This document shows positions 1 through 64,000 of a stretch of DNA of 64,000 nucleotides, piece by piece. The stretch comes from an uncultured Clostridia bacterium. Lineage in GTDB: Bacteria; Bacillota; Clostridia; Christensenellales; UBA1242. Every line of letters begins with the position of its first letter. Positions within the stretch are counted from its first letter, which is position 1. The DNA lies in the NCBI GenBank assembly GCA_934748015.1, contig CAKVHF010000001.1:80918-144917 (forward strand). The letters run 5' to 3'. The notes below the pieces were generated by a model, which was not told where the DNA came from, made no database searches, and was given only the letters and a program-made list of their open reading frames with translations. A program made the translations under genes and the position numbers.

Positions 1-594
1 GTTGGCATCGAGTACGATCCAAATAGATCAGCTTACATTGCACTTATTATGTATGCTGACGGCGTAAAGAATTATATCATTGCACCTAAGGGACTAAATG
101 TAGGTGACACCATTATGAGTGGTGCTACTGCAGAGATCAAAGTAGGTAACTGCTTGGAACTAAAGGATATGCCAGTTGGTGCAGTTATCCACAATATCGA
201 GTTGAACCCAGGTTGTGGTGCTCAAATCGTTAGATCTGCTGGTATGGAAGCTAGATTGATGGCTAAAGAGGGCAGATATGCAACAATCAAATTGCCTAGT
301 GGCGAAACAAGAAAAGTTCTATCTAATTGCCGTGCTACAATCGGTACAGTTGGTAACATCGAGCACGAGATTGTATCTCTAGGTAAGGCTGGTAGAGTTA
401 GACATATGGGAACTAGACCTACTGTAAGAGGTAGTGTTATGAACCCTAACGATCACCCTCATGGTGGTGGTGAAGGTAAGAGCCCAGTAGGTAGAAAATC
501 ACCTCTTACTCCTTGGGGCAAACCTGCATTGGGTAAGAAGACAAGAAATACTAAGAAGCATAGCAATAAACTTATTGTTAGCCGTGCTAAGTAG
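1..594 (+). CDS. rplB: 50S ribosomal protein L2 (5' end cut by window edge)
   Basis: Frame 1 is open from base 1 ([21 protein letters not shown]...), so the ATG at 49 in the ORF track is internal. L2 C-terminal signature [17 protein letters not shown]. Followed by rpsS in canonical S10-operon order. Confidence 0.95.
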
Positions 595-603
595 GAGTGA
601 ATC

Positions 604-885
604 ATGAGTAGAAGTTTAAAGAAAAAACCTTATGTAGAAGAAAGATTAATGCAAAGAGTTTTGAAATTAAATAGCGAAGGTAAGAAACAAGTTTTGAAGA
701 CTTGGAGCAGATCATCAACTATTTATCCAGAATTCGTTGGTCACACAATCGCAGTTCACAATGGTATCAAACATATTCCTGTATACTGTACAATTGATAT
801 GATTGGTCACAAACTTGGTGAATTTGCACCTACTAGAACCTTTAGAGGTCATGGTAGTGATAAAAAAACTAAGGGCAAAAAATAG
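604..885 (+). CDS. rpsS: 30S ribosomal protein S19
   Basis: [11 protein letters not shown]...[39 protein letters not shown] upstream. Position between rplB and rplV. Confidence 0.95.
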
Positions 886-897
886 GAGATAATCGAA

Positions 898-1290
898 ATG
901 GCAAAAAGAGTTAAAGAAAAAACTGCTAAGAGAAGAGAAAATAAAGATACTAGACCTTTTGCTACTGCTAGATATGTACGTATGGGTGCATCTAAGGCTA
1001 AGAGAGTTCTAGATCTTATCAAAGGCAAATCTTTTGTTGAAGCTTGTGCAATTTTGGATACAACTCCTAGCACTGCTAGTTTAGTTGTTAAAAAAGTTTT
1101 GGTTTCTGCCGGTGCCAATGCTGAAAACAATAAAGGTTTAAGTAGAGATTTACTATATGTATCAGAAGCTTATGCTAACCAAGGTCCATCTTTCAAGAGA
1201 GTTTCATTCCGTGGAAGAGGTGGAGTTGATACAATCATTAAGAGAACTTGTCACATCACTATAATACTAGACAGTTCTAAACAAAACTAA
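898..1290 (+). CDS. rplV: 50S ribosomal protein L22 (Lys/Arg-rich N-terminal extension)
   Basis: ARYVRMGASKAKRVLDLIKGKSFVEA...RTCHITIIL core. Operon position. Confidence 0.93.
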   Translation: MAKRVKEKTAKRRENKDTRPFATARYVRMGASKAKRVLDLIKGKSFVEACAILDTTPSTASLVVKKVLVSAGANAENNKGLSRDLLYVSEAYANQGPSFKRVSFRGRGGVDTIIKRTCHITIILDSSKQN

Positions 1291-1310
1291 TAAGGAGGAT
1301 TTGAAGCAAA

Positions 1311-1994
1311 ATGGGACAAAAAGTTAATCCACACGGCTTTAGAGTTGGTGTTAATAAAGATTGGAGTTCTTCTTGGATTGCAAATAAAAAAGAATTCTCC
1401 GAATATCTATTAGAAGATAACAAAATTAGAAAATATATTAACAAGAAACATGCTGGTTCTTCTGTATCTGATATTAAGATCGACAGAACTGCTAACAAAG
1501 TTAATATCGATATCTACACAGCTAGACCAGGTGTTATCATCGGTGCTAAGGGTGCAGGTGTTGAAGAATTAAAGAATGATATTGCTAAATTGGTTAACGG
1601 CAAGTACGTTAATATCAATATCAAAGAAGTTAAGAAACCTGATTTGGATGCTAACATAGTTGCACAAACAGTTGCTCAACAACTAGAGAAGAGAATGAGC
1701 TTCCGTAGAGCAATGAAGATGGCTATGCAAAGAGTTATGAGAGCAGGTGCTAAGGGTTGTAAAGTAATGGTAAGTGGTAGACTAGATGGTGCCGAAATCG
1801 CTAGAAGCGAGCATTATCACGAAGGTAGACTTCCTCTACACACTCTAAGAGCTGATATCGACTATGCAACTTGCGAAGCTCACACTACATTTGGTGTTAT
1901 TGGCGTTAAGGTATGGATCTGCAAGGGCGAAATCCTTAATAAAAAAGTTGTTGCACCTCAAGAAGACACAGTTGTTGAAGGAGGACAAGAATAA
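1311..1994 (+). CDS. rpsC: 30S ribosomal protein S3
   Basis: [14 protein letters not shown]... KH-domain N-terminus. Operon position. Confidence 0.96.
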
Positions 1995-2431
1995 TGTTAT
2001 TAATGCCTAGAAGAATTAAAAGAAGAAAACAATTTAGAGGAAGATTGACTGGTAAGGCTACTAGAGGTAACAAGATCGCTTACGGCGAATATGGTCTAGT
2101 TGCTATGGAGCCATGCTGGCTTACTACTAACCAAGTAGAAGCAGCCCGTGTAGCTATCAATAGATACACTAAGCGTGGTGGTAAGGTTTGGATCAACATC
2201 TTCCCAAATAAACCAGTTACAAAGAGACCTGCTGATACTCGTATGGGTAAAGGTAAAGGTAACCCAGAATATTGGGTAGTTACTATTAAGCCAGGCAGAG
2301 TACTATTTGAACTTGGTGGAGTTACCGAAGAACAAGCTAGAGAGGCTATGAGACTTGCTGCATACAAGTTGCCTATCAAGACTAAGTTCGTTAAGAAGGG
2401 TGAAGAAATACAAGAAGGTGGTATTGTTTAA
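1994..2431 (+). CDS. rplP: 50S ribosomal protein L16
   Basis: [17 protein letters not shown]... The ATG shares one base with the rpsC TAA stop. Confidence 0.95.
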
Positions 2432-2637
2432 TGAAAGCTAAAGATTTTAAAGAAATGACAAACGAAGAACTAAACAAGAAGTTGAAAGAACTTAAGCAAG
2501 AATTGTTCAATCTTCGTTTCTCTAATGCAACCGGACAATTGACAAACCCAATGCAGATTAATGCCTGCAAAAAAGACATTGCAAGAGTTAAAACAGTATT
2601 AACTGAAAGAGAATTAAACAAAAAGGTTAATGCTTAA
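2431..2637 (+). CDS. rpmC: 50S ribosomal protein L29
   Basis: [35 protein letters not shown] overlap with the rplP stop. Confidence 0.93.
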   Translation: MKAKDFKEMTNEELNKKLKELKQELFNLRFSNATGQLTNPMQINACKKDIARVKTVLTERELNKKVNA

Positions 2638-2655
2638 TAGCTGGGGGAAGAGTTT

Positions 2656-2922
2656 ATGGAAAATAATACAGAAAGAAATTTAAGAAGAACTAAGATTGGT
2701 GTTGTTACCAGTAACAAAATGGACAAAACTATTACAGTTTCAGTTGTTTCTAACAAAAGACATCCTTTGTACAGCAAAGTATATAAGTCAACTAAGAAGT
2801 TTAAGGCTCATGATGAGAACAACGAGTGCAATATCGGTGATACTGTAGAAATTATGGAAACAAGACCACTTAGCAAAGACAAGTATTTCAGACTTGTAAG
2901 AATAATAGAAAGAGCAAAATAA
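2656..2922 (+). CDS. rpsQ: 30S ribosomal protein S17
   Basis: [21 protein letters not shown]...[25 protein letters not shown]. Operon position. Confidence 0.93.
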
Positions 2923-2935
2923 GGAGTAAAGGATT

Positions 2936-3304
2936 ATGGTACAACCTCAAACAATACTAAAAGTTGCTGATAATAGCGGTGCTAAGAAAATCATGTGTAT
3001 TAGAATTTTGGGTGGTTCATTTAGAAGAAGCGGTAGTGTTGGTGACATCATTATTGCATCTGTTAAATCTGCTACTCCAGGCGGTGCTGTTAAGAAAGGC
3101 GATGTTGTAAAAGCTGTTATCGTAAGAACTAACAAGAGCGTTTCAAGACCAGATGGTTCTTATATCAAATTTGATGATAACGCAGCAGTTATTATTGATA
3201 ACCAAAAGATGCCTAAAGGTACTCGTATCTTTGGACCTATCGCAAGAGAATTAAGAGACAAAGGCTTTATGAAAATAATTTCATTGGCTCCAGAAGTGTT
3301 ATAA
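2936..3304 (+). CDS. rplN: 50S ribosomal protein L14
   Basis: [27 protein letters not shown]... Confidence 0.96.
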
Positions 3305-3322
3305 AAGGAAGGTAATTAATAT

Positions 3323-3823
3323 ATGTCATTACATGTAAAGAAAGGTGATAACGTAGTTGTTATCGCTGGTAAAGATAAGAACAAAACTGGTAATATTATT
3401 TCTGCTAACCCATCTGATAACACTGTTGTTGTTGCTGGTGTTAACATTATTGCTAAACATCAAAAACCTAAGAAAGCCGGTGAAAAAGGTGGCATTATGA
3501 AGCACGAAGGCAAAATTGATGCTTCTAATGTACAAATTATTTGCCCAGCATGTGGCAAGGCAACAAGAGTTGCTAACAAGTTGGATGGAGATAAGAAGAT
3601 CAGAACTTGTAAGAAGTGCGGTGCTTCTCTAGATGTTAAAGTTGCTAAAGAGACTAAGAAAGCTACTGCTACTAAAGAAACTACTAAGGCTGCAACTACT
3701 AAGAAGACAGCTACAACTAAGAAAGCTACTGCTACTAAGGAAGTAGAGAAAAAGACTGCTACTAAGTCAACTACTACTAAGACAGCAGCTAAGAAAACAA
3801 CTAAGAAAAGTGATAAGGAATAG
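3323..3823 (+). CDS. rplX: 50S ribosomal protein L24, long form (KOW + Cys4 ribbon + about 60-aa Lys/Thr/Ala tail)
   Basis: KOW motif [29 protein letters not shown]...CKKCG in the C-terminal half. Tail [29 protein letters not shown]... Operon position between rplN and rplE. Confidence 0.9.
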
Positions 3824-3834
3824 GAGGAATAAAG

Positions 3835-4389
3835 ATGGCAAAAGAAGTAAATAGATTAGTAGAAAAATACAACAAAGTCGTTGTTCCTGCTATTATGAAA
3901 GAGAAAGGTTATACTAACGTATACCAAGTTCCTAAGATCGAGAAGATCGTTGTTAACAGAGGTCTTGGTGATTGCAAAGACAATGCTCAGAGCTTCAACA
4001 AAGCTGTTGACGAACTTATGATTATCACTGGACAGAAGCCAATCGTTACTACTGCTAAGAAGTCTATTGCTAACTTCAAGGTTAGACAAGGTAACAAAAT
4101 TGGTGCTAAGGTTACTCTTAGAGGAACTAAAATGTATGAGTTTTTAGATAAAATTATATCTATCGCTCTACCACGTGTTAGAGACTTCCAAGGAATTTCT
4201 GACAAGGCGTTTGATGGTAGAGGTAACTATGCTCTTGGTCTTAAGGAACAATTGGTTTTCCCAGAGATTTCTTATGACAAGATTGACAAGATCAGAGGTC
4301 TTGATATCGTTATAGTTACTACAGCTAAAAATGATGAGGATGCAAAGCTATTACTAGAATATATGGGTTTGCCTTTCAGAAAGAGATAG
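3835..4389 (+). CDS. rplE: 50S ribosomal protein L5
   Basis: [18 protein letters not shown]...[11 protein letters not shown]. Operon position. Confidence 0.95.
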
Positions 4390-4405
4390 GAGGGAAGTAT
4401 TTCGT

Positions 4406-4591
4406 ATGGCAAGAAAAGCATTAAAAGAAAAACAGAAAAAAGAACAAAAATATAGCACAAGAGAATACACAAGATGTAATATTTGTGGTCGTCCACACTC
4501 AGTTTTGAGAAAATATGGCATCTGCAGAGTATGCTTTAGAGAATTAGCATACAAAGGCGAAATCCCTGGTGTAAAGAAATCAAGTTGGTAA
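4406..4591 (+). CDS. rpsN: 30S ribosomal protein S14, short zinc-binding type (type Z)
   Basis: 61 aa. [23 protein letters not shown] (CxxC-x12-CxxC). Operon position between rplE and rpsH. Confidence 0.93.
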
Positions 4592-4607
4592 AAAGGAGAT
4601 AAATTTT

Positions 4608-5006
4608 ATGTATTTTACAGACCCAATAGCAGATATGCTAACAAGAATGAGAAATGCTCTTAGTGCAAAACATAAAAGTGTTTCCGTTCCCGCTTCAAAA
4701 ACAAAATTAGCTATTGCAGAATTGCTACTTAACGAAGGCTTCATCTCTTCTTATAAGGTTGAGGGCGAAGGTGTACAATCTAATATAGTTATCGAATTCA
4801 AATTCGGCCCTAAGGGTGAGAAAGTTATTAATGGCTTAAAGAGAATTTCTAAGCCAGGCTTAAGAATATACGCTAACGTTGAGGAGCTTCCAAGAGTTAT
4901 CAACGGATTAGGTATTGCGATCATTTCAACAAGCAAAGGACTTATGACAGACAAACAGGCTAGACAAGCAAATGTTGGCGGTGAAGTCTTGGCATATGTA
5001 TGGTAG
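4608..5006 (+). CDS. rpsH: 30S ribosomal protein S8
   Basis: [17 protein letters not shown]...GGEVLAYVW. Confidence 0.95.
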
Positions 5007-5015
5007 GAGGATATT

Positions 5016-5558
5016 ATGAGTAGAATAGGTAACAGAGTAATTACAATCCCTGCCGGAGTTAAAGTTGAGATCAATGGCGATCAATGTACAGTTACTGGTC
5101 CTCTAGGAACATTAACTAAGTATGTTGAGCCAAAATTAACATACAAACTAGATGGCAACACATTGACTATCCACAATGAGAATAGCCCTAAAGAAACTAA
5201 ATACAATGCTTATCACGGTCTATACAGACAGATCATCAATAACATGGTTGAGGGTGTAAGCAAAGGTTATGAGAAGAGATTGACAATCAACGGCGTTGGT
5301 TTCAAAGTAACTCAGAAAGGTCAAGACTTAGTACTTAACATTGGTTTCAGTCATCCAGTAGAAGTTAAAGCAGTTGCAGGTATCACACTATCTTGCGACA
5401 AGAATGAAATAATCGTAAAAGGTATTGACAAAGAATTGGTTGGTCAAGTAGCTTTGAAGATTAGAGATATTAAACCAGTTGAACCATATCACGCTTACGG
5501 TATCTACTACAGTAACGAAACTGTTGTTAGAAAAGAAGTTAAGAGTGGTAAGAAATAA
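5016..5558 (+). CDS. rplF: 50S ribosomal protein L6
   Basis: MSRIGNRVITIPAGVKVEI...GYEKRLTINGVGFK. Confidence 0.95.
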   Translation: MSRIGNRVITIPAGVKVEINGDQCTVTGPLGTLTKYVEPKLTYKLDGNTLTIHNENSPKETKYNAYHGLYRQIINNMVEGVSKGYEKRLTINGVGFKVTQKGQDLVLNIGFSHPVEVKAVAGITLSCDKNEIIVKGIDKELVGQVALKIRDIKPVEPYHAYGIYYSNETVVRKEVKSGKK

Positions 5559-5577
5559 TAAGGAGTGATTAGTTAAT

Positions 5578-5946
5578 ATGATTAACAAGATTGATAAAAA
5601 TGTTGAAAGAAAAGTAAGAGCAATCCGTGTTAGAAGTAAGATTAACGGAACTCAAGAAAGACCTAGACTTAATGTTTACAGAAGTCTTAATCAAATCTAT
5701 TGTCAAGTTATCGATGACTCCAAGGGTGTTACTATCGTAAGTGCTTCTACAATTGACAAGGATGTTGCAGAAGCAATCAAAGGTAAAACAAAACAAGAAT
5801 CAGCTTTCATAGTTGGGGAAACTGTAGCTAAAAAAGCAATCAAGAAAGGTGTTAAGTCTGTTGTATTTGACAGAGCAGGCTACATCTATACTGGTCGTAT
5901 TAAAGCTTTGGCTGATGGTGCCCGTAACGGTGGATTAGATTTTTAA
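5578..5946 (+). CDS. rplR: 50S ribosomal protein L18
   Basis: [33 protein letters not shown]...[26 protein letters not shown]. Confidence 0.94.
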
Positions 5947-5957
5947 GGAGAAGGATA

Positions 5958-6506
5958 ATGCAAAATAACGAGAAAAAATCATTTGAGAAAAAATCATTTG
6001 ACCGTAAAGCTCCAAGAAGAGAAAAAGAAGTAGATCCAATTACTAGTAAGTTGGTTAACGTAAATCGTGTTACTAAGGTTGTTAAAGGTGGTAGAAATAT
6101 GAGATTTAGCGCCTTAGTAGTTGTTGGAGACAAAGACGGTAGAGTAGGTCTTGGTAGCGGTAAAGCAGCTGAAGTTCCTAACGCAATTGAGAAAGCAACT
6201 GCTATTGCTAAGAAGAAAATGGTAAAAGTTTCTAGAGAAGGAACAACCATTCCACACGAAGTTGTTGGTAAGTTTGGTACAAGCATGGTTAAATTGCTTC
6301 CAGCCCCAGAAGGTACAGGTGTTATCGCTGGTGGTTCAGTAAGACCAGTAGTTGAGCTATGCGGTATTAAAGATATCACAGCTAAATCCTATGGTTCAAG
6401 AAATAAGATCAACTGTGTTAAGGCTACTCTTGATGCATTGATGCAATTAAGAACTAAGGAAGAAGTTGCAGCCCTAAGAGGTAAAACTGTTGAGGAAATT
6501 TTATAA
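5958..6506 (+). CDS. rpsE: 30S ribosomal protein S5 (with N-terminal extension carrying a tandem [10 protein letters not shown] duplication)
   Basis: [24 protein letters not shown]...[13 protein letters not shown]. Confidence 0.95.
5970..5999 (+). repeat. Perfect in-frame 15-bp tandem duplication (gagaaaaaatcattt x2) inside rpsE codons 5-14
   Basis: 5970-5984 and 5985-5999 are identical by direct reading. Codon-aligned to the rpsE start at 5958 and translates to [10 protein letters not shown]. Confidence 0.9.
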
Positions 6507-6524
6507 TTTTAAGGAGATTTAATC

Positions 6525-6776
6525 ATGGCAGAAGAAAAGAAAACAAAATCAACTGTTAAGAAAGCTACTACTAAATCTTCTAAAACAGTTGCAAACAAAA
6601 AAGTAAGAGTTACTCTAATTAAGAGTACTATCGGTTATAACAAGGACCAAGCTAGAACTGCTAAAGCTCTAGGTCTTGGCAAAATTAATTCATCAAACGA
6701 ACTACCTGATAATGATGCTGTTAGAGGCATGATTTTCAAAATCAAACACTTGGTTCGTGTTGAGAATATTGATTAG
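6525..6776 (+). CDS. rpmD: 50S ribosomal protein L30 (about 25-aa Lys-rich N-terminal extension)
   Basis: VRVTLIKSTIGYNKDQARTAKALGLGKINS...MIFKIKHLV core. Operon position between rpsE and rplO. Confidence 0.88.
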   Translation: MAEEKKTKSTVKKATTKSSKTVANKKVRVTLIKSTIGYNKDQARTAKALGLGKINSSNELPDNDAVRGMIFKIKHLVRVENID

Positions 6777-6787
6777 GAGGTTACTTT

Positions 6788-7234
6788 ATGAAATTACATC
6801 AATTAGCTCCTGCACCTAATTCAACTTTTGCTAACAAAAGATTGGGTAGAGGTATCGGTTCTGGTCTAGGCAAGACTGCCGGAAAAGGTACTAAAGGTCA
6901 AAACTCAAGAAGTGGTGGTGGCGTTAGACCAGGATTTGAAGGTGGTCAAATGCCATTGACAAGAAGACTTCCAAGAAGAGGCTTTAACAATAAAAATTTC
7001 AAAGAAGTTTATAACATTATCAATGTTTCTGATCTTGAGAAATTTAAGGAAAATTCAGTTATAAACATCGAATTCTTGCAAGAGAAAAATATTATAAGTA
7101 AAGTTGCCCCTTATGGTTTAAAAGTATTGGGAAATGGAAATATCACTAAACCTTTTACAGTTCAAGCAAAGAAGTTTTCTGAAAACGCAATACAAAAAAT
7201 CGTTAACGCAGGTGGCAAGATCGAGGTGCTATAA
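6788..7234 (+). CDS. rplO: 50S ribosomal protein L15
   Basis: MKLHQLAPAPNS...GRGIGSGLGKTAGKGTKGQNSRSGGGVRPGFEGGQMPL. Confidence 0.94.
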   Translation: MKLHQLAPAPNSTFANKRLGRGIGSGLGKTAGKGTKGQNSRSGGGVRPGFEGGQMPLTRRLPRRGFNNKNFKEVYNIINVSDLEKFKENSVINIEFLQEKNIISKVAPYGLKVLGNGNITKPFTVQAKKFSENAIQKIVNAGGKIEVL

Positions 7235-8541
7235 TGTTTAAAAGACTTGTAGATGCCTTTAAAGATAAAGAACTAAGAAAAAAGATTTTTATTACAATCG
7301 GTCTTGTTCTTATATACAGATTGGGTTGCTGGATTGTTGTTCCAGGTCTTAACCCAACTGCATTTAAGGAGAGCCTAGGTGTAGGTGATGAACTTACATT
7401 TATGACACTTCTTAACTCAATTAGTGGTGGTGCATTGGCCAACGGTGCAATATTTGCATTGGGCGTTTCGCCATACATTAGTTCATCAATTATAATTCAG
7501 TTATTAACATTGGTTATCCCAGGACTTCAGAGACTATCTCGTCTAGGAGAAGAGGGAAAACAAAAAATGTCTACTTATACTAAGTATTGTGCATTGGTTC
7601 TTGCAACAATACAGGCAGTAGCAATTGTTCTATCATATCAGTCTATTATCAATACTGAGATTGGACCAGCTTGGTTGATTTCTATCATGGTTGTTCTTAT
7701 CTTAGTTGCAGGCTCTATGGGAACATATTGGCTAGGTGAGAAGATCACCGAGGCTGGAGTAAGTAATGGTTTGTCACTACTTATCTTCGTAGGTATCCTA
7801 TCTACATTTGGCAATAGTCTATATAATACTCTATTTGCTGCTAATGGCTTATTTAACGGCAATCTTCACCAATTAGTTAATATTGCTTACTTCCTAGTTG
7901 CATTGATTGTTATCTTTGGTTTTATCGTATTTATGGATCAAGCCGAGAGAAAAATCCCTGTACAATATGCTAAGCAAATCAAGGGTAGAAAAATGTATGG
8001 TGGTCAAAGCACATATATTCCAGTAAAAGTTAATTCTACTGGTGTTATGCCAATCATCTTTGCCATGACATTCATTTCTCTTCCACAAATTCTTATAAGC
8101 TTATTTGCTCCAAACTCTCAGAGTGGCTTCTCTAAGTTTATTAACCAATATATTGGTACTCAGAGTTGGTTGTACTTCATTTTAATGGCAATATTCATTA
8201 TTGGATTTGCTTATTTCTGGGCACAAATTACATTTAACCCAGTTGATATCTCTAAGAATATCCAACAAAATGGTGGCTTTATTCCAGGTATCAGACCAGG
8301 TAAAGCAACTGCAGATTATTTGAAGAAAATCTCCAACCGTATAACCCTATTTGGTGCTATATTCTTAGCCCTTATAGCAATGATCCCAAGTTTGATCTTT
8401 AAGATCATCGGTGATGGTACATTGGTTACAGCGTTCAGCGCAACTGGTCTACTAATCGTAGTTTCTGTTGCAATCGAACTTGACAAGCAGTTGGAAGCTC
8501 AAATGCTTATGAAGAATTACAAAGGTTTCTTAAATAAATAA
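7234..8541 (+). CDS. secY: Preprotein translocase subunit SecY
   Basis: 435 aa, about 10 hydrophobic segments. KELRKKIFITIGLVLIYRLG...GVSPYISSSIIIQLL. TAATG overlap with rplO. Canonical position after rplO. Confidence 0.95.
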   Translation: MFKRLVDAFKDKELRKKIFITIGLVLIYRLGCWIVVPGLNPTAFKESLGVGDELTFMTLLNSISGGALANGAIFALGVSPYISSSIIIQLLTLVIPGLQRLSRLGEEGKQKMSTYTKYCALVLATIQAVAIVLSYQSIINTEIGPAWLISIMVVLILVAGSMGTYWLGEKITEAGVSNGLSLLIFVGILSTFGNSLYNTLFAANGLFNGNLHQLVNIAYFLVALIVIFGFIVFMDQAERKIPVQYAKQIKGRKMYGGQSTYIPVKVNSTGVMPIIFAMTFISLPQILISLFAPNSQSGFSKFINQYIGTQSWLYFILMAIFIIGFAYFWAQITFNPVDISKNIQQNGGFIPGIRPGKATADYLKKISNRITLFGAIFLALIAMIPSLIFKIIGDGTLVTAFSATGLLIVVSVAIELDKQLEAQMLMKNYKGFLNK

Positions 8542-8558
8542 TAAAGGTAGATAAAATA

Positions 8559-9197
8559 ATGATTATTTCTATGTTAGGTGCTCCAGGTTGTGGTAAAGGT
8601 ACACAAGCTAAGAAGTTGAGTGCAAAATACAATATTCCTCATATCTCAACTGGAGATATATTCCGTAAAGCAATTGCTGAAGGAACAGAAATGGGCAAAC
8701 TTGCTCAAAAATATATGAGCAAACTTGTTCCAGACGAAATAGTAATTAAATTAGTTGAAGAGAGATTAAGTCAGCCAGATTGTGCCAATGGTGTAATCTT
8801 TGATGGTTTTCCAAGAACAGTTAATCAGGCTGAGGAATATCTTAAGAGTGGAAAATTAGACAAGGTTATATATTTCGACATCGATGAAGAGGTGGTTGTT
8901 AATCGTATTCTTAATCGTAGAACTTGCAAAGAGTGTGGTGAGATATATAGCACAGAAACTTATAATCAACCAACCTGTGCTAAGTGCGGAGGCGAGTTGA
9001 TTGTAAGAAGTGAGGATAGCAATATAAGAGAAAGAATTAATACTTATAATGCAGAAACATATCCTCTTGTAGAATATTTTAAGAAGAAAGATTTGCTATT
9101 TGAAGTTAATACTAGAAATTTTGCTAGTAGCAAGCCAGAAGAGCAAATTCAAGAAACGTATAACAAAATAACAAGTGAGTTAGATAAACTTTTATGA
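8559..9197 (+). CDS. adk: Adenylate kinase (Cys4 zinc lid form)
   Basis: P-loop LGAPGCGKGTQ. ISTGDIFR. Lid CKECGEIY...CAKCGGEL. Confidence 0.95.
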   Translation: MIISMLGAPGCGKGTQAKKLSAKYNIPHISTGDIFRKAIAEGTEMGKLAQKYMSKLVPDEIVIKLVEERLSQPDCANGVIFDGFPRTVNQAEEYLKSGKLDKVIYFDIDEEVVVNRILNRRTCKECGEIYSTETYNQPTCAKCGGELIVRSEDSNIRERINTYNAETYPLVEYFKKKDLLFEVNTRNFASSKPEEQIQETYNKITSELDKLL

Positions 9198-9937
9198 TAA
9201 AATTGAAATCAGAAAAAGATTTAGAGATTATGCGTATTGCGTGCGAAATAACTCGTGATACACTTGATTATTTGAAGTCTAAAGTTAGAGTTGGCATTAC
9301 AACTAAGGAACTAGATAAGTTAGCGTATGATTATATCAGAAGTCGTGGGGCGAAACCATCTTTCTTAGGATATGGTGGTTTCCCTGCAACCATCTGCACA
9401 TCTATTAATTCGGTTGTTGTGCATGGTATACCAGATGATACTGTCCTACAAGACGGCGATATCATTAGTATCGACTGCGGTGCTTATTACAAAGGTTTCC
9501 ATGGTGATGCAGCTCGTACTTATACAGTAGGTAAGGTCAGTCCTAAGGTCAGAAGGCTAATAAAAGTAACAGAGCAAAGTTTCTTTGAGGGTATTAAGGG
9601 ACTTAAGGCTGGTGCTTTTGTTGGTGACATTTCTAATAGAGTTCAGACTTATGTAGAGAAAAATGGATATTCGGTAGTAAGAGAATTGGTCGGTCATGGC
9701 ATAGGTCATGAAATGCATGAAGATCCGATGGTGCCTAACTATGGCAGAGCAGGTAGTGGTATTAAGCTTAATGCTGGTGCAACTATCGCAATTGAACCTA
9801 TGGTTAATATGGGTGATAAGAAGGTCGTGTTCCTAAGTGATGGATGGACATGCAAGACCAAAGATGATTTGCCAGCAGCACATTATGAGAATACTGTGCT
9901 AATAACCGAAAATGGTGTTGAAATTTTAACTTTATAG
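9194..9937 (+). CDS. map: Type I methionine aminopeptidase
   Basis: ATGA overlap with adk. VVHGIP...ISIDCGAYYKGFHGDAARTY...GHGIGHEMHE...AIEPM...HYENTVLIT metal-ligand pattern. Confidence 0.94.
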   Translation: MIKLKSEKDLEIMRIACEITRDTLDYLKSKVRVGITTKELDKLAYDYIRSRGAKPSFLGYGGFPATICTSINSVVVHGIPDDTVLQDGDIISIDCGAYYKGFHGDAARTYTVGKVSPKVRRLIKVTEQSFFEGIKGLKAGAFVGDISNRVQTYVEKNGYSVVRELVGHGIGHEMHEDPMVPNYGRAGSGIKLNAGATIAIEPMVNMGDKKVVFLSDGWTCKTKDDLPAAHYENTVLITENGVEILTL

Positions 9938-9956
9938 AAGAGTAGGTATTAGTAAT

Positions 9957-10211
9957 ATGCAAAATGTCGAAAAAGGACTAATTGTACGCACGATTTCAGG
10001 TCACGACAAAAATGAGGTTTTTATTGTGATTGATATGGATGGCAGACATGCATATTTGTCCAATGGCAAAAATAGACCTTTCGATAACCCCAAGAAGAAA
10101 AATATTAAACATATTATAAAAGTGGGCTTGTCAAAGGAAATATTAGACTTAATAAATAATAAAAAATTAGACAATTCACATATAATTAGAGTTTTAAAAG
10201 ATTTTAGATAA
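9957..10211 (+). CDS. Small KOW-domain-like protein of unknown function, between map and infA
   Basis: 84 aa. [19 protein letters not shown] resembles a KOW motif. I recall a small ORF at this position in many Clostridia-type spc operons; that recollection was not searched. Confidence 0.6.
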
Positions 10212-10224
10212 GGGGGCTGTTATT

Positions 10225-10467
10225 TTGTCAAAACAAGATGTTATTGAAACAGAGGGCGTTGTTGTAGAAGTTTTACGAAATGCTAATTTCAAGGTAAAAT
10301 TGCCTAACGGATATATCATTACGGCATATCTATCAGGCAAGTTGCACTTGAACAATATAAGGATATTGGTTGGCGATAGTGTCAAGGTAGAGATGTCCTT
10401 GTATGATCTAACTAAGGGCCGAATAATTTGGCGTAATAAACAACAAAAAACTGAGGAGAATAATTAA
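10225..10467 (+). CDS. infA: Translation initiation factor IF-1 (TTG start, short C-terminal extension)
   Basis: [39 protein letters not shown]...[29 protein letters not shown] 6-10 nt upstream of the TTG. Confidence 0.93.
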
Positions 10468-10468
10468 A

Positions 10469-10585
10469 ATGAAAGTAAGACCATCAGTAAAGAAAATGTG
10501 TGATAATTGTAAAATCATCAAAAGAGATGGAACTGTAATGGTTATATGCTCTAAATATCCTAAACACAAACAAAGACAAGGCTAA
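10469..10585 (+). CDS. rpmJ: 50S ribosomal protein L36 (zinc-binding form). Not in the supplied ORF track because it is under 60 aa.
   Basis: Hand-translated: [38 protein letters not shown], then stop. GAGGAG RBS at 10452-10457. Canonical position after infA. Confidence 0.92.
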
Positions 10586-10610
10586 AAACTAGTAATAGTT
10601 TTTGCTTTTT
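10584..10610 (+). terminator. Weak A/U-rich hairpin plus U-tract after rpmJ
   Basis: aaaaacta / tagttttt 8-bp stem with a 4-nt loop, followed by gcttttt. The all-A/T stem makes it a weak candidate. Confidence 0.3.
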
Positions 10611-10633
10611 GTTGTTATTCTTTGTGTATAGTA

Positions 10634-10662
10634 TTGATTTTTTACATAAAAAATGTTACAAT
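10634..10662 (+). promoter_or_regulatory. Sigma-A-type promoter with extended -10, internal to the rpmJ-rpsM spacer
   Basis: TTGATT (10634-10639), 17-nt spacer, TACAAT (10657-10662), with TG at 10654-10655 (TGtTACAAT). Confidence 0.55.
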
Positions 10663-10933
10663 ATATATGATATTTGCGAGCTTTTGGGGGACTAGATAGG
10701 TGGCAAGCCTTTTTTGGTGACCGCAAGCTATGCAGAGATTATGGTTAAAATTACACAAGACGGTTGCTAAGAGTTATGTGTTTTTCTCTATGTCAACCAT
10801 GTTATCTAACAAAAAAAACACCATAAATTTGAAAATAATCATGTTTTGGGGCGGCTGAAGATGTAACAATCTTTCCCGGAATATGTGTTATATATATAAT
10901 TTTATTTTTTAAATAAATTTTGGAGGAAGTTAA

Positions 10934-11311
10934 ATGGCTCGTATTGCTGGAATTGATCTACCAAGAGAGAAAAGAGTTGAGATCGGCTTGACTTATATCT
11001 TTGGTATTGGTAGACAAACTGCTAATAAAATTTTAAAAGAAACCGGCGTTAACCCAGATACTCGTGTTAAAGATCTAACTGAGGACGAAATCAATCTAAT
11101 CAGAACTTATATCGAGAAGAACTGTGTTGTAGAAGGTGACTTACAAAGAGAGATTTCTCTTAACATTAAGAGATTACAAGAAATTGGTTGCTATCGTGGC
11201 GTTAGACACAGAAGAGGATTGCCTGTTCGTGGTCAAAATACTAAGCAAAATGCTAGAACTAGAAAGGGTCCTAAGAAGACAGTTTCTAAATCAAAGAAAG
11301 CTAAAATTTAA
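10934..11311 (+). CDS. rpsM: 30S ribosomal protein S13
   Basis: [26 protein letters not shown]...[35 protein letters not shown]. Confidence 0.95.
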
Positions 11312-11334
11312 TTTGTAGGAGATGAATAATAAAG

Positions 11335-11736
11335 ATGGCTACAGTTACAAAAAAGAAAAAAGTAATTAAGAAAAAAAGAGTAACTAAGAACTTAGACAAG
11401 GGATGTGCCTATATTAATGCATCTTTTAACAATACAATCGTAACTATCACTGACCAAGCTGGCAATGTTGTTACTTGGAGCAGTGCTGGTAGCCTAGGAC
11501 TAAGCGGTTCTAGAAAGAGCACTCCTTACGCAGCTCAACAAGCAGCTGAGATCGCAGGTAAGGCAGCTAAAGAACAAGGCTTAAATAGTGTTGATGTATA
11601 TGTTAAAGGTCCAGGTAATGGTAGAGAAACTGCTATCAGAGCATTACAAACTGCTGGTTTGAATGTAACAATGATCAAGGATGTTTCTCCTATTCCTCAC
11701 AATGGATGTCGTCCACCAAAAAGAAGAAGAATATAG
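11335..11736 (+). CDS. rpsK: 30S ribosomal protein S11
   Basis: [28 protein letters not shown]...[18 protein letters not shown]. Confidence 0.95.
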
Positions 11737-11769
11737 TATCTTTTGGTACAAAATTTTTAAGTTTGTTAG

Positions 11770-11845
11770 TTGATCGAAACAAAAATATACTAGCGAGTAT
11801 ATCGCAAGTAAAATAATCGAGGTGATACCTCGATTGTACGATCAA
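11770..11845 (+). promoter_or_regulatory. Candidate structured leader (three-way junction) about 80 nt upstream of rpsD
   Basis: P1 is ttgatcg (11770-11776) paired with cgatcaa (11839-11845). It encloses P2, atatact/agtatat (11785-11791 / 11796-11802, loop agcg), and P3, atcgaggt/acctcgat (11816-11823 / 11827-11834, loop gat). All three stems are perfect complements by direct reading. Confidence 0.5.
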
Positions 11846-11924
11846 TATTCAAGTCTTATTTTAGATATAACTATTAAGATTTGAAATGTTCTATTTATGA
11901 AAAAACAAAGGAGATAATAATTAA

Positions 11925-12545
11925 ATGGCAAAATATACTGGTGCAGATTGTAGATTGTGCCGTAGAGAAGGTTGCAAACTTTTCCTTAAGGGCGAGAGAT
12001 GCCTATCAAGCAAATGCCCAATTGAGAAGAAAGCTGCTGTTCCTGGTGTTCATGGTCAAGCTAGAAGAAAGGCTAGTGAATATAGTCTACAATTGAGAGA
12101 GAAACAAAAAGTTAAAAGAAGTTATGGTTTGCTAGAAAAACAATTCAAGAGATACTATGATATGGCTGAGAATATGAAAGGTATTGTCGGTGAGAACATG
12201 TTATCTTTGCTAGAAAGAAGACTAGACAATGTTGTATATCGTATGGGTATCGGTGCTTCTAGAGCAGAATCTAGACAAATTGTTAATCATGGTCACATAA
12301 CTGTTAATGGAAAGAGTGTTAATATCCCATCTTACCTAGTTAAGGTTGGCGATGTTATTGCTATCAAAGAAAGCAAACAGAATATTGAAGCTTTCAAAGC
12401 TTTGAAAGATGTTAAAGTTGTTTTCCCTAAGTGGTTGGAATTTGACAACAAGACATTGGTTGGCAAAATTAATGCATTACCACAAAGAGATGATATTGAC
12501 TTGAATGTTAAAGAGCACTTAATTGTAGAGTTGTACTCTAAATAA
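11925..12545 (+). CDS. rpsD: 30S ribosomal protein S4
   Basis: [26 protein letters not shown]...[36 protein letters not shown] (S4 domain). GGAG RBS. Confidence 0.95.
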
Positions 12546-12570
12546 TCCTAAAAAGTGAGGAATTTTCAAT

Positions 12571-13524
12571 ATGATGGAAATAGAAAAACCAAAAATTACT
12601 TGTGAAGAAACTGAGAATGGATGTTTTGCAAGATTTATTGTAGAACCATTGGACAGAGGATTTGGTATCACAATTGGTAACTGCTTAAGAAGAGTTCTTC
12701 TTTCAGCGCTACCAGGTGCTGCTGCAGTAGGTATCAAGATTGCAGGTGTTCAACACGAGTTCTCAACACTTAAGGGTGTTATGGAAGATGTTGTTGATAT
12801 CGTTCTTAATATCAAGAACTTAGCTGTTAAGGCTTTTGATACAACTAAAGATTTCAGTACCGTTCTTACTATCAATAAATATGGCGAAGGCGAAGTAACT
12901 GCCGCAGATTTCGAGCCTAATGATTTGGTTGAGATACTTAACCCAGATCTTCATATTTGTACACTAGATAGTAGTGCTAAGTTTGAGATGCAAGTATTTA
13001 TTGGCAGAGGCAGGGGCTTTGTCGCTGCAGAGGCTCATAAGCCAGAAGATGCTCCTGTAGGTTATATCGCCATAGATTCTAATTTCACTCCAGTTAAGAA
13101 AGTTAATTATTTTGTAACTAACACACGTGTTGGTCAAAGTATTGATTATGACAAATTAACTATTGAAGTAGAAACTAACGGAACATTGTCTGCTAGAGAG
13201 GTAATTAGTCTATCTGGTAAATTAATTCAAGATCATATCGCATTATTTGTTGATTTGGTTGAGAGTATGTCACAAATGGATTTACTTGTAAGCAAAGAAG
13301 AAGACAAACAAACTAAGGTATTGGAGATGACTATTGATGACATGGATTTGTCTGTTCGTAGTTACAATTGCCTTAAGAGAGCTAATATCTTAACAGTTCA
13401 AGACTTGACTAAGAAGACAGAGTCTGACTTAGCTAAAGTTAAGAACTTGGGCAAGAGATCACTAGAAGAAGTTATAGCAAAACTAGGCGAATATGGTTTG
13501 TCTCTTAGAAATGACGAAGAATAA
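12571..13524 (+). CDS. rpoA: DNA-directed RNA polymerase subunit alpha
   Basis: FIVEPLDRGFGITIGNCLRRVLLSALPGAA... C-terminal domain LSVRSYNCLKRANILTVQDLTKKTESDLAKVKNLGKRSLEEV. Confidence 0.95.
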   Translation: MMEIEKPKITCEETENGCFARFIVEPLDRGFGITIGNCLRRVLLSALPGAAAVGIKIAGVQHEFSTLKGVMEDVVDIVLNIKNLAVKAFDTTKDFSTVLTINKYGEGEVTAADFEPNDLVEILNPDLHICTLDSSAKFEMQVFIGRGRGFVAAEAHKPEDAPVGYIAIDSNFTPVKKVNYFVTNTRVGQSIDYDKLTIEVETNGTLSAREVISLSGKLIQDHIALFVDLVESMSQMDLLVSKEEDKQTKVLEMTIDDMDLSVRSYNCLKRANILTVQDLTKKTESDLAKVKNLGKRSLEEVIAKLGEYGLSLRNDEE

Positions 13525-13538
13525 TAAAGGAGAAAGCA

Positions 13539-14042
13539 ATGAGAAAGTTAAATAGACCTACTGATGAAAGAATGGCTGTTATTAAAGGCTTAGCAACTAG
13601 CTTGCTATGGTATGGCAAGGTAGAAACTACTCTTGCAAAAGCAAAAGAGTTAAAACCTTATACTGAAAAACTTTTGACCCTTGCTATTAATTCCTACGAT
13701 GATAATGTAAAAGTTGTTAAGACTGTTACAGACAAGAAAGGTGTTAAGGTTCAAAAGGAAGTTATTAACGATGGCGTTAAGAAACTAAATGCTAGAAGAG
13801 CTATCATGAGCAAAGTATATGACATCCAAGAGAAAATGGGTGCTAACGAAACTAAAGCAGATTTCGTAGCAAGAACTAAGGATATCAATCATCCATTGAT
13901 CGAAAAAATATTCAACGAATATGCTCCAAAGTATGCAACTAGAAAAGCAGATTTGGGCATCGGTGGTGGATATACTAGAATTATCAAACTTGGTACAAGA
14001 AATGGTGATAATTCTGAAATGGCAATAATCGAGCTTGTTTAA
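13539..14042 (+). CDS. rplQ: 50S ribosomal protein L17 (long form, 167 aa, with internal insertions)
   Basis: MRKLNRPTDERMAVIKGLATSLLWYGKVETTLAKAKELKPYTEKLLTLA...GGGYTRIIKLGTRNGDNSEMAIIELV. Confidence 0.9.
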   Translation: MRKLNRPTDERMAVIKGLATSLLWYGKVETTLAKAKELKPYTEKLLTLAINSYDDNVKVVKTVTDKKGVKVQKEVINDGVKKLNARRAIMSKVYDIQEKMGANETKADFVARTKDINHPLIEKIFNEYAPKYATRKADLGIGGGYTRIIKLGTRNGDNSEMAIIELV

Positions 14043-14054
14043 TAATAAAATTAT

Positions 14055-14088
14055 AAAACTACAAATAATGCATTTGTAGTTTTTTTTT
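14055..14088 (+). terminator. Rho-independent terminator ending the alpha operon
   Basis: aaaactacaaat / atttgtagtttt stem with a 5-nt loop, followed by a T8 run. Confidence 0.8.
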
Positions 14089-14266
14089 GTTATTATTTGG
14101 TTATTTGTAAGATCTGTGGTATATTAGTGGTACAAGGTATCGGGTGCTAAAAATAAGTAAACTATTATAAGAAATCAATGACTTATATATTAGCTATTAT
14201 TAAGCACATTGGATGCAATTAATCGAATATATAATAAAGTACAAATAATAAATGGTGGTGGTTGTT

Positions 14267-14806
14267 ATGAAAAACTGCATTTGTATAACAGGATTAGCGG
14301 GAAAATTTACCGAAAATATAACCAAGAAATTGGCAAAAGAATTGGATCTATATTATGCCAATGTTATCAACATGCTAGAATTTGATATAATAGATATCCG
14401 CAACACCATCAATATATGCGGATTGGATTATTACAAGAAATTGGTTGCTAAGAAACTAAAAGAACTAACAACTTACGAAAATGACATAGTGTATCTCAAT
14501 TATTATATCTTGCAATATAGCGAGTGTAGACCGGTTATTAGGGAGAAATTCATAACAATATATCTTGATTTGCCCGAACAAAGATATGCTAAACTTATAG
14601 AGGATGAGAACTTAACAGAACTGGAAGCAAAGTTGGAAAAAGGTGTATATAAGCCTAGAAATAAGCATTTTTCATCTATTTGTGATATCGTTGTTAAGTG
14701 CAAGAACAAGTCGGAAATGGATATTGTAAATAGTATCAAGAAAGAAATAATAAATTATTATAAGAAGGTAGAGAGACATGAAAATAGATCAAAAAGCGGT
14801 AAATAA
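14267..14806 (+). CDS. Hypothetical small nucleotide/shikimate-kinase-like protein with a degenerate Walker A
   Basis: ORF track gives 14252. I prefer the ATG at 14267 (MKNCICITGLAGKF...), preceded by ggtggtgg. The N-terminal beta-strand/loop ICITGLAGKFTENITKKLAKEL resembles kinase P-loop folds, but it lacks GxxxxGK[ST]. The 3' end overlaps tkt by 29 nt. Confidence 0.5.
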   Translation: MKNCICITGLAGKFTENITKKLAKELDLYYANVINMLEFDIIDIRNTINICGLDYYKKLVAKKLKELTTYENDIVYLNYYILQYSECRPVIREKFITIYLDLPEQRYAKLIEDENLTELEAKLEKGVYKPRNKHFSSICDIVVKCKNKSEMDIVNSIKKEIINYYKKVERHENRSKSGK

Positions 14807-16733
14807 CATAAGAGTTGTTGCAAGCGAAGTAATTGCTAATGCTAAAAGTGGACATAGCGGAATTGTACTTAGTTCTGCGCCTATACTTTACTCGCTATTT
14901 GCACACAATTTACGTGGCTGTGCTTCCGATCCGACCAATGTACTAAGAGATAGATTTGTGCTTAGTGCTGGACATGGCAGTGCATTATATTATACGTTGC
15001 TTCACTATATGGGCTATAATATCAGCATGGATGATCTAAAAAATTTCCGAAAATTGGGTTCAATAACTTCCGGACACCCAGAATATAATCGCAACATCGG
15101 TGTAGAATGTACAACTGGCCCATTGGGTCAAGGTGTTTCCACTGCTGTAGGCTTGGCAATTGCAGAGAAAATGCTTGAGGCTCGATATAACAAAGAAAAT
15201 AACAGACTTTTCGACTACAAAGTATACACTCTTGTTGGCGAAGGATGCTTGATGGAAGGGGTATCGTACGAAGCGCTAAGCCTTGCTGGAACATTGCAAT
15301 TGGATAACTTAATTGTTTTGTATGATAGCAATGGCAATACATTGGATAGTGATGTAACCAATACTTTTGGAACAAATATCAAAGGCTATATTAAATCCCT
15401 AGGATTTAACTATTATTTGGTAAAAAACGGCAATGATGTTGCAAGTATTGATAGGGCAATATTTAAAGCAAAATTATCCAAGAAACCTGCTTTTATAGAG
15501 GTTAAAACTTGCCTTGGCTTTGGGTCAGAATTGGCTGGCTCTAACAAGAGTCATGGCTTGGTTATGAATGATATGCAAATAGAGAAATTACGCCTTAATT
15601 TAGGCGTTTCGAGCAAACCTTTTGAGTTGGAACCAGATGTAGCAAAACATTTGCAATCTATTGCAAAAAAGAATGATAATATCGAAGTGTTTAACAAAAG
15701 ACTAGATAAATACAAAGCACAATATCCGACTGACTATTTGAACCTCGTATCCATGCTATCTGGCAAAATCACTAAAATCAAATTTGGTGATGTCAAGGTG
15801 GACAAGAGTGACGAGTCAACTCGTAATTTAGGTCAAATTGTGCTTAATAAGTTGTGCGAAAATAACCCAAGCATAGTTGGTGGCAATGCCGATCTTGCTA
15901 GTTGTACTAAGGCTTTTGTCAATAATTCGGCAATAGTTAATAGAGATGACTTTTCTGGCAAAAATATATACTATGGCATAAGAGAATTTGGCATGGCTTG
16001 TATGACCAATGGTCTAGCACTAAGTGGATTTAAACCATTTGCAGGAACATTTATGGTGTTTAGTGACTATATGCGTAGTGCAATCCGTAGCAGTGCCATT
16101 ATGGGGCTTCCGGTAACATATATTTTGTCACATGATAGTATTGCCGTAGGTGAGGATGGGCCAACTCATCAGCCAATTGAACAACTGGACTCTTTCCGTT
16201 GTATGCCTAACCTTAATGTATGGCGTCCATGCAATGTAGAGGAGATGGTGACTGCTTATAATATGGCTTTTTCTAGCGAAAAAACACCAAATATTATTTC
16301 GCTTACTAGACAAAATATTAGATTGTATCCATCTGACAAAACAGAGTTAAAAAACATCGAAAGAGGTGGATATGTTATCGCAAAAGAGCAATATCCATTG
16401 GGATTAATAATATGTGCAACTGGTAGTGAAGTGCCTGTAGCAATGGAAGCAAAGAAGGTGCTAGAAAAGAAATCATTGGGTGTGCGTGTAGTTAGTGTTC
16501 CTTGCATGGAAGTTTTGAAAAAACAATCAAAATCGTATATTGATGGACTATTACCTGCTGGCATCAAGAAGGTGTGTATCGAGGCAAGCAGTGGCGTGTA
16601 CTGGAAGGAAATAGTGAGCGATGCAAGAGTTGTCGGCATCAACGATTTTGGGCTTAGTGGATCGAAAGACGACCTATTTAAACACTTCAATATTACTGCA
16701 CAAGAAATCGAGAAAATGGCTAAAAGTAAGTAG
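14778..16733 (+). CDS. tkt: Transketolase
   Basis: 651 aa. AVNNIRVVASEVIANAKSGHSG...SAGHGSALYYTLLHYMGY...GPLGQG...GEGCLMEGVSYEA...HDSIAVGEDGPTHQPIEQ. Confidence 0.93.
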   Translation: MKIDQKAVNNIRVVASEVIANAKSGHSGIVLSSAPILYSLFAHNLRGCASDPTNVLRDRFVLSAGHGSALYYTLLHYMGYNISMDDLKNFRKLGSITSGHPEYNRNIGVECTTGPLGQGVSTAVGLAIAEKMLEARYNKENNRLFDYKVYTLVGEGCLMEGVSYEALSLAGTLQLDNLIVLYDSNGNTLDSDVTNTFGTNIKGYIKSLGFNYYLVKNGNDVASIDRAIFKAKLSKKPAFIEVKTCLGFGSELAGSNKSHGLVMNDMQIEKLRLNLGVSSKPFELEPDVAKHLQSIAKKNDNIEVFNKRLDKYKAQYPTDYLNLVSMLSGKITKIKFGDVKVDKSDESTRNLGQIVLNKLCENNPSIVGGNADLASCTKAFVNNSAIVNRDDFSGKNIYYGIREFGMACMTNGLALSGFKPFAGTFMVFSDYMRSAIRSSAIMGLPVTYILSHDSIAVGEDGPTHQPIEQLDSFRCMPNLNVWRPCNVEEMVTAYNMAFSSEKTPNIISLTRQNIRLYPSDKTELKNIERGGYVIAKEQYPLGLIICATGSEVPVAMEAKKVLEKKSLGVRVVSVPCMEVLKKQSKSYIDGLLPAGIKKVCIEASSGVYWKEIVSDARVVGINDFGLSGSKDDLFKHFNITAQEIEKMAKSK

Positions 16734-16804
16734 TTTTTAATATTATTACAATATTTATTGCAATATATTTTAAAGGGAAATTTTATAAAATTTATAAAAA
16801 AGAA

Positions 16805-16851
16805 AAACAACTATTTCATGCAAAAAAACGGCATGAGTTAGTTGTTTTTTT
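16805..16851 (+). terminator. Rho-independent terminator after tkt
   Basis: aacaactatttcatgc / gcatgagttagttgtt stem (2-nt internal mismatch), then a T7 run. Confidence 0.8.
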
Positions 16852-16970
16852 GTATAACTTTTCTAAAGAACTTGGTCAGTATTTCTTTTTTTGCCTTAGA
16901 TCGTACTTGGAAAGTTTTATATGTTTGTAAATAGGGAGATTTTGTTCCGATTTTTTGCTGGTTACAATAT

Positions 16971-16999
16971 TGTGGATAACTTGTGCCAATTTTTCCACA
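16971..16999. promoter_or_regulatory. Inverted pair of DnaA-box-like 9-mers
   Basis: tgtggataa (16971-16979) is a perfect TTATCCACA on the minus strand. ttttccaca (16991-16999) has one mismatch, on the plus strand. They lie 11 bp apart, in the intergenic region upstream of the giant gene promoter. Confidence 0.3.
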
Positions 17000-17115
17000 A
17001 ATTGTATACAAAAGCTGGAAACAACCGCAAATTATCAGTATTTTGAAGTTATCGGATAAATATTTTTGCCAAAAATTTTTATTTTTTTACAAAATATTAT
17101 CTATAGTGTTATTGT

Positions 17116-17144
17116 TTGACATAATTAGCTATATTTTTTATAAT
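17116..17144 (+). promoter_or_regulatory. Consensus sigma-A promoter for the giant ORF
   Basis: TTGACA (17116-17121), exactly 17 nt, TATAAT (17139-17144). About 85 nt upstream of the ATG at 17230. Confidence 0.65.
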
Positions 17145-17229
17145 AAATTATATTTATTATACATTTAGTTATAAATAAATTTTTTACAACAAACTAATAA
17201 TAAAATCAATAGATTGATAAGGGTGAAAC

Positions 17230-17295
17230 ATGAGAAAGAAATTAGTTGCTATTATTGTATTATTCCTAGGTGCAATTATGTCACTTGTAGGATGT
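17230..17295 (+). other. Lipoprotein signal peptide with lipobox L-V-G-C (Cys22)
   Basis: MRKKLVAIIVLFLGAIMSLVG|C: positively charged n-region, hydrophobic h-region, [LVI][ASTVI][GAS]C lipobox. Cys codon at 17293-17295. Confidence 0.8.
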
Positions 17296-20200
17296 GATTG
17301 TTCCAACAATCAAGACAATATGAAGATTAGATCATCTGCAGTTGGCAATTACGAAACAGTTGCGGGCAAAGATGACCAATATTTGTTATATTGCAATACC
17401 GATGCCGAACTGGAGTATATCTTGCAGAGCAATGCTGGAAAGACCAAGATGTACAATAAGCTTGTGCTAGATGTTGAGGTTGAGGGTGTTTCCAATAATG
17501 ACAACAAGGATATTGTCTACAAAACTTCTTCCAACTGTGTTTCTTTATCATCTGTTGTGGATGGTGGCGTTACTAGGTTGACAATATCTGCAGTTGACTC
17601 GGGCTATGCTAAAATCACAATGTCATCCAAGGTGTATGGCTTGGTAGAGAAATCGGTTGAGGTCTATGTGGAGAAGGCTACTGCTATTATGAATGCCAAG
17701 GACGATATGGCTGTAGCAGATGGCGGAGTCCTTAATCTTAACGATTTGGCAACTCAAGACAAGTTTATAGAGTATACAGCTAACACAACCAAGACTGATG
17801 TTGAGGTTGCGATTGCATACAATGCACTTGCATCAGATGCAGCTAAGCAAGCCTTGAGAGAGGTTGTAGAGCAGTATATAACAATTGCTAATGGCAAAAT
17901 TACTGTTGCCGATGGAACAGCCAATGCATTGCGTAACACAGTACTTGCTAATACTAAGTTGCCTATCACTGTAAGAAATATTACATCCAATATCTATATG
18001 AAGGATGCTGACGAAAATACAGTACATTGGGTTGAGATTGTAGAATTGACCAAAGTAGCCAATGTGTATATGAACAAGTTGGACGGAAATAGCAAAATCA
18101 AACTAGAGTCGTTTGTTAACGATGGTTCGGTTGGTGCAGATTACTACGAAGTAAGGTTGGTTAATACATCCGATCTTACAGGTACAAGTAGTTACAATAC
18201 ATATCTTACATCTCGTAACCTTTACTTTGCTGGACTAGATAGTGGCAACACTGTATGGTTTAATTCGGATACATATTCATTTGATGTTGTAGGCTCTAGT
18301 TCACCAATTTCCAATTCTCTATATATTTCACCTAATATAGATGATACTAAGAAGTTGTCAATGAGTGTTACAGCAAGCAAGTTGCAAAACATTAATACTA
18401 TTAAATTTGCAATTGATTACAAAGAATATCCGGGTCTATTTACTCAGTATATATATATCAAATTTATCAGAATGCAAGTTCCTACCGAGAATGATATATA
18501 TCTTAATAGTGAGTTAGACTTAAATAGATTCGTTGTATACAACAAGGATACATACAATACAGGCCGTGTAACAGGTAGTGTATTAGAAGTTAGTACAACA
18601 AGCCAATTTATCGGCATGAGCTATAGATATTCGCTATCTATGGATAACAATGGCGGATTATATAACAATGTTGATTACGAGAATAATCCAGATTATATCC
18701 AAACTGGTAGCAATGCTCTTATCAATGTAAGAAGATTGACAGGCGTAGATTATACATCTGACGAAGATATAAGCCAAAAGAATAAATTATATGTTTCACA
18801 TAATTTTGATAACCTGGCTAGTTTTGGTGGAAAAATTACTTTAACAATTCAGTTGACTTACGATCTGTCTGGCAACAGCAGTAATGGTGCAGAATATGAT
18901 AAGTTCTATGTTACTAAGTCTATCGATCTTAGTCTAGTGCAGGGTTTGACCAAGGAAAATATAGAAGGTAGTTTCTTAAGGGATGAGTTTGTGCTAGATG
19001 TAACAGATTATCAAGACAAACAAGTATACAAACTTTGGACGCCAGGTGCGGATCTAAAGGTGTCTGATTATATCAATTGGACAACCAGTACAGGTGCTGT
19101 ATACAACCGGAGATATTTTACTCTAGATGTTATAACCGAACAAGTTAATGGTGTTGACCAACAATATCTTATCTTAGTTCCTAACCAAGAATATTTAACA
19201 ACCTCTGGCAAAGAGAGATTAACTCTTAACTTTATCAACGGAACATCTGTTAATAAGTTTGTAGAATGTGTAATTCCATTTATGTTTGGTGATAGCGATG
19301 GCGGTGTTGCGATTGCGTATAACGAACAAGATTCCGCATTTATGTACAAGGGATCGCTACTAAGCGAAGCCGTATTTAAGGGTAATAGTGCTTATTGGCA
19401 ATTGTTTGATATGCAGGATGCAGACACTGCATGGACTAGATATCAAGAATATATCCAACATGACCAAGATGGGGATACTATAAGCGGTTATACTTATACA
19501 ACTCTACACAATCTAGTTATTGCCAAAGGCTCTAGTCTAGCACTTAGTGTCCAGAACTATATGTATAAGATGACTGGTCAAAGTCTAGGAATAGAATTTT
19601 ATAATATCCCAGTAGACAATAACTTAAGAATTAATATCCGTAAGAAATATAGTTTGCAAGGTTACTCTGGTGGTAAATTAAATGCAAGCAATACAATATC
19701 CAACCGTAACAATCCAGATGTTGTAGAGATAACATACTCGGGTTATGCTTATGTAACAGACAATGGTGTTAAGTCTTTGAAGCCAATTACATTTACTCAA
19801 AATATTTTAGTCTGGGTATATGATAGCATCCAATCTATCGAACTTAACAGAGACAATACTACGTTGTATGATTATCGTACAGTAGGTGCATTTAGACAGA
19901 GCAATAGTATGTACGAATTGTCTTACTCTGTTAATCCAGCAATAACCAACTTGGGTGGTGTGGCTACCGACTCTGACAAGGGTGATGGCGTAAGTATTCG
20001 TTGGGGATTCTTCAAGAAGAATATTGAAAATCTTACTAAAGATGAAAAAGACGAACTAGGAAAGCTTAATGGCTTAGACTCACAAAAATTCAAAGCACTA
20101 ATGGATAAGTATATTATTGCAGATACCCAATACACAGTGGATACAGGCAATAGTAAAGCACAATTTTCTCTTAATGAAGTATTGTATTTACAGCAGGTTA

Positions 20201-23200
20201 ATGGTGAGTTGCGCTTGATATTTAATATGTCTAATGTAATAGACCGTTTGAACAAATCAAATATCAGTGACCAAGACATATATGATGCTATATTTGGTAA
20301 AGACAATACATCTAAGAAACTAGACTTGGCAATTGTTGCTGAGCAATTTAGTTCTCGTAGAGCATTAGACTATGTTACTCTTACTCTTACTGCTGCCAAC
20401 ATGGTAGATAAGGTTGTGCTAAGTAATATTGTCAATGATGGCGTATCTAGTGCGGTAGAAGATGATGGCTTGTATGCGGAGCAGAGAAATATCACTAATA
20501 GCAATAACATCTACGATATCAATTATGTTATAACTGGCAAAGATGCCAATAGAGCAATATATAACACCAATGTAAGATTGCAATATGGCAATTCTACAGC
20601 GGTAAATGGCAGAAATGTGTTTGAGATTGTAGATGAAAATGGCAATGTTTTGGTTGATGCCAATGGCGTTGCAACTAATTATTTCAAGAACAATTCTTAT
20701 CATGCATACATCAGACTAACTGGTGTTCCTGGTACTCAGATATTGTATATTTCTAGCGAAGACTCCTTTACAATAGTAAATGAAAACATTGTAAGAGATA
20801 ACTCTAAGACTATTAGTTACACAATCTCGGTTAGCGATGGTTCGGCAGAGTATCCTTATAGGATATACAATGTAAATGACTACGCTAGGATGTTGCAAGA
20901 TATTAGAAATGATAATTACTATCACTATACAATTGTAAGAGATATCAATCTTAGCAATGATACTCGATTTAGTCCTAGTGCGTTGAGTGACATCAATGTT
21001 GTTAACGGATCGGGTAAAACATTTGCCATAAACGGTAAATATAGTTATACATCTATGTCTGGTGAGGTTATTAACAACGCTAGACACAAGATCATGTTAG
21101 ATTGGTCTAATGCAACTATCTCTACCTCTGACACAGTTAATTCCTTTGGTCTATTTGCATCTATCAGTGGTGTAAAGATTACCAATGTAACACTTTCAAT
21201 CAATGCTAATATCTTAGCAAAAATAGATAATGATGCCTATATTGGTGGATTTGCTGGTAAGATTAGCGGAAGTAGTGAGTTGATCAATTGTCAGGTTGAG
21301 GGTACAATCCTATATACTGAGTTAACAACTAGCATTAACGGGAAAACTGTATATCTTGGCTCTATGGCAGGCGAGGTTGTCGATAGTAAAGTGTATGTAG
21401 ACGAGGTTAAGCAATTTGGTCAAAACTTTGATGTCTACACCAATATCAAGTTATATAGACAGAAGTCTGACACTACTGGTGTATCTAATACCATCGTTAA
21501 CAAAATGATGATTGGTGGTGCATTTGGTGCTATCACTAATAGTGATCAAACTAAAGGTAAATATAGCGGATTGTCTGTATTTGCACAGATAATTGAAGCA
21601 ACATATCTTGATGGTATATTAAGCACTGATAACGGAAGTTATATTGGTGGCGTAGTTGGCTCTGCAGGAAATGCAAAACTTACTAATATCGAGTCTTATC
21701 CATATATCCGAGCTACACGCAATGTAGGTGGTATGGTAGGAACAATGAGTGGCTCAAATATATCCCTATCTAAGGTTTACTTCATAAGTAATTACAGCAA
21801 CGAGAAGTCAGTTACAGCAATTGATGCTAGCGATATGGTTGGTGGCATGGTTGCTAATGCTGATGGTAATAATAATACAATCGAGTATTCTTATGTTCGT
21901 GGTTTCAATCGCAATAATCCTGATGGTAAGAACTATCTAGGTGATATGCATATTCCATCTAATACAGTTTCCTTTGGTGGCTTGGTTGCCAATATAGGAA
22001 GTGGAAAGTTAATAATTGATCGTGTGTACTTTGATGCAACAATCGGCTTCAACGGGTTGACAACAAAAAGTAGTAAAAATGATGCTAAGAACGTACTTAT
22101 AGGAAATGCTAATGAAAATAATTGCAACTTTGCTAGCAATGTTACAGGTGCATACGCAATTGTTAGAACTAACTTTCCCGATCAAATGACATACAAAGAG
22201 ACTGGATCAACAACATTTATAAGTAATTATTTAACTAGTTTTGGCAAAAATGGCTATCTATATATCAATGGTCAAGAGATTACTTACAGTCTTAATTCTA
22301 CCATAACTGACGGATTAGGCATTAATGCAAACAATAACAATAATACTTATGCATGGTTCTATAATAAAAATTATGCAGATGTCAACAATAGACATCCAAT
22401 GTTGTTGTATCGCAACACAGTATTGTACGATATCATCCCATCCGGTATTGATATTAAGATCCAAACTGACACAGTTAGAAATAATAACCTTGGCTGGTTG
22501 ATTGTAAATAATGACACTGATAATCCAAACAGAAATAGTCAAGTAATTATATTCCATAGTTCCAATTCAGAAGGCAAAACAAATAGATATGTTAACAAGT
22601 ATGTAATTGGTGTAACCAAGGAAGGGAATACTAACTTCAATACTGCAGATGGTTATACATATAACAACTTTATTGCACTAGAATTGCTAGGTAGTGTGAT
22701 TAAGACTGATTATATTAAGTTAATGGCAAAAGATGGCTTTACATTGTCAGTTAAGGGTAATGATACTGGCATTATCTCTATAGATGGCAACATTATTACA
22801 ACCAATGGCTATGGCAGAGTAACACTAGTTGTATCTTATCTATTAGATAGTTCTATCTATGCCGAGATTGAACTTATTGTATATAGCAATATTTACAAGA
22901 TGAATATGACATATACAACAGATAGCCTTAGTAGGGCAACCGATCTTAAAGACACAACTAACAAGGTATTTGTTAACGAAGAGATGTATCTAACTGCTAA
23001 TGTAGTTAATATGTACGATGGTGGCTTTATTGCTCAGAATATCTATTTTGATGTTGAAACAGATATGGGTGCAAGACTAGAAATATTGAAAGATTCTGGC
23101 AAGTTCACATATGCAGGCACAACATACTCTTATGATGAAAATGATAAAGATAATAACTATATATATATAGATAGTATATTAACTAATCGTATCTTCACAA

Positions 23201-26200
23201 TTACTCCAGTAGAGAACAAGAACATCATATTCAATATCACACCTTACTACACAGTTGATACAACTAAGGTTATGGTTGATAGCAGATCTGCAGACTATAC
23301 TATTAAGGTTAGTGCAAGAGCGACAAGTATTGTTATCAATGGCAACAAGACTAGTGCTGAGTTATCTGCTATCGGTACTCAGAACCTAGAATTGGCTATT
23401 ACAACAGCCAATGTGGTTGAGGAAAACGGCAAGTACAGATTGAAAAATCATTCTTTCAACATGTCTGTATACTCCAAAGTATCCAACGAATTAATTGGAA
23501 CAGTTAATAATGTATGTGAACTGGTTGATGAAGTTAAGAATGCAACATTTACACTTGACGAAATTACAGAATTCGACAACATTGTATTTAGCAACAATTA
23601 TTTCAAAGATACACTTATGAATGTTAAGTTGACAGGAATTAAAATTTCTGCAACAGGTAACAACGATTATGTTGTAACATATTATCTATCACTTGTGTTT
23701 AACAAGACAGAGTATCAACGCAACTACAGCACTATCAATATGATCAATGCTGATTATCACATTGTATTTACTCCTAGTTCCAATAGTACAATTGATACTG
23801 TATTCGATTGCAAAATCAAATTAAACAATCCAGTAGATATAGACTTCAATTTCTATACCAATGCGGAGACTAAAGACGGCGAGTTTAACCCACAAGAGGT
23901 TGAGAGTAAATATATTGCACCGGGCAGAAATGGACTTATTAAGTTGCAAATATTTGAAGATTTCAACTCTGCCGATCGTATTGATATGTATTTTGATACC
24001 AACTATCTACAATACATCAGTTACAATCAGATGACTGCATTGACTAGTGTAATTGCTACTAACAATATGGCATATATCACTGGCTATAAAGATATCGAAC
24101 CATATCTTATCTATGAAAATGGTCGTGCAATAGGTATAAGACTAGACAATATTACTTCTACCTACGGCAATACCGAGTTCTTTAACAATATATTCTATAT
24201 TAAGTTGAAGATGCAGAACGAAACTCCTGCAAGCCTAATTGCTAGTGACAAATATCTAGATATTACTATCAAGGCATACGATTATAATGGTCAGCAAGTT
24301 ATGACAGATAGATCGGAGAGATTGATTATTGAGACTCTTCCTGTTGCAGATATCTCCATTGACGGCACAGACTTGACAGTTCTTGAAGTAGGCGACTACA
24401 AAGAGATCGTTTGGGATGCTTACAATTACAACACTTTGCCAGAGGATGAAGTTGACGGCAAATATGGTGTTAAGGTTAATGTAAAATATGCTTATGATGA
24501 ATTAAAAGATTATATGTTCGTAGTAGATGAGGCAGGACTAGAGGCTTATATCAACCTTAAGAGGGACGATATCAGCGACACTGATCGTGCTAAATATCAA
24601 GATATCTTGACTAAATATATCTCTGCTGAAGAGTACACATTCTATATATCTAACACTAACGTTAAGGACAAGTACTATCTAGTGTCTAGGGCAGATATAA
24701 TGGATAGTGATATCGATGATCCATACAGATATATGTATGATCGTATGGATGCCAACGGTAACAGCATGACTATTGAGAAATATTGTTATGCATCTATTAT
24801 TATCACTCTTAGTGTTGAGAAGACCATCAATAATACTATCGAGGTTGCAACTGACGAGGTTGGTGTACAATTAGTACCAGTAGAACTTAAAGATTTGAGC
24901 CTTACTGGACACACAGAGGTGGGTAACGAGCATACATTCCAGGTTCTTAACGGAACATACACAGGTCTTGGCTTTGATATTAACAAAGAGAGCATAAGAT
25001 CTATCGAGGGTGAGTATTCTTACGAGGCTTACAATAATAAGAATGCCGGCAATGGTGCAGAACTAAAAAATTATGATTACTTCTATTACAATGGCAAGTA
25101 CTACAATATTGCTGATTATGCTGACAAAGTATATAGCATCTACAAGGTAAATTCTGATGATCTAATTTGGACTAGAGAATCTGCTGATGGCAAGACTATT
25201 CCAGACAACTATTATTATCTATATAGTTCGGTTGATAAGGGTGAGATATATCAGGCAGTATATGTTAAGATTAACTTTGCAGACGATGCCACAACCAACA
25301 GATATGACCGTATAGATAGTGGCTATTATGGTATTAATGGAATGACTATCAACAATAGTCAAGCAAGATTTAGTTATATTGATGACAACCAAAATGCTGT
25401 TATCGCTGGTTATGGTGAAGACAATGTATATGTATACTACTTTGTGTACAATGATGCCAAAAGAGGACAAAGTATTGCTCTAGTTAAGAGGTTGGAGGGC
25501 AATCAAGGCTTCAGTTATTATAACGAACAAGATGTTCCAGTAACAACTGGCAATACTCCTGAGGTTATCACTGCAGGTTGGTACAACGTTGGCAGTTCGG
25601 AATTCTTGAAATTATTCCCTACTATCACTCAATCCAGTGTCAGATCATCTACACTTAATAGATTTGTAGATGTATTAACCGAATATGGATATAACTATGA
25701 ATTATCCACTGATAACAGTAAGATTGAATATGTAGATCGTACTGATCTAAATAATGTAATCTATCATACAATCATTGATGTTAGTGACCCTACTGCAGTT
25801 ACTTCTTATCTATATGGATATACCAATGTTAAGTTCATCAAGAACCAGTTTGGTAAATATATCAACTACAATAGTAGATATATCAATGTAGATGAATCTA
25901 GAGGCAAGATATATTGCAAGGATGAAGTGCAAGGTGATATCAACACACCTGCAACATATGGCACAATTGCTAACTATTATGCTGATATGGGTAACAATAA
26001 CTATGCACTTATCGCTAGTACATACACAACAACTAGTGTTGCAACTACAACAGATTATTATCGTTACAGAATTGCAGACTTCACAACACTAGAGAAGGAG
26101 AGATTTACTCTTAGCGGTATATCTGTATTTACAGTAGACAAAGATGGTAATAAAGATTATGTAGTTGACTCTAGGGCTAACTTCTATTATCTTGACTCAG

Positions 26201-29200
26201 CCAATTCAACTACTAGATATATCCCTATCAATGTAGGTGATACAACTGCTAGTTACTTAAATAAGTTCCAATTGTGTCGTACTGAGAAGACAATTGTAAG
26301 GAATGGCGTAACATATTATCTAGAGTATTACGCTATTAAGGCAATCAGTGTTAGTGACGATACTGTGATTATGGCACAGGTTGATTACTTCTATGATAAG
26401 GACGGTATAATCAGAGCATTTGTTGATAGACTAGGTAATTCATCAGGTGGTGATGGTATCCATGATGCTAGAGAGGGATACGAGTTAGACGCTGAGGGCA
26501 ACAAGGTTCAATACCGCAAAGAAGGTAATCTAATATACGAGTATATCTATGATGAAGCAACCAATACTTACACCAAGGCAACATATTCTGGTTGTTGTGG
26601 ATATAAGTTGTATCGTTACGATTATCAATTTAGATTGATTATCAATGTTAACTCTAGTTATGACAATCCTATCCCTATCTATGACCAAGAAGACTTCGAA
26701 GCAATGCTTAATGGTCAATCATCGGTAGATGACAATGGTCAGGTGGTTGTAGGACAACATTACATTATGATGAATAACATCAAGTTGACTAATTATTCGC
26801 TAGTAGACAACAACGCTATTGGCAATATCGGCTCTCTTGATGGTAATGGTTATACTCTAACAATCCAGAGTTTTGATACCACTGGTGTTAGAGATAGCAA
26901 GTTAACTAACTTTGGTATATTTGGTACAATTAGCGAAAATACAATTATTAAGAACTTAAATATTAACATTGCACCTTTGCTAGTTACTAGTGACAATGTT
27001 AATACATCACAAGACTTGATCAAGAACTATACAACCAAGGAAGCAATCAATGCTTACGTTGGTAGTAGTGATTATAGAGATCTTAGCAGATACTATGGTG
27101 TAGACCTAAATGCTCAGACTAGCCGTTACTTTGGTAGTGCCAGCGTAGATTTAAGCTTTATGTCAGGTATCAATTTTGGTATCCTTGCTGGTGAGAACAA
27201 AGGTAGCGTAACCAATGTTAAGATAGTTGCACTAGATGACAATATTCTTGATAACGAAAATTCTGAGTATGACAATGACACCAAGAAGGTGACTATCAGC
27301 AATACTTCTTATCAAGGTGATGCTTATACAGTGCTTAATGACGAGAGTATTAAGGCAGGTTATGTAACAACCAATGATTGTATGTATCTATATGTTGCTT
27401 CTAGCCAAGTAATAGATGGTACATACACATCTAACAATATTGCTCCATTTGTAGCAGTCAATAGTGGAATTATAACCAACAGCAGTTCCGGTATACTTGA
27501 CAAAGAAATGGACATAGTCGATGACCTTAATAACATCGTAGTTAGTGAACCTTCTAACGAAAACACATCTACCAGAATGCAGTATTATTTCAATGAAAAT
27601 AATGCAGTAGATGGCAGAGGAACAAGTGCTTATGTTAATATCAAACCATATTATGTAGCAGGTAGCGGAAATATCTCCGGATTTGTTGCTAACAATGCAA
27701 ACGATGCAGTTATCAGTTCTTCATTTGTTAAGGGCGTGGGCATATACAATACAACTCAGATATCACAGAGTTCTAGCGAAAGCAATGCTAGTATCTATAC
27801 TGCAGGTTTTGTAGTAAATAACGCTGGTGTTATCCTTAATGCACATGCCAGTGCTTATAGTTATGATAGTGCTGACAATATGGGCGAATTTATTGCTAAC
27901 AAAGACAAGTATGATGTAAGGTCTTCAGGCAATATTAGCGGATTTGTGTACAATAACGAATCTACTGGTATAATCACCAATGCATACTCTGCATTAGCAC
28001 TCGCAACTAAGGCTAACAATACTGCAGGCTTTGTATACATCAATTCTGGCGCTATCAAGCATGCATATTCTTCAACATACAGTACAGTTATAGACAGTAC
28101 AGGTGGCAGTTCTTCTAGAGCATACGGATCATTCTTCCGTAGGCAGGACTCCAATTATACTGGCACATTTGAAGATTGTTATTATCTAGTTGATACACGC
28201 AAGACACAATCTATAGTCGATGATCCAGCATCTGCTATTGAACATAGTGCAAGCAATCTGTCATTCTTGACTCCAGATTCATTTATCAATTTTGCTTTTG
28301 CTAGCAAAATCGGCATAGATGATGACAGTAGTGTATGGTACATGACTGCTAATGGTCCAAAACTATTGTCTATTATTAGTAGTACATTCTCACACAGACA
28401 ACTTGTTGGCGTAACTGGATTGGAAAATTCTAGTTCACCAGAACTAAGTTATCAAGTAGTTGAATATGTTACACTTAATGTTAATTACACAACTAAGGAT
28501 GCTGGTGGCAATGACACAATCACTAGCGGATTTAAGAGATTGTTCATCAATAGCGATTCTACTCTTAAGGTAGAGGGCGATCTAGAAGATAGACTATATA
28601 AGTTGGACGGAGACAAATATGTATACTACAATGGTGACACTAAGGTTACTGACAATGGAACAGATATTACTATTGATGTAGAAGTATTTAATAGATTGGA
28701 TAAGTTTAGTACTCTAGTTGCTACTTTGGATAAAGATGGCAACGAGGTATGGTCAACACTAGATCTACTAGATATTGCAGTAGAGGATTACAACAATTAC
28801 ATCTTCAGTTATATGTATGATGCTGATTGTGTGTATGGAACTAAGAACAATCCATTGTTGGTAGATAGTGCAGAGAGATTTGTTAACTATATTATCAACA
28901 ATTCTCACGAAGAGAATAGACTGGACGAGAATGGTAACGAGGTTAAGGATGCCAATGGCGACAATGTAATCGATCGTATATTTGGTGCTGGTTATAAGGA
29001 TGACAATAACAACAACTTAGTTGTTAATAATGTCGTAAAATACTTAAGACAAATCAACCATCTTGACTTTGGCAAGCATGGCAAAGATGATGTTAATATT
29101 TTGCAAGATAAGAACAACAACTATAATAAATATTTGAAAGAAATAATCTTCAATGGTGTATATCAAGGTAACAGCCTAGATATCAACAATCTTAACCTTA

Positions 29201-32200
29201 CAGATATGATCAATGATCAATCTAGTGTGTCTAAGAACTTCTATGGATTATTCTCTCAGATGGGTATATACACTGTATCAACAACGGATCCTAATAATGT
29301 AAATAATGTAATAGTATATAGTAATACAGCAGTATTTAAGGATGTTAATATTGAGGTTGTAGAATTCTCTTCTACCGCAATGTCGACAGGCGTAATTGCT
29401 GGTATTGTATACAATAGTGCAATTATCAATGTCAATATCGCTAGTGTTATGAGTGATTATTCTATTATCAAAGGTAGAAACTATGTAGGTGCTATCTCTG
29501 GTATAGTAATTGATAGCAAGATACTAGACACTACAGTATCAAGAATGGCAGTAGTTACAACTACAGACAGTTCAATTGTTCCTAGTATTACTAACAATAT
29601 GTATGACGACTATTTGAGTTGGCGTGCAATAGATAGTTCTAACAAGGATCAGACAATTATTACTTCGTTTAAATCATTTGATCTAGATTATACTGACAAG
29701 AGTGTCGCAGAGATCTATAGTCAATTCAATGCTAAGATCAATGTAGAGATGTCATCTAGTTTCAACTCTATGTCCTATGCAGGATTGGTTGCCGGTGTAG
29801 TTATCAACACTAAGCCACTGGATGGCTTTGAACAGACTGCTGATGCTCTTAGAAGTGCACAAGACCAGATCAATGATGTTAAGGTTATGGATAACTTTAG
29901 CGTAATATCTATCAATGCAGGTGGATTATTTGGTTATGTATCAGAGAATACACATATCAAGAATGCAAAATTGATAGTCGAGAACAATACTGAGACTGAG
30001 GCAGATCGTATCAATCAGAAGATTGTAGGAACTAACTTTGTAGGTGGTATTGTTGCGGAGAACTACGGTATCATAGAGCGTGGACAGGTTGTGTATGTAG
30101 ATGATACGCAAGCCGAAAAAGATGTCGAGGTTGCTAGCCACAACTATACAGGTGCAGATACTGAGACAAACAATATTGATACTATCTTCTCACTTGCACA
30201 AGGATCTACAGGCAGTGTAGGTACTGGCAATGTAGTAAGTGTAGGTGGTATCGCAGGATTTAACAAATATGGTTCTATCATAGATAGTTATAACAGAGTT
30301 AATGTCACTAACAAGAATGCACTTGTTGCTGGTGGTATTGTGGGTTATGCATCTGATAAGTCATATATTGGTTATACATTTACAACTGCTAATGTTATTT
30401 CTAGCAAAGTAATTGGTGGTCTTGTAGGTTTCTACAATATCGAGAATGCACTAGATGATACAAGCGTAATTGTAGTTGACAAGTGCTTTGCAATCAACCT
30501 ATGGGATAATCAGATAGATAAGATTTTGCAAGACAATAGCAATATGACCAAAGATTATGTTCTTCGTATGCCAGAACTGGGCAACCAGCCAATTGCCGAG
30601 GCAACTAAGGTTCAGGCTCTTCCTATCCAAGAGGGTGGAACAGAATATAATTATGTTGAGAAGATTGACGAGTCTAGCATTAATAATTCTAAGAATATAT
30701 ATATAGGTTCTATGATTGGTTATGCAGGTGTAAGCCGTAAGACTGCTTCTGCAACTATCATATCTGGTGGCAAAACTTATGTAACTAACTATTATGTAAA
30801 AGATGCCAATGGCAACGATGTAATTATGCTTGACAATAGCAAAAATTATCTTGCTGGTATATTTGATAAAGAAGCAAATACAGAGAAGGTAAAAGGCTTT
30901 AGCACAACTTATGCTAAACTGGTTAGAAAGAGTGGCGAATCTGTTGATCAGACTGTTATGGAGTATGATGACAGACACAATGTTGCAACTGCTCAACTAT
31001 ACAATGGTGTTGCAGACGAGAGCTTTGGACTAGATAAATTATTAATCGAAGAACAAGATACAGAGAAGGCAACATATTATTGGGATAAGACTACAGGCGA
31101 AGTTCTTCTTAAGGCAGTAGCAGAAGGTAAAGGTCTTAACTTAACTGGTAAGTTGTATGTTGTCAATACTGCTGACTATAGTGCGGGCAAAGTATATGCA
31201 GATTATTCTTATGCTAGTGCATTAGGCAAGCAGACTAGACAATTATTTTTACAGAATATTCTAGGGGTATACAACAATCTTAAGGAAGCAGATACAGACG
31301 ATTACACTCAACAAGAGATTGATACGTTTACATCTGTTAACTTATTTGAGAAAGATTATGTAGAATATAGTTACACTGCTGATGGCGAAAGAGATATGTC
31401 TGTTACACCTCTGACAATTGATGCTAAGTTTGTAGAAGCAACTGGCACACAAGAGCCAGTATGGAAGATGCAAGATAACAATGTATTGCCAGAGTATATA
31501 GTAGGCAAGTACTCTAATTATGTAACTATTCATAATACCGAAGAATTGATTCAAGCACTATCCAGCAACAATACAACCAAGATTTACTCTTTGATGTACA
31601 ACAATGCTGGGTCTAACGAGGCAATTAAATATAACATTTATATCAATCAGAAAGATGTAATATATAACTATGCAATGTTTAACACGATCTTCCGTGGAAC
31701 TTTGCAAGGTAAGTATTATGATGTAGCTAATAATAATGCTGTGTTAGATTCTGATGTTGACCATACACCAGTTATCAATATCTATACAGGCAATTCTCGT
31801 GGTGCATATGCACTAATCAATCAATTTGATTCTGCCGTTATCAAGAATGTTAACTTCAATATCATTATTGATGCAAGCGATGCAGATAATTATACTAATA
31901 TTTATGGCAACAGCAATGGATCGTTCGGATTCCTTGCAACGAGCCTAACAACAACTACTATCAACAATGTAAAAGTTACTTTTAGTAGCATGGAGAGTGG
32001 CAAAGAGATTTACTTGAAGTTGGTAGACAGAGTAGAGGAATCAGGACTAAAGGTTGTTAACAACTTTGGTATGGTATTTGGTTCTTCTATCAATACAACA
32101 ATTGATGGCTTGACTATCAATTATAACAATAATGTATATATTACTACTGGATTGACCAACAGTCTGTCATTAGGTATCGGTTATGCTAGCGGTAATATTA

Positions 32201-35200
32201 TCAATGGATTTAGTATTGAGGGTAGTGAGGGCAATAAGACATTATTTGTTAGACTTAACAATAACCGAATCAACAACGGCAACTCGCTTAACATAGGTGG
32301 CGTTATTGCCAAGAACAATTACAATGTTAATAATAATGTAATAAGCAATGTTAATATAGACTTAAGTTATAACGAAGTAGAGAGAGAAGCTCTTAAGACA
32401 TTTGGCTTCAACTTCAATATCTACTTGGGTGGACTATACGGCTATTCTATGGCTGGTTCTACTAATGACGCTAAGTATATTGCTAATAATGTTAATATTT
32501 CGTTAACAAGATCTAGCTTTACACTAGATGGTGGTTATCAGGCAATCTACGTTGGTGGTATCGCTGGTTACGCAATCAACAATAGCATAACTAATGCTCT
32601 TGCTAGTGCTAGTGAGGTAAGTGAAGGTGTTGCTACTTACACTAAGTTGATTGCAGAAATTGATTATGTTAATACATATATCGGTGGACTTGTAGGTTAC
32701 AATGGAAGAAACAGTTCTGTTTCTGGCAATGATAACCAGACATGGGTAGACATGTATTTGACACTTACAGGCTCTAATAGTGCATTTGTAGGTGGAATAG
32801 TAGGTTATAACGCAACAGGTGCTAGCAAAACTAACACTAATTGCGTAAGTTATGGCACAATACTTATCAATGATGGCATAGATCTTAAGACGTTGTCTAT
32901 CTATGTGGGTGGTATCGCAGGATATTCTGCTTCTGGCGAGTATCAATTAGTAACCAATTATGGCGATATTATGACTTGGAACTATGGAAGATTTGTTAAT
33001 AATAATAAGCCTGATGTAGATCCAAGAATGAATAATGATAAATTGACTGCTAAGTTATTAAAGGATGATATAACCAAAAACACTAAGAATGCAAAGTACT
33101 TTGTAGGTGGATTGATTGGTTATGCAAGCAATGCAACAATCAAGCAATTTGCCAACATGGGTGATATCTATTATGTACTAGGCTCCAACAACTTCTATGG
33201 CGGAATAATTGGTTATAGTAGACTTACTCCTATTGCATTAAATAGTGGTATATCTTATGCTAGATTCTATACTTATGATAATGCTCAGAATAGCAGATAT
33301 AATGCTAATCTATATACAATAGCAGAGGGTTGCAACAGCAACGGAACCAAAGATGTATATTACATCCAAGAGTTCTATGCTAAATATTCTGATCTATATC
33401 AGAGTTACAAGAATGAAGTGAAAGTAGTAGATCCTACTACTGGAAATAACGAAATCAAGATCCAAAACACCGAGTACAACGGCACTCAGGTATATGGATA
33501 CAATACAATTGCATATTTCAATGCATTGAGAGACGGAATTGGTTCAAACAACTTGCAATTGAAATACAACACTGCAGTCGAGAAAGAATCTTATTATCCA
33601 GAACTATATGCTAAGATGAATGCACAGACAGGTGTTACAGATAGCATTACAGATTATTATGTAGTTGGAACTACTACTACTGATACTCTAGGAGGAAAAC
33701 CAGTTGTATTTGTAGGTGCAAATGATAATACTACCGATATTACATTTGATGCTCCTATAGATATTGATTCAAATAGTATTTATTCTTCTCTTCGTGTAAT
33801 AGTTAATAGCACAGAGCCTGCAGAAAATATTTATTCACCATTTGTAAATACAAATAATGGTAGAATAATTAACTGTATTACTTACGGTGAAGTTACTAGA
33901 GATTTTGATGAAAATGACCAAATTAGCTCATTTGCTATAGTAAATAAGGGTGATATTGTAAGATCTGGCGCAGTTGTAACTTATACTGGTAAGTTCACAA
34001 TTGCTGGCACATATACCGAAGATAAGGGTGCAATAACAAGCATTGATAGTGATTTTGTATTCTCTGGATTTGTAGGTGATAACAATGGTCGTATATCTGA
34101 TTGTTATTCAACTGCAAATATTGATCATATCAATAAGGTAGAACAAAAACGTGACGACCAAATCAACTTAACTGGAGATAGCAAAACGTCAGATCATCTT
34201 AACATTGCAGGTCTTGTTTACAAACAAAGTACTAAGACTGACAATGTATATGTAAGCAATTCTTTCCATTCTGGCAAAGTAATTGATTATACAACACCAG
34301 CAATTAGATATGGTGTAGATCAAGATGGAAATATAGGTATATTAACCAAAGATTATAGTGGTCAAGGTAATAATATCTATGACAATAGCAATGTAGAAGA
34401 TCTAGAAGATGGCGTTGTAAAATATTTCAACGACACAGACGATGCGGGTTATAATATTTGGAAAAAGGCTGATAGCCAAAATATCAACTATAACCAATAC
34501 TATATCAACAACATTTGTGTAGAAGGCAAAGATAAATATGCTATGACTGGTATTCAGGCAATATTTACATACTCTGGCAAAACTCAGAATAATGCAGAAT
34601 ATAATAGTTTGTCTGTAGCAGAAAGTGGTGCAGTTGACAAAACTGGAGTATTTAGTAGCGGAAAATATTATCAAATAGATGCTTTGGAGACTATTCAAAA
34701 AACTGGTGACAAAACACGTTCTTATAAATTATTCCAAAACGACTCCAATGCAATTATTATTGAGACTCCTAGAGACTTTGCAAGATTGATTAAGAAATAT
34801 AACAATTCTACACTTACGGCTAATGTTTACCTTTTGGCAGATGAGTTGGATATGTCAGGATTGCTAGGTGTTAATTATTCTGGTATTGAGAAATTAAAAG
34901 GCAATATATATGGTTTTGGTTCAACCAATACATTGCCTAACATGGGTGTGGTTATTAAGAATTTGACATTGTCTACACCTTTGGTAGTTAAAAACAATGG
35001 TGAGATCAAAGGTCTAGTTATAGATAATGCTAATATAATAGGCGGACATTCTGTACTTACCGATGAAAATAATGGAACAATACAATATGTTTCTATTATC
35101 AACACAACACTTACTGTAGATGCCAACAACATTGGTTTGTTTGCAACTGAGAACGAAGGCACAATTGACAGTGTTTACTTGTTAAATGATACAATCAGTG

Positions 35201-38200
35201 TTCAACTATATAATTTGGGCACAAAGAAGACAGATGTGTATTATGGCATAGGTGGTGTTGCAGGTATTAATAATGGCACAATACAGCATGCGAGAGTAGG
35301 TTACGATAGTGCAACAATTAATGGTGTCGGAATTAATTATGTTGCATCCTCTTCCAACAATATTTCGGTCGGTGGAATTGTAGGTATTAATAACAAAACA
35401 GGCGAATTAAATGCAGTTAGCTTAATGAGATCTACTATTGATGCACGTATTGTTAGCAATGTAGGCGGAATAGTTGGTGACAACAAAGGTGAAATCGGTA
35501 TCCAAAAAGGAACCGCTGGCAATTATAGCAAGGATAGAGCAGCTGCTGTGCTGGATAGTTCTATCAATGCTGGTCAGAATACGGGTGCTATTGTTGGCCA
35601 TACTAACAAGTCACTTATCTCTGGTGTTAAAGACAATAAGCATTATGTCTTTGTATATAATACTACTATTGAGTGCGAAGATATAGCAGGCAACTCTAAG
35701 GCCGGTATTGCAATCGGAGCCGTTGATGTAACGAGCGAATCGGTTAAAGTTGATCAAATATTTGTGGTTAATAGTTCGGTTAAAGCATCTGGCACAAATG
35801 TAGGTGGTTTAATCGGTTATGTCAATGCTGACAAAATCAGCCAGGGTAAAAATGTTTTAATAACCAATATTACTTTAAGATCTATTAAGATTAGTGCTAC
35901 AACTAACAATGTTGGTGGCGTAGTTGGTAGTATATTTGCAGGTCAAGATCCTATCAATAATAGCACAACAGCAGTTGTTCAACTATCCAATATCAATATT
36001 AACGAAATTAATATTGAGAACACTAATGGACAGAATATTGGTGGAATTGTTGGTTATGCTAATGGCGTATTGGTTCAAGATGTTGAAATCAAAAATGATA
36101 TAACATCAGCAAGAGGTAACTCTATCGTATCCAATTACAAGTCGGACAATGCTGATAGCGGATCAAACATTGGTGGCGTTATTGGTCTTGCGGTTAATAG
36201 CTCGATCAATGGTGCAATTATATCCAATCTTACTATCAATGCATTTACAGGTAATGTAGGTGGCTTGGTTGGTTATTATGGTCACAATACAGCAACTAAG
36301 GGATTTTTCTCTACAAGTACATTGTTTGTAACAGGTGAGACCAATCAAATAAGTTTGAATGATATTACTATATCTATTACATCTTCTTCAGTTGATGATA
36401 ATAAGAAGTATTCGGACAATGGCAGAGTCGGTGGATTGCTTGGTGCAGAGGCATCTCAATATAGCAACAAAGACGCTATTAAATTATTTAGTGGTGACAC
36501 CCAAGTTACTTTAAATAATATCAAATTAAGCGGTGGTTCATTTGTAGGCGGAATCGCAGGTGTTACATATCACGAGATTGCAAGGGGACAGGTTAAAACC
36601 ACAAAGCCAGGTACTGGCTCAACTCCAGCAACTGGCTCAACTACTGAGACCCAAGCTGCTCTTGCAGTTGTAATAACTAATATTTCAATTAGTTCTTCAG
36701 GCTCTTATGTAGGTGGTGCAGTTGGTTATACCAATAGATCTATCTATGGAGTTAGAATTATTGCTGATCCTACTGGTAGCAATACAATTGTTGCTGCTGG
36801 ACACTATGTAGGAGGTATAGCAGGCTTAGTTGCTGAGAGCAGAGTTCTTAATGATAATGACCCTGCGTCAACAAAACAAGATGCATTATATAGCAAAACT
36901 GGTGTAGAAATTAAAGCAGTTGAGGTATCCAAAATCAGCGTTTCTAGCACATCATTTGCAGCTCAAGCTTATGTGGGCGGTATCGTTGGATGGACTAGTG
37001 CCTATGTAGGTAGTGGATATATCAATGGTGCTAAAAAGGGAAATGTTACATCTCTAGGGGATGTTAAAGTAACAGAAACCCTACTTAATACAGTAGTGGT
37101 ATCCAATGCAACAGTCAGAGCTAATGGTGCGTATGTCGGCGGTGTAGTTGGTAGCACAATTGCCCCAATTAACCGAGTAATAGTTACATCTGAGGCTTCT
37201 GGCGAGTACAATAACATTACTAGTACTAACGGCAACCACGTAGGTGGTGTTGTTGGTAAAACAACTAACAATATATTTAATTCAGTTGTTCAAAATGTTC
37301 AAATTTCTGCTAAGTCAGTAGGTGAGGCAGGTGTTAATTTTGATAAATTCAATCCAGATACTTACCCAGAAGCTAACGTAGGTGGTGTTGCTGGATCGAC
37401 TACTGCAAAACTATATAATGTAATGTTAACAACAGTAGCGGGTGCAGCTGTTCAGAGTAATAACATAATTACAGCATCAGACAATTTCAATAAGAATATT
37501 GGTGGAATTGTAGGTAAGTTATACAATGGTGATGAAGGCAATAAAACAAATCTGGGCAGTAATTATGACAACTATCTTAACAACTGCTCAGTATCCAATA
37601 CAGAGATCAAAGCCAATAATAGCCAAACATCATATATTGGTGGTATCGTTGGTGGTTATGTAGTTAAGACACTGGAAAGTGTTCGATACAATCTGGAAGC
37701 TAAGCAAGTTGCAAGAAGAGAAAGCGCTATTAATTACTTTAGTGGAGAAAAAGATGGCGATATAGTTTACAAATTGCTTGATTCATCTACTAAAAAGTAT
37801 AATAGTATTAATAGTCAATCGATATACAATGTTGAAGTAGAGGGTTATGACTATGTCGGTGGTATTATAGGTGCAGTTACAGGCAGTAACAACAGACAAT
37901 ATGTTTATGATACACAAACTTATGAAATTATCAACCCTGTTAACTTGTCTAATATTAATATAACCAATATTAATGTTAAAGGTGCCAACGAATTTGTAGG
38001 TGGTGTTATTGGTAAGTTATCTGTCAAAAAGCAAGTTGGCAGGGTAGACAATGATTATGTAGATCTTAGTGTTCAAGAAGAACATTTCATCATGACTTGT
38101 ACCAAACAAAATCTACAAGTACTATTCAATAGTAATGCCCAAAATGAACTGATTTCGAGTGATATAAATAGTTTATATGACGGTATTGGTTCCAGCATTA

Positions 38201-41200
38201 GTAAAATTGAAGTTAAAAGCACTAGCCTGCAGAGGTCAACAATTAATGCAAGCGGTTGTATAGCTTATGTAGGAGGTATAGCAGGTTATGTTGATACGAT
38301 TATCGAGACTGCTAATAAGCAATATGTTAATAATACTATCATCGAAGTAGCAATGAAAGATGATCACCAGATAATTATCGAAAATATGGATATTACATCA
38401 TCAGCACAATGTACAGGTGGCGTTGCAGGATATGCTGTTAATGTAGCTGCTAATTGGATAGCACCAATAGAAAACAAATATACTACAAGTGGCAATGAAC
38501 ATAGAACTGGTTTGATTGGTATTAACTCTATCAATATCACCTCATCTCAACAAAGAGTAGGTGGTGTTGTTGGTGATGCAAAGTTTGTAAATGGTAACTA
38601 TGTACTGGTTGGCTCAGATATAACTTCTACTTCAACCAAAGAAGTTACATACATAGGTGGACTATTTGGTAAAATAAATGGAACATTTATGAAAGATTTC
38701 AGTGGCAATGAGCATCAAGGTGATGGGAATAAATATGTTTATGTTAAGCGTTTAAAATTTAATATTTCAAATGGTTCTAATTATATCATAGGCACAACAT
38801 ATGGTGTAGGTGGAGCAATTGGTGCATTGCGTATTAACAATAACATTATTATGTCCGAGCAAGCAGTCAAGGTTGAACAATTGACCATGAATGTGTCTGC
38901 TTGTCATGTAGGTGGCGTAATAGGACATTTGCGAGGATATGGCGAAAATGACGTGGTAGTAAGCGGTGCGGCATACTTGTATAATAGCGAAATTACTGCA
39001 ACAGGTCTATCGCAATACATAGGTGGATTGATTGGTTTAGTCGATCATGATAACCCTAATCACAAAACACATCTAGTTAATCTTCTTATCAATATTATAA
39101 CTATTGAAGTCACTGGTTCTAATGGTCACTATGTAGGTGGATGTATCGGTATGACGACGGGTGATATTGAGACAGCAGCCTTGTCTGATTATGGTTATGG
39201 CTTAAAGCTGTCCTCCAATGGTAGATTTATAGGCGGTATAGTTGGTAGATGTGATGGCACAATTACTGATACAAAATTGAATTCAGCAGTAACAATCGAT
39301 TCAACATTTGCAGGTAGATACACTGTAGTTGATGGCGGTAGTGATGCTGTAGGCAATATCTTTGTATATGATGCATATGTAGGCGGTATAGCAGGATATG
39401 CTAACAAGTTTGGTTCAGCTCCAGCAACCACAGATTTAGTAAATTTTAGTGCTGCTGCTCAGCCAATAAGAAAAGATAATTTAACTTTCAGTTATCAATC
39501 TAGCAACCCATTAGAAACAACTTGGCGAGCCGATGTGGTCGTAAATAACAATTTAACAATAACGGCACTACAAGGTGTTGTTGGAGGAATTGTTGGTTAT
39601 GTTAAAGAATTTTACTCTACTGTGTTTATGGAGTCAGTAATCAATATTGAGACATCTGGACAATCCGTCGGTGGCGTAGTTGGTTATCTAGAAGACAAGA
39701 TGGAGAATATTTATGCTAACAAATTCTTTGAAGAAGAAGGTAAGGATTACAAAAAAGAATATGAACCAGCTATTTCTATCAAAGGAAATAACCAAGAGAA
39801 CACTCATATCTATGGAGACCAATATGTAGGTGGTGTCGTAGGTGGTGGTACAGCTCTTAAATACTATGACGGAACTGCTGCTAGATATCTTAGAGAGCCT
39901 GCAGTCTATATTGAAGATGATTATACAGAATATAAGTTGGCTCCTTATGACAATAATTCATTCAATGCAAGTTTAACTGCAATGAACATGGAAGCGGTTG
40001 CTGAATTGTTCTATCCGGAAAGAATAAAGATAGGCGGTGTTGATTATCATGATTACACTAAGATAAACACGGATTTGTTTAAAAAACCAGATGGTGGGAA
40101 CTATTTGGAAAAAATGCTAAAGGATGATAATCTAAATTCTTATAATGGAATTATTATTAACTTTTCAGCTTATGATAAATACGATAATATTATTAAAAAT
40201 TGTACTTATGGAATGAACTTATACATTCCAAGCGATAATGATAGAGAAAAAGATAGTAGTAAAATTGAATTCATAAGAACAAAGAATACCGAACAAATGA
40301 TGGGATATAATAAGTGCCTAACAGGAGGAACTCAAGGTCAAGAACCTTGGTTATCATTAGGAGCAAAGTATATTATAGCAAAGATAGAATTTGTTACAAA
40401 TGACGTTATACCTATGACTACAGCAACTTTACAGTTTAGTTTTGGTGATACATATAAGTATGACTACAACCACTTGTCCAATATGTTCCTTAGTCTTTCG
40501 GAAAGAATGCAGGACAAAATTAAGGCAAAAGTGACATTCCTAAACAAAGATAAAGATGCAACTAAAACATCAAAAATATATAGCGGATCTCAATATATCG
40601 AATTAATGAAGTTGATCAAAGAAATCAGAAATAAAGGTAACAATTTATATTCAGATATAAGATTTGATTCGGTAATTGTGTATAATGTCAAAGTTGGCAA
40701 AATCAATTTCCAACCTAGAACTGGGCCAGAACCAGATCAACAACAACATGCAAAAAATGACAAATATTTTATTGCAGTTGATAACCTTACTATATCTGCA
40801 ACGCAATATGCAGGTGGCGTAACAGGTTATAGTGTTAACGATTATATTTTTGTCAATGATCCAGGGCATGTTTCCAACATAGACATAACTGTTAACAACA
40901 ACTATGCTGGTGGTATAGCAGGTTATTATCAAAGTAGCGGTAACATAACAGGTATTGCAAAATACATCAATATTACAGGTAGAGATTATCTTGGAGGATA
41001 TGTTGGTGCCAATCAAGGTAGTGCTGAGGTTGCATTTACTGCAGATAATTTGAAATATATTAACATCAACGGAAATAACTTCTTAGGTGGTGCGATAGGT
41101 CGAAATACTGGTGAAGTCCATGGATCGACTATGCAAGTCACAATAGTTGGTAACAATTATGTGGGAGGTATTGCAGGTTTCAGTATTGAAGATATTACAG

Positions 41201-44200
41201 CAGATGTCTCGGACTCTAAAATCTCTGGTAATACATTTGTAGGAGGCATTGTAGGTCAAACTTATGCTGATTTCATGCTCGGTAGATATGCTTCTGCTGA
41301 TGGATATCTGGCTCATATAGGCCATGTTGAAGTATCTGGTTATAGCTATGTAGGCGGAATTGCCGGTAGTGTTAACAAAAGATACGATCATAGACCAAAT
41401 CCTACAGGTGAAATAGGCAAAAACTTAAAACTGGGTTGGGCGTATGTTTCCAATTCTAGTTCTGTTACAGGTGGCTACAATGTAGGTGGCTTATTTGGAG
41501 AAGTAATTGCTGATAATATAGTGGGTAGAGATGGCAATTATGGCGAAGCAGTAGATAACAACACCTGTTTTGCTGGGGTATATGACAGTATTGTTAGAGC
41601 AGATAATGCATCCAATACTTATAACTTTGGTGTATATGCAATGTCATACTATGAGGAAGGTGAGTATGCTAACAATGGACCTCAGAACAATGATAACTAT
41701 TCTTGTGTTGGTGGAATCTTTGGATATGTATGTACAACATTAGGTGATCAAATATTAAAAAATTCTAATGTGGCTAAGGCAAGAGGTTGTGGAGGTATAT
41801 TGCTTAACCGTATTGAAGTTATTAACGTTATGGTTGAAGGCTTGTCCGGTGTCGGTGGTGTAGCCGGTGTGCTAGAAGGTGTCTATCAACCTGGTATTAC
41901 CTATGTTATGGGTGATAGAACAGGCACATACTTGATCAATGGTAATTCATGCGTCGGTGGTGTTATTGGTGCACAACTAGATGCGGTGAGGATTAAAGAA
42001 GATGAAGCACAAATAATTAAGGCAGTATTTAGTGGCAATTCTAATGTAATTGATTATAAGATAGGTAATATGGGAGCAACTAACGTAGGCGGTGCAATCG
42101 GATTATTTGGCAGTATGAAAACTGCAATTGCTAAAAACATACAAAGTGCTTTTATTGGCAAAGACGGTTATGTTAGGGGTGAAGCACAAATAAATTCAGC
42201 CATAATCTATAATGTATACAAGAATAGTAAAGATCCTAATGTAGGAGCAGACTCTGCGGCTAGTTATTCGTATATTGGTAGTCCAGAAGGAAATAATACT
42301 ATTATTAATATATCCAATGGCGTACACAAAAGCCAACTTCCTTTGATTGCTGGAGATAAAGGATATGGATATGGTGCTAAAGCTGTTAATGATACTTATT
42401 ATTATTTTGATTCACATACTCTTACTGATAAGATATTCTTCGTTCAAGGTAACTCTGAAGCAGGTGGCTTAGTAGGCAGAATCAGTGGCCTAATAGAAGG
42501 CACAAACGCGGAAGGAGACAATGCGGTAAGTATTTCCGATGCTAGAACAAAGAGTGCTGTTAAGATGGCTAACTGTAAGATTGGAACAATTAATGTCAAT
42601 GTAATTGCCAATGGCAATGCAGGTGGTTGGTTTGGTTCAGTTAGCTATGCTCAGATTAGTCTTGCTTCCAAAGAAAGCGGAGCTAAGTCGGATGGCAAAT
42701 TAACTATAAGTGAAGGATTCTATAACACAGTTGTACAATCTACTGGTGACAATATTGGTGGTCTGGTTGGATATTTAGAAGGATCTCTATTGAGCAATGC
42801 CGAGAATGGCGATCCATTAATTATTTTCCCTAAGATAAATGCTAACTCCGGCGACAATATCGGTGGTGCTGTCGGCATGGCTCACAATGCATCTATTATG
42901 GGTATCCAGATTGGATTGACTAAATCTGATGAATCGGGCCGTGTATTTATACATGGAGGTAAGAACAACATCGGTGGTATTGTTGGTCGTGTTGATATAA
43001 CAGATAGTAGCTATAAGAAAATAGGCAACAAAAATGAAGAACGAACATTTGTTGTTGGATGTAGCGTTGTATCAACTAAGGTTGTCGGTGAAGAATGTGT
43101 CGGCGGAATAGTTGGATACGGTGTTGGAGTTGTTATTAGTGGTTGTGTTTCTGGTGGAGGTGTTAATACAACTGGGCCAGTAAGTGTAAGTGATACAACT
43201 ATCGAAGGTATTACCTATGTTGGTGGTATTATCGGTTATCACAAATTTACTAATAATACAAACGATAAATATGATGTCAATGATTATAACCCAGATTCAA
43301 CCATTGGTAGCGGAAATCGTATAATGATCTTTGGTGTTACAAACAATGCTGATGTATCTGGCGAGAAATATATCGGTGGTGTCGCTGGATATATTGACCG
43401 TGCAGGTGTTATATTTAAGAATGAAGACCTTGGCGAGAGTGATGTCGGTGGTGTTAAGTATATCAACACATCATATGATAGTAATAATATTGATGAAAGT
43501 GAGACAATAAGTCTTGGTTCTGGTTCGTCTGCAAAATGCAACCCAGATGCAACTATCAGATGGAAAAAACCATTTACCGCTAAGTCAATTAAGGATATTA
43601 ACAATAGTTACAATAGAGAGGATGATGCTAGTACATCAGGCGCTGTGCAATATTCTAGCTTTGATGAGGCTAAGTTACATTTTGTCCAAGAACAGAATGT
43701 AGAACAGACATGGGATGAATTGGCAGGTAGCAATGGTGCTTTCCAATCTGACATTAGTGATATGTTGTTTACACATAGACCGGATTCATCTTCTGGTAGT
43801 ACAAGTAAGTCGGTTGGTCAGACAATAACCGTTAACTATAAGGTTTCTGCAGGAAGTACTACCAAGAAGTATCCTCCTAGCGAAGCGATATTTATAGGCG
43901 ACATAGTAGGCAATAGATATCTAGACAATATGAACCCTAAGGGTACAAGCATTACTATAGGGGATAAGAGATATTTTAACTACAACAATAATCATGCAGA
44001 TAATGTTGTGGATGATAATGATCTTACCTGGAACGATGTTTTGATTGGTGATCAGATAGAATTAACAACCAATAAGTACAAAGAGGGTACGGTCGATATT
44101 GATGTAAGCATGTCAATGCAATGGGTCAGAACGGATTGTTATATTGATATAGACACCGAACTCAATAGGAAAAATACTCTTTCAGGATATACACATACAC

Positions 44201-45615
44201 AATCTCTTAGAGACTGGACTGTAGAGAATGTGGAAGACTGGGGAACAGATAACTGGAAGGATGTTAACGAAATTGCATATGTGTTTAAAGATAATAAATA
44301 TTATATATGTGAACAAAGTAAAGATACTACAATTAACATTTATGCGTTAGAAATAAAATTTGAAATGATGTGTGATTCTGGTGTTAGTGGTATGGATGGA
44401 GAGTATAGCAGGACATTGAGATTATATAATATGTTAACGTATAAACTTATACACGACCCTGGTGGTTTGTCCAAAATGGAGCGTATAGAGATAGATAGTT
44501 TTGGGGCATTTCCACCTAAGACTGTTGGTTTATCATATATTAACAACACTCAGAAAATACAATCATTTAAATATAACATTCCACATACGGTGTTGGATGT
44601 TGATGGTAAAGGAAACTTACCAGTAAAAGTTGTAGATCAAACAGCATTTACTGAGAAAAATATTTTAGGTAAATTTAAACCTATACTTGGGGGGGTTCTT
44701 GGAGGAACGATAGATCAATCGCAATTCCCAATAGATGAAACAAGTGATATTACAAACTCAACAACAGGATCATTGTTTACATCAGGTTTTACTTATAATT
44801 ACAGTGTATGGTGGGAAGATACTGATAGTTCCAATATCAACTTAGCTACTTATCTAGGTTCACACACAGCCCAAGATCAAGAGAAAGCCCCTTCTACAGC
44901 AGGTGGTTCTACAAGTGGAGAAACTGAGTTAGGAAGCGGTAGTAATTTAAATAAAAATTCAATGACTTACACCAAAGTGTGTAATATAATCAATAACTCA
45001 GGCGGAAATTATCTAATGTGTCTTGGTGCATTGCAAATGTGTGAAATTGAAGTAAGTCCTGGGAATCAACTATCGTCTATGGATGTTGGATCTTATGATG
45101 GTAAAAATTTCCCAAGGAAAAGCGGTGGGGCACATTATACACCTCCGGGAGAATTTAAAAAAGTGATAGCATACAATTGGGCTTGTAATTATTACAATGG
45201 TAGTGTGTCTCCTAGATATCCTGTACCAAATCGAAAATCTGGAAATGACTATTGTGTTGATTATAGTTGGAGTGAAACTCTAAACTGTTTGAAAGGAGCT
45301 AAACAAATATATAGTGACTGTTTTGGTTTTGTAAGAATAGTGCAAATGTTGGCGTATAATAAGGTAACAATAACAAGTTATGGAGATATTACAGAACTGG
45401 GGAACAGAAATAAAATACTGCCAGGTGCAGTTGTTCGTTGGCGTGCAGGCGGCGAAGATAAACATGTTGCAATATACCTATATACTGATGGAGATTATGC
45501 ATACTTTATAGATCAACAATGTATTGTAAGAAATGGGAAATGGGAACAAAACGGAAACATTGATTATATAACAGAAGGTTCTGGTAGAGATGTAATGTAC
45601 TTTAAAAACATGTAA
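17230..45615 (+). CDS. Giant (9,461 aa) predicted surface lipoprotein: multiple GLUG-motif beta-solenoid cassettes, Ig-like/unknown spacers and a C-terminal NlpC/P60-like domain
   Basis: Single uninterrupted 28,386-nt ORF in AT-rich DNA. All competing-frame ORFs in the track across this interval are 165 aa or shorter. Preceded by an AAGGGTGA RBS and a consensus promoter. Lipobox at the N-terminus. Many dozens of x-[VI]-G-G-[ILV]-[VIA]-G repeats. Bidirectional terminator 20 nt downstream. Confidence 0.9.
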   Translation: MRKKLVAIIVLFLGAIMSLVGCDCSNNQDNMKIRSSAVGNYETVAGKDDQYLLYCNTDAELEYILQSNAGKTKMYNKLVLDVEVEGVSNNDNKDIVYKTSSNCVSLSSVVDGGVTRLTISAVDSGYAKITMSSKVYGLVEKSVEVYVEKATAIMNAKDDMAVADGGVLNLNDLATQDKFIEYTANTTKTDVEVAIAYNALASDAAKQALREVVEQYITIANGKITVADGTANALRNTVLANTKLPITVRNITSNIYMKDADENTVHWVEIVELTKVANVYMNKLDGNSKIKLESFVNDGSVGADYYEVRLVNTSDLTGTSSYNTYLTSRNLYFAGLDSGNTVWFNSDTYSFDVVGSSSPISNSLYISPNIDDTKKLSMSVTASKLQNINTIKFAIDYKEYPGLFTQYIYIKFIRMQVPTENDIYLNSELDLNRFVVYNKDTYNTGRVTGSVLEVSTTSQFIGMSYRYSLSMDNNGGLYNNVDYENNPDYIQTGSNALINVRRLTGVDYTSDEDISQKNKLYVSHNFDNLASFGGKITLTIQLTYDLSGNSSNGAEYDKFYVTKSIDLSLVQGLTKENIEGSFLRDEFVLDVTDYQDKQVYKLWTPGADLKVSDYINWTTSTGAVYNRRYFTLDVITEQVNGVDQQYLILVPNQEYLTTSGKERLTLNFINGTSVNKFVECVIPFMFGDSDGGVAIAYNEQDSAFMYKGSLLSEAVFKGNSAYWQLFDMQDADTAWTRYQEYIQHDQDGDTISGYTYTTLHNLVIAKGSSLALSVQNYMYKMTGQSLGIEFYNIPVDNNLRINIRKKYSLQGYSGGKLNASNTISNRNNPDVVEITYSGYAYVTDNGVKSLKPITFTQNILVWVYDSIQSIELNRDNTTLYDYRTVGAFRQSNSMYELSYSVNPAITNLGGVATDSDKGDGVSIRWGFFKKNIENLTKDEKDELGKLNGLDSQKFKALMDKYIIADTQYTVDTGNSKAQFSLNEVLYLQQVNGELRLIFNMSNVIDRLNKSNISDQDIYDAIFGKDNTSKKLDLAIVAEQFSSRRALDYVTLTLTAANMVDKVVLSNIVNDGVSSAVEDDGLYAEQRNITNSNNIYDINYVITGKDANRAIYNTNVRLQYGNSTAVNGRNVFEIVDENGNVLVDANGVATNYFKNNSYHAYIRLTGVPGTQILYISSEDSFTIVNENIVRDNSKTISYTISVSDGSAEYPYRIYNVNDYARMLQDIRNDNYYHYTIVRDINLSNDTRFSPSALSDINVVNGSGKTFAINGKYSYTSMSGEVINNARHKIMLDWSNATISTSDTVNSFGLFASISGVKITNVTLSINANILAKIDNDAYIGGFAGKISGSSELINCQVEGTILYTELTTSINGKTVYLGSMAGEVVDSKVYVDEVKQFGQNFDVYTNIKLYRQKSDTTGVSNTIVNKMMIGGAFGAITNSDQTKGKYSGLSVFAQIIEATYLDGILSTDNGSYIGGVVGSAGNAKLTNIESYPYIRATRNVGGMVGTMSGSNISLSKVYFISNYSNEKSVTAIDASDMVGGMVANADGNNNTIEYSYVRGFNRNNPDGKNYLGDMHIPSNTVSFGGLVANIGSGKLIIDRVYFDATIGFNGLTTKSSKNDAKNVLIGNANENNCNFASNVTGAYAIVRTNFPDQMTYKETGSTTFISNYLTSFGKNGYLYINGQEITYSLNSTITDGLGINANNNNNTYAWFYNKNYADVNNRHPMLLYRNTVLYDIIPSGIDIKIQTDTVRNNNLGWLIVNNDTDNPNRNSQVIIFHSSNSEGKTNRYVNKYVIGVTKEGNTNFNTADGYTYNNFIALELLGSVIKTDYIKLMAKDGFTLSVKGNDTGIISIDGNIITTNGYGRVTLVVSYLLDSSIYAEIELIVYSNIYKMNMTYTTDSLSRATDLKDTTNKVFVNEEMYLTANVVNMYDGGFIAQNIYFDVETDMGARLEILKDSGKFTYAGTTYSYDENDKDNNYIYIDSILTNRIFTITPVENKNIIFNITPYYTVDTTKVMVDSRSADYTIKVSARATSIVINGNKTSAELSAIGTQNLELAITTANVVEENGKYRLKNHSFNMSVYSKVSNELIGTVNNVCELVDEVKNATFTLDEITEFDNIVFSNNYFKDTLMNVKLTGIKISATGNNDYVVTYYLSLVFNKTEYQRNYSTINMINADYHIVFTPSSNSTIDTVFDCKIKLNNPVDIDFNFYTNAETKDGEFNPQEVESKYIAPGRNGLIKLQIFEDFNSADRIDMYFDTNYLQYISYNQMTALTSVIATNNMAYITGYKDIEPYLIYENGRAIGIRLDNITSTYGNTEFFNNIFYIKLKMQNETPASLIASDKYLDITIKAYDYNGQQVMTDRSERLIIETLPVADISIDGTDLTVLEVGDYKEIVWDAYNYNTLPEDEVDGKYGVKVNVKYAYDELKDYMFVVDEAGLEAYINLKRDDISDTDRAKYQDILTKYISAEEYTFYISNTNVKDKYYLVSRADIMDSDIDDPYRYMYDRMDANGNSMTIEKYCYASIIITLSVEKTINNTIEVATDEVGVQLVPVELKDLSLTGHTEVGNEHTFQVLNGTYTGLGFDINKESIRSIEGEYSYEAYNNKNAGNGAELKNYDYFYYNGKYYNIADYADKVYSIYKVNSDDLIWTRESADGKTIPDNYYYLYSSVDKGEIYQAVYVKINFADDATTNRYDRIDSGYYGINGMTINNSQARFSYIDDNQNAVIAGYGEDNVYVYYFVYNDAKRGQSIALVKRLEGNQGFSYYNEQDVPVTTGNTPEVITAGWYNVGSSEFLKLFPTITQSSVRSSTLNRFVDVLTEYGYNYELSTDNSKIEYVDRTDLNNVIYHTIIDVSDPTAVTSYLYGYTNVKFIKNQFGKYINYNSRYINVDESRGKIYCKDEVQGDINTPATYGTIANYYADMGNNNYALIASTYTTTSVATTTDYYRYRIADFTTLEKERFTLSGISVFTVDKDGNKDYVVDSRANFYYLDSANSTTRYIPINVGDTTASYLNKFQLCRTEKTIVRNGVTYYLEYYAIKAISVSDDTVIMAQVDYFYDKDGIIRAFVDRLGNSSGGDGIHDAREGYELDAEGNKVQYRKEGNLIYEYIYDEATNTYTKATYSGCCGYKLYRYDYQFRLIINVNSSYDNPIPIYDQEDFEAMLNGQSSVDDNGQVVVGQHYIMMNNIKLTNYSLVDNNAIGNIGSLDGNGYTLTIQSFDTTGVRDSKLTNFGIFGTISENTIIKNLNINIAPLLVTSDNVNTSQDLIKNYTTKEAINAYVGSSDYRDLSRYYGVDLNAQTSRYFGSASVDLSFMSGINFGILAGENKGSVTNVKIVALDDNILDNENSEYDNDTKKVTISNTSYQGDAYTVLNDESIKAGYVTTNDCMYLYVASSQVIDGTYTSNNIAPFVAVNSGIITNSSSGILDKEMDIVDDLNNIVVSEPSNENTSTRMQYYFNENNAVDGRGTSAYVNIKPYYVAGSGNISGFVANNANDAVISSSFVKGVGIYNTTQISQSSSESNASIYTAGFVVNNAGVILNAHASAYSYDSADNMGEFIANKDKYDVRSSGNISGFVYNNESTGIITNAYSALALATKANNTAGFVYINSGAIKHAYSSTYSTVIDSTGGSSSRAYGSFFRRQDSNYTGTFEDCYYLVDTRKTQSIVDDPASAIEHSASNLSFLTPDSFINFAFASKIGIDDDSSVWYMTANGPKLLSIISSTFSHRQLVGVTGLENSSSPELSYQVVEYVTLNVNYTTKDAGGNDTITSGFKRLFINSDSTLKVEGDLEDRLYKLDGDKYVYYNGDTKVTDNGTDITIDVEVFNRLDKFSTLVATLDKDGNEVWSTLDLLDIAVEDYNNYIFSYMYDADCVYGTKNNPLLVDSAERFVNYIINNSHEENRLDENGNEVKDANGDNVIDRIFGAGYKDDNNNNLVVNNVVKYLRQINHLDFGKHGKDDVNILQDKNNNYNKYLKEIIFNGVYQGNSLDINNLNLTDMINDQSSVSKNFYGLFSQMGIYTVSTTDPNNVNNVIVYSNTAVFKDVNIEVVEFSSTAMSTGVIAGIVYNSAIINVNIASVMSDYSIIKGRNYVGAISGIVIDSKILDTTVSRMAVVTTTDSSIVPSITNNMYDDYLSWRAIDSSNKDQTIITSFKSFDLDYTDKSVAEIYSQFNAKINVEMSSSFNSMSYAGLVAGVVINTKPLDGFEQTADALRSAQDQINDVKVMDNFSVISINAGGLFGYVSENTHIKNAKLIVENNTETEADRINQKIVGTNFVGGIVAENYGIIERGQVVYVDDTQAEKDVEVASHNYTGADTETNNIDTIFSLAQGSTGSVGTGNVVSVGGIAGFNKYGSIIDSYNRVNVTNKNALVAGGIVGYASDKSYIGYTFTTANVISSKVIGGLVGFYNIENALDDTSVIVVDKCFAINLWDNQIDKILQDNSNMTKDYVLRMPELGNQPIAEATKVQALPIQEGGTEYNYVEKIDESSINNSKNIYIGSMIGYAGVSRKTASATIISGGKTYVTNYYVKDANGNDVIMLDNSKNYLAGIFDKEANTEKVKGFSTTYAKLVRKSGESVDQTVMEYDDRHNVATAQLYNGVADESFGLDKLLIEEQDTEKATYYWDKTTGEVLLKAVAEGKGLNLTGKLYVVNTADYSAGKVYADYSYASALGKQTRQLFLQNILGVYNNLKEADTDDYTQQEIDTFTSVNLFEKDYVEYSYTADGERDMSVTPLTIDAKFVEATGTQEPVWKMQDNNVLPEYIVGKYSNYVTIHNTEELIQALSSNNTTKIYSLMYNNAGSNEAIKYNIYINQKDVIYNYAMFNTIFRGTLQGKYYDVANNNAVLDSDVDHTPVINIYTGNSRGAYALINQFDSAVIKNVNFNIIIDASDADNYTNIYGNSNGSFGFLATSLTTTTINNVKVTFSSMESGKEIYLKLVDRVEESGLKVVNNFGMVFGSSINTTIDGLTINYNNNVYITTGLTNSLSLGIGYASGNIINGFSIEGSEGNKTLFVRLNNNRINNGNSLNIGGVIAKNNYNVNNNVISNVNIDLSYNEVEREALKTFGFNFNIYLGGLYGYSMAGSTNDAKYIANNVNISLTRSSFTLDGGYQAIYVGGIAGYAINNSITNALASASEVSEGVATYTKLIAEIDYVNTYIGGLVGYNGRNSSVSGNDNQTWVDMYLTLTGSNSAFVGGIVGYNATGASKTNTNCVSYGTILINDGIDLKTLSIYVGGIAGYSASGEYQLVTNYGDIMTWNYGRFVNNNKPDVDPRMNNDKLTAKLLKDDITKNTKNAKYFVGGLIGYASNATIKQFANMGDIYYVLGSNNFYGGIIGYSRLTPIALNSGISYARFYTYDNAQNSRYNANLYTIAEGCNSNGTKDVYYIQEFYAKYSDLYQSYKNEVKVVDPTTGNNEIKIQNTEYNGTQVYGYNTIAYFNALRDGIGSNNLQLKYNTAVEKESYYPELYAKMNAQTGVTDSITDYYVVGTTTTDTLGGKPVVFVGANDNTTDITFDAPIDIDSNSIYSSLRVIVNSTEPAENIYSPFVNTNNGRIINCITYGEVTRDFDENDQISSFAIVNKGDIVRSGAVVTYTGKFTIAGTYTEDKGAITSIDSDFVFSGFVGDNNGRISDCYSTANIDHINKVEQKRDDQINLTGDSKTSDHLNIAGLVYKQSTKTDNVYVSNSFHSGKVIDYTTPAIRYGVDQDGNIGILTKDYSGQGNNIYDNSNVEDLEDGVVKYFNDTDDAGYNIWKKADSQNINYNQYYINNICVEGKDKYAMTGIQAIFTYSGKTQNNAEYNSLSVAESGAVDKTGVFSSGKYYQIDALETIQKTGDKTRSYKLFQNDSNAIIIETPRDFARLIKKYNNSTLTANVYLLADELDMSGLLGVNYSGIEKLKGNIYGFGSTNTLPNMGVVIKNLTLSTPLVVKNNGEIKGLVIDNANIIGGHSVLTDENNGTIQYVSIINTTLTVDANNIGLFATENEGTIDSVYLLNDTISVQLYNLGTKKTDVYYGIGGVAGINNGTIQHARVGYDSATINGVGINYVASSSNNISVGGIVGINNKTGELNAVSLMRSTIDARIVSNVGGIVGDNKGEIGIQKGTAGNYSKDRAAAVLDSSINAGQNTGAIVGHTNKSLISGVKDNKHYVFVYNTTIECEDIAGNSKAGIAIGAVDVTSESVKVDQIFVVNSSVKASGTNVGGLIGYVNADKISQGKNVLITNITLRSIKISATTNNVGGVVGSIFAGQDPINNSTTAVVQLSNININEINIENTNGQNIGGIVGYANGVLVQDVEIKNDITSARGNSIVSNYKSDNADSGSNIGGVIGLAVNSSINGAIISNLTINAFTGNVGGLVGYYGHNTATKGFFSTSTLFVTGETNQISLNDITISITSSSVDDNKKYSDNGRVGGLLGAEASQYSNKDAIKLFSGDTQVTLNNIKLSGGSFVGGIAGVTYHEIARGQVKTTKPGTGSTPATGSTTETQAALAVVITNISISSSGSYVGGAVGYTNRSIYGVRIIADPTGSNTIVAAGHYVGGIAGLVAESRVLNDNDPASTKQDALYSKTGVEIKAVEVSKISVSSTSFAAQAYVGGIVGWTSAYVGSGYINGAKKGNVTSLGDVKVTETLLNTVVVSNATVRANGAYVGGVVGSTIAPINRVIVTSEASGEYNNITSTNGNHVGGVVGKTTNNIFNSVVQNVQISAKSVGEAGVNFDKFNPDTYPEANVGGVAGSTTAKLYNVMLTTVAGAAVQSNNIITASDNFNKNIGGIVGKLYNGDEGNKTNLGSNYDNYLNNCSVSNTEIKANNSQTSYIGGIVGGYVVKTLESVRYNLEAKQVARRESAINYFSGEKDGDIVYKLLDSSTKKYNSINSQSIYNVEVEGYDYVGGIIGAVTGSNNRQYVYDTQTYEIINPVNLSNINITNINVKGANEFVGGVIGKLSVKKQVGRVDNDYVDLSVQEEHFIMTCTKQNLQVLFNSNAQNELISSDINSLYDGIGSSISKIEVKSTSLQRSTINASGCIAYVGGIAGYVDTIIETANKQYVNNTIIEVAMKDDHQIIIENMDITSSAQCTGGVAGYAVNVAANWIAPIENKYTTSGNEHRTGLIGINSINITSSQQRVGGVVGDAKFVNGNYVLVGSDITSTSTKEVTYIGGLFGKINGTFMKDFSGNEHQGDGNKYVYVKRLKFNISNGSNYIIGTTYGVGGAIGALRINNNIIMSEQAVKVEQLTMNVSACHVGGVIGHLRGYGENDVVVSGAAYLYNSEITATGLSQYIGGLIGLVDHDNPNHKTHLVNLLINIITIEVTGSNGHYVGGCIGMTTGDIETAALSDYGYGLKLSSNGRFIGGIVGRCDGTITDTKLNSAVTIDSTFAGRYTVVDGGSDAVGNIFVYDAYVGGIAGYANKFGSAPATTDLVNFSAAAQPIRKDNLTFSYQSSNPLETTWRADVVVNNNLTITALQGVVGGIVGYVKEFYSTVFMESVINIETSGQSVGGVVGYLEDKMENIYANKFFEEEGKDYKKEYEPAISIKGNNQENTHIYGDQYVGGVVGGGTALKYYDGTAARYLREPAVYIEDDYTEYKLAPYDNNSFNASLTAMNMEAVAELFYPERIKIGGVDYHDYTKINTDLFKKPDGGNYLEKMLKDDNLNSYNGIIINFSAYDKYDNIIKNCTYGMNLYIPSDNDREKDSSKIEFIRTKNTEQMMGYNKCLTGGTQGQEPWLSLGAKYIIAKIEFVTNDVIPMTTATLQFSFGDTYKYDYNHLSNMFLSLSERMQDKIKAKVTFLNKDKDATKTSKIYSGSQYIELMKLIKEIRNKGNNLYSDIRFDSVIVYNVKVGKINFQPRTGPEPDQQQHAKNDKYFIAVDNLTISATQYAGGVTGYSVNDYIFVNDPGHVSNIDITVNNNYAGGIAGYYQSSGNITGIAKYINITGRDYLGGYVGANQGSAEVAFTADNLKYININGNNFLGGAIGRNTGEVHGSTMQVTIVGNNYVGGIAGFSIEDITADVSDSKISGNTFVGGIVGQTYADFMLGRYASADGYLAHIGHVEVSGYSYVGGIAGSVNKRYDHRPNPTGEIGKNLKLGWAYVSNSSSVTGGYNVGGLFGEVIADNIVGRDGNYGEAVDNNTCFAGVYDSIVRADNASNTYNFGVYAMSYYEEGEYANNGPQNNDNYSCVGGIFGYVCTTLGDQILKNSNVAKARGCGGILLNRIEVINVMVEGLSGVGGVAGVLEGVYQPGITYVMGDRTGTYLINGNSCVGGVIGAQLDAVRIKEDEAQIIKAVFSGNSNVIDYKIGNMGATNVGGAIGLFGSMKTAIAKNIQSAFIGKDGYVRGEAQINSAIIYNVYKNSKDPNVGADSAASYSYIGSPEGNNTIINISNGVHKSQLPLIAGDKGYGYGAKAVNDTYYYFDSHTLTDKIFFVQGNSEAGGLVGRISGLIEGTNAEGDNAVSISDARTKSAVKMANCKIGTINVNVIANGNAGGWFGSVSYAQISLASKESGAKSDGKLTISEGFYNTVVQSTGDNIGGLVGYLEGSLLSNAENGDPLIIFPKINANSGDNIGGAVGMAHNASIMGIQIGLTKSDESGRVFIHGGKNNIGGIVGRVDITDSSYKKIGNKNEERTFVVGCSVVSTKVVGEECVGGIVGYGVGVVISGCVSGGGVNTTGPVSVSDTTIEGITYVGGIIGYHKFTNNTNDKYDVNDYNPDSTIGSGNRIMIFGVTNNADVSGEKYIGGVAGYIDRAGVIFKNEDLGESDVGGVKYINTSYDSNNIDESETISLGSGSSAKCNPDATIRWKKPFTAKSIKDINNSYNREDDASTSGAVQYSSFDEAKLHFVQEQNVEQTWDELAGSNGAFQSDISDMLFTHRPDSSSGSTSKSVGQTITVNYKVSAGSTTKKYPPSEAIFIGDIVGNRYLDNMNPKGTSITIGDKRYFNYNNNHADNVVDDNDLTWNDVLIGDQIELTTNKYKEGTVDIDVSMSMQWVRTDCYIDIDTELNRKNTLSGYTHTQSLRDWTVENVEDWGTDNWKDVNEIAYVFKDNKYYICEQSKDTTINIYALEIKFEMMCDSGVSGMDGEYSRTLRLYNMLTYKLIHDPGGLSKMERIEIDSFGAFPPKTVGLSYINNTQKIQSFKYNIPHTVLDVDGKGNLPVKVVDQTAFTEKNILGKFKPILGGVLGGTIDQSQFPIDETSDITNSTTGSLFTSGFTYNYSVWWEDTDSSNINLATYLGSHTAQDQEKAPSTAGGSTSGETELGSGSNLNKNSMTYTKVCNIINNSGGNYLMCLGALQMCEIEVSPGNQLSSMDVGSYDGKNFPRKSGGAHYTPPGEFKKVIAYNWACNYYNGSVSPRYPVPNRKSGNDYCVDYSWSETLNCLKGAKQIYSDCFGFVRIVQMLAYNKVTITSYGDITELGNRNKILPGAVVRWRAGGEDKHVAIYLYTDGDYAYFIDQQCIVRNGKWEQNGNIDYITEGSGRDVMYFKNM
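17296..20850 (+). other. N-terminal non-GLUG region of the giant protein (about 1,185 aa), beta-rich, probably Ig-like domains
   Basis: No GGxxG periodicity. Asn/Tyr/Thr/Val-rich. Segments such as GVTRLTISAVDSGYAKITMSS resemble Big_2-type strands. Confidence 0.35.
20851..22410 (+). repeat. GLUG-type beta-solenoid cassette 1 (aa 1208-1727)
   Basis: Head: YPYRIYNVNDYARMLQDIRNDNYYHYTIVRDINLSN. Body repeats: IGGFAGKISG, IGGAFGAITN, IGGVVGSAGN, VGGMVGTMSG, VGGMVANADG. Tail: YAWFYNKNYADVNNRHPMLLY. Confidence 0.7.
22411..26664 (+). other. Long non-GLUG spacer (about 1,418 aa), Tyr/Asn/Asp-rich, Ig-like or unknown folds
   Basis: Lacks the GGxxG repeat. Contains strands such as GYGRVTLVVSYLLDSSIYAEIELIVY. 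No catalytic motif recognised. Confidence 0.35.
26665..28368 (+). repeat. GLUG-type beta-solenoid cassette 2 (aa 3146-3713)
   Basis: Head: NPIPIYDQEDFEAML...HYIMMNNIKLTN...LDGNGYTLTI. Body: ISGFVANNAN, TAGFVVNNAG, ISGFVYNNES, TAGFVYINSG. Tail: SSVWYMTANGPKLL. Confidence 0.7.
28849..31500 (+). repeat. GLUG-type beta-solenoid cassette 3
   Basis: Head: NPLLVDSAERFVNYIINN. Body: VGAISGIVID, AGGLFGYVSE, VGGIVAENYG, VGGIAGFNKY, AGGIVGYASD, IGGLVGFYN. Tail: EPVWKMQDNNVLPEYI. Confidence 0.65.
31519..33609 (+). repeat. GLUG-type beta-solenoid cassette 4
   Basis: Head: YVTIHNTEELIQALSSNNTTKIYSLMYNN. Body: IGGVIAKNNY, LGGLYGYSMA, VGGIAGYAIN, IGGLVGYNGR, VGGIVGYNAT, VGGIAGYSAS, VGGLIGYASN. Tail: KESYYPELY. 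Confidence 0.65.
33610..34752 (+). repeat. Degenerate/short GLUG-like cassette
   Basis: FSGFVGDNNGRISDCYS and IAGLVYKQS. Ends in GYNIWKKADSQNINYNQYY. Weaker periodicity than its neighbours. Confidence 0.4.
34753..39849 (+). repeat. GLUG-type beta-solenoid cassette 5, about 1,700 aa of nearly continuous repeats
   Basis: Head: IIIETPRDFARLIKKYNNSTLTANVYLLADELDMSG. It is followed by a long run of VGGIVG / VGGLIGY / IGGIVGY / VGGVVGS / VGGIAGL units. There is one short Pro/Thr/Gly hinge near 36600-36660. Confidence 0.7.
39850..40810 (+). other. About 320-aa non-repeat globular insert interrupting the solenoid
   Basis: Periodicity is lost between ...YVGGVVGGGTAL and ...YAGGVTGYSVN. The sequence in between (FYPERIKIGGVDYHDY...KCLTGGTQGQEPWLSLGAKYIIAKIEFV...INFQPRTGPEPDQQQH) matches nothing I recognise. 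Confidence 0.5.
40811..43460 (+). repeat. GLUG-type beta-solenoid cassette 6
   Basis: AGGVTGY, AGGIAGYYQ, LGGYVGANQ, LGGAIGRNT, VGGIAGFSI, VGGIVGQTY, VGGIAGSVN, VGGLFGEVI ... VGGIIGYHK, IGGVAGYID. Confidence 0.7.
43461..44868 (+). other. About 470-aa non-repeat region of unknown function preceding the C-terminal domain
   Basis: No GLUG periodicity. Trp/Asp-rich segments (LRDWTVENVEDWGTDNWKD). No motif recognised. Followed by a Gly/Ser/Thr linker (44869-44961). Confidence 0.4.
44962..45612 (+). other. C-terminal NlpC/P60-like (papain-fold) cysteine peptidase/amidase domain (aa 9245-9461)
   Basis: YSDCFGFVRIVQ (Cys9364, codon 45319-45321) resembles the DCSGxV catalytic-Cys motif. ILPGAVVRWRAGGEDKHVAIYLYTDGDYAYFIDQ (His9412, codon 45463-45465) resembles the pGDlvff...HVgiYlg.g..ihA block. 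The Cys-His spacing of 48 aa is typical for the family. Confidence 0.65.
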
Positions 45616-45633
45616 TTTTTATTGTTTTGTACG

Positions 45634-45677
45634 AAAAAAAAGATTGAGAAATATTACTCATTTCTCAATCTTTTTTC
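45634..45677. terminator. Bidirectional rho-independent terminator between convergent genes
   Basis: A8 run, aagattgagaaat / atttctcaatctt 13-bp perfect stem with a 7-nt loop, then a T6 run. Can serve both the giant gene (+) and the 45706-47055 gene (-). Confidence 0.85.
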
Positions 45678-45705
45678 TGTTATAGTAGGCTTATTTGACT
45701 ACTAT

Positions 45706-47055
45706 TTAGTATTCCATGCTCCAATCTTCTTCATAATATTCATATCGATCACTATCTGTTTCGTTTGACATATTTTGTTCTGCTGGGTCCAATACAGGTA
45801 CTTTGTCCATCATTTCTTTGAACTCATCATAACTATCAATGTTTAGGCTATCAAATATAGCAAGTAAGTCTCCTACATTTTTGAAATAATTTTTGTTATT
45901 GTTGTAATCGTACTCTACAGGTTGTTCATCTTTGTACAATACAGTTTGGATAGTAGGTCCGTTATAATTGTTGCTTTGTGATTCGTAAACTTTTAGAGTT
46001 TTTGTTACTTGCTCACTCAATGCTTCATATCTTTCGTCATGGCAACCAGTTTCTTGCTTAGCTTGGTTCATGCTATATAACAATTGTTCAGTGCTATATA
46101 TGTTATGATCATCCATATATTGAGATAGTTTGTCAGTGTTATAATAATCGTTGAATATATCTAGATCTACATATGATGATGAGTTTACTTCATCTAGTGG
46201 TTTGCCGAAGTTGGTATTTTTGTAGCAGTCATCAACATTGTATAGTGATGTGCTACCCATGATATTATTCTTTTCCATCTTTTCTTTTAAGTCTGTATAA
46301 TTATTAATTCCTATATCGTTCATGATAACAGCAAATGCTTTTAGGTCATACTTTTTGTCGTATGCAACTATATCTTCACTTTTTGCTTTTTCGGCTTCAA
46401 TTTTTGGGGAAAGTTCAATATATTCTTCCTCTAGTTTTTTATAGCCTTTATCTTTTTTTAGTGCTTCGTAGTCTACTTCGCCATCTTTAATGTATTTTAG
46501 GGCATATTCTTCTGCTTGGGCTTGTATTTCGCTCATTCTTTCGGAGTACTCTGGACTTACATATAGGTCTTCGTAATTGTCGAAGGATATACGCTTGTGC
46601 TTATATCCACTGTTGTTAACCACTCTAGAATCTTTGATATCATCCAATATGTCATTGCATTGATTGCTTGTTCTAATAACTTTGCCATAATGCATTGCTC
46701 TTGTCATAACATATAGGTTAGGGATATCTCTGTCTTCCAACAATTTCATTGTCTCTTCGATAGGGAATGCTTTAACAAACTCTTTTGCGTTAATTTCGAT
46801 TTCGTAGTCGTCGTTAATATTGAAGATATTATACACATCCTCGGCTTTTTGTGGTTGTTTGTCTTGGCTTGGGTTGGTGATTGGATCTTGTGTGTTTTGA
46901 CCTGGTTGGGTTACATCGGTGCTGATGATAGGGTCTTTAACTGGGTCATTACGAGTGATGCCATTGTTGATTAGGGTATAAGCACCAAAGCCGGCTAGGG
47001 CAGCAACTCCTACTATAGCTGCAGTTGCTGCTATTTTCTTTGCATCTAATTTCAT
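45706..47055 (-). CDS. N-terminally membrane-anchored hypothetical protein (449 aa) with internal repeated helical modules
   Basis: MKLDAKKIAATAAIVGVAALAGFGAYTLI TM anchor, then a Pro/Gln-rich linker. Repeated motif, e.g. LKAFAVIMNDIGINNYTDLKEKMEK versus VGDLLAIFDSLNIDSYDEFKEMMDK. AGGAGA RBS upstream. The only minus-strand gene in the window. Confidence 0.75.
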   Translation of the reverse strand: MKLDAKKIAATAAIVGVAALAGFGAYTLINNGITRNDPVKDPIISTDVTQPGQNTQDPITNPSQDKQPQKAEDVYNIFNINDDYEIEINAKEFVKAFPIEETMKLLEDRDIPNLYVMTRAMHYGKVIRTSNQCNDILDDIKDSRVVNNSGYKHKRISFDNYEDLYVSPEYSERMSEIQAQAEEYALKYIKDGEVDYEALKKDKGYKKLEEEYIELSPKIEAEKAKSEDIVAYDKKYDLKAFAVIMNDIGINNYTDLKEKMEKNNIMGSTSLYNVDDCYKNTNFGKPLDEVNSSSYVDLDIFNDYYNTDKLSQYMDDHNIYSTEQLLYSMNQAKQETGCHDERYEALSEQVTKTLKVYESQSNNYNGPTIQTVLYKDEQPVEYDYNNNKNYFKNVGDLLAIFDSLNIDSYDEFKEMMDKVPVLDPAEQNMSNETDSDRYEYYEEDWSMEY

Positions 47056-47468
47056 TTGTTTATCTCCTTAATGGTTTGTTGTTTTTTTATTTTCCATTTC
47101 GTTCTGCCATATATGTTATTGGTAAAAGTTAAAAAATGTCAATTAGATTACATTTGCCTATTTTAGTAATCGATACCTATATTTTACTACAAGTATCTTC
47201 GGTTGTCAATACCCAATATTTCCCACGCATTTGTCGAAAAATGTCGATAAATTGTGTTAAGAGATGTTATATCCCACATATTTCGCTACTTGTTATTCAA
47301 AATATATGTTTGAGTATATATAATACATAATAATTATTGTTTATTAATTCTTTTTCATTATTTTGGTCGCCTCTTAGGGGTATAGTGATATATTTATTAT
47401 CCTCTTTGTATATTTATTGCACATATTTCGCACACTATATGTAACACAAAGTTGAAGAAGGTGAAAAT

Positions 47469-48650
47469 ATGGCGATAAGAAAAAAAATATTAATTTTGTT
47501 ACTATGTTGTATTACTATCCTTGCATTTCTGTTGCAACCCAAGGTGACAAAAGCCAGTACCAATGGTGCGAGCATTGCTGGTTTTGATAAGTTTTCCAGC
47601 ACTAGTTACATCCTTATGGAGGCTAGCTCTGGCAAAGTATTAGTTAATTTCAACGAAGAAGAGCGTATGCCGGTTGCTAGTATCTGTAAGTTAATGACCA
47701 GTCTACTTACTTTGGAGAGGCTGGATAGCGGAGAGATCAGCTTGGACGATATGGTTTTGGTCAGTGAGCATGCAGCAAAGGTGGAAGGTAGTCAAGCATT
47801 TCTAGATGCGGGCAGTAGTTATACAGTAGGTGAATTGCTTAAGAGTGTGATTGTTGCATCTGCCAATGATAGCGCTATAGCCTTAGCTGAGCATATTGCT
47901 GGTAGTGAGGAACTATTCGTGACAATGATGAATGATCGTGCTAAAGAACTAGGAATGAACAATACTAATTACACCAATGCAACTGGTTTGACAACTGCAG
48001 ATCAGTATAGTACAGCTTATGATACTTGTCTTATTTTGCGAGAGATCAATAAGCACGAAACATACAGTAAGTTTGCTAAAATCTGGATGGATAACCTTAC
48101 ACATCCATCTGGCAGAGTGACAGAACTAGTTAACACCAACAGACTTATTAGATATTACGAGCCATGTTTGGATGGCAAAACTGGCTATACAGACGAGGCT
48201 GGGTATTGCCTAAGCAGTGTTGCTAGCAAAAATGGTCTTAAATTGGTTGCAGTAACTCTACATTGTAAGGATTCTGCTAGTAGATTCTTTGAAAGCATGA
48301 AATTGTACGACTATGGTTTTGCTAATTTCGAGAACAAAGTTGTTTTAGCAAAAGATGATTTTGTCCAAGACATCGCAACCAATAATGCAAAGTCGAATAC
48401 TGCAAGGGTGGGCATCAGCAAAGATCTAAGTTATCTGCTTTGCAAAAATGAAGCAATGGCTAGCGAGGTTGTATATAATATACCTGATAAGATCTCTGCA
48501 CCTATGTCTGCTGGAGACAAAGTCGGATCAATTGCGGTTATGTGCAATGGTGACAAAGTAGCAGAGGTAGACGTAGTATTGCTAGATGATATTGCTAGAC
48601 AGGGCATGCTAGACATCTTTGATAAGATATTCAACAAATGGACTACCTAA
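47469..48650 (+). CDS. Serine-type D-alanyl-D-alanine carboxypeptidase (PBP5/DacA-DacB-DacF family)
   Basis: Signal/anchor KKILILLLCCITILAFLL. SxxK = SICK. SxN = SAND. KTG = KTGYT. C-terminal beta-sandwich-like region. GAAGGTGA RBS. Confidence 0.88.
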   Translation: MAIRKKILILLLCCITILAFLLQPKVTKASTNGASIAGFDKFSSTSYILMEASSGKVLVNFNEEERMPVASICKLMTSLLTLERLDSGEISLDDMVLVSEHAAKVEGSQAFLDAGSSYTVGELLKSVIVASANDSAIALAEHIAGSEELFVTMMNDRAKELGMNNTNYTNATGLTTADQYSTAYDTCLILREINKHETYSKFAKIWMDNLTHPSGRVTELVNTNRLIRYYEPCLDGKTGYTDEAGYCLSSVASKNGLKLVAVTLHCKDSASRFFESMKLYDYGFANFENKVVLAKDDFVQDIATNNAKSNTARVGISKDLSYLLCKNEAMASEVVYNIPDKISAPMSAGDKVGSIAVMCNGDKVAEVDVVLLDDIARQGMLDIFDKIFNKWTT

Positions 48651-48700
48651 ATTATTGTTTTTTGCGTAGAGTCACAACTTTGGGAGCAAAATAGCACAAG

Positions 48701-48738
48701 AAATAGACATATTGATACTTGATATGTCTATTTTTTTT
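48701..48738 (+). terminator. Rho-independent terminator after the carboxypeptidase gene
   Basis: aaatagacatat / atatgtctattt stem with a 9-nt loop, then a T8 run. Confidence 0.75.
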
Positions 48739-48756
48739 GTTTTAAGTTTGTTTTCG

Positions 48757-48774
48757 TTTTCCACTTTTTCCACA
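48757..48774 (+). promoter_or_regulatory. Two abutting TTTTCCAC[T/A] 9-mers (DnaA-box-like, 2 and 1 mismatches)
   Basis: ttttccact (48757-48765) and ttttccaca (48766-48774), directly adjacent, upstream of the 1,186-aa gene. Confidence 0.2.
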
Positions 48775-49030
48775 CTTTCCCAAAAAATGTAAAAATAATT
48801 TACATAATTTGGTAAAATCTACACAAAGTAATACAAACAAAGGTGATCGTGGGAGGGTAGTATGATATATTATGTAAGATTGCTTGCTGTGTAGCAAAAA
48901 ATGCCCAAAACAACAAAATTTTACAATTTAGGACTATAGTTGTGAAATATAGTTGACAAATTTTTTTGTAAAGTATAAACTCTACATGTTACAAATTATA
49001 AACATTTTTTAAGGAGAATTAATTACTATT

Positions 49031-52000
49031 ATGAAAGGCAACAAAATTTTAAAGCAAATATCAAAAGTTTTACTTTCTGTATGTTTAGTTTTTGCATTCC
49101 TTTGCACTCCTATTACCAAGTTTTTTGGTAAAGTAGCCAAGGTTTTTGCTGAATCCCCATCAGAACTTACTGATATAACCGGTGCTAATGTTAAGGTTGA
49201 AGGTTTCAAAGGTAGCGGTGAAGTAGGTAAGGGTATTGCATTGCCTACTGTTAAGGTTAACGGTGGCAGTTCAATCAATGTTACAGAAGAAAATGCTGGC
49301 CTTGTATATGATGTTAAGACATCTACTGGCAAAACTGTAACTACAGATACTACTTTTGCTAAAATTAGAAAGGGTATTGCTGATCTAGGCGAAGATACAA
49401 ATAAGTATTATCTTGTATCTACTGTAGAGGGCGTATATACTCTTGATATCCACACTGTAGAAGATGACAAACTACAAACTGTTGTCAAAGGACTTCAGAT
49501 CAACGTAACTAAGGCTGATGCTAGCATTGCTGTATCCAGCACATCTGTTGTAGCCAATGGCACTAATGGTATTGTATTGCCTGCTAAGATCTCTCTTGCT
49601 AAGATCAAGAGCGAAGATTTCAAGATGCCTCTTCCTACATTGCACAAAGATGGCAAAATAGAAAATGTAGTTGTAAAGTGCATCCCTGCTGGTTCTACTA
49701 GTGAAGCTGCTAAGGTTCTAGAACCTATCAAGGACACAGATGGCAACATTACTCATTTTGCATTCAAGGCAGAAGACAGAACTGCTCTTAATAGCAAAGG
49801 TAGATATACATTTATCTATTCTTATATCGCAAATGGTACAAAACTATGTGCTGATGCTAAAATAACTTGCGAAGTAGCAGATAATGACAAATATCTAGAC
49901 GATATTACTCTTGCTATGTCTACTACAATTACCGATCCAGAGCTTAAATCAGGCAATATCGGCATCGAGTACTCTTTGCCAACTGCTACTGTATACAATA
50001 GCAAATCTGGTTCAACAGACGCAATCCCTGCTGTTGTAACTATCAAGGTTACTCCAGCTAGCAATATCGCTAATGCCAAGGTTAAACTAGACGGTTACAA
50101 GTTGACTGTAGATACTATTGGTACTTACCATGTAGTATATACTGCTACTTATCCATATTCTGACAAGAAAGTTGAGAGAAACTTTGTTGTAGAGATGAAG
50201 GACGAGATCAGCCCAGAGGTTATGTTTGTAGAAGGTTATGACAGAGATGCTTACTTTACTAGCCATACTGATGCAACCGAGACTGACTTTGTAGAGTCTC
50301 TAGTAGACAAAACCGACGTTATTAAGTCAATTTATGTACTTGCAGGCGACAGTGTAACAATTAATATCCCAGCGATTTATGCTAAGGATAACTCTACTGA
50401 TGGCAAATATACATTTACTCGTACTATCACTAAGACTGACAACAATACTGTTGATATCGAAGAAGATAGCAATAAGGCAGCAACATTTGCTGCAACAACC
50501 GAGGGTGTGTATACTATCCAATATTCTGTAACTGATGGCAATAACAAACAAGCTATTGCTAAGAAGTCTATCTTGGTTGTAAAACAAGCTACTTTGAGCG
50601 ATGTTAACGCAATTGATGAAACTAGTCATACAATTGTAGAGGCATCTAAGCCAAAGGTAACTACAGGTACAACTCCTCGTACAGTTAAGTCTGACGGCAC
50701 TTTCTCTATTGCTGTTCCTACTGCAACTGATACTATTACTACTCAATTGAAAGAGAAATTTACTAGACTAAAATCTAGTTCAATTGCGTGGACAAGCAAG
50801 GTAGAACTTACTACAACTCTTGTAGCTTATGACTCTACTGACCAAAAAGTTGATGGAAAATCTTACGAATTTACAAAAGACGATATTGATGAGAACGGTA
50901 AGTATACTATTGATATGAAGAAAGTGTTTGGCACAGACGAACTTGCTGGAGTTGCATATTTCAAGGTTATTACTACTGCTTCTACCGATTGGATGACTTC
51001 TCTTGGTCTAGAAAAGAAAACTGTAGAGAGTTCTAAAATCACTTATGTTAAGTCTGCTACTGATACAAATGCATCTACTATTGCATTTGCAGAGTTTGGT
51101 GGTGAGACAACTCTTGCAGGTATCTTGTCTAAGAAAAATGCTACAACAATTGCAAAAACAATTGATAGATATGAAAATGGTAAAAATCACGAAGGTTGCA
51201 CATTTACTGCTACTATCGAGAATAATGGTATGTTGAGAGACAGCAATGGACACTACATTGCTCCATTTAACCAATATAGTGCAGAAAATAGTGCTAAGGT
51301 TGCCTTCCCAGATCTACTTATTACAGACGCAGAGGACGGAACACAATTGTCTGTAACAGGTACTATCACTGATAGCCTAGGCAATACTAAGACATTTGTA
51401 CCTACAATCGATCGTATTAATCTACTATCCGGTACTGGTTATCAATATTATGTAACTCTTGGCGAGTTCGAATTGACTACTGCAGGTATGTATACTGTAT
51501 CAATAACTGCTAAAGATATGGGAGACAACTACTCAGTATATTCATTTGGTGTTATGGTTAATGATACTACTAGCCCTTCAGATATTGTGCTAGATACTGA
51601 TCTAGTAGGTGAGAGCACTATTAGCAAAACTTATTACACTGGTGAATTTATTTCGTTCCCAGAAGCAAAAATAGTAGATAATGTAGACGAGAACTGCGAA
51701 TATACAGCAAAACTTACCGACTATCCAGAGGGTGCTAGATTGACTGAGAACGTATTTAACGGTGGTTTTACAACTCTTACTGCTGGTACGTACAAAATCA
51801 CTTATGATTGCAAAGACAATTCTGGCAATGAGTTCTCTAAGACATATAGCTTAGAGGTTACTGCTAAAGATCATACAACTATTATTGTTGACGAGTCGTT
51901 ATTTGAAGATAATTTCACTTATGCATTTGATGATTCTAAGATTACTAACGAGATCACTATTCCAGGTGGTACTGCTTCCAACACTGTAGATCCTGAGATT

Positions 52001-52591
52001 AATGGTAAGACTATTAAGCCTACCGTTAAGAACAAGAACAACGTTACTCAGACAGTAAGTGTTGATGGCGACCAATACTCATTCAATGCTACACAAGGTA
52101 TCTATACTATTACTTACAAGGAAGGTTCTGTTACTAAGACATATACTATCTATGTAGGTGATACCGATGCTCCAGTATTGACTTGGAAGAAAGAAATCCC
52201 ATCTACTATCAAACTTAATGAGAAATGGGGTAAGGGCATTAAAGACATGTATGAGATCACTGATGTTAAGAACGGTGAGACTTCTACAATAACAGATTCT
52301 GTTGTAACTATTACTAATCCAGATGGTGCTAAGAAGACTATCGATGGTTCTAGCGATTATACTTTTGACAAAGAGGGTACTTATACTATCACAATCACAT
52401 TTGATGATGGTGTAAACGAAGAGAAAGTAACTAAGACTATCACTGTATCTTCTGACACTAAGGATGCAACTGTTAACCCAACCAATGTTGTTGGTGTTAT
52501 CCTAGTTATCGCAGCTGTACTAGTTGCAGGTGGACTAGTTGTATATCTTATCTTATCTTCTAAGAAAGCTAAGAAGAATAAAAACAAATAA
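49031..52591 (+). CDS. Large secreted Ig-repeat surface protein (1,186 aa) with C-terminal TM anchor and Lys-rich tail
   Basis: N-terminal signal-like segment VLLSVCLVFAFLC...VFAESP. At least eight G-x-Y-x-[IVL]-x-[YI] strands typical of DUF5011/HYR-like Ig domains: GVYTLDIH, GRYTFIYS, GTYHVVYTATY, GVYTIQYSVTDGNN, GMYTVSITAKDMGDN, GTYKITYDCKDNSGN, GIYTITYKEG, GTYTITITFDDG. C-terminus VVGVILVIAAVLVAGGLVVYLILSSKKAKKNKNK. Confidence 0.85.
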   Translation: MKGNKILKQISKVLLSVCLVFAFLCTPITKFFGKVAKVFAESPSELTDITGANVKVEGFKGSGEVGKGIALPTVKVNGGSSINVTEENAGLVYDVKTSTGKTVTTDTTFAKIRKGIADLGEDTNKYYLVSTVEGVYTLDIHTVEDDKLQTVVKGLQINVTKADASIAVSSTSVVANGTNGIVLPAKISLAKIKSEDFKMPLPTLHKDGKIENVVVKCIPAGSTSEAAKVLEPIKDTDGNITHFAFKAEDRTALNSKGRYTFIYSYIANGTKLCADAKITCEVADNDKYLDDITLAMSTTITDPELKSGNIGIEYSLPTATVYNSKSGSTDAIPAVVTIKVTPASNIANAKVKLDGYKLTVDTIGTYHVVYTATYPYSDKKVERNFVVEMKDEISPEVMFVEGYDRDAYFTSHTDATETDFVESLVDKTDVIKSIYVLAGDSVTINIPAIYAKDNSTDGKYTFTRTITKTDNNTVDIEEDSNKAATFAATTEGVYTIQYSVTDGNNKQAIAKKSILVVKQATLSDVNAIDETSHTIVEASKPKVTTGTTPRTVKSDGTFSIAVPTATDTITTQLKEKFTRLKSSSIAWTSKVELTTTLVAYDSTDQKVDGKSYEFTKDDIDENGKYTIDMKKVFGTDELAGVAYFKVITTASTDWMTSLGLEKKTVESSKITYVKSATDTNASTIAFAEFGGETTLAGILSKKNATTIAKTIDRYENGKNHEGCTFTATIENNGMLRDSNGHYIAPFNQYSAENSAKVAFPDLLITDAEDGTQLSVTGTITDSLGNTKTFVPTIDRINLLSGTGYQYYVTLGEFELTTAGMYTVSITAKDMGDNYSVYSFGVMVNDTTSPSDIVLDTDLVGESTISKTYYTGEFISFPEAKIVDNVDENCEYTAKLTDYPEGARLTENVFNGGFTTLTAGTYKITYDCKDNSGNEFSKTYSLEVTAKDHTTIIVDESLFEDNFTYAFDDSKITNEITIPGGTASNTVDPEINGKTIKPTVKNKNNVTQTVSVDGDQYSFNATQGIYTITYKEGSVTKTYTIYVGDTDAPVLTWKKEIPSTIKLNEKWGKGIKDMYEITDVKNGETSTITDSVVTITNPDGAKKTIDGSSDYTFDKEGTYTITITFDDGVNEEKVTKTITVSSDTKDATVNPTNVVGVILVIAAVLVAGGLVVYLILSSKKAKKNKNK

Positions 52592-52628
52592 TTAATTCTT
52601 ATTAAAAATTAAAAAATATATCACAAAA

Positions 52629-52677
52629 TAAGACTATGTATATAAGGCCGAAATGTGCCTATACATAGTCTTTTTTT
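52629..52677 (+). terminator. Rho-independent terminator after the Ig-repeat protein gene
   Basis: aagactatgtata / tatacatagtctt stem with a 17-nt loop, then a T7 run. Confidence 0.7.
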
Positions 52678-52854
52678 GTAACTTTGCATAAGTGTAAAAA
52701 TATAAAAAATAAACGACTTCTTTCATTGCAATATTATATCTTAACCACAAATGTTGCAAAATGTAACAATTTGTCAATAATACAAAATAATTTGCCAATA
52801 TCTATATTTTATTGTAAAATACTTATAATATATATATAGGATGAGAAAAGTAAA

Positions 52855-55683
52855 ATGATTACAGCACTTGTTATTGCTTTAGCAACATGTTTGGTAGTTG
52901 GTATATCGATGGGCTTTAATGCCGTCGGTAATATATTTTTTACATGTTTATATGCCATTGCTAGATGGTTTCTAATAGTGATAGATTTTATGCAAAGTTT
53001 AGTGCGAAAACTTTGTGGATTAGATGATAAAAATGGCGATGTCTTGTTTGATACCTTTATACGATCTGAAGAAGTTAAGATTGCTCTGCTTGCAATATTA
53101 GCATTATCTATCATTTTGGTTTTTGGTTTTGCTTTGGTACAAATAATAAGACTACAATACACAACAGAGGGTGGCAAAAATGCTGTAGGTCCTCTGGTTA
53201 AGACTTGTCTAAAGTCAATATTCTTATTCTGTCTTATTCCATTTACTAGTTTCCTTGGAGTATATGTAAGCAATCAATTGCTTAAGGCTGTAGATGCTGC
53301 TACAAGTACTTCTGGTTCAACATCTATTGCTGGTAGGATATTTAAAATTGCTGCGAAAGATGCAAACCCGTATAGATCTGGTGAGGTTGAGTGGGTCTTT
53401 GTGGGCTGGGATCATGTATTTGATGTAATAGTTGCTGATGTGATGCCCGGAGGGGACACTTATGACAGAGATACGGGTATTTATAAGAAAAAGAGTGGTT
53501 ACACTAATGCAGGTGAAAGGAAAATATACATTGAAAATGGACAAATTAGTGGCTCTGATTATGTAGGACTCAGTTCAGTCAGTGCTGAACAATTGGATAA
53601 TATTTTTGCGCAAGGTATGGATAGTGCGACTAAAGTAAAAAAGTCAAATAAAGATAAAGCTGTTACTTTAAAAAATGGCGATCTATTAAATTTTTCAGAT
53701 TTTGATTCAGTATATTTCTTTTACAATATTGGAAAAATCAACTACTTTGTATTATTCCTCTGTGGCTGGTATTTGTTTAAAACATTGATAACAATTCTTT
53801 TTGGCTTAGTAATGAGGATATACAAGGTATCAATATTGTTTATTATATCCCCATATCCGGTTGCCCTCACAGTGTTAGATAATGGATCGGCACTTAACAA
53901 ATGGAAAGGTAAATATTTAGCTGAATTGTTCTCTGCTTATGGGTCCATTGCTGGATTAAATCTTTTCCTTACATTAATCCCAATAATTGATAAAATTAAA
54001 CTATATTACGGAAGTGCATGGTATATTTCATTGTTTAATGATTTTGTCCAAATAATTTTCTTGTTAGTTGGCTGTTTGATGATTAAAGATATCGTTGGCA
54101 TAATATCCGAATTTGTAGGCGGAGGCAATGTCCTAAGCCAAGGTGAAGGTATGCAAAAACAGGTAGGAGATATTGCTAAGAAAGCAGGATCAGCTGCTGT
54201 AGGTGTTGCAATGGGTGGTATTGCACTTGCCAAAGGTGCTGCAGGAACAATAGGTGCTGCTATTAATACTCACAATGCAAATAAAGCTGCCGGTGAAATG
54301 GCTAGTGAACAAGAAAAGATAGATGCAGCAAACAAGGAAGTTGACGATTTAGTAAATAGTGATGAAAATCTTAAAACTTATGAAAGTGATAAATCGGAGT
54401 TAGCTTCTAGCCAAGATCGTCTTGCGTCTTATAACACACAAATTGAAGAAATGAAAAACAAGGCTGGTGGTAAACCACTAAAAGGAAAAGCCAAGAAAAG
54501 ATACAATCAATTGATTGCAGATCGTGATGCAGAGCAGGACAATGTTAACGCTTTACAAAGTAAGATCGAAGGCGTGGAAAAGAGTGATAACTTCAAAAAG
54601 TATCAAGATCTAAAGGCAAAGGCTGCACGTGTGTCTGAGGAAAGCGGAAAAATCATTGAAGAGAAGAAGAAAGCTATCAGCGGTTATACTGATGAAAATG
54701 ATGTATATCATGAAGGTTATCAAGATAAATTCTTTAAACATCAAACTGGAGCATTGCAAGGTAGGCAAATGATGCTTAACATGATAGGCTCTAACAAAAT
54801 TGTTCAAGGAGTTAATAAAGCGACAAATGGATTGCTTACATCAAAAGGAAGAAAGGATCTAACAAAACAAGTATCAGAGATGAGTGATGATGCCGCTGTT
54901 GTTGTAACAGGAAATACTAAAAGAGCGCAAAATGTTGCACTTTCTAAAACATCATCTTTTAAAGGTCATGGTATCCCAAAAGTAAAGGATGGCAAGATTG
55001 TAAGAGATGAGAACGGAAATCCAGTAATGGTTGGTGCTAGTAAAAATATTAGTAGAAATCCGTTTAGATCAGGGGTTGCAGGTCTAACGCAAGGTGGCTT
55101 GTCTTCAAGAGTTGCTAAATTTAGTAATTTTGAAACTATGCAAGAACAAGGGAAACAAGTTGGTGCTGCAATAGATGAAAAATCTTTAAACGATTTGGCT
55201 AACACAATAAAGGATGTATTTACTAATGCACAAAAAGGTACTCTTAGTGATGTGGCTATAGATAACTTGATTGCTAACAAATCTGATTTTGTAGAATCTG
55301 CTGGAGTTTTTGGTGGTGCAGATGCTGAAAAAGCAATGAGTGCAATGATAAATGCATTGGAAAAATCAAAAAATACAACTGATAGTAAGCAAAAAGCAGA
55401 GTTGGTGAATGAAGCAAAGAATAGTGCTCAAAAAGTGAAAGTTGAATCATTTGCTAAGATTGATCAAGATAGTATTAGACAAATGAAAGAAGCTATTAAG
55501 AGTGCTACCTTGCAGAAGTCGGTTGCTAACAAGGATTATGGAGCAGCACTTGACAAGGTTGTATATAAGGCTATGGTTAAGGCTCAAGAACATACTCAAA
55601 ATGTCAAGAACGATCCAAAAACCGAAAACATTATTCCACAATTGTTAAGAGAATTGTTGAATGAAACAAGAAAGAAGAAATAA
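52855..55683 (+). CDS. Polytopic membrane protein (942 aa): 8-9 TM segments plus about 500-aa coiled-coil/low-complexity C-terminal tail. VirB6/TrbL-like topology, unknown function.
   Basis: Four N-terminal TM helices, an approximately 160-aa hydrophilic loop, four or five more TM helices, then a Gly/Ala-rich segment (AAVGVAMGGIALAKGAAGTIGAAI). The tail is Lys/Glu/Ala/Asn-rich with heptad-like stretches. Confidence 0.8.
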   Translation: MITALVIALATCLVVGISMGFNAVGNIFFTCLYAIARWFLIVIDFMQSLVRKLCGLDDKNGDVLFDTFIRSEEVKIALLAILALSIILVFGFALVQIIRLQYTTEGGKNAVGPLVKTCLKSIFLFCLIPFTSFLGVYVSNQLLKAVDAATSTSGSTSIAGRIFKIAAKDANPYRSGEVEWVFVGWDHVFDVIVADVMPGGDTYDRDTGIYKKKSGYTNAGERKIYIENGQISGSDYVGLSSVSAEQLDNIFAQGMDSATKVKKSNKDKAVTLKNGDLLNFSDFDSVYFFYNIGKINYFVLFLCGWYLFKTLITILFGLVMRIYKVSILFIISPYPVALTVLDNGSALNKWKGKYLAELFSAYGSIAGLNLFLTLIPIIDKIKLYYGSAWYISLFNDFVQIIFLLVGCLMIKDIVGIISEFVGGGNVLSQGEGMQKQVGDIAKKAGSAAVGVAMGGIALAKGAAGTIGAAINTHNANKAAGEMASEQEKIDAANKEVDDLVNSDENLKTYESDKSELASSQDRLASYNTQIEEMKNKAGGKPLKGKAKKRYNQLIADRDAEQDNVNALQSKIEGVEKSDNFKKYQDLKAKAARVSEESGKIIEEKKKAISGYTDENDVYHEGYQDKFFKHQTGALQGRQMMLNMIGSNKIVQGVNKATNGLLTSKGRKDLTKQVSEMSDDAAVVVTGNTKRAQNVALSKTSSFKGHGIPKVKDGKIVRDENGNPVMVGASKNISRNPFRSGVAGLTQGGLSSRVAKFSNFETMQEQGKQVGAAIDEKSLNDLANTIKDVFTNAQKGTLSDVAIDNLIANKSDFVESAGVFGGADAEKAMSAMINALEKSKNTTDSKQKAELVNEAKNSAQKVKVESFAKIDQDSIRQMKEAIKSATLQKSVANKDYGAALDKVVYKAMVKAQEHTQNVKNDPKTENIIPQLLRELLNETRKKK

Positions 55684-55859
55684 GTATAAATAATGAAATG
55701 AATCGAAAAGGCAGATGTAGGTAAGAAATTATAAATGTTGTTGTGATTTCGATATTGACATCTGCTTTTCGTTACATGTATAATATAGTTGAAGAAATTG
55801 ATAAATCTTAAACAATTATAGTTATACAATGTACTAGTTTATAACAAGGGGAGTTAGTT

Positions 55860-56792
55860 ATGATAACTACTGTTACAGATAAGATTAGTTTAAGGAAAAT
55901 ACGTTATGATGTTATATCTCACCTAGAGATGTTAGATTTTTTGACTAAAATTAATGATTTTTTGGACAATAAAGACAAGCTTAAAGATAATCAAGCATAT
56001 TGGGTAGAATTGCTTAGAACTGCAAACCTTGATATTTCCGAAAAAGATTTTGACAAAGTATGTGAAATGTTGCAAAAGTATGTTGAAGAGCATAATGATA
56101 TTGACAATATTGAACATCTGCCAATGCTTGATTATGCTAACGAGTACATTGATGTATTGTCTGATGATTTGTCTACAGATGAGGATATTGCAAAAGCCGA
56201 AAATAGACTTAACTCGTTTCTGCTACAGATGAGTGAAATAACTATGCTTCAGAACAAGATGATAGATTCGGCAATTGATACAATGAACATTGATGAAGAA
56301 GGTAACCTTGTAGATGATTTTACAGGTCATATAATCGTAAGTGTATATACTATTAACAAAGATCCAGAACTTGCTAAGATAGAGAGTGTAGAGAAGAAAA
56401 CAACAATGTATATAGCTCGTACGATTGTTAAGAAGCAGAGGGAGTTTGCTAATTCGCTAGACTTTGATGATGATGGTTATTATGTTGCTCCTGATGGGAC
56501 TGAACTATTTAACGATGAGGACAAAGAAACTCTAGAACAAGAGGTAATGGAGTGGAAAGTAAGGCTACTTAACATATCTGATGAAGATATTAAAGAGTAT
56601 TATGGAGAAGAGTCTAAAGACGAAGATGTAGGTAAATCTGATGATATAGAAGATGATGAAATAGCAGAGTTAAATAGTATAGATGATGACGTTTCTCTTG
56701 CAAAAACAGAGATTAATGAAGCATCTAAGGAAAGAGTGGAGAGGTTGCAGAATTCACTAAAAGCATCAGCTAACAAAATAAAGAAATACTAA
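55860..56792 (+). CDS. Highly acidic hypothetical protein (310 aa), no signal peptide
   Basis: GGGGAG RBS 7 nt upstream. Asp/Glu-rich throughout (DEDVGKSDDIEDDEIAELNSIDDD). No recognisable motif. Confidence 0.7.
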   Translation: MITTVTDKISLRKIRYDVISHLEMLDFLTKINDFLDNKDKLKDNQAYWVELLRTANLDISEKDFDKVCEMLQKYVEEHNDIDNIEHLPMLDYANEYIDVLSDDLSTDEDIAKAENRLNSFLLQMSEITMLQNKMIDSAIDTMNIDEEGNLVDDFTGHIIVSVYTINKDPELAKIESVEKKTTMYIARTIVKKQREFANSLDFDDDGYYVAPDGTELFNDEDKETLEQEVMEWKVRLLNISDEDIKEYYGEESKDEDVGKSDDIEDDEIAELNSIDDDVSLAKTEINEASKERVERLQNSLKASANKIKKY

Positions 56793-56806
56793 GGAGGATA
56801 AATGTT

Positions 56807-58246
56807 ATGGCAAAAAGTATAGATCAAATAGCTGCTATGGCTTTAACTAAGATGGGTGGTCTTGGTAAAGTAATGGGCTTGAGAAAAAATATTGATATGG
56901 CACTAGAAATGTATGGGCAATTTCTTGAATTACTAGCTCTAAGAATTAATGAACAAAAGGGCGATTATAAAGATGTTTTAAGAAAAAAGGAAGCCCCTCA
57001 GAAAAAAGCTGAAATTGAAAAGCGAGAAAACAAAGAAGTTCGTAAAAAAGAAGCTGAAACCGATCGAATAATGCGTGAGCATGGCATACACAGATTGCAA
57101 GAAATGCCTCCTAAGCCAAAGTCCAGAGAAGAGCTAGAGAAGTACAAAAACAATGATCGTAAGTACATAGATAAGAGACTGCCTGCTTATGACACTAGTA
57201 GCCCTGTATATCAGGCTAGTCTTGCAAAATGGGAAAAAGACAAGAAAGAATGGGATAAACAGAATGCAGAGTATCAAAAGCAAAAAGCTTTCTATAGTCA
57301 ATTTATAGGCAAGACGCCTGAAGAAATCACTGCAGTTGTGGTTGATGCTATCCAAAAGGACAAGACAAGTAAGATAAACATCAATGTTATGGAAGCAATG
57401 GATAGTATGGCTAAGCATTATACTGCTGGCAAACTAGAGTCTAACAATGCAGGTGGTATGCAGATAGAGAATGGTAACATGATTATTAACAATCTAGTTA
57501 ATGCAATGGTTGATCCTAACTCATCTCTTCCTTACGAGTGTGTGCCTACTAGTCATGTAAAGTTGATATTGGATGCAATGCCTAGAGAGAAAAACGGCAA
57601 AACAATGTTGGGTGATGCCAAAGTTCCACCAAAACAAGATTTGTCACAATGCGGTCTTGATGGACTTATTATGTTTGCAATAGACCAGATATATTCTCAG
57701 ATGCCAGCACAAGACTTGGTCAAGGATGGTGCTCAGCCTAAGCAGTACGATATGGTTAAGCAGATGTTTGAGGCGTATAAGACCAAAGAGGTGTCAATGG
57801 ATGCTGTCGCCAACTCCAAAGATGTATATAGTATTGCAGAAGACGTAATCACTAATGCAAGAAAAGAGCAAGAAAAAGCCAGAAAAGAAAAAGAAGAAGC
57901 AGAAATGATTGCTAGCAAAGAAGAGGCTGAAAGCATGGTTAGATCTGATGAGGAAAACGCTCAGATTGAAACCGATCGTAGACATGCTAAGCAAGCAAAT
58001 TTGAAAGAAGAATTAAGTCAAAAATTTGACAAGGACAGCCTAGAAGCGTATAGAGCGAAAAAGGCAAAAGCAGAAGAGGTAAAAATGCAAGACGCCTTGG
58101 CAAAAGCTGAAAGAGAAAATCTAGGATTGGATGTCAAAGGTGGTGCTAGTCAGCCAACTGCTCCTACAACACCAACTGCTCCAACTACTCGTAATGCACC
58201 TAATGCACCAGAAAGAGAAGACGAAAGTGAAATGGGTCAGGAGTAA
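56807..58246 (+). CDS. Charged hypothetical protein (479 aa), Lys/Glu coiled-coil segments, Pro/Thr/Ala repeat near the C-terminus
   Basis: AAGGAGG RBS. Starts 14 nt after the previous stop, so probably co-transcribed. KKEAPQKKAEIEKRENKEVRKKEAE... C-terminal PTAPTTPTAPTTRNAPNAP. Confidence 0.75.
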   Translation: MAKSIDQIAAMALTKMGGLGKVMGLRKNIDMALEMYGQFLELLALRINEQKGDYKDVLRKKEAPQKKAEIEKRENKEVRKKEAETDRIMREHGIHRLQEMPPKPKSREELEKYKNNDRKYIDKRLPAYDTSSPVYQASLAKWEKDKKEWDKQNAEYQKQKAFYSQFIGKTPEEITAVVVDAIQKDKTSKININVMEAMDSMAKHYTAGKLESNNAGGMQIENGNMIINNLVNAMVDPNSSLPYECVPTSHVKLILDAMPREKNGKTMLGDAKVPPKQDLSQCGLDGLIMFAIDQIYSQMPAQDLVKDGAQPKQYDMVKQMFEAYKTKEVSMDAVANSKDVYSIAEDVITNARKEQEKARKEKEEAEMIASKEEAESMVRSDEENAQIETDRRHAKQANLKEELSQKFDKDSLEAYRAKKAKAEEVKMQDALAKAERENLGLDVKGGASQPTAPTTPTAPTTRNAPNAPEREDESEMGQE

Positions 58247-58276
58247 GCAGAGTAAAATTATTTGAATACAAATAAC

Positions 58277-58306
58277 AAAAAATGCACCTATATGGTGCAT
58301 TTTTCT
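58277..58306 (+). terminator. Rho-independent terminator
   Basis: aaaaaatgcacc / ggtgcatttttc stem with a 5-nt loop and a T-run. Confidence 0.75.
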
Positions 58307-58633
58307 TACTTACAATATATTTACTTGGAGTGATTTGTTTATCGGTGCAATAAGGGATATTTTTTTGCATTATAACTTATTGTGTTTATTTTATGACGAT
58401 TTTTAACAATTATTTAGTTTTAATCAATTTTGATACTGGAAGGTGTGCCTTTTTAACTAAAGTCAATATTAGTGAACCTTTTTGTTTTGCGGAGCAAAAA
58501 TGTGGGTTCATTTTGTTTTTCCAATATTATTTTTCAAAATTTTTTGTAGAATAATGTGTACAAAACAATATAAAGTGTCAAAATAAGTCTTGCAAAATAA
58601 ATATTTATTATTCGGTTATTAAGTGCAAATTGT

Positions 58634-58663
58634 TTGCTACATTTAGGACTTTTTTGTTATAAT
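58634..58663 (+). promoter_or_regulatory. Candidate promoter for plsX-rnc-smc (extended -10)
   Basis: TTGCTA (58634-58639), 18 nt, TATAAT (58658-58663), preceded by TG at 58655-58656. Confidence 0.45.
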
Positions 58664-58768
58664 AGACTAGTGTAAGTATACTTGTGGGATTGTGTAATTT
58701 GTTAATTTTTGTTACATACACAACATAGAGATAATATTTTAGCAAAATTAATAAAAAGTGGAGTAAAA

Positions 58769-59788
58769 ATGATTAAAGTTGTAGTAGATGCTTTTGGTGG
58801 GGACAATGCGCCAGTAGAGGTGATTAAAGGTGTTGCATTGGCATTATCTGAGGACGCTGAGTTAGAGATTGTTTTGGTCGGTGATCAAGATGCCTTGGTG
58901 CCATTGATAGAGGAACATAATATTGATCAGTCCCGAATAGAGATAGTAGATGCCAAGGATGTGATAACCAACGAGGAAGCGCCAACAGTTGCTATCCGAA
59001 CCAAGCCTAATAGCACTATTGTTAAGGGTTTTGAACAGTTACGCACTAGAGACGATGTTGCGGGATTTGTTAGCGCAGGGTCAACCGGAGCGGTGCTTAC
59101 TGGTGCTTTCTTAAAATTGGGTAGAACTTCCGGCGTATCTAGACCAGCGCTTTGTCCAATTTTGCCAACTGTAGATGGTGGGATCGTTGCAATATGTGAT
59201 TGCGGTGCTAATATGGACACCAAGCCTGTCAATTTGGTTCACTTTGCAATTATGGGATCGGCATATCTTAAGAGTGTGTATGGTATCGAGAACCCTAGAG
59301 TTGCACTGCTTAGTGTTGGTGTAGAGGATCACAAAGGTAATGAACTAACCAAAGCAACTTTTACTGAACTAAAGAAACTAGATTGTATTAATTTTGTTGG
59401 CAACATGGAAGCAAGAGATTTGCTTAGTGGTCAATATGACTTGGTTGTATGCGATGGATTTGCTGGCAATGTTTTGCTTAAATCTAGTGAGGGTGCAGTG
59501 CTTGCGCTAATTAAGATGTTGAAAGGCAGAATTAAGGCACACTTCTTTAGCAAACTTGGCGCACTTATGATGAAGAAGTCATTTAGAGAATTGAAGAGTA
59601 TAATGGATTTCAACACCAAGGGTGGATCGGTGCTACTAGGTTGCAAAAAGACGGTTGTAAAGTGCCATGGTGCCAGCAAGGCTGTTAGCATCAAGTGTGG
59701 CATAATGCAAGTAGTGGATGCATACAAGGCTGATGTGTGCGGAATTATAGAGAACTCTGTTAAATCGGTGGAAGTGGAAAGTGAATAG
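58769..59788 (+). CDS. plsX: Phosphate acyltransferase PlsX
   Basis: MIKVVVDAFGGDNAP... N-terminus typical of PlsX. The ATG at 58769 is preceded by the AAGTGGAG RBS, whereas the TTG at 58709 in the ORF track adds 20 non-conserved residues. GSTGAVL motif. Confidence 0.9.
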   Translation: MIKVVVDAFGGDNAPVEVIKGVALALSEDAELEIVLVGDQDALVPLIEEHNIDQSRIEIVDAKDVITNEEAPTVAIRTKPNSTIVKGFEQLRTRDDVAGFVSAGSTGAVLTGAFLKLGRTSGVSRPALCPILPTVDGGIVAICDCGANMDTKPVNLVHFAIMGSAYLKSVYGIENPRVALLSVGVEDHKGNELTKATFTELKKLDCINFVGNMEARDLLSGQYDLVVCDGFAGNVLLKSSEGAVLALIKMLKGRIKAHFFSKLGALMMKKSFRELKSIMDFNTKGGSVLLGCKKTVVKCHGASKAVSIKCGIMQVVDAYKADVCGIIENSVKSVEVESE

Positions 59789-60464
59789 TGTAGATATATC
59801 CAATATTGAAAGTATCGTTGGTTATACATTCAATGACAAAAAATATTTAATAACAGCATTCACTCATTCCTCTTATGCCAATGAGCATGATACGACCGAT
59901 TATGAGAGGTTGGAGTTCTTGGGTGATAGTTTGCTAGAAAGCATAATGTCGATATATCTATATAAGCATTTCGAGACTTATGCCGAAGGCGACTTGAGTA
60001 AAATAAGGGCAAGAGTGGTTAGTGCGCATAGCCTATACAATGTTGTGTCACAACTTAACTTGATCGGCTACATAAGAGTGGGTGGCAGTGTCGATCATAA
60101 GAATATCCCACTTAATATCGTTGCTGATGTTTTTGAGGGCATAGTTGGAGCAATATATGTAGATGGTGGAATAGACAATGCGAAAACTTTTGTAGAGACC
60201 AAACTTATTAAGAGTGAACTTAATATCAACAAAATATTCTACGAGTTAATGGATTACAAAACAACTTTGCAAGAGAGATTGCAAGCAGTGGGCAAACATG
60301 CTGTGTACGAGTCGAATGAGATTAAAGATGGCGCAACAATCAATTTCGAGACTAAAATAATAATAGATGATAAAGTGTGTGCAACACATATTGCACAATC
60401 TAAGAAAGCGGGCGAGCAGGCATGTGCCAAAGCCGTGCTAGAGAACAAAGGAGGGATACAATGA
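59781..60464 (+). CDS. rnc: Ribonuclease III
   Basis: GTG start overlapping the plsX stop by 8 nt. RNase III signature ERLEFLGDSLLE. C-terminal dsRBD (YKTTLQERLQ...). Canonical position before smc. Confidence 0.93.
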   Translation: MNSVDISNIESIVGYTFNDKKYLITAFTHSSYANEHDTTDYERLEFLGDSLLESIMSIYLYKHFETYAEGDLSKIRARVVSAHSLYNVVSQLNLIGYIRVGGSVDHKNIPLNIVADVFEGIVGAIYVDGGIDNAKTFVETKLIKSELNINKIFYELMDYKTTLQERLQAVGKHAVYESNEIKDGATINFETKIIIDDKVCATHIAQSKKAGEQACAKAVLENKGGIQ

Positions 60465-63400
60465 ACTTCAAACAGATAGAGATGGTAGGTTTCAAATCTT
60501 TTGCCGATCCAGTCAAGATTGTTTGGCAACCGGGTATCAATGCGATAGTTGGACCCAATGGCTGTGGCAAAAGTAATGTAGCCGATGCGATCAAGTGGGT
60601 CTTGGGTGAGCAGAGTAGTAAGAACTTGCGTGGTGACACAATGCAAGATGTTATATTCAAAGGAACTGAAAAGCGAAAAGGCACAAGTTATTGCGAAGTA
60701 TCCCTTTGCTTTGATAACTCCAACAAACTCTTCAACACACCTTTTGAAGAATTTACGATTACAAGAAAATTGTATAAGAATGGCGATAGCGAATACATGC
60801 TTAACAATACTCCTTGTAGACTAAAGCAGATTGTAGAGATTTTGCACAACACAGGTGTTGGCAAAGGCGGTTATTCTATCATCAGCCAAGGTATGGTTAG
60901 CAAGATTTTGCAGTCTAAGCCAGAGGAAAGAAGAGTAATATTTGAGGAAGCAGCCGGCATAGCAGGCTACAAGGCAAAAAAGGTTGAAGCGGAAAGAAAA
61001 CTAGAGCGAACCCAAGCCAACTTAGACAATATCCAAAATATTTTGACCGAAATAGACAGACAATTAGCACCCCTTAAGAAGCAATCTGAGACGGCAAAAG
61101 TCTATCTAAAACTTAAAGAAGAATTGAAACTATTAGAGGTAAATGCATATATTTATCAATATGATTATGCTAGCGAAAATAAGGAAATAATCAATGCCAA
61201 GATTGATGCAATAGTTAAGGATCTTAATGCAAAGCAGTCAGAACTGGATAAGGTTGTTGAAAGATATAATAGTGACTTTGACAAACTTAATAACCTAGAT
61301 ATTGATGTCAAGGCGGTGCATGGTCGTATCTTGGATCTAACCGTGCAGTTAGAGAAGCAATATGGTCAGAGCAGTCTTGTTCAAGAGAAGATCAAGAACC
61401 TTGTTGTGGAAGTGGATCGTATTAAGGATCAGATCACATCTAATGAGAAGAAAATAGATCAGACTAACATCGATCTATATAACAACAAGAATGCAAAAAC
61501 TGCCAAAGAGAATGAAGTAATAGTGTCCAAAAATAAATTGGGCGAATACGAAAATAGTTATAGAGACATATGCAAAGAACTGCAGGTGGGCGAAGAAGAG
61601 GCAATGGATATGCAGAAGGATCTATTTGCGTCTCTTGACAAGTTGTCTGATGTTAAGGCTAAAGTAAGTGCCCTTAGAGTAGAGGATGACAACTACACCG
61701 CCAATCTTAATCTAGCAATGTCTGATAAAGCGGAGCTTAACCGCAAACTTAACGAGTTGGTTGAACAAGAGAACTTGAATTTAACCAAATTACAAGAATT
61801 TGCCAACAACAAGAAGCAGTTGGAAGGCGAAGTTAGCAAATACACCCAAGCCCACAACAACTTGCTTGGTGATATAAGACTAACTGAGAGCAAACTTAAC
61901 GATTGCAATTCCAACCGTATCAGCCTTAGACAGCATCTTACTATATATCAATCTATGCAGAAGGAATATGAGGGTTTTGCAGGATCGGTAAGAAAATTAT
62001 TGAAAGATGCCGAAAACAATCAGGAATTGAAACGCAGAATTATAGGTGTTGTTGCCAATCTTATTAAGGTGGAAGACAAATATCAGACTGCTATCGAGAT
62101 GGCACTGGGCAATGCAGTTCAGAACATTGTCACTGCATCTGATGAATATGCTAAGTACCTTATATCTTATCTTAAGTCACACGAGTATGGCAGAGTAACA
62201 TTCTTGCCTCTTAACTCGGTTAAAACAAGAAAGTTTGACGATAGATATGTTAGATATCTTAGTGATCGTGGTGTGTTGGGTATTGCTAGTAAGCTTATCA
62301 AATATGATAGCAATATCGAGCCGGTTATATCCAGCCTACTTGGAACAACAGTTATTGTTGATACATCAGATACAGCGGTAGAGTTGGCTAAACAGACAGG
62401 TTATTCATTTAGGATAGTAACATTGGATGGCGACATAATTTCTACCCAAGGTAGCATAACTGGTGGTAGCAAAAAGACTCAAGGCACTAATATTTTGAGC
62501 CGTGAGACTGAAATTGCTGAAACAAGCAAAATGTTAAGCAAATTGGATGCAGAATATAGCGAGTTATCGAGCAAATTGACACATTTTCAGAAAGAGTATG
62601 AGGATGTTAATAGCAAGATGACAGAACTTAGCAATAATATCCACAATATTGAGATAGAATATGCTAAAGTAAACGAAATATATGCCAATATCAATGCTAA
62701 CAAGGTTGCTACTCAGAATGATATGGTGAAATTGGATGGCAGTATTGGTAAATATAACCAAATGTTACAAAGTATCCATAATGAGTTGGCAAAACTAGAG
62801 TCTGCTGAGGGTGAAATTAGTGAGCAAAAGAACAATTTTGGCACTAACCAGAATGACTTTGCTGTTCTTAAGAATAGACGAGAAGAATATATCAATAAGA
62901 TAACCGAACTTAAGATATATATTGCAGGCAGAGAGAGTGAAATCTTGGCACTTGATCAAGAAATTGACAGACTTAATGCTGAGATCGGTGACATCACTGC
63001 TAACAATGTTGAGTTGCAGAAAGTATATAATCTTAACAATGCAATGTTGGAAGAGTATAAGAAGAGTACTGATATTAGTGCTATGGAGATTGCTAACACA
63101 TCGGTTGAACAGACTTTGCGACAAGAGAAGGCAAAACTGGAAGAATTGGAAAACAGCAAGTCTACATTGCAGAGCGATCTAAGATATTATGATGAAGAAA
63201 GACTACGTCTTATGGAAGAGGTTAACAAACTTCAAGACAAAAAATATCAACAAGATCTTAACCTAACCAAGGTGGATACTGATATTGAGACAATGCAAGA
63301 ACGTGTATGGGAAGAGTACGAGTTGACTTATGCTAGTGCATTGCAATATAAGCAAGATATCTTCGATCTTAAGTCTGCTTTGCCGGAGATCAATAGATTA

Positions 63401-64000
63401 AAAAGACAAATCCAAGGACTAGGCAATATCAATATCAATGCAATCGAAGATTACAAATTGCTAGAGGCGAGACATGGCAACATGTATGAGCAGGCACAAG
63501 ACCTTATCAAGGCAGAGAATGATATCAAGGATATTATCAAATCATTGTCGGAAGAGATGACAGAAATATTTGTAACCGCTTTTGATAAGATTAACGAGAA
63601 TTTTGGTGTTATATTTAAGGAACTATTTGGTGGTGGTAAAGCATCATTGCAATTATTGGATGCACCAACAGTCCTAGACGCAGGTGTAGAGATCGTTGCA
63701 GTTCCACCAGAGAAGAAACTTAATAGTACTAAGCTTCTTTCGGGTGGTGAACAGGCATTGGTTGCTATCGCAATCCTATTTGCGATACTAAAACTAAAGC
63801 CTATGCCATTCTGCTTGCTGGACGAGATCGAAGCACCACTAGACGAAGCTAACGTATATAGATTTGTTCAATATCTTAAACGTTATGCAGGTGAGACACA
63901 GTTCGTGGTTATTACCCACAAGAAGCCAACAATGGAATACTCCGATTGCCTATTTGGTATCACTATGGAAGAAAAGGGTGTATCCAAGGTTGTGTCAGTT
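60461..64000 (+). CDS. smc: Chromosome partition protein Smc (3' end cut by window edge, 1,180 codons present)
   Basis: Absent from the ORF track because there is no stop in the window. ATGA overlap with rnc. MNFKQIEMVGFKSFADPVKIVWQPGINAIVGPNGCGKSNVADAIKWVLGEQS (Walker A). Long coiled coils. Hinge region. C-terminal LSGGEQALVAIAILFAILKLKPMPFCLLDEIEAPLDEAN (signature + Walker B). Confidence 0.93.
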   Translation, partial: MNFKQIEMVGFKSFADPVKIVWQPGINAIVGPNGCGKSNVADAIKWVLGEQSSKNLRGDTMQDVIFKGTEKRKGTSYCEVSLCFDNSNKLFNTPFEEFTITRKLYKNGDSEYMLNNTPCRLKQIVEILHNTGVGKGGYSIISQGMVSKILQSKPEERRVIFEEAAGIAGYKAKKVEAERKLERTQANLDNIQNILTEIDRQLAPLKKQSETAKVYLKLKEELKLLEVNAYIYQYDYASENKEIINAKIDAIVKDLNAKQSELDKVVERYNSDFDKLNNLDIDVKAVHGRILDLTVQLEKQYGQSSLVQEKIKNLVVEVDRIKDQITSNEKKIDQTNIDLYNNKNAKTAKENEVIVSKNKLGEYENSYRDICKELQVGEEEAMDMQKDLFASLDKLSDVKAKVSALRVEDDNYTANLNLAMSDKAELNRKLNELVEQENLNLTKLQEFANNKKQLEGEVSKYTQAHNNLLGDIRLTESKLNDCNSNRISLRQHLTIYQSMQKEYEGFAGSVRKLLKDAENNQELKRRIIGVVANLIKVEDKYQTAIEMALGNAVQNIVTASDEYAKYLISYLKSHEYGRVTFLPLNSVKTRKFDDRYVRYLSDRGVLGIASKLIKYDSNIEPVISSLLGTTVIVDTSDTAVELAKQTGYSFRIVTLDGDIISTQGSITGGSKKTQGTNILSRETEIAETSKMLSKLDAEYSELSSKLTHFQKEYEDVNSKMTELSNNIHNIEIEYAKVNEIYANINANKVATQNDMVKLDGSIGKYNQMLQSIHNELAKLESAEGEISEQKNNFGTNQNDFAVLKNRREEYINKITELKIYIAGRESEILALDQEIDRLNAEIGDITANNVELQKVYNLNNAMLEEYKKSTDISAMEIANTSVEQTLRQEKAKLEELENSKSTLQSDLRYYDEERLRLMEEVNKLQDKKYQQDLNLTKVDTDIETMQERVWEEYELTYASALQYKQDIFDLKSALPEINRLKRQIQGLGNININAIEDYKLLEARHGNMYEQAQDLIKAENDIKDIIKSLSEEMTEIFVTAFDKINENFGVIFKELFGGGKASLQLLDAPTVLDAGVEIVAVPPEKKLNSTKLLSGGEQALVAIAILFAILKLKPMPFCLLDEIEAPLDEANVYRFVQYLKRYAGETQFVVITHKKPTMEYSDCLFGITMEEKGVSKVVSV

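What the first reader, a model, noticed from the sequence alone, without database searches (positions are those of the whole stretch)
17230..58246. 41-kb envelope gene neighbourhood wedged between core genes tkt and plsX: candidate novel surface-fibre system
**Seen in sequence**
- Between two housekeeping blocks (alpha operon-tkt, and plsX-rnc-smc) lie seven genes.
- Six have no assignable function. Of the seven, five carry envelope signatures and two encode soluble, highly charged proteins.
- The seven are: the giant lipoprotein; an N-anchored repeat protein; a D,D-carboxypeptidase; a 1,186-aa Ig-repeat protein with a C-terminal TM anchor; a 942-aa polytopic membrane protein with a long cytoplasmic coiled coil; and two soluble, highly charged proteins translated from one operon.
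- Each unit has its own terminator.
- Composition and codon style look the same as the flanking core genes.
- I see no integrase, transposase, tRNA or flanking direct repeat.

**Inference**
- The block is a resident, lineage-specific cell-surface module rather than a recent mobile island.
- A plausible working model has four parts: the polytopic protein plus charged partners as a membrane platform or export-anchoring machine, the two large beta-rich proteins as exposed fibres, the carboxypeptidase as local wall remodeller, and the NlpC/P60 tip as effector.
- None of this corresponds to a described secretion, pilus or S-layer system.
Basis: inference. Interest (0 to 1): 0.72.

Follow-up and report, generated by a model that had tools for sequence, protein, structure and literature searches.

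The report
Orphan VirB6 gene beside giant lipoprotein
A conserved chromosomal block in uncultured gut Clostridia pairs a 9,461-residue surface lipoprotein with a membrane protein derived from the type IV secretion (conjugation) channel, so it is a new variant of a known machine and not an unknown secretion system.

Summary
The seven genes are real and at the stated coordinates. They have core-like composition, no mobility genes, and a hairpin/T-run after each unit.

Six of the seven recur in the same order, always upstream of plsX-rnc-smc, in at least six or seven related uncultured Clostridia species. These six are the giant, dacA, g1186, g942, g310 and g479. The giant is 9,459-9,645 aa wherever its full length is visible. 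The 449-aa gene is species-specific.

The claim that nothing matches a described secretion system fails.
- The 942-aa protein passes curated cut-offs of two mycoplasma-ICE conjugation-channel families.
- Its more distant homologues sit between T4SS pilin and VirB4 genes, next to VirD4, in about 20 sister species.
- Its best fold matches, though weak, are VirB6 of plasmid R388.

The window holds no VirB4, VirD4 or pilin. Two lineage-restricted cytoplasmic proteins occupy the position VirB4 has elsewhere. Together with the VirB6 tail they form a strain-level divergence hotspot.

The giant carries 64 GLUG motifs and a sub-threshold NlpC/P60-like end.

Best reading: a resident, T4SS-derived contact module. 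Two things are unproven: whether the giant and the VirB6-like protein work together, and whether the genome truly lacks the ATPases.

The parts
17116..17144 (+). Perfect sigma-70 consensus promoter (TTGACA-17-TATAAT) 86 nt upstream of the giant gene
17230..45615 (+). Giant lipoprotein gene, 9,461 aa. It has a lipobox LVGC at aa 19-22 and an Asn/Gly/Tyr/Ile/Val-rich composition. No Pfam family reaches E 0.01.
   Evidence: Orthologues are 9,459, 9,556 and 9,645 aa.
35227..43389 (+). GLUG-motif-rich part of the giant (aa ~6000-8720). It holds 49 of the 64 'xVGG[IV][AV]G' motifs, spaced about 26-55 aa apart, and is presumably a beta-solenoid.
   Evidence: 64 motifs found, 0.5 expected in shuffles; weak Pfam Glug hit. 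The L003 orthologue scores above the Glug cut-off.
45250..45612 (+). C-terminal NlpC/P60-like (papain-fold) cysteine peptidase candidate. It has DCFGFV...48 aa...KHVAIY preceded by LPGAVV.
   Evidence: Concordant sub-threshold hits on the same 65 aa: Pfam NLPC_P60 E 0.0038 and CHAP 0.077; NCBIfam MepS 0.071; PHROG tail hydrolase 0.064; PDB Spr 0.8. The motif was read. The structure model failed.
45636..45677 (.). Bidirectional hairpin with flanking A/T runs between the convergent giant and g449 genes
45706..47055 (-). g449: N-terminally anchored, acidic 449-aa protein. It is species-specific and not part of the conserved set.
   Evidence: no family. Present only in the window and strain L001. 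Other species carry 0-4 small CxxC lipoproteins here.
47469..48650 (+). PBP5-type D,D-carboxypeptidase (Peptidase_S11 + PBP5_C) with a signal peptide
   Evidence: Conserved at this position in all type-A loci.
48699..48738 (+). Hairpin plus T-run after dacA
49031..52591 (+). g1186: signal peptide, roughly 1,100-aa Thr-rich ectodomain with weak Ig/PKD-like hits, C-terminal TM segment and Lys-rich tail. It is the best conserved of the unknown proteins (43-59% identity across species).
52630..52678 (+). Hairpin plus T-run after g1186
52855..54120 (+). g942 N-terminal polytopic domain (aa 1-422). It is VirB6 / mycoplasma-ICE channel family, with about 7-8 TM helices and a roughly 155-aa outside loop.
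   Evidence: NCBIfam NF045848 123 bits (cut-off 90) and NF045889 82 bits (cut-off 70); 44 invariant columns shared with T4SS-locus homologues
54121..55683 (+). g942 C-terminal helical Lys/Ala/Glu-rich tail. Positions 54250-55225 cannot be aligned with the same gene in a strain whose flanks are 98-100% identical.
   Evidence: The same tail hypervariability occurs in T4SS-locus homologues.
55755..55784 (+). Perfect sigma-70 consensus promoter (TTGACA-18-TATAAT) for g310-g479. It overlaps the 3' arm of the hairpin after g942 (55710-55768).
55860..56792 (+). g310: acidic cytoplasmic protein with invariant motifs RKIRYDV and DFDDDGYY..DG.E.F. It lies directly downstream of the VirB6-like gene in every type-A locus.
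   Evidence: No family or PDB match.
56807..58246 (+). g479: charged cytoplasmic protein with a conserved core at aa ~155-345. Its start codon is 14 nt after the g310 stop codon. Only 7 clusters exist among 1.84 billion representative proteins.
   Evidence: No family or PDB match.
58277..58305 (.). Hairpin with flanking A/T runs after g479, upstream of plsX

Best explanation
**What it is**
- The interval is a vertically inherited envelope locus of one sub-lineage of uncultured, low-GC gut and rumen Clostridia. NCBI labels these 'uncultured Christensenella sp.' or 'Clostridia bacterium'.
- Its diagnostic component is g942, a member of the T4SS VirB6 (channel/platform) family.

**How it relates to sister lineages**
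- In sister lineages the orthologous gene sits in a compact chromosomal T4SS cluster: large secreted protein, VirD4, 1-4 T4SS pilins, VirB6-like, VirB3/VirB4 fusion, then a roughly 1,600-aa protein.
- In this lineage the VirB6-like gene has been uncoupled from those genes. It is followed instead by two lineage-restricted cytoplasmic proteins, g310 and g479, which diverge together with its tail.
- It lies next to an Ig-like type-I membrane protein, a PBP5-type carboxypeptidase and a roughly 9,500-aa GLUG-repeat lipoprotein ending in a papain-fold / NlpC/P60-like domain.

**Proposed mechanism (inferred, not shown)**
- The locus keeps the cell-contact half of a Gram-positive conjugation-type machine.
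- The giant lipoprotein reaches out from the membrane, adheres, and cuts peptidoglycan at its tip. This combines the roles of an adhesin and a VirB1-type hydrolase, as PrgB plus PrgK or mycoplasma-ICE CDS14 do.
- The VirB6-like protein is the membrane conduit or platform. Its variable cytoplasmic tail is read by g310 and g479.
- The energising ATPases are either lost (slightly favoured) or encoded elsewhere.

**Shown versus inferred**
- Shown: family membership of g942, conserved synteny, absence of ATPase genes from the 64-kb window, and co-divergence of g942, g310 and the 5' end of g479.
- Inferred: any physical or functional coupling between the giant, g1186, dacA and g942.
For: **g942 belongs to the VirB6 family**
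- g942 scores 123.4 bits on NF045848 (MMCAP2_0566 conjugal transfer family; cut-off 90) and 82.2 bits on NF045889 (Mbov_0396 ICE TM protein; cut-off 70).
- Its distant homologues (25-33% identity over the TM domain, 44 invariant columns) lie between T4SS_pilin and VirB4 genes, next to VirD4, in about 20 species.
- Six of the top ten Foldseek PDB hits of the model are TrwI/VirB6 chains, with probability 0.38-0.84 (five of them 0.66-0.84).
- In a tree of the TM domains the window-type genes form one clade among the T4SS-type clades.

**Synteny**
- The order giant-dacA-g1186-g942-g310-g479-plsX-rnc-smc holds in L001, L002/L010, L003/L012, L013/L040, L028, L037 and L039.
- Each genome assembly shows one locus type only.

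**g310 and g479**
- They are restricted to these loci. The one exception is a g310-like ORF downstream of a VirB6-like gene in L014.
- g479 has 7 clusters among 1.84 billion representatives.

**Co-divergence between strains**
- Synonymous divergence (dS) is 0.5 to above 1.6 in g942, 0.55 in g310 and 0.88 in g479 aa 1-80. In the flanks it is 0.03-0.04. dN/dS stays below 0.4 throughout.
- The same tail hypervariability is seen in T4SS-locus VirB6-likes whose VirB4 is 99-100% identical.

**ATPases**
- No VirB4, VirD4 or pilin is found in the window.
- No close VirB4 cluster (about 62% identity or more) carries the contig-length fingerprint of the window's 1,084,506-bp scaffold or of the other type-A contigs.

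**Background from the literature**
- Gram-positive MPF-FA VirB6 homologues are 700-900 aa with extra domains, VirB1 homologues are membrane-anchored with outside hydrolase domains, and mycoplasma ICEs need a surface lipoprotein (PMC12857230; PMC6030558).
Against: - Each gene or gene pair has its own promoter and terminator, so there is no operon-level link between the giant and g942.
- The flanking core genes are syntenic too, so the conserved order could be inertia within one family-level clade.
- The giant and g1186 have no homologue in the complete T4SS loci. The large proteins of those loci lack GLUG motifs.
- The NlpC/P60 assignment is below threshold. The C-terminal domains of orthologous giants do not align with it.
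- Absence of VirB4 and VirD4 from the genome is not shown. The homologue lists were cut at 120 hits, at about 62% identity.
- The fold match to VirB6 is not statistically significant (E about 1) and the model is only moderately confident (pLDDT 65).
Confidence: 0.55

Rival explanations
1. Neighbours without a common function. The giant adhesin, the housekeeping carboxypeptidase, the Ig-like membrane protein and a left-over VirB6-like gene are independent genes. They have stayed side by side only because this small clade has undergone little rearrangement around plsX-rnc-smc.
For: - The transcription units are separate, each with its own promoter and terminator.
- The flanks are equally syntenic.
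- dacA is an ordinary PBP5-type enzyme.
- No homologue of the giant or of g1186 occurs in the T4SS loci.
- The slot between the giant and dacA varies freely between species.
Against: - The VirB6-like TM domain keeps all family-invariant residues and shows dN/dS of 0.11, so it is not a decaying remnant.
- g942, g310 and g479 move and diverge together.
- The set survives across species whose g942 orthologues are only 35-44% identical, while an adjacent slot turns over.
Confidence: 0.28
2. Scattered but complete T4SS. VirB4, VirD4 and the pilin genes are encoded elsewhere in the genome, as in the Rickettsiales rvh system. g942 would then function in an ordinary ATP-driven conjugation or effector-translocation machine, and the giant lipoprotein would be its adhesin/hydrolase.
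For: - The VirB6-like domain is fully conserved, and its tail shows the same hypervariability as in complete T4SS loci.
- The VirB4 searches could not exclude a VirB4 below about 62% identity.
- Scattered T4SS genes with enlarged VirB6 paralogues are known in Anaplasma and Rickettsia (PMC7648143, abstract listed).
Against: - No VirB4 cluster in the two lists lies on any contig longer than 0.67 Mb, whereas g942 lies on a 1.08-Mb scaffold.
- None of the six type-A assemblies showed a second VirB6-like or T4SS locus.
- Moving a gene out of the middle of a pilin-VirB6-VirB4 cluster while the rest stays functional is unparsimonious.
- g310 and g479 occupy the exact position of VirB4 but are unrelated to it.
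Confidence: 0.25
3. Contact-dependent antagonism locus. The giant lipoprotein would be a polymorphic toxin-like fibre whose variable C-terminal peptidase attacks the wall of neighbouring cells. The variable small exported proteins encoded next to it (g449 here, CxxC lipoproteins elsewhere) would be immunity factors.
For: - The C-terminal domains of orthologous giants differ: NlpC/P60-like here, and a 'Q..NAAC...H' papain-like motif in L010, L012 and L028.
- The adjacent slot holds 0-4 unrelated or fast-evolving exported proteins.
- L012 and L028 share both the end type and the 362-aa lipoprotein.
Against: - The small genes are on the opposite strand.
- L010 and L039 have none.
- The shared pattern in L012 and L028 may simply reflect relatedness.
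- None of the proteins matches a toxin, immunity or defence family.
- No conserved pre-toxin boundary motif was found.
Confidence: 0.1
4. Recently acquired mobile island or decayed ICE inserted between tkt and plsX.
For: It contains a gene of a conjugation family.
Against: - GC, GC3 and codon usage equal those of the core genes.
- There is no integrase, transposase, relaxase, tRNA or flanking repeat.
- The same location and order are found in several species.
- No plasmid homologue was found.
Confidence: 0.03

Closest known systems
Extended VirB6 homologues of Gram-positive MPF-FA conjugation systems (Orf15 of Tn916, TcpH of pCW3, ConG of ICEBs1)
   Same: Both have a polytopic N-terminal domain with a large outside loop, followed by a long, poorly structured or helical extension, for a total of 700-900+ aa (PMC12857230). 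Distant homologues of g942 occupy the VirB6 slot between the pilin/VirB3-like genes and VirB4.
   Different: g942 has no VirB4, VirD4, VirB8-like or relaxase gene beside it. No sequence match to plasmid-borne homologues was found, and no Pfam family matches. It is followed by two unrelated cytoplasmic proteins.
Mycoplasma ICE (MICE) channel module plus CDS14 surface lipoprotein
   Same: g942 passes the curated cut-offs of the two NCBIfam models built on MICE membrane proteins. MICE conjugation needs a surface lipoprotein that is proposed to promote donor-recipient contact (PMC6030558), and here a lipoprotein gene lies in the same neighbourhood. MICEs also lack VirB1- and VirB8-like parts (PMC12857230).
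   Different: MICEs are mobile, carry a DDE transposase and encode TraG/VirD4 and TraE/VirB4. This locus is fixed in the chromosome and has none of these. The lipoprotein here is about 9,500 aa, and the organism has a cell wall (dacA).
Rickettsiales rvh T4SS with scattered genes and enlarged VirB6 paralogues
   Same: VirB6-family genes are separated from other T4SS genes, and some carry very large extensions (PMC7648143 abstract).
   Different: Those genomes keep VirB4, VirB11 and VirD4. They are diderm Proteobacteria, and the extensions are part of VirB6 itself, not a separate giant lipoprotein.
VirB1-type wall hydrolases of Gram-positive T4SS (PrgK, TraG of pIP501, Orf14 of Tn916; CHAP or NlpC/P60 domains)
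   Same: Both are membrane-anchored proteins with an extracellular papain-fold peptidoglycan peptidase domain (PMC12857230). The giant has a lipid anchor and an NlpC/P60-like Cys-His end.
   Different: The giant is 10-30 times larger and carries a GLUG-repeat region. Its hydrolase match is below threshold and is not conserved in sequence among orthologues.
Giant non-fimbrial adhesins (for example SiiE of Salmonella; from my own knowledge also Ebh of Staphylococcus)
   Same: A single polypeptide of many thousand residues, beta-rich and surface-exposed, among the largest genes of its genome (PMC6272769 abstract).
   Different: There is no T1SS partner, no LPXTG motif and no obvious tandem domain repeats. 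The protein is anchored by a lipid at its N-terminus and ends in a peptidase-like domain.
Entry-exclusion specificity pairs TraG-Eex (SXT/R391), TraG-TraS (F) and ConG-YddJ (ICEBs1). This comparison rests on my own knowledge and was not checked in the library.
   Same: A short variable region of the VirB6-family protein defines allelic specificity groups together with a partner protein. Here the tail of g942 and the adjacent g310 and 5' end of g479 exist as deeply diverged haplotypes within one species.
   Different: Known exclusion partners are small membrane proteins or lipoproteins of the recipient cell. g310 and g479 are soluble and cytoplasmic. No transfer function is demonstrated here.

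Membership tests
T4SS VirB6 family (NCBIfam NF045848 / NF045889; Gram-positive extended VirB6) | Match to a curated family model above its cut-off | tested here: met
   NF045848 123.4 bits (cut-off 90) and NF045889 82.2 bits (cut-off 70), over aa 249-423
T4SS VirB6 family (NCBIfam NF045848 / NF045889; Gram-positive extended VirB6) | Polytopic membrane domain (5 or more TM helices) with a large extracytoplasmic loop | tested here: met
   About 7-8 hydrophobic helices in aa 1-421 and a loop at aa ~140-295
T4SS VirB6 family (NCBIfam NF045848 / NF045889; Gram-positive extended VirB6) | Gene lies in a T4SS cluster next to VirB3/VirB4 and VirD4 | tested here: not met
   Not met in the window. Met for homologues in about 20 sister species.
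T4SS VirB6 family (NCBIfam NF045848 / NF045889; Gram-positive extended VirB6) | Fold similarity to solved VirB6 (TrwI of R388) | tested here: inconclusive
   Six of the top ten Foldseek hits are TrwI chains (five with probability 0.66-0.84, one 0.38), but E is about 1 and TM-scores are 0.28-0.43. Model pLDDT is 65.
T4SS VirB6 family (NCBIfam NF045848 / NF045889; Gram-positive extended VirB6) | Required for substrate translocation | not testable with these tools
   Needs genetics in a cultured strain
Complete T4SS / integrative conjugative element | VirB4-family ATPase | tested here: not met
   None in the 64-kb window. At genome level this is unresolved: no VirB4 at about 62% identity or more lies on the 1.08-Mb scaffold.
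Complete T4SS / integrative conjugative element | VirD4 coupling protein, relaxase, and integrase or transposase | tested here: not met
   No such ORF in the window. g310 and g479 profiles are unrelated to VirB4 and VirD4.
Complete T4SS / integrative conjugative element | Island signatures: deviating composition, tRNA or direct-repeat borders, patchy distribution | tested here: not met
   conserved position in several species
NlpC/P60 peptidoglycan peptidases | Pfam PF00877 match above the gathering score | tested here: not met
   17.6 bits against 23, E 0.0038
NlpC/P60 peptidoglycan peptidases | Catalytic Cys at a helix start and His about 50 residues later in an 'HVxIY' strand, preceded by 'PGD/A-hydrophobic' | tested here: met
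   DCFGFV ... LPGAVV ... KHVAIY, with 48 residues between Cys and His (sequence). Weak hits from five libraries map to the same 65 residues.
NlpC/P60 peptidoglycan peptidases | Papain-like alpha+beta fold | tested here: inconclusive
   The single-sequence model has pLDDT 33 and is unusable
GLUG-motif repeat proteins (Pfam PF07581) | Repeated GLUG motif | tested here: met
   64 motif instances against 0.5 expected. Pfam Glug scores 15.1 bits here, below the cut-off of 20.5, and 24.6 bits in the L003 orthologue, above it.
Peptidase S11 D,D-carboxypeptidase (PBP5 type) | Peptidase_S11 and PBP5_C domains | tested here: met
   226.9 and 55.8 bits
Polymorphic toxin / contact-dependent inhibition systems | Variable C-terminal toxin after a conserved boundary, with a cognate immunity gene immediately downstream on the same strand | tested here: inconclusive
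   The C-terminal ends differ between species, and a variable gene slot follows, but on the opposite strand and empty in two species. No toxin or immunity family was hit.
Sortase-dependent pili / S-layer | LPXTG sorting signal, pilin domains or SLH domains | tested here: not met
   No such Pfam domains. The g1186 C-terminus has a TM segment plus a basic tail without LPXTG.

The most novel reading that the evidence does not exclude
This would be an ATPase-less machine derived from a type IV secretion system.
- In one lineage of small-genome gut Clostridia the VirB6 channel protein has lost VirB4, VirD4 and the pilins.
- It has acquired two new cytoplasmic partners in the place of VirB4.
- It now works with a roughly 9,500-residue wall-cutting lipoprotein fibre and an Ig-like membrane protein as a cell-to-cell contact and recognition apparatus.
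- Deeply diverged tail/g310/g479 haplotypes would act as specificity (kin or partner discrimination) types.
Probability: 0.15. Interest if true: 0.8.

Novelty: new variant of a known kind. Interest (0 to 1): 0.5.

Why it matters
- Nearly all known Gram-positive T4SS functions are DNA transfer, and the 2025 review read here (PMC12857230) calls other functions an open question.
- This clade of uncultured gut Clostridia offers a natural comparison. About 20 species carry a compact chromosomal T4SS cluster with no relaxase within the roughly 20 kb read. One sub-lineage keeps only the VirB6-like protein, with new partners, beside one of the largest bacterial genes.
- If the ATPases are truly absent, this would be an example of a T4SS channel protein put to another use, and it would give two orphan protein families a context.
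- If they are present elsewhere, it would be a scattered T4SS in Firmicutes associated with a giant adhesin/hydrolase.
- Either way the annotation of g942 changes from 'hypothetical' to a conjugation-channel family protein.

Tried and rejected
- **g310 + g479 as a split, degenerate VirB4 or VirD4.** Profile-profile comparison gives probability below 1% and no P-loop is present. Rejected.
- **g449 as a VirB8/TcpC-like core part.** It is absent from every other species and has no family hit. Dropped without a structure test.
- **Homology of the giant or g1186 to the large proteins of the T4SS loci.** BLAST, phmmer and tblastn found nothing, and those proteins have no GLUG motifs.
- **Pfam, NCBIfam, PHROGs, PADLOC and PDB sequence searches** for g449, g1186, g310, g479 and the body of the giant. 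Nothing significant.
- **Single-sequence structure prediction of the giant's C-terminus.** Failed, pLDDT 33.
- **Rfam scan of the window.** No match.
- **Plasmid tblastn with the g942 TM domain.** No match.
- **Positive selection as the cause of the strain hotspot.** dN/dS is below 0.4 and dS is very high, so it is an imported divergent allele.
- **Terminase_3C hit on a g479 homologue (L041).** The contig is chimeric beyond position 6428.

Full report

Yes, in the main. The ORF list gives exactly the seven genes described.

| Gene | Coordinates | Length |
|---|---|---|
| giant | 17230-45615 (+) | 9,461 aa |
| g449 | 45706-47055 (-) | 449 aa |
| dacA | 47469-48650 (+) | 393 aa |
| g1186 | 49031-52591 (+) | 1,186 aa |
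| g942 | 52855-55683 (+) | 942 aa |
| g310 | 55860-56792 (+) | 310 aa |
| g479 | 56807-58246 (+) | 479 aa |

- The left flank is rpsD-rpoA-rplQ, a 184-aa ORF and transketolase. The right flank is plsX, RNase III and SMC.
- A 28-kb ORF in 35% GC DNA cannot arise by chance. Orthologues of 9,459, 9,556 and 9,645 aa exist.
- The envelope signatures hold:
  - The giant has a lipobox.
  - g449 has one N-terminal TM segment.
  - dacA and g1186 have signal peptides.
  - g1186 has a C-terminal TM segment plus a basic tail.
  - g942 has about 7-8 TM helices in its first 421 residues.
  - g310 and g479 have no TM segment and are 34-37% charged.
- GC, GC3 and codon usage cannot be told apart from the flanking core genes.
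- There is no tRNA, no integrase or transposase ORF and no flanking direct repeat.
- Terminators: the generic scan finds no more than chance, because the stems are AT-rich. Folding each intergenic region shows a strong hairpin followed by a T-run after tkt, giant/g449, dacA, g1186, g942 and g479.
- Two perfect consensus promoters precede the giant (17116-17144) and g310 (55755-55784).
- Three sub-claims fail or weaken:
  - g449 has no detectable repeats.
  - The NlpC/P60 tip is sub-threshold.
  - g942 does have an assignable family.

**2. What is g942?**

- It passes the curated cut-offs of two NCBIfam models built on membrane proteins of mycoplasma integrative conjugative elements: NF045848 with 123 bits against 90, and NF045889 with 82 bits against 70.
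- A search of 5.8 billion proteins finds only 14 clusters.
  - The nine closer ones (35-65% identity over most of the length, or 41-44% over the N-terminal half) sit in window-like loci.
  - The five distant ones share about 30% identity over the TM domain and 44 invariant columns. They sit in canonical Gram-positive T4SS clusters: VirD4 (T4SS-DNA_transf), T4SS_pilin, the g942 homologue, then VirB4 (DUF87/AAA_10/P-loop_TraG).
- A scan of one genome per species found 28 loci, all in uncultured Clostridia or 'Christensenella sp.' MAGs from gut, rumen or caecum. Local annotation sorts nearly all of them into two types.
  - Type A (window-like): giant, a variable slot, dacA, g1186, g942, g310, g479, plsX, rnc.
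  - Type B (about 20 species): a secreted protein of 2,000 aa or more (-), VirD4 (-), 1-4 pilins, VirB6-like, VirB4 with an N-terminal VirB3-like TM segment, and a protein of roughly 950-1,900 aa without a signal peptide.
- Type B loci lie between housekeeping genes (P-type ATPase, tmk, thyX, fba). No relaxase or integrase appears in the roughly 20 kb read.
- No assembly showed both types.
- In a neighbour-joining tree of the TM domains, type A is a single clade among several type-B clades.
- An AlphaFold model built on the 14-sequence alignment is moderately confident (pLDDT 65). It is all-helical, with a long helical tail. Foldseek finds nothing significant, but six of the ten best PDB matches are TrwI/VirB6 chains of the R388 T4SS.
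- The 2025 nomenclature review describes MPF-FA VirB6 homologues as 700-900 aa with extra unstructured domains. It describes mycoplasma CDS16 as the likely VirB6-like part (PMC12857230).

I conclude that g942 is a VirB6-family protein. The only family feature it fails is genomic context.

**3. What is missing?**

- The 64-kb window has no VirB4, VirD4, pilin or large type-B protein.
- g310 and g479 stand exactly where VirB4 stands in type B but are unrelated to VirB4 and VirD4 (hhalign probability below 1%).
- To ask whether the genome has VirB4 elsewhere, I searched with two type-B VirB4 proteins and looked for the contig-length fingerprint of the window's scaffold (1,084,506 bp) and of the other type-A contigs.
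  - None of the 120 best clusters in either list carries such a fingerprint. The lists reach down to about 62% identity, and the longest contig in them is 0.67 Mb.
  - One apparent match (43,239 bp) was a coincidence.
- This result is suggestive, not conclusive. Type-B VirB4 proteins are 59-99% identical to the L004 VirB4 query, so a type-A VirB4 near 60% could have been cut off the lists.

**4. The partners g310 and g479**

- Both families are confined to type-A loci.
- An exhaustive HMMER pass over 1.84 billion representatives finds only 7 clusters for g479.
- g310 has invariant motifs RKIRYDV and DFDDDGYY..DG.E.F. The only other ORF with that motif lies downstream of a VirB6-like gene on a 4.7-kb contig, L014.
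- No family, PDB or defence-system match exists for either protein.
- I compared the window with a conspecific strain (L001).
  - The flanks are 98-100% identical in DNA.
  - The stretch 52900-57020 (g942, g310 and the first ~70-80 codons of g479) is a divergence hotspot. Positions 54250-55225 cannot be aligned.
  - Synonymous divergence is 0.5 to above 1.6 in g942, 0.55 in g310 and 0.88 in g479 aa 1-80. It is 0.03-0.04 at the giant's 3' end, g449 and plsX. dN/dS stays below 0.4.
  - This is therefore an old, divergent haplotype brought in by recombination, not point-wise positive selection.
- The same tail hypervariability (24-43% identity in 100-aa windows) occurs between type-B strains whose VirB4 is 99-100% identical. 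It is a property of this VirB6 clade that type A has kept.
- Joint divergence of the tail, g310 and the start of g479 is the best evidence that these three act together.

**5. The giant and the rest**

- The giant has no Pfam domain at E 0.01 or better.
- It carries 64 GLUG-type motifs (xVGG[IV][AV]G) against 0.5 expected, mostly in aa 6000-8720 with 26-55-aa spacing. The sequence repeats there are weak. Orthologues carry the motif too, and the L003 orthologue scores above the Pfam Glug cut-off.
- The last ~120 residues show DCFGFV, then 48 residues, then KHVAIY, preceded by LPGAVV. Five libraries give concordant sub-threshold hits to NlpC/P60, CHAP, MepS/Spr and a tail hydrolase on the same 65 residues. 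The single-sequence model failed.
- Orthologous giants end in other Cys-His motifs ('Q..NAAC ... HYV') that do not align with it.
- The slot after the giant holds g449 here. It holds nothing in L010 and L039, and 1-4 small lipoproteins with an FCDKCF/LCPTCF motif in L012, L013 and L028.
- g1186 is the best conserved unknown protein (43-59% identity) and is type-A-specific.
- dacA is an ordinary PBP5-type enzyme.

**6. How it most likely works**

- Shown:
  - The locus is resident and vertically inherited.
  - It contains a T4SS-derived VirB6-family protein with two lineage-specific, co-diverging partners.
  - The window contains no ATPase genes.
- Inferred: the locus retains the contact part of a Gram-positive conjugation-type apparatus.
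  - The lipid-anchored giant would be both adhesin and wall-cutting enzyme. Gram-positive VirB1 homologues are membrane-anchored with outside CHAP/NlpC-type domains, and mycoplasma ICEs need a surface lipoprotein for contact.
  - g942 would be the membrane platform, with a variable tail read by g310 and g479.
  - The parallel with VirB6-family exclusion determinants (TraG-Eex, ConG-YddJ) rests on my own knowledge and is only a lead.
- Against a single machine: each unit has its own promoter and terminator, the flanks are equally syntenic, and neither the giant nor g1186 has a counterpart in type-B loci.
- I put 0.55 on the T4SS-derived module reading.
- For the main rivals I put about 0.28 on unrelated neighbours and 0.25 on a scattered complete T4SS. 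The scattered-T4SS reading overlaps with the first, because it differs only in the ATPase question.
- I put 0.10 on a toxin/immunity reading and 0.03 on a recent island.

**7. Novelty and score**

- The family assignment of g942 follows from a curated model, so that part is known.
- The new elements are:
  - the conserved uncoupling of VirB6 from the ATPases;
  - the two orphan partner families in VirB4's position;
  - the association with a ~9,500-aa GLUG lipoprotein;
  - the haplotype structure of the tail.
- This is a new variant of a known kind, of moderate interest (0.5). The interest would rise considerably if whole-genome searches show that the ATPases are absent.

Noticed in passing
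L004, L006, L008, L015-L036, L038 (type-B loci): About 20 related uncultured Clostridia species carry a compact chromosomal T4SS cluster: a secreted protein of 2,000 aa or more, VirD4, 1-4 pilins, VirB6-like, a VirB3-VirB4 fusion, and a cytoplasmic protein of roughly 950-1,900 aa. The cluster lies between housekeeping genes (fba, tmk, thyX, P-type ATPase). No relaxase or integrase appears in the roughly 20 kb read, and the large proteins have no Pfam match. It may be a non-conjugative Gram-positive T4SS.
   Followed up: partly
window 54250-55225; L004 vs L032 and L006, VirB6-like aa ~500-700: The tail just after the TM domain of this VirB6 clade is hypervariable between otherwise near-identical strains, both in complete T4SS loci and in the orphan locus. 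dS is saturated and dN/dS is low, which points to old allelic types exchanged by recombination.
   Followed up: partly
L012:3207-4289(-), L013:582-4111(-), L028:2337-4438(-): A family of small lipoproteins with a conserved FCDKCF/LCPTCF (CxxC) motif occurs in 1-4 tandem copies on the opposite strand between the giant gene and dacA in other species. They occupy the place g449 has here and match no known family.
   Followed up: partly
L014:3620-4684(+): On a 4.7-kb contig of another MAG, a VirB6-like gene that groups with type-B genes is followed by a 355-aa ORF carrying the g310 motif MDFDDEGRF (HMM E 5e-5). The g310-VirB6 pairing may therefore be older than the type-A clade.
   Followed up: partly
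L041:5325-6716: A g479 homologue annotated with Terminase_3C sits on a contig that diverges from its 99.9%-identical counterpart after position 6428 and continues into phage terminase sequence. This is probably an assembly chimera.
   Followed up: yes
window 47469-48650: dacA has elevated synonymous divergence between the two strains (dS 0.24 against 0.03-0.04 in the giant's 3' end, g449 and plsX), although its protein is 99% identical. This may be a second recombination tract.
   Followed up: no
window 14252-14806: A 184-aa ORF between rplQ and tkt overlaps the tkt start by 29 nt and has no NCBIfam match.
   Followed up: no
window 13539-14042: Ribosomal protein L17 is 167 aa, with extra sequence relative to the 112-position model. 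The match is split into two stretches, and there is a weak hit to the 'sunset domain variant'.
   Followed up: no
window 58709-59788: The listed plsX ORF starts at a TTG codon and is 359 aa. Orthologues are called at 338-339 aa, so the true start is probably the ATG at 58769.
   Followed up: no
window 1-64000: No Rfam family reaches its gathering score anywhere in the window, even though the window holds large ribosomal-protein operons.
   Followed up: no

Follow-up and report, generated by a model that had tools for sequence, protein, structure and literature searches.

A ~28 kb gene of an uncultured gut Clostridia bacterium, which lies within the window analysed here (the whole 64,000-nucleotide stretch of DNA), encodes a giant protein whose sequence supports the presence of several separately capped β-helix modules of the type formed by GLUG repeats and by the N-terminal domain of IgA1 proteases, and not a uniform repeat array. 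The protein is an unusually large and divergent case of a known building plan and does not represent a new protein type. We lean towards the view that the gene product is a lipid-anchored extracellular fibre, in which capped β-helix modules are chained together and a peptidase stands at the C-terminus. The features on which this view is based are listed in Table 1.

Table 1. Features of the giant gene and its product; nucleotide positions are those of the window.
Feature	Position	Strand	Residues (aa)	Details
Promoter-like site	17116..17144	+		TTGACA-17-TATAAT; 12/12 consensus; ~85 nt 5' of ATG
SD-like site	17219-17226	+		AAGGGTGA; upstream of giant ORF
Giant ORF	17230..45615	+		9,461 aa, single frame
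Signal peptide with lipobox	17230..17295	+		MRKKLVAIIVLFLGAIMSLVG/C; N-terminus of giant ORF
N-terminal non-solenoid region	17296..20841	+	23-1204	colinear with L008 ortholog, 35% identity
Module C1	20842..22410	+	1205-1727	head 1205-1323; 5-6 GG coils; tail W1709-Y1727
Spacer	22411..26661	+	1728-3144	1,417 aa; 40% identical to ortholog
Module C2	26662..28374	+	3145-3715	head 3145-3246; tail VWYMTANGPKLL; whole-module hhalign 94%
Module C3	28849..31500	+	3874-4757	tail VWKMQDNNVLPEYI
Module C4	31513..33579	+	4762-5450	weak head; 7-8 GG coils; ends YYPELY; body hhalign 95.5%
Extra short GLUG-like module	33580..34524	+	5451-5765	absent from the initial annotation's list
Module C5	34744..39882	+	5839-7551	head 5839-5986; ~32-34 GG coils, longest run of protein
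Non-repeat insert	39883..40554	+	7552-7775	possible C5 tail W7707 (QEPWLSLGAKYII), by eye only
Module C6	40555..42144	+	7776-8305	possible sixth head 7776-7815; whole-module hhalign 97.6%
Block C7	42442..43431	+	8405-8734	seven GG coils
C-terminal region, ~600 aa	43432..45246	+		no family detectable
NlpC/P60-like papain-fold domain	45247..45612	+		Pfam match aa 9357-9421
Unit-HMM blocks 1-3			1330-1556, 4226-4414, 4983-5331	
Unit-HMM blocks 4-6			5999-7551, 7854-8305, 8412-8734	
Quoted head starts	20851, 26665, 28849, 31519, 34753		Y1208, N3146, N3874, Y4764, I5842	
Quoted tails			1708-1727, 3702-3713, 4744-4757, 5445-5450	

A reading frame of this size could in principle be an assembly chimera or a non-gene open frame in low-complexity AT-rich DNA, and the called gene has no Pfam match on record, the exact protein is absent from a 15-billion-protein collection and our searches found no homologs beyond two species. 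We nevertheless regard an artefact as very improbable, since chance cannot produce a stop-free frame of 28.4 kb at 35% G+C, gene calling on an independent 1,084,506-bp scaffold in the ENA assemblies gives the same 9,461-aa gene, a strain fragment 95% identical to the protein exists, and a related MAG (L008) carries a colinear ortholog (34% identical, with conserved motifs) that is syntenic and likewise lies behind transketolase. The gene is preceded by a promoter and an SD site and encodes a lipobox (Table 1), which has an equivalent in the ortholog (...TLLG/C); LPXTG is absent from the giant protein, so the lipobox is the sole anchor seen. The G+C of the gene equals that of its flanks, and a neighbouring 449-aa gene is found on 18 contigs in identical context.

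The initial annotation held that the GG repeats do not form one continuous array, and this is borne out. The motif [VIL]GG..G occurs 61 times (0.3 expected; maximum of 3 in 300 shuffles), and a unit HMM finds 71 units in six separate blocks. The coils have an irregular period of 41-46 aa, as against 27 aa in the canonical GLUG unit, and the second half of that unit (G-T-I-x-N-C-Y-x-T-G) is mostly gone; because the period is so long, the Pfam GLUG scores (16.1, 14.8 and 13.8 bits) all lie below the gathering score of 20.5. The period in C6 (12-13 GG coils) is 34 aa, and C3 has five GG units by the unit HMM (aa 4226-4414) and six motif matches in aa 4080-4414. A whole-module profile made from external PF07581 proteins fits eight blocks at hhalign probabilities of 84-98%, and three control segments reach only 0.1-0.2%. 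The GLUG-module profile is also matched by C2 and by aa 5451-5765, two blocks with few GG motifs, and the latter holds the best canonical-unit match of the protein (GFVGDNNGRISDCYSTAN) and a Trp (W5744) that aligns with the canonical tail Trp. No DNA-level repeats were found in the giant gene, consistent with the earlier suggestion that the duplications are old or that the cassettes had separate origins.

Each module was proposed to open with a similar head and to close with a Trp...Pro tail, and every head and tail string quoted in support of this sits at its given coordinates. For the heads the proposal is mostly upheld; for the tails the evidence is weak. The strict head pattern first written for these strings matches only C2. 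The heads were also compared with a profile built solely from 84 head segments of retrieved PF07581 proteins. This profile recognises C2 (25 bits, hhalign 97%, the best head of the protein) and C1 (14.6 bits, 95%) strongly and C3 in part (6.9 bits, 22%), and all three exceed the best score among 100 shuffles (3.9 bits). The C3 head is interrupted by an insert, with its helix at aa 3874 and the rest at 3930-4011. Pairwise comparison relates C1 to C2 (z 7.1), C3 (z 3.5) and C5 (z 3.6), and C3 to C4 (z 3.2); the possible C6 head has a z of 3.7 against C1 only, and its hhalign register is ambiguous. The C1 head and the C1 tail are both conservation peaks in the ortholog.

The heads bear on an alternative that we consider unlikely, namely that the protein is one long irregular β-helix into which large loops or domains are inserted, or only two or three helices, and no chain of six or more complete cassettes, the C3-C5 heads and all tails being diverged coils or chance likenesses. 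It would account for the C4 head, which is colinear with the external profile and not significant (1.3 bits, hhalign 0.7%), for the HMMER score of 0.6 bits at C5 and for C7, where no head is detectable. It is less easily reconciled with the highly significant C1 and C2 heads, which lie deep in the protein (aa 1205 and 3145), with the hhalign value of 87% for the C5 cap over its full length (87 columns), or with the fivefold recurrence of one order of elements: a strand-helix-strand segment, Y-x-L-x-x-D-I-x-L, F-x-G-x-x-x-G-N-G and G-L-F. The GLF-type motif occurs eight times in the protein, once directly after each of the five heads. As to the count of at least six cassettes in the initial annotation, the heads number five and the blocks that fit the whole-module profile number eight.

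The tails also lend the single-helix alternative some support. An external tail HMM and hhalign detected none of them, comparing the tails in pairs gave scores no better than noise, and the tails are of low confidence in both structure models (below). A post-hoc pattern, W.{5,18}P.[LY][LIY], matches exactly the three W-containing tails (0.2 expected), and these three sites coincide exactly with cassette ends, which speaks against that alternative. The proposed Trp...Pro tails exist as strings and as a post-hoc pattern, and no independent profile recovers any of them.

The predicted fold agrees with a capped β-helix, at least for C1. The MSA-guided AF2 model of C1 is a right-handed β-helix (pTM 0.70) in which the strand-helix-strand cap and the coils are confident, although one third of C1 has pLDDT below 50; the model of C2 is confident in the head alone, and with more than half of that module at pLDDT below 50 it is too poor for judging the fold. 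Both models were built on an alignment dominated by GLUG proteins, and the β-helix result is for this reason not independent. Long low-confidence inserts lie within both modules (the C2 body is GG-poor), so large insertions within a helix do occur in this protein, as the single-helix alternative would have it. In Foldseek the C1 model is closest to 3N6Z (E 1e-4) and to the N-terminal domain of IgA1 proteases, with SRRP among the weak matches, and the GLUG module profile matches the 3N6Z and IgA1-protease entries among PDB sequences at 2.7e-31 and about 1e-20. The corresponding region of IgA1 protease is a small autonomous β-helix (PMC7695701). 3N6Z is BACOVA_03286, a "putative IgA1 protease", and 6XJA, 6XJB and 7UVK are Gram-positive M26 IgA1 proteases with an N-terminal β-helix domain.

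No fold can be assigned to about 40% of the protein, namely the N-terminus, the spacer and the C-terminal 600 aa. The N-terminal region (aa 23-1204) has no family match, PDB match or internal repeats, and the earlier name Ig-like for the spacer finds no support: Pfam gave no Ig family there, PDB sequences gave no match even to a profile made with the ortholog, and the spacer does not repeat internally. The extreme C-terminus is probably, judging from its sequence, a cell-wall peptidase. Its Pfam NlpC/P60 score is 16.8 bits (E 0.0067; cut-off 23). Cys9364 (DCFGFV) and His9412 (KHVAIY) are the candidate catalytic residues, and both motifs fall in register (D-C-x-G-F-V and H-V-x-I-Y) when the domain is aligned with E. 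coli Spr (2K1G). Spr/MepS is, like the giant protein, a lipoprotein, but it is a 188-aa autolysin, whereas the domain described here lies, with its sub-threshold scores, at the far end of 9,461 aa. The initial annotation had left out the lipobox, this domain, the aa 5451-5765 module and the 41-46-aa repeat period.

The closest relatives in plan are the GLUG β-helices (PF07581; 3N6Z; 6XJA, 6XJB, 7UVK), which share the N-terminal cap layout and, in each coil, the x-V-G-G-L-V-G core. The giant protein shows no recognisable form of the canonical tail (YWDxETSGQ...WDF..W.I.E..YPxL), the M26 protease domain is absent, and one module has ~32 coils, compared with an IgA1P β-helix of ~290 residues (PMC7695701). 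The head/solenoid/tail layout attributed to stand-alone GLUG proteins was indeed seen in 120 PF07581 proteins of 270-390 aa (P0003-P0122), and the giant protein has this plan in common with them and with GLUG genes of several modules, among them the fragmented run in L087 (GCA_017880035.1). Two of the 120, P0010 and P0012, have tail-to-head junctions within one ORF, so the chaining of complete modules already occurs elsewhere. The giant protein differs from these stand-alone and multi-module proteins in its length of 9,461 aa, in having five to eight modules that each span 315-1,700 aa, and in its large interspersed non-solenoid regions, lipoprotein anchor and C-terminal peptidase. The initial observation of concatenated GLUG cassettes is confirmed in part, and the interpretation given with it is partly supported.

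Among other giants, Giant1-5 of Apilactobacillus kunkeei (3,000-8,000 aa, extracellular, with β-solenoid domains, in small-genome Firmicutes; PMC12863079) and the SRRP binding regions (L. reuteri SRRP, 5NXK) are likewise giant, fast-evolving, β-solenoid-bearing surface proteins that take a percent-level share of a 1-1.5 Mb genome. In those proteins a long stalk carries a single solenoid at the N-terminus, whereas the giant protein has multiple capped solenoids along a chain, and no sequence similarity to them was detected. The Omnitrophota giants, compared here by description, are alike in concept (a very long β-helix-containing protein with wall-degrading capacity) and have a proposed role in degrading the prey cell wall (bioRxiv 10.1101/2023.11.21.568195), but they belong to a different phylum, are 30,000-85,000 aa long and have many transmembrane segments, SecA-like domains and antiparallel β-helices.

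The same architecture could serve a housekeeping envelope role: the protein would span the wall as a scaffold or coat, its NlpC/P60 domain would remodel the peptidoglycan of its own cell, and it would be no adhesin or weapon directed at other cells; we think this rather improbable. Spr/MepS and other lipoproteins of the NlpC/P60 type are autolysins, a gene for a PBP5-type carboxypeptidase is found 2 kb downstream, and the chromosomal place beside the ribosomal-protein/rpoA/transketolase cluster is kept in two species, all of which would suit such a role. Against it, ~9,300 residues separate the peptidase and the lipid anchor, so that action on the cell's own wall would presumably need the fibre to fold back, homologs are confined to two species in our searches, and the protein has diverged far faster than transketolase (34% versus 58% identity between the two species), as is typical of exposed interaction proteins.

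We therefore return to the exposed fibre. Its Sec/SPII lipobox signal would anchor the protein by its N-terminus in the membrane of a Clostridia cell, which is monoderm, and two long non-solenoid regions (~1,200 and ~1,400 aa) alternate with a chain of right-handed β-helix modules, at least five with their own N-terminal cap and about three more solenoid blocks after them, ending in the NlpC/P60-like cysteine peptidase domain. Because the cap helix closes the β-helix core, each module with a cap most likely folds on its own. We infer this independent folding, the geometry, the enzymatic activity and its target from the features above: the product would be a segmented rod long enough to cross the cell wall, and it may turn binding surfaces and, at its far end, a peptidoglycan peptidase outward, most plausibly toward other cells.

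The region 20851-43460, in which the initial annotation placed a concatenation of GLUG cassettes, falls within one open reading frame, 17230-45615 on the plus strand, that encodes a protein of 9,461 aa (the giant protein, to which residue numbers refer; C1-C7 are its GLUG-type blocks, with an N-terminal cap, or head, and a C-terminal cap, or tail, on either side of GG coils). G+C content is 33-38% over the giant gene and its flanks alike. Upstream lie a ribosomal-protein/secY/adk/map/rpoA cluster, a shikimate-kinase-like gene and transketolase, and downstream a convergent 449-aa gene and a PBP5-type carboxypeptidase. Since the giant gene has its own promoter and a terminator-like hairpin follows transketolase (see the table), it appears to be its own transcription unit. 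Within the upstream cluster, the four contigs inspected all conserve an 84-aa ORF between map and infA (9957-10211) for which no Pfam family is recorded.

At least 21 contigs from ENA, Logan or NCBI carry a SecY identical to that of the window; one of these is a 1,084,506-bp scaffold on which the 9,461-aa gene is also called and accounts for 2.6% of the length, and a 95%-identical 3,088-aa fragment (a strain variant) is present in another assembly. Among GTDB species representatives, the nearest transketolases share 63% ("uncultured Christensenella sp.") and 58% ("uncultured Clostridia bacterium") identity with that of the window, and the latter lies in L008, a locus in a related Clostridia MAG (contig CAMEKS010000023). 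This places the organism in an uncultured Clostridia lineage close to MAGs labelled Christensenellales. In L008 a giant ORF (5318-14503) follows transketolase, begins MKKK...TLLG-C, and is colinear with residues 1-3047 of the giant protein at 34% identity as far as the fetched locus reaches. The giant gene is native, position-conserved and fast-evolving. A mobile-element or phage origin is ruled out by the conserved chromosomal context and the synteny in L008. The flanks of more distant relatives contain no ORF of 1,500 aa or more. The L008 ORF runs off the fetched locus, and about 3.4 kb more of the contig may contain a C2 ortholog.

Sequence searches find very little that resembles this protein. 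The called gene has no Pfam match on record, the protein is absent from the protein collection on exact look-up, and the strain variant is its sole match among 1.84 billion representative proteins. A word-indexed homolog search gave no match for C2 and one weak match for C5a, exhaustive phmmer with C1 returned nothing except the strain fragment, and neither a genome-contig scan with C1 nor two metagenome-contig scans with ortholog alignments gave a match; NCBIfam, PHROGs and PDB sequence searches of segments of the protein were likewise negative. Because the cassettes' own searches found almost nothing, we used, as bait only, a synthetic canonical GLUG module, which pulled out 6,475 real proteins; all of the best 120 carry a PF07581 annotation and measure 270-390 aa. 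These stand-alone proteins (the external set) begin with a head of the form DPYxI..L...HFxLxxDIDLS..W.PIG..FxGxFDGNGxxIxNL..VGLFG, continue with 27-aa coils and end in a tail, YWDxETSGQ...KTTxEM...WDF..W.I.E..YPxLxW, so that the head/solenoid/tail layout that had been attributed to stand-alone GLUG proteins is plainly visible in their sequences. Their profile matches the PDB entry 3N6Z (BACOVA_03286, a "putative IgA1 protease") at 2.7e-31 and the beta-helical N-terminal domain of IgA1 protease at about 1e-20; the latter is a small autonomous beta-helix (PMC7695701), and 3N6Z has already been tied to GLUG repeats (PMC4021314). Two members, P0010 and P0012, contain tail-linker-head junctions, and both belong to a run of six or seven short neighbouring ORFs with GLUG annotation in GCA_017880035.1 (5527-10233 of locus L087) that resembles a single multi-module GLUG gene interrupted by frameshifts.

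The GG repeats themselves are abundant in the giant protein: [VIL]GG..G occurs 61 times where 0.3 occurrences are expected, and an HMM built from 593 external units finds 58 domains, compared with 2.6 per shuffle. A unit HMM places 71 units in six separate blocks (see the table), in agreement with the earlier statement that the repeats do not form one continuous array. They are not regular GLUG units of about 27 aa: median spacing is 41-46 aa (34 in C6) versus 27 (interquartile range 26-28) in the 120 PF07581 proteins, and external-unit matches are mostly confined to the first half of the canonical unit, the G-x-I-x-N-x-Y-x-x-G half being mostly uncovered. This long spacing and loss of the second half-unit keep the Pfam GLUG model below its cut-off and the gene unannotated; PF07581 scores 16.1, 14.8 and 13.8 bits on C1, C4 and C7, respectively (gathering score 20.5), and gives no match for C2, C3, C5 or C6, nor for the whole protein when it was split for the scan into two overlapping halves (about 5,000 aa each). 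Self-BLAST and tile-versus-tile phmmer gave weak repeat-to-repeat matches only, with no head or tail similarity. Recent tandem duplication is ruled out by the absence of DNA-level repeats beyond a short GG-coding stretch.

Features of the giant gene and its protein
Feature	Protein (aa)	Window (nt)	Strand	Remarks
Terminator-like hairpin		16818-16855		3' of transketolase
Sigma-70 consensus promoter, TTGACA-17-TATAAT		17116-17144	+	12/12; directly upstream of giant gene
SD-like AAGGGTGA				ahead of giant-gene ATG
Lipoprotein signal peptide with lipobox LVG-C		17230-17295	+	read by eye; previously unnoticed
C1 head	1205-1323			HMMER 14.6 bits; hhalign 95%
C2 head	3145-3246			HMMER 25.0 bits; hhalign 97%
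C3 head, partial	3930-4011			HMMER 6.9 bits; hhalign about 22%
C4 head	4762-4834			HMMER 1.3 bits; hhalign 0.7%
C5 head	5839-5936			HMMER 0.6 bits; hhalign 87% over 87 columns
GG-unit blocks	1330-1556, 4226-4414, 4983-5331, 5999-7551, 7854-8305, 8412-8734			unit HMM; about 32-34 units in 5999-7551
Extra short GLUG-like module	5451-5765	33580-34524		between C4 and C5; previously treated as spacer
NlpC/P60-like domain	9340-9461	45247-45612		outside 20851-43460; previously unmentioned

Whether the blocks also carry similar heads, as had been proposed, was judged with an external head profile from which the signal-peptide columns and GG coil had been removed (cap consensus DPYxI...L...(H)FxLxxDIDL...FxGxFDGNGxxIxNL...VGLFG); the best of 100 shuffles scores 3.9 bits against it. 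The proposal stands clearly for C1 and C2 and in part for C3, while the C5 head is recognised by hhalign only, the C4 head is not recognised, and C7 shows no N-terminal cap. Pairwise Smith-Waterman comparison of the heads gave z values of 7.1 for C1-C2, 3.5 for C1-C3, 3.6 for C1-C5 and 3.2 for C3-C4. A GLF-type motif, which occurs eight times in the whole protein, follows each of the five heads once, and the C1 head is a conservation peak in comparison with the L008 ortholog. The head pattern of the initial annotation, taken literally, matches C2 only, and the external profile gained nothing for C3-C5 when the window and ortholog heads were included. A candidate sixth head (residues 7776-7815) is indicated by a single pairwise z (3.7), and its register in hhalign is ambiguous.

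The Trp...Pro tails fared less uniformly. All four quoted tail strings are present, and Trp is scarce (42 in the entire protein); the post-hoc pattern W.{5,18}P.[LY][LIY] selects exactly W1709, W3703 and W4745, at three block ends, where 0.2 matches are expected. In a MAFFT alignment W1709 and W3703 fall into the external set's near-invariant Trp column, and in the L008 ortholog the C1 tail keeps 53% identity after 130 residues at 10-27%. On the other side, external tail HMMs of 53 and 25 columns and an hhalign scan found no tail in the giant protein, pairwise tail comparisons are at noise level, and the tails are of low confidence in AlphaFold2 (AF2) models. In whole-module hhalign alignments the tail registers are inconsistent and some window Trp residues align with a dockerin-like extension of a few external proteins, so those alignments were not counted as support. 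The tails are plausible candidates rather than established caps, and "YYPELY" is the weakest of those quoted.

When the full external module profile is used, C1, C2, C3, C4, the first 600 aa of C5, C6 and C7 match at 93-98% and residues 5451-5770 at 84%, compared with 0.1-0.2% for three control segments; these whole-module matches give about eight solenoid blocks, five of them with a recognisable cap. The additional short module contains the protein's best match to the canonical unit, and its W5744 aligns with the canonical tail Trp. An AF2 model of C1 (residues 1201-1737, from an alignment of the window cassettes and 118 external GLUG proteins) has a pLDDT of 65.8 and a pTM of 0.70, with a confident strand-helix-strand cap and two confident runs of short strands; confidence is lacking for a 74-residue loop and over the final 90 residues. 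Foldseek matches this model to 3N6Z (E 1.1e-4) and to IgA1 proteases (2.5e-3 to 1.4e-2), with pectate-lyase-like helices, SRRP and tailspikes next in rank. C1 is therefore predicted to be a right-handed parallel beta-helix, and since its input alignment was rich in GLUG proteins the model serves as a consistency check rather than independent proof. The C2 model (pLDDT 53.5) is confident for the head only and has no Foldseek match below E 0.1, its weak ones all being beta-helices.

The spacer 22411-26664 had been described as Ig-like, a label that we could not support: a Pfam search extended to E 10 shows no Ig family, Big_2 included, the ortholog profile has no PDB match, and profile self-comparison finds no internal repeat of the kind that tandem domains of about 100 aa would leave. 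In this spacer (1,417 aa), as in the N-terminal 1,200 aa and residues 8735-9339, searches of Pfam, NCBIfam, PHROG and PDB gave no match, ortholog profiles included, and all three regions are without internal repeats.

The protein starts MRKKLVAIIVLFLGAIMSLVG-C, and read by eye the sequence MRKK-LVAIIVLFLGAIMS-LVGC has the positive n-region, hydrophobic h-region and lipobox ([LVI][ASTVIL][GAS]C) of an SPII substrate; the lipobox is kept in the L008 ortholog (LLG-C). No LP.[TSA]G sorting signal, such as a sortase-anchored fibrillar adhesin would have at its C-terminus, occurs anywhere in the protein, whose end is the peptidase domain, and the putative lipobox is thus its sole anchor motif. At that end, Pfam NlpC/P60 (PF00877) scores 16.8 bits (E 0.0067, residues 9357-9421; gathering score 23 bits), and in an alignment with E. 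coli Spr (2K1G) the counterparts of DCFGFV (Cys9364) and KHVAIY (His9412) are DCSGFV and RHVGIY. The family's Cys at a helix start (D-C-S/x-G-F/L-V) and downstream His (H-V-G/x-I-Y) are both present, and these are candidate catalytic Cys and His motifs. As for a layout of the polymorphic-toxin or contact-dependent-inhibition type, in which a cognate immunity gene lies on the same strand behind a C-terminal toxin domain, the C-terminal peptidase-like domain is present and the next gene is convergent and without a family.

That 449-aa gene (45706-47055, minus strand) has an N-terminal transmembrane (TM) segment and lies beside the giant gene on 18 contigs, always; its product may be, for example, a partner or immunity protein. 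Farther on, a run of genes without a significant Pfam match (49031-58246) encodes a secreted protein of 1,186 aa anchored by a C-terminal TM segment, a multi-TM coiled-coil protein of 942 aa, an acidic protein of 310 aa and a Lys/Glu-rich coiled-coil protein of 479 aa whose sole match, ACTMAP-like_C, is sub-threshold (20.6 bits, cut-off 27). This run may be another surface or envelope module.

The giant gene is thus a native, conserved, lipobox-bearing gene with several GLUG-type modules that have their own N-terminal caps, a coil that is divergent and of long period, and a papain-fold-like domain at the C-terminus of its product. The earlier cassette observation is therefore confirmed in part, and its interpretation is likewise supported in part. 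The cassette architecture is an elaboration of a known plan and no new principle. Every capped module would fold on its own, giving a segmented fibre across the wall with the peptidase displayed distally. Such a protein may have a housekeeping role in wall remodelling; the distance between anchor and enzyme and the fast divergence (34% identity versus 58% for the neighbouring gene) lead us to favour a role directed outward, in adhesion or attack. A much more specific proposal, which we consider improbable, is that this reduced-genome gut Clostridia bacterium, with its megabase-scale scaffold, devotes 2.6% of its DNA to a segmented beta-helix "pole" that is anchored by lipid, exceeds 100 nm in length and has a peptidoglycan peptidase at its tip, for attaching to or breaching the wall of neighbouring bacteria, that is, a contact-dependent, secretion-system-independent device for attack or episymbiosis in a monoderm. 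The giant proteins of Apilactobacillus (PMC12863079) and of Omnitrophota (bioRxiv 10.1101/2023.11.21.568195) are comparable in concept.

The giant protein is among the largest of a very small gut-bacterial genome and is barely visible to sequence searches. Its recognisable capped modules of GLUG or IgA1-protease type mean that such "dark" giant genes can be parsed into units amenable to modelling and expression; an N-terminal lipid anchor, a rigid multi-module stalk and a distal NlpC/P60-like domain together suggest a surface role, in adhesion or in attack on the wall.
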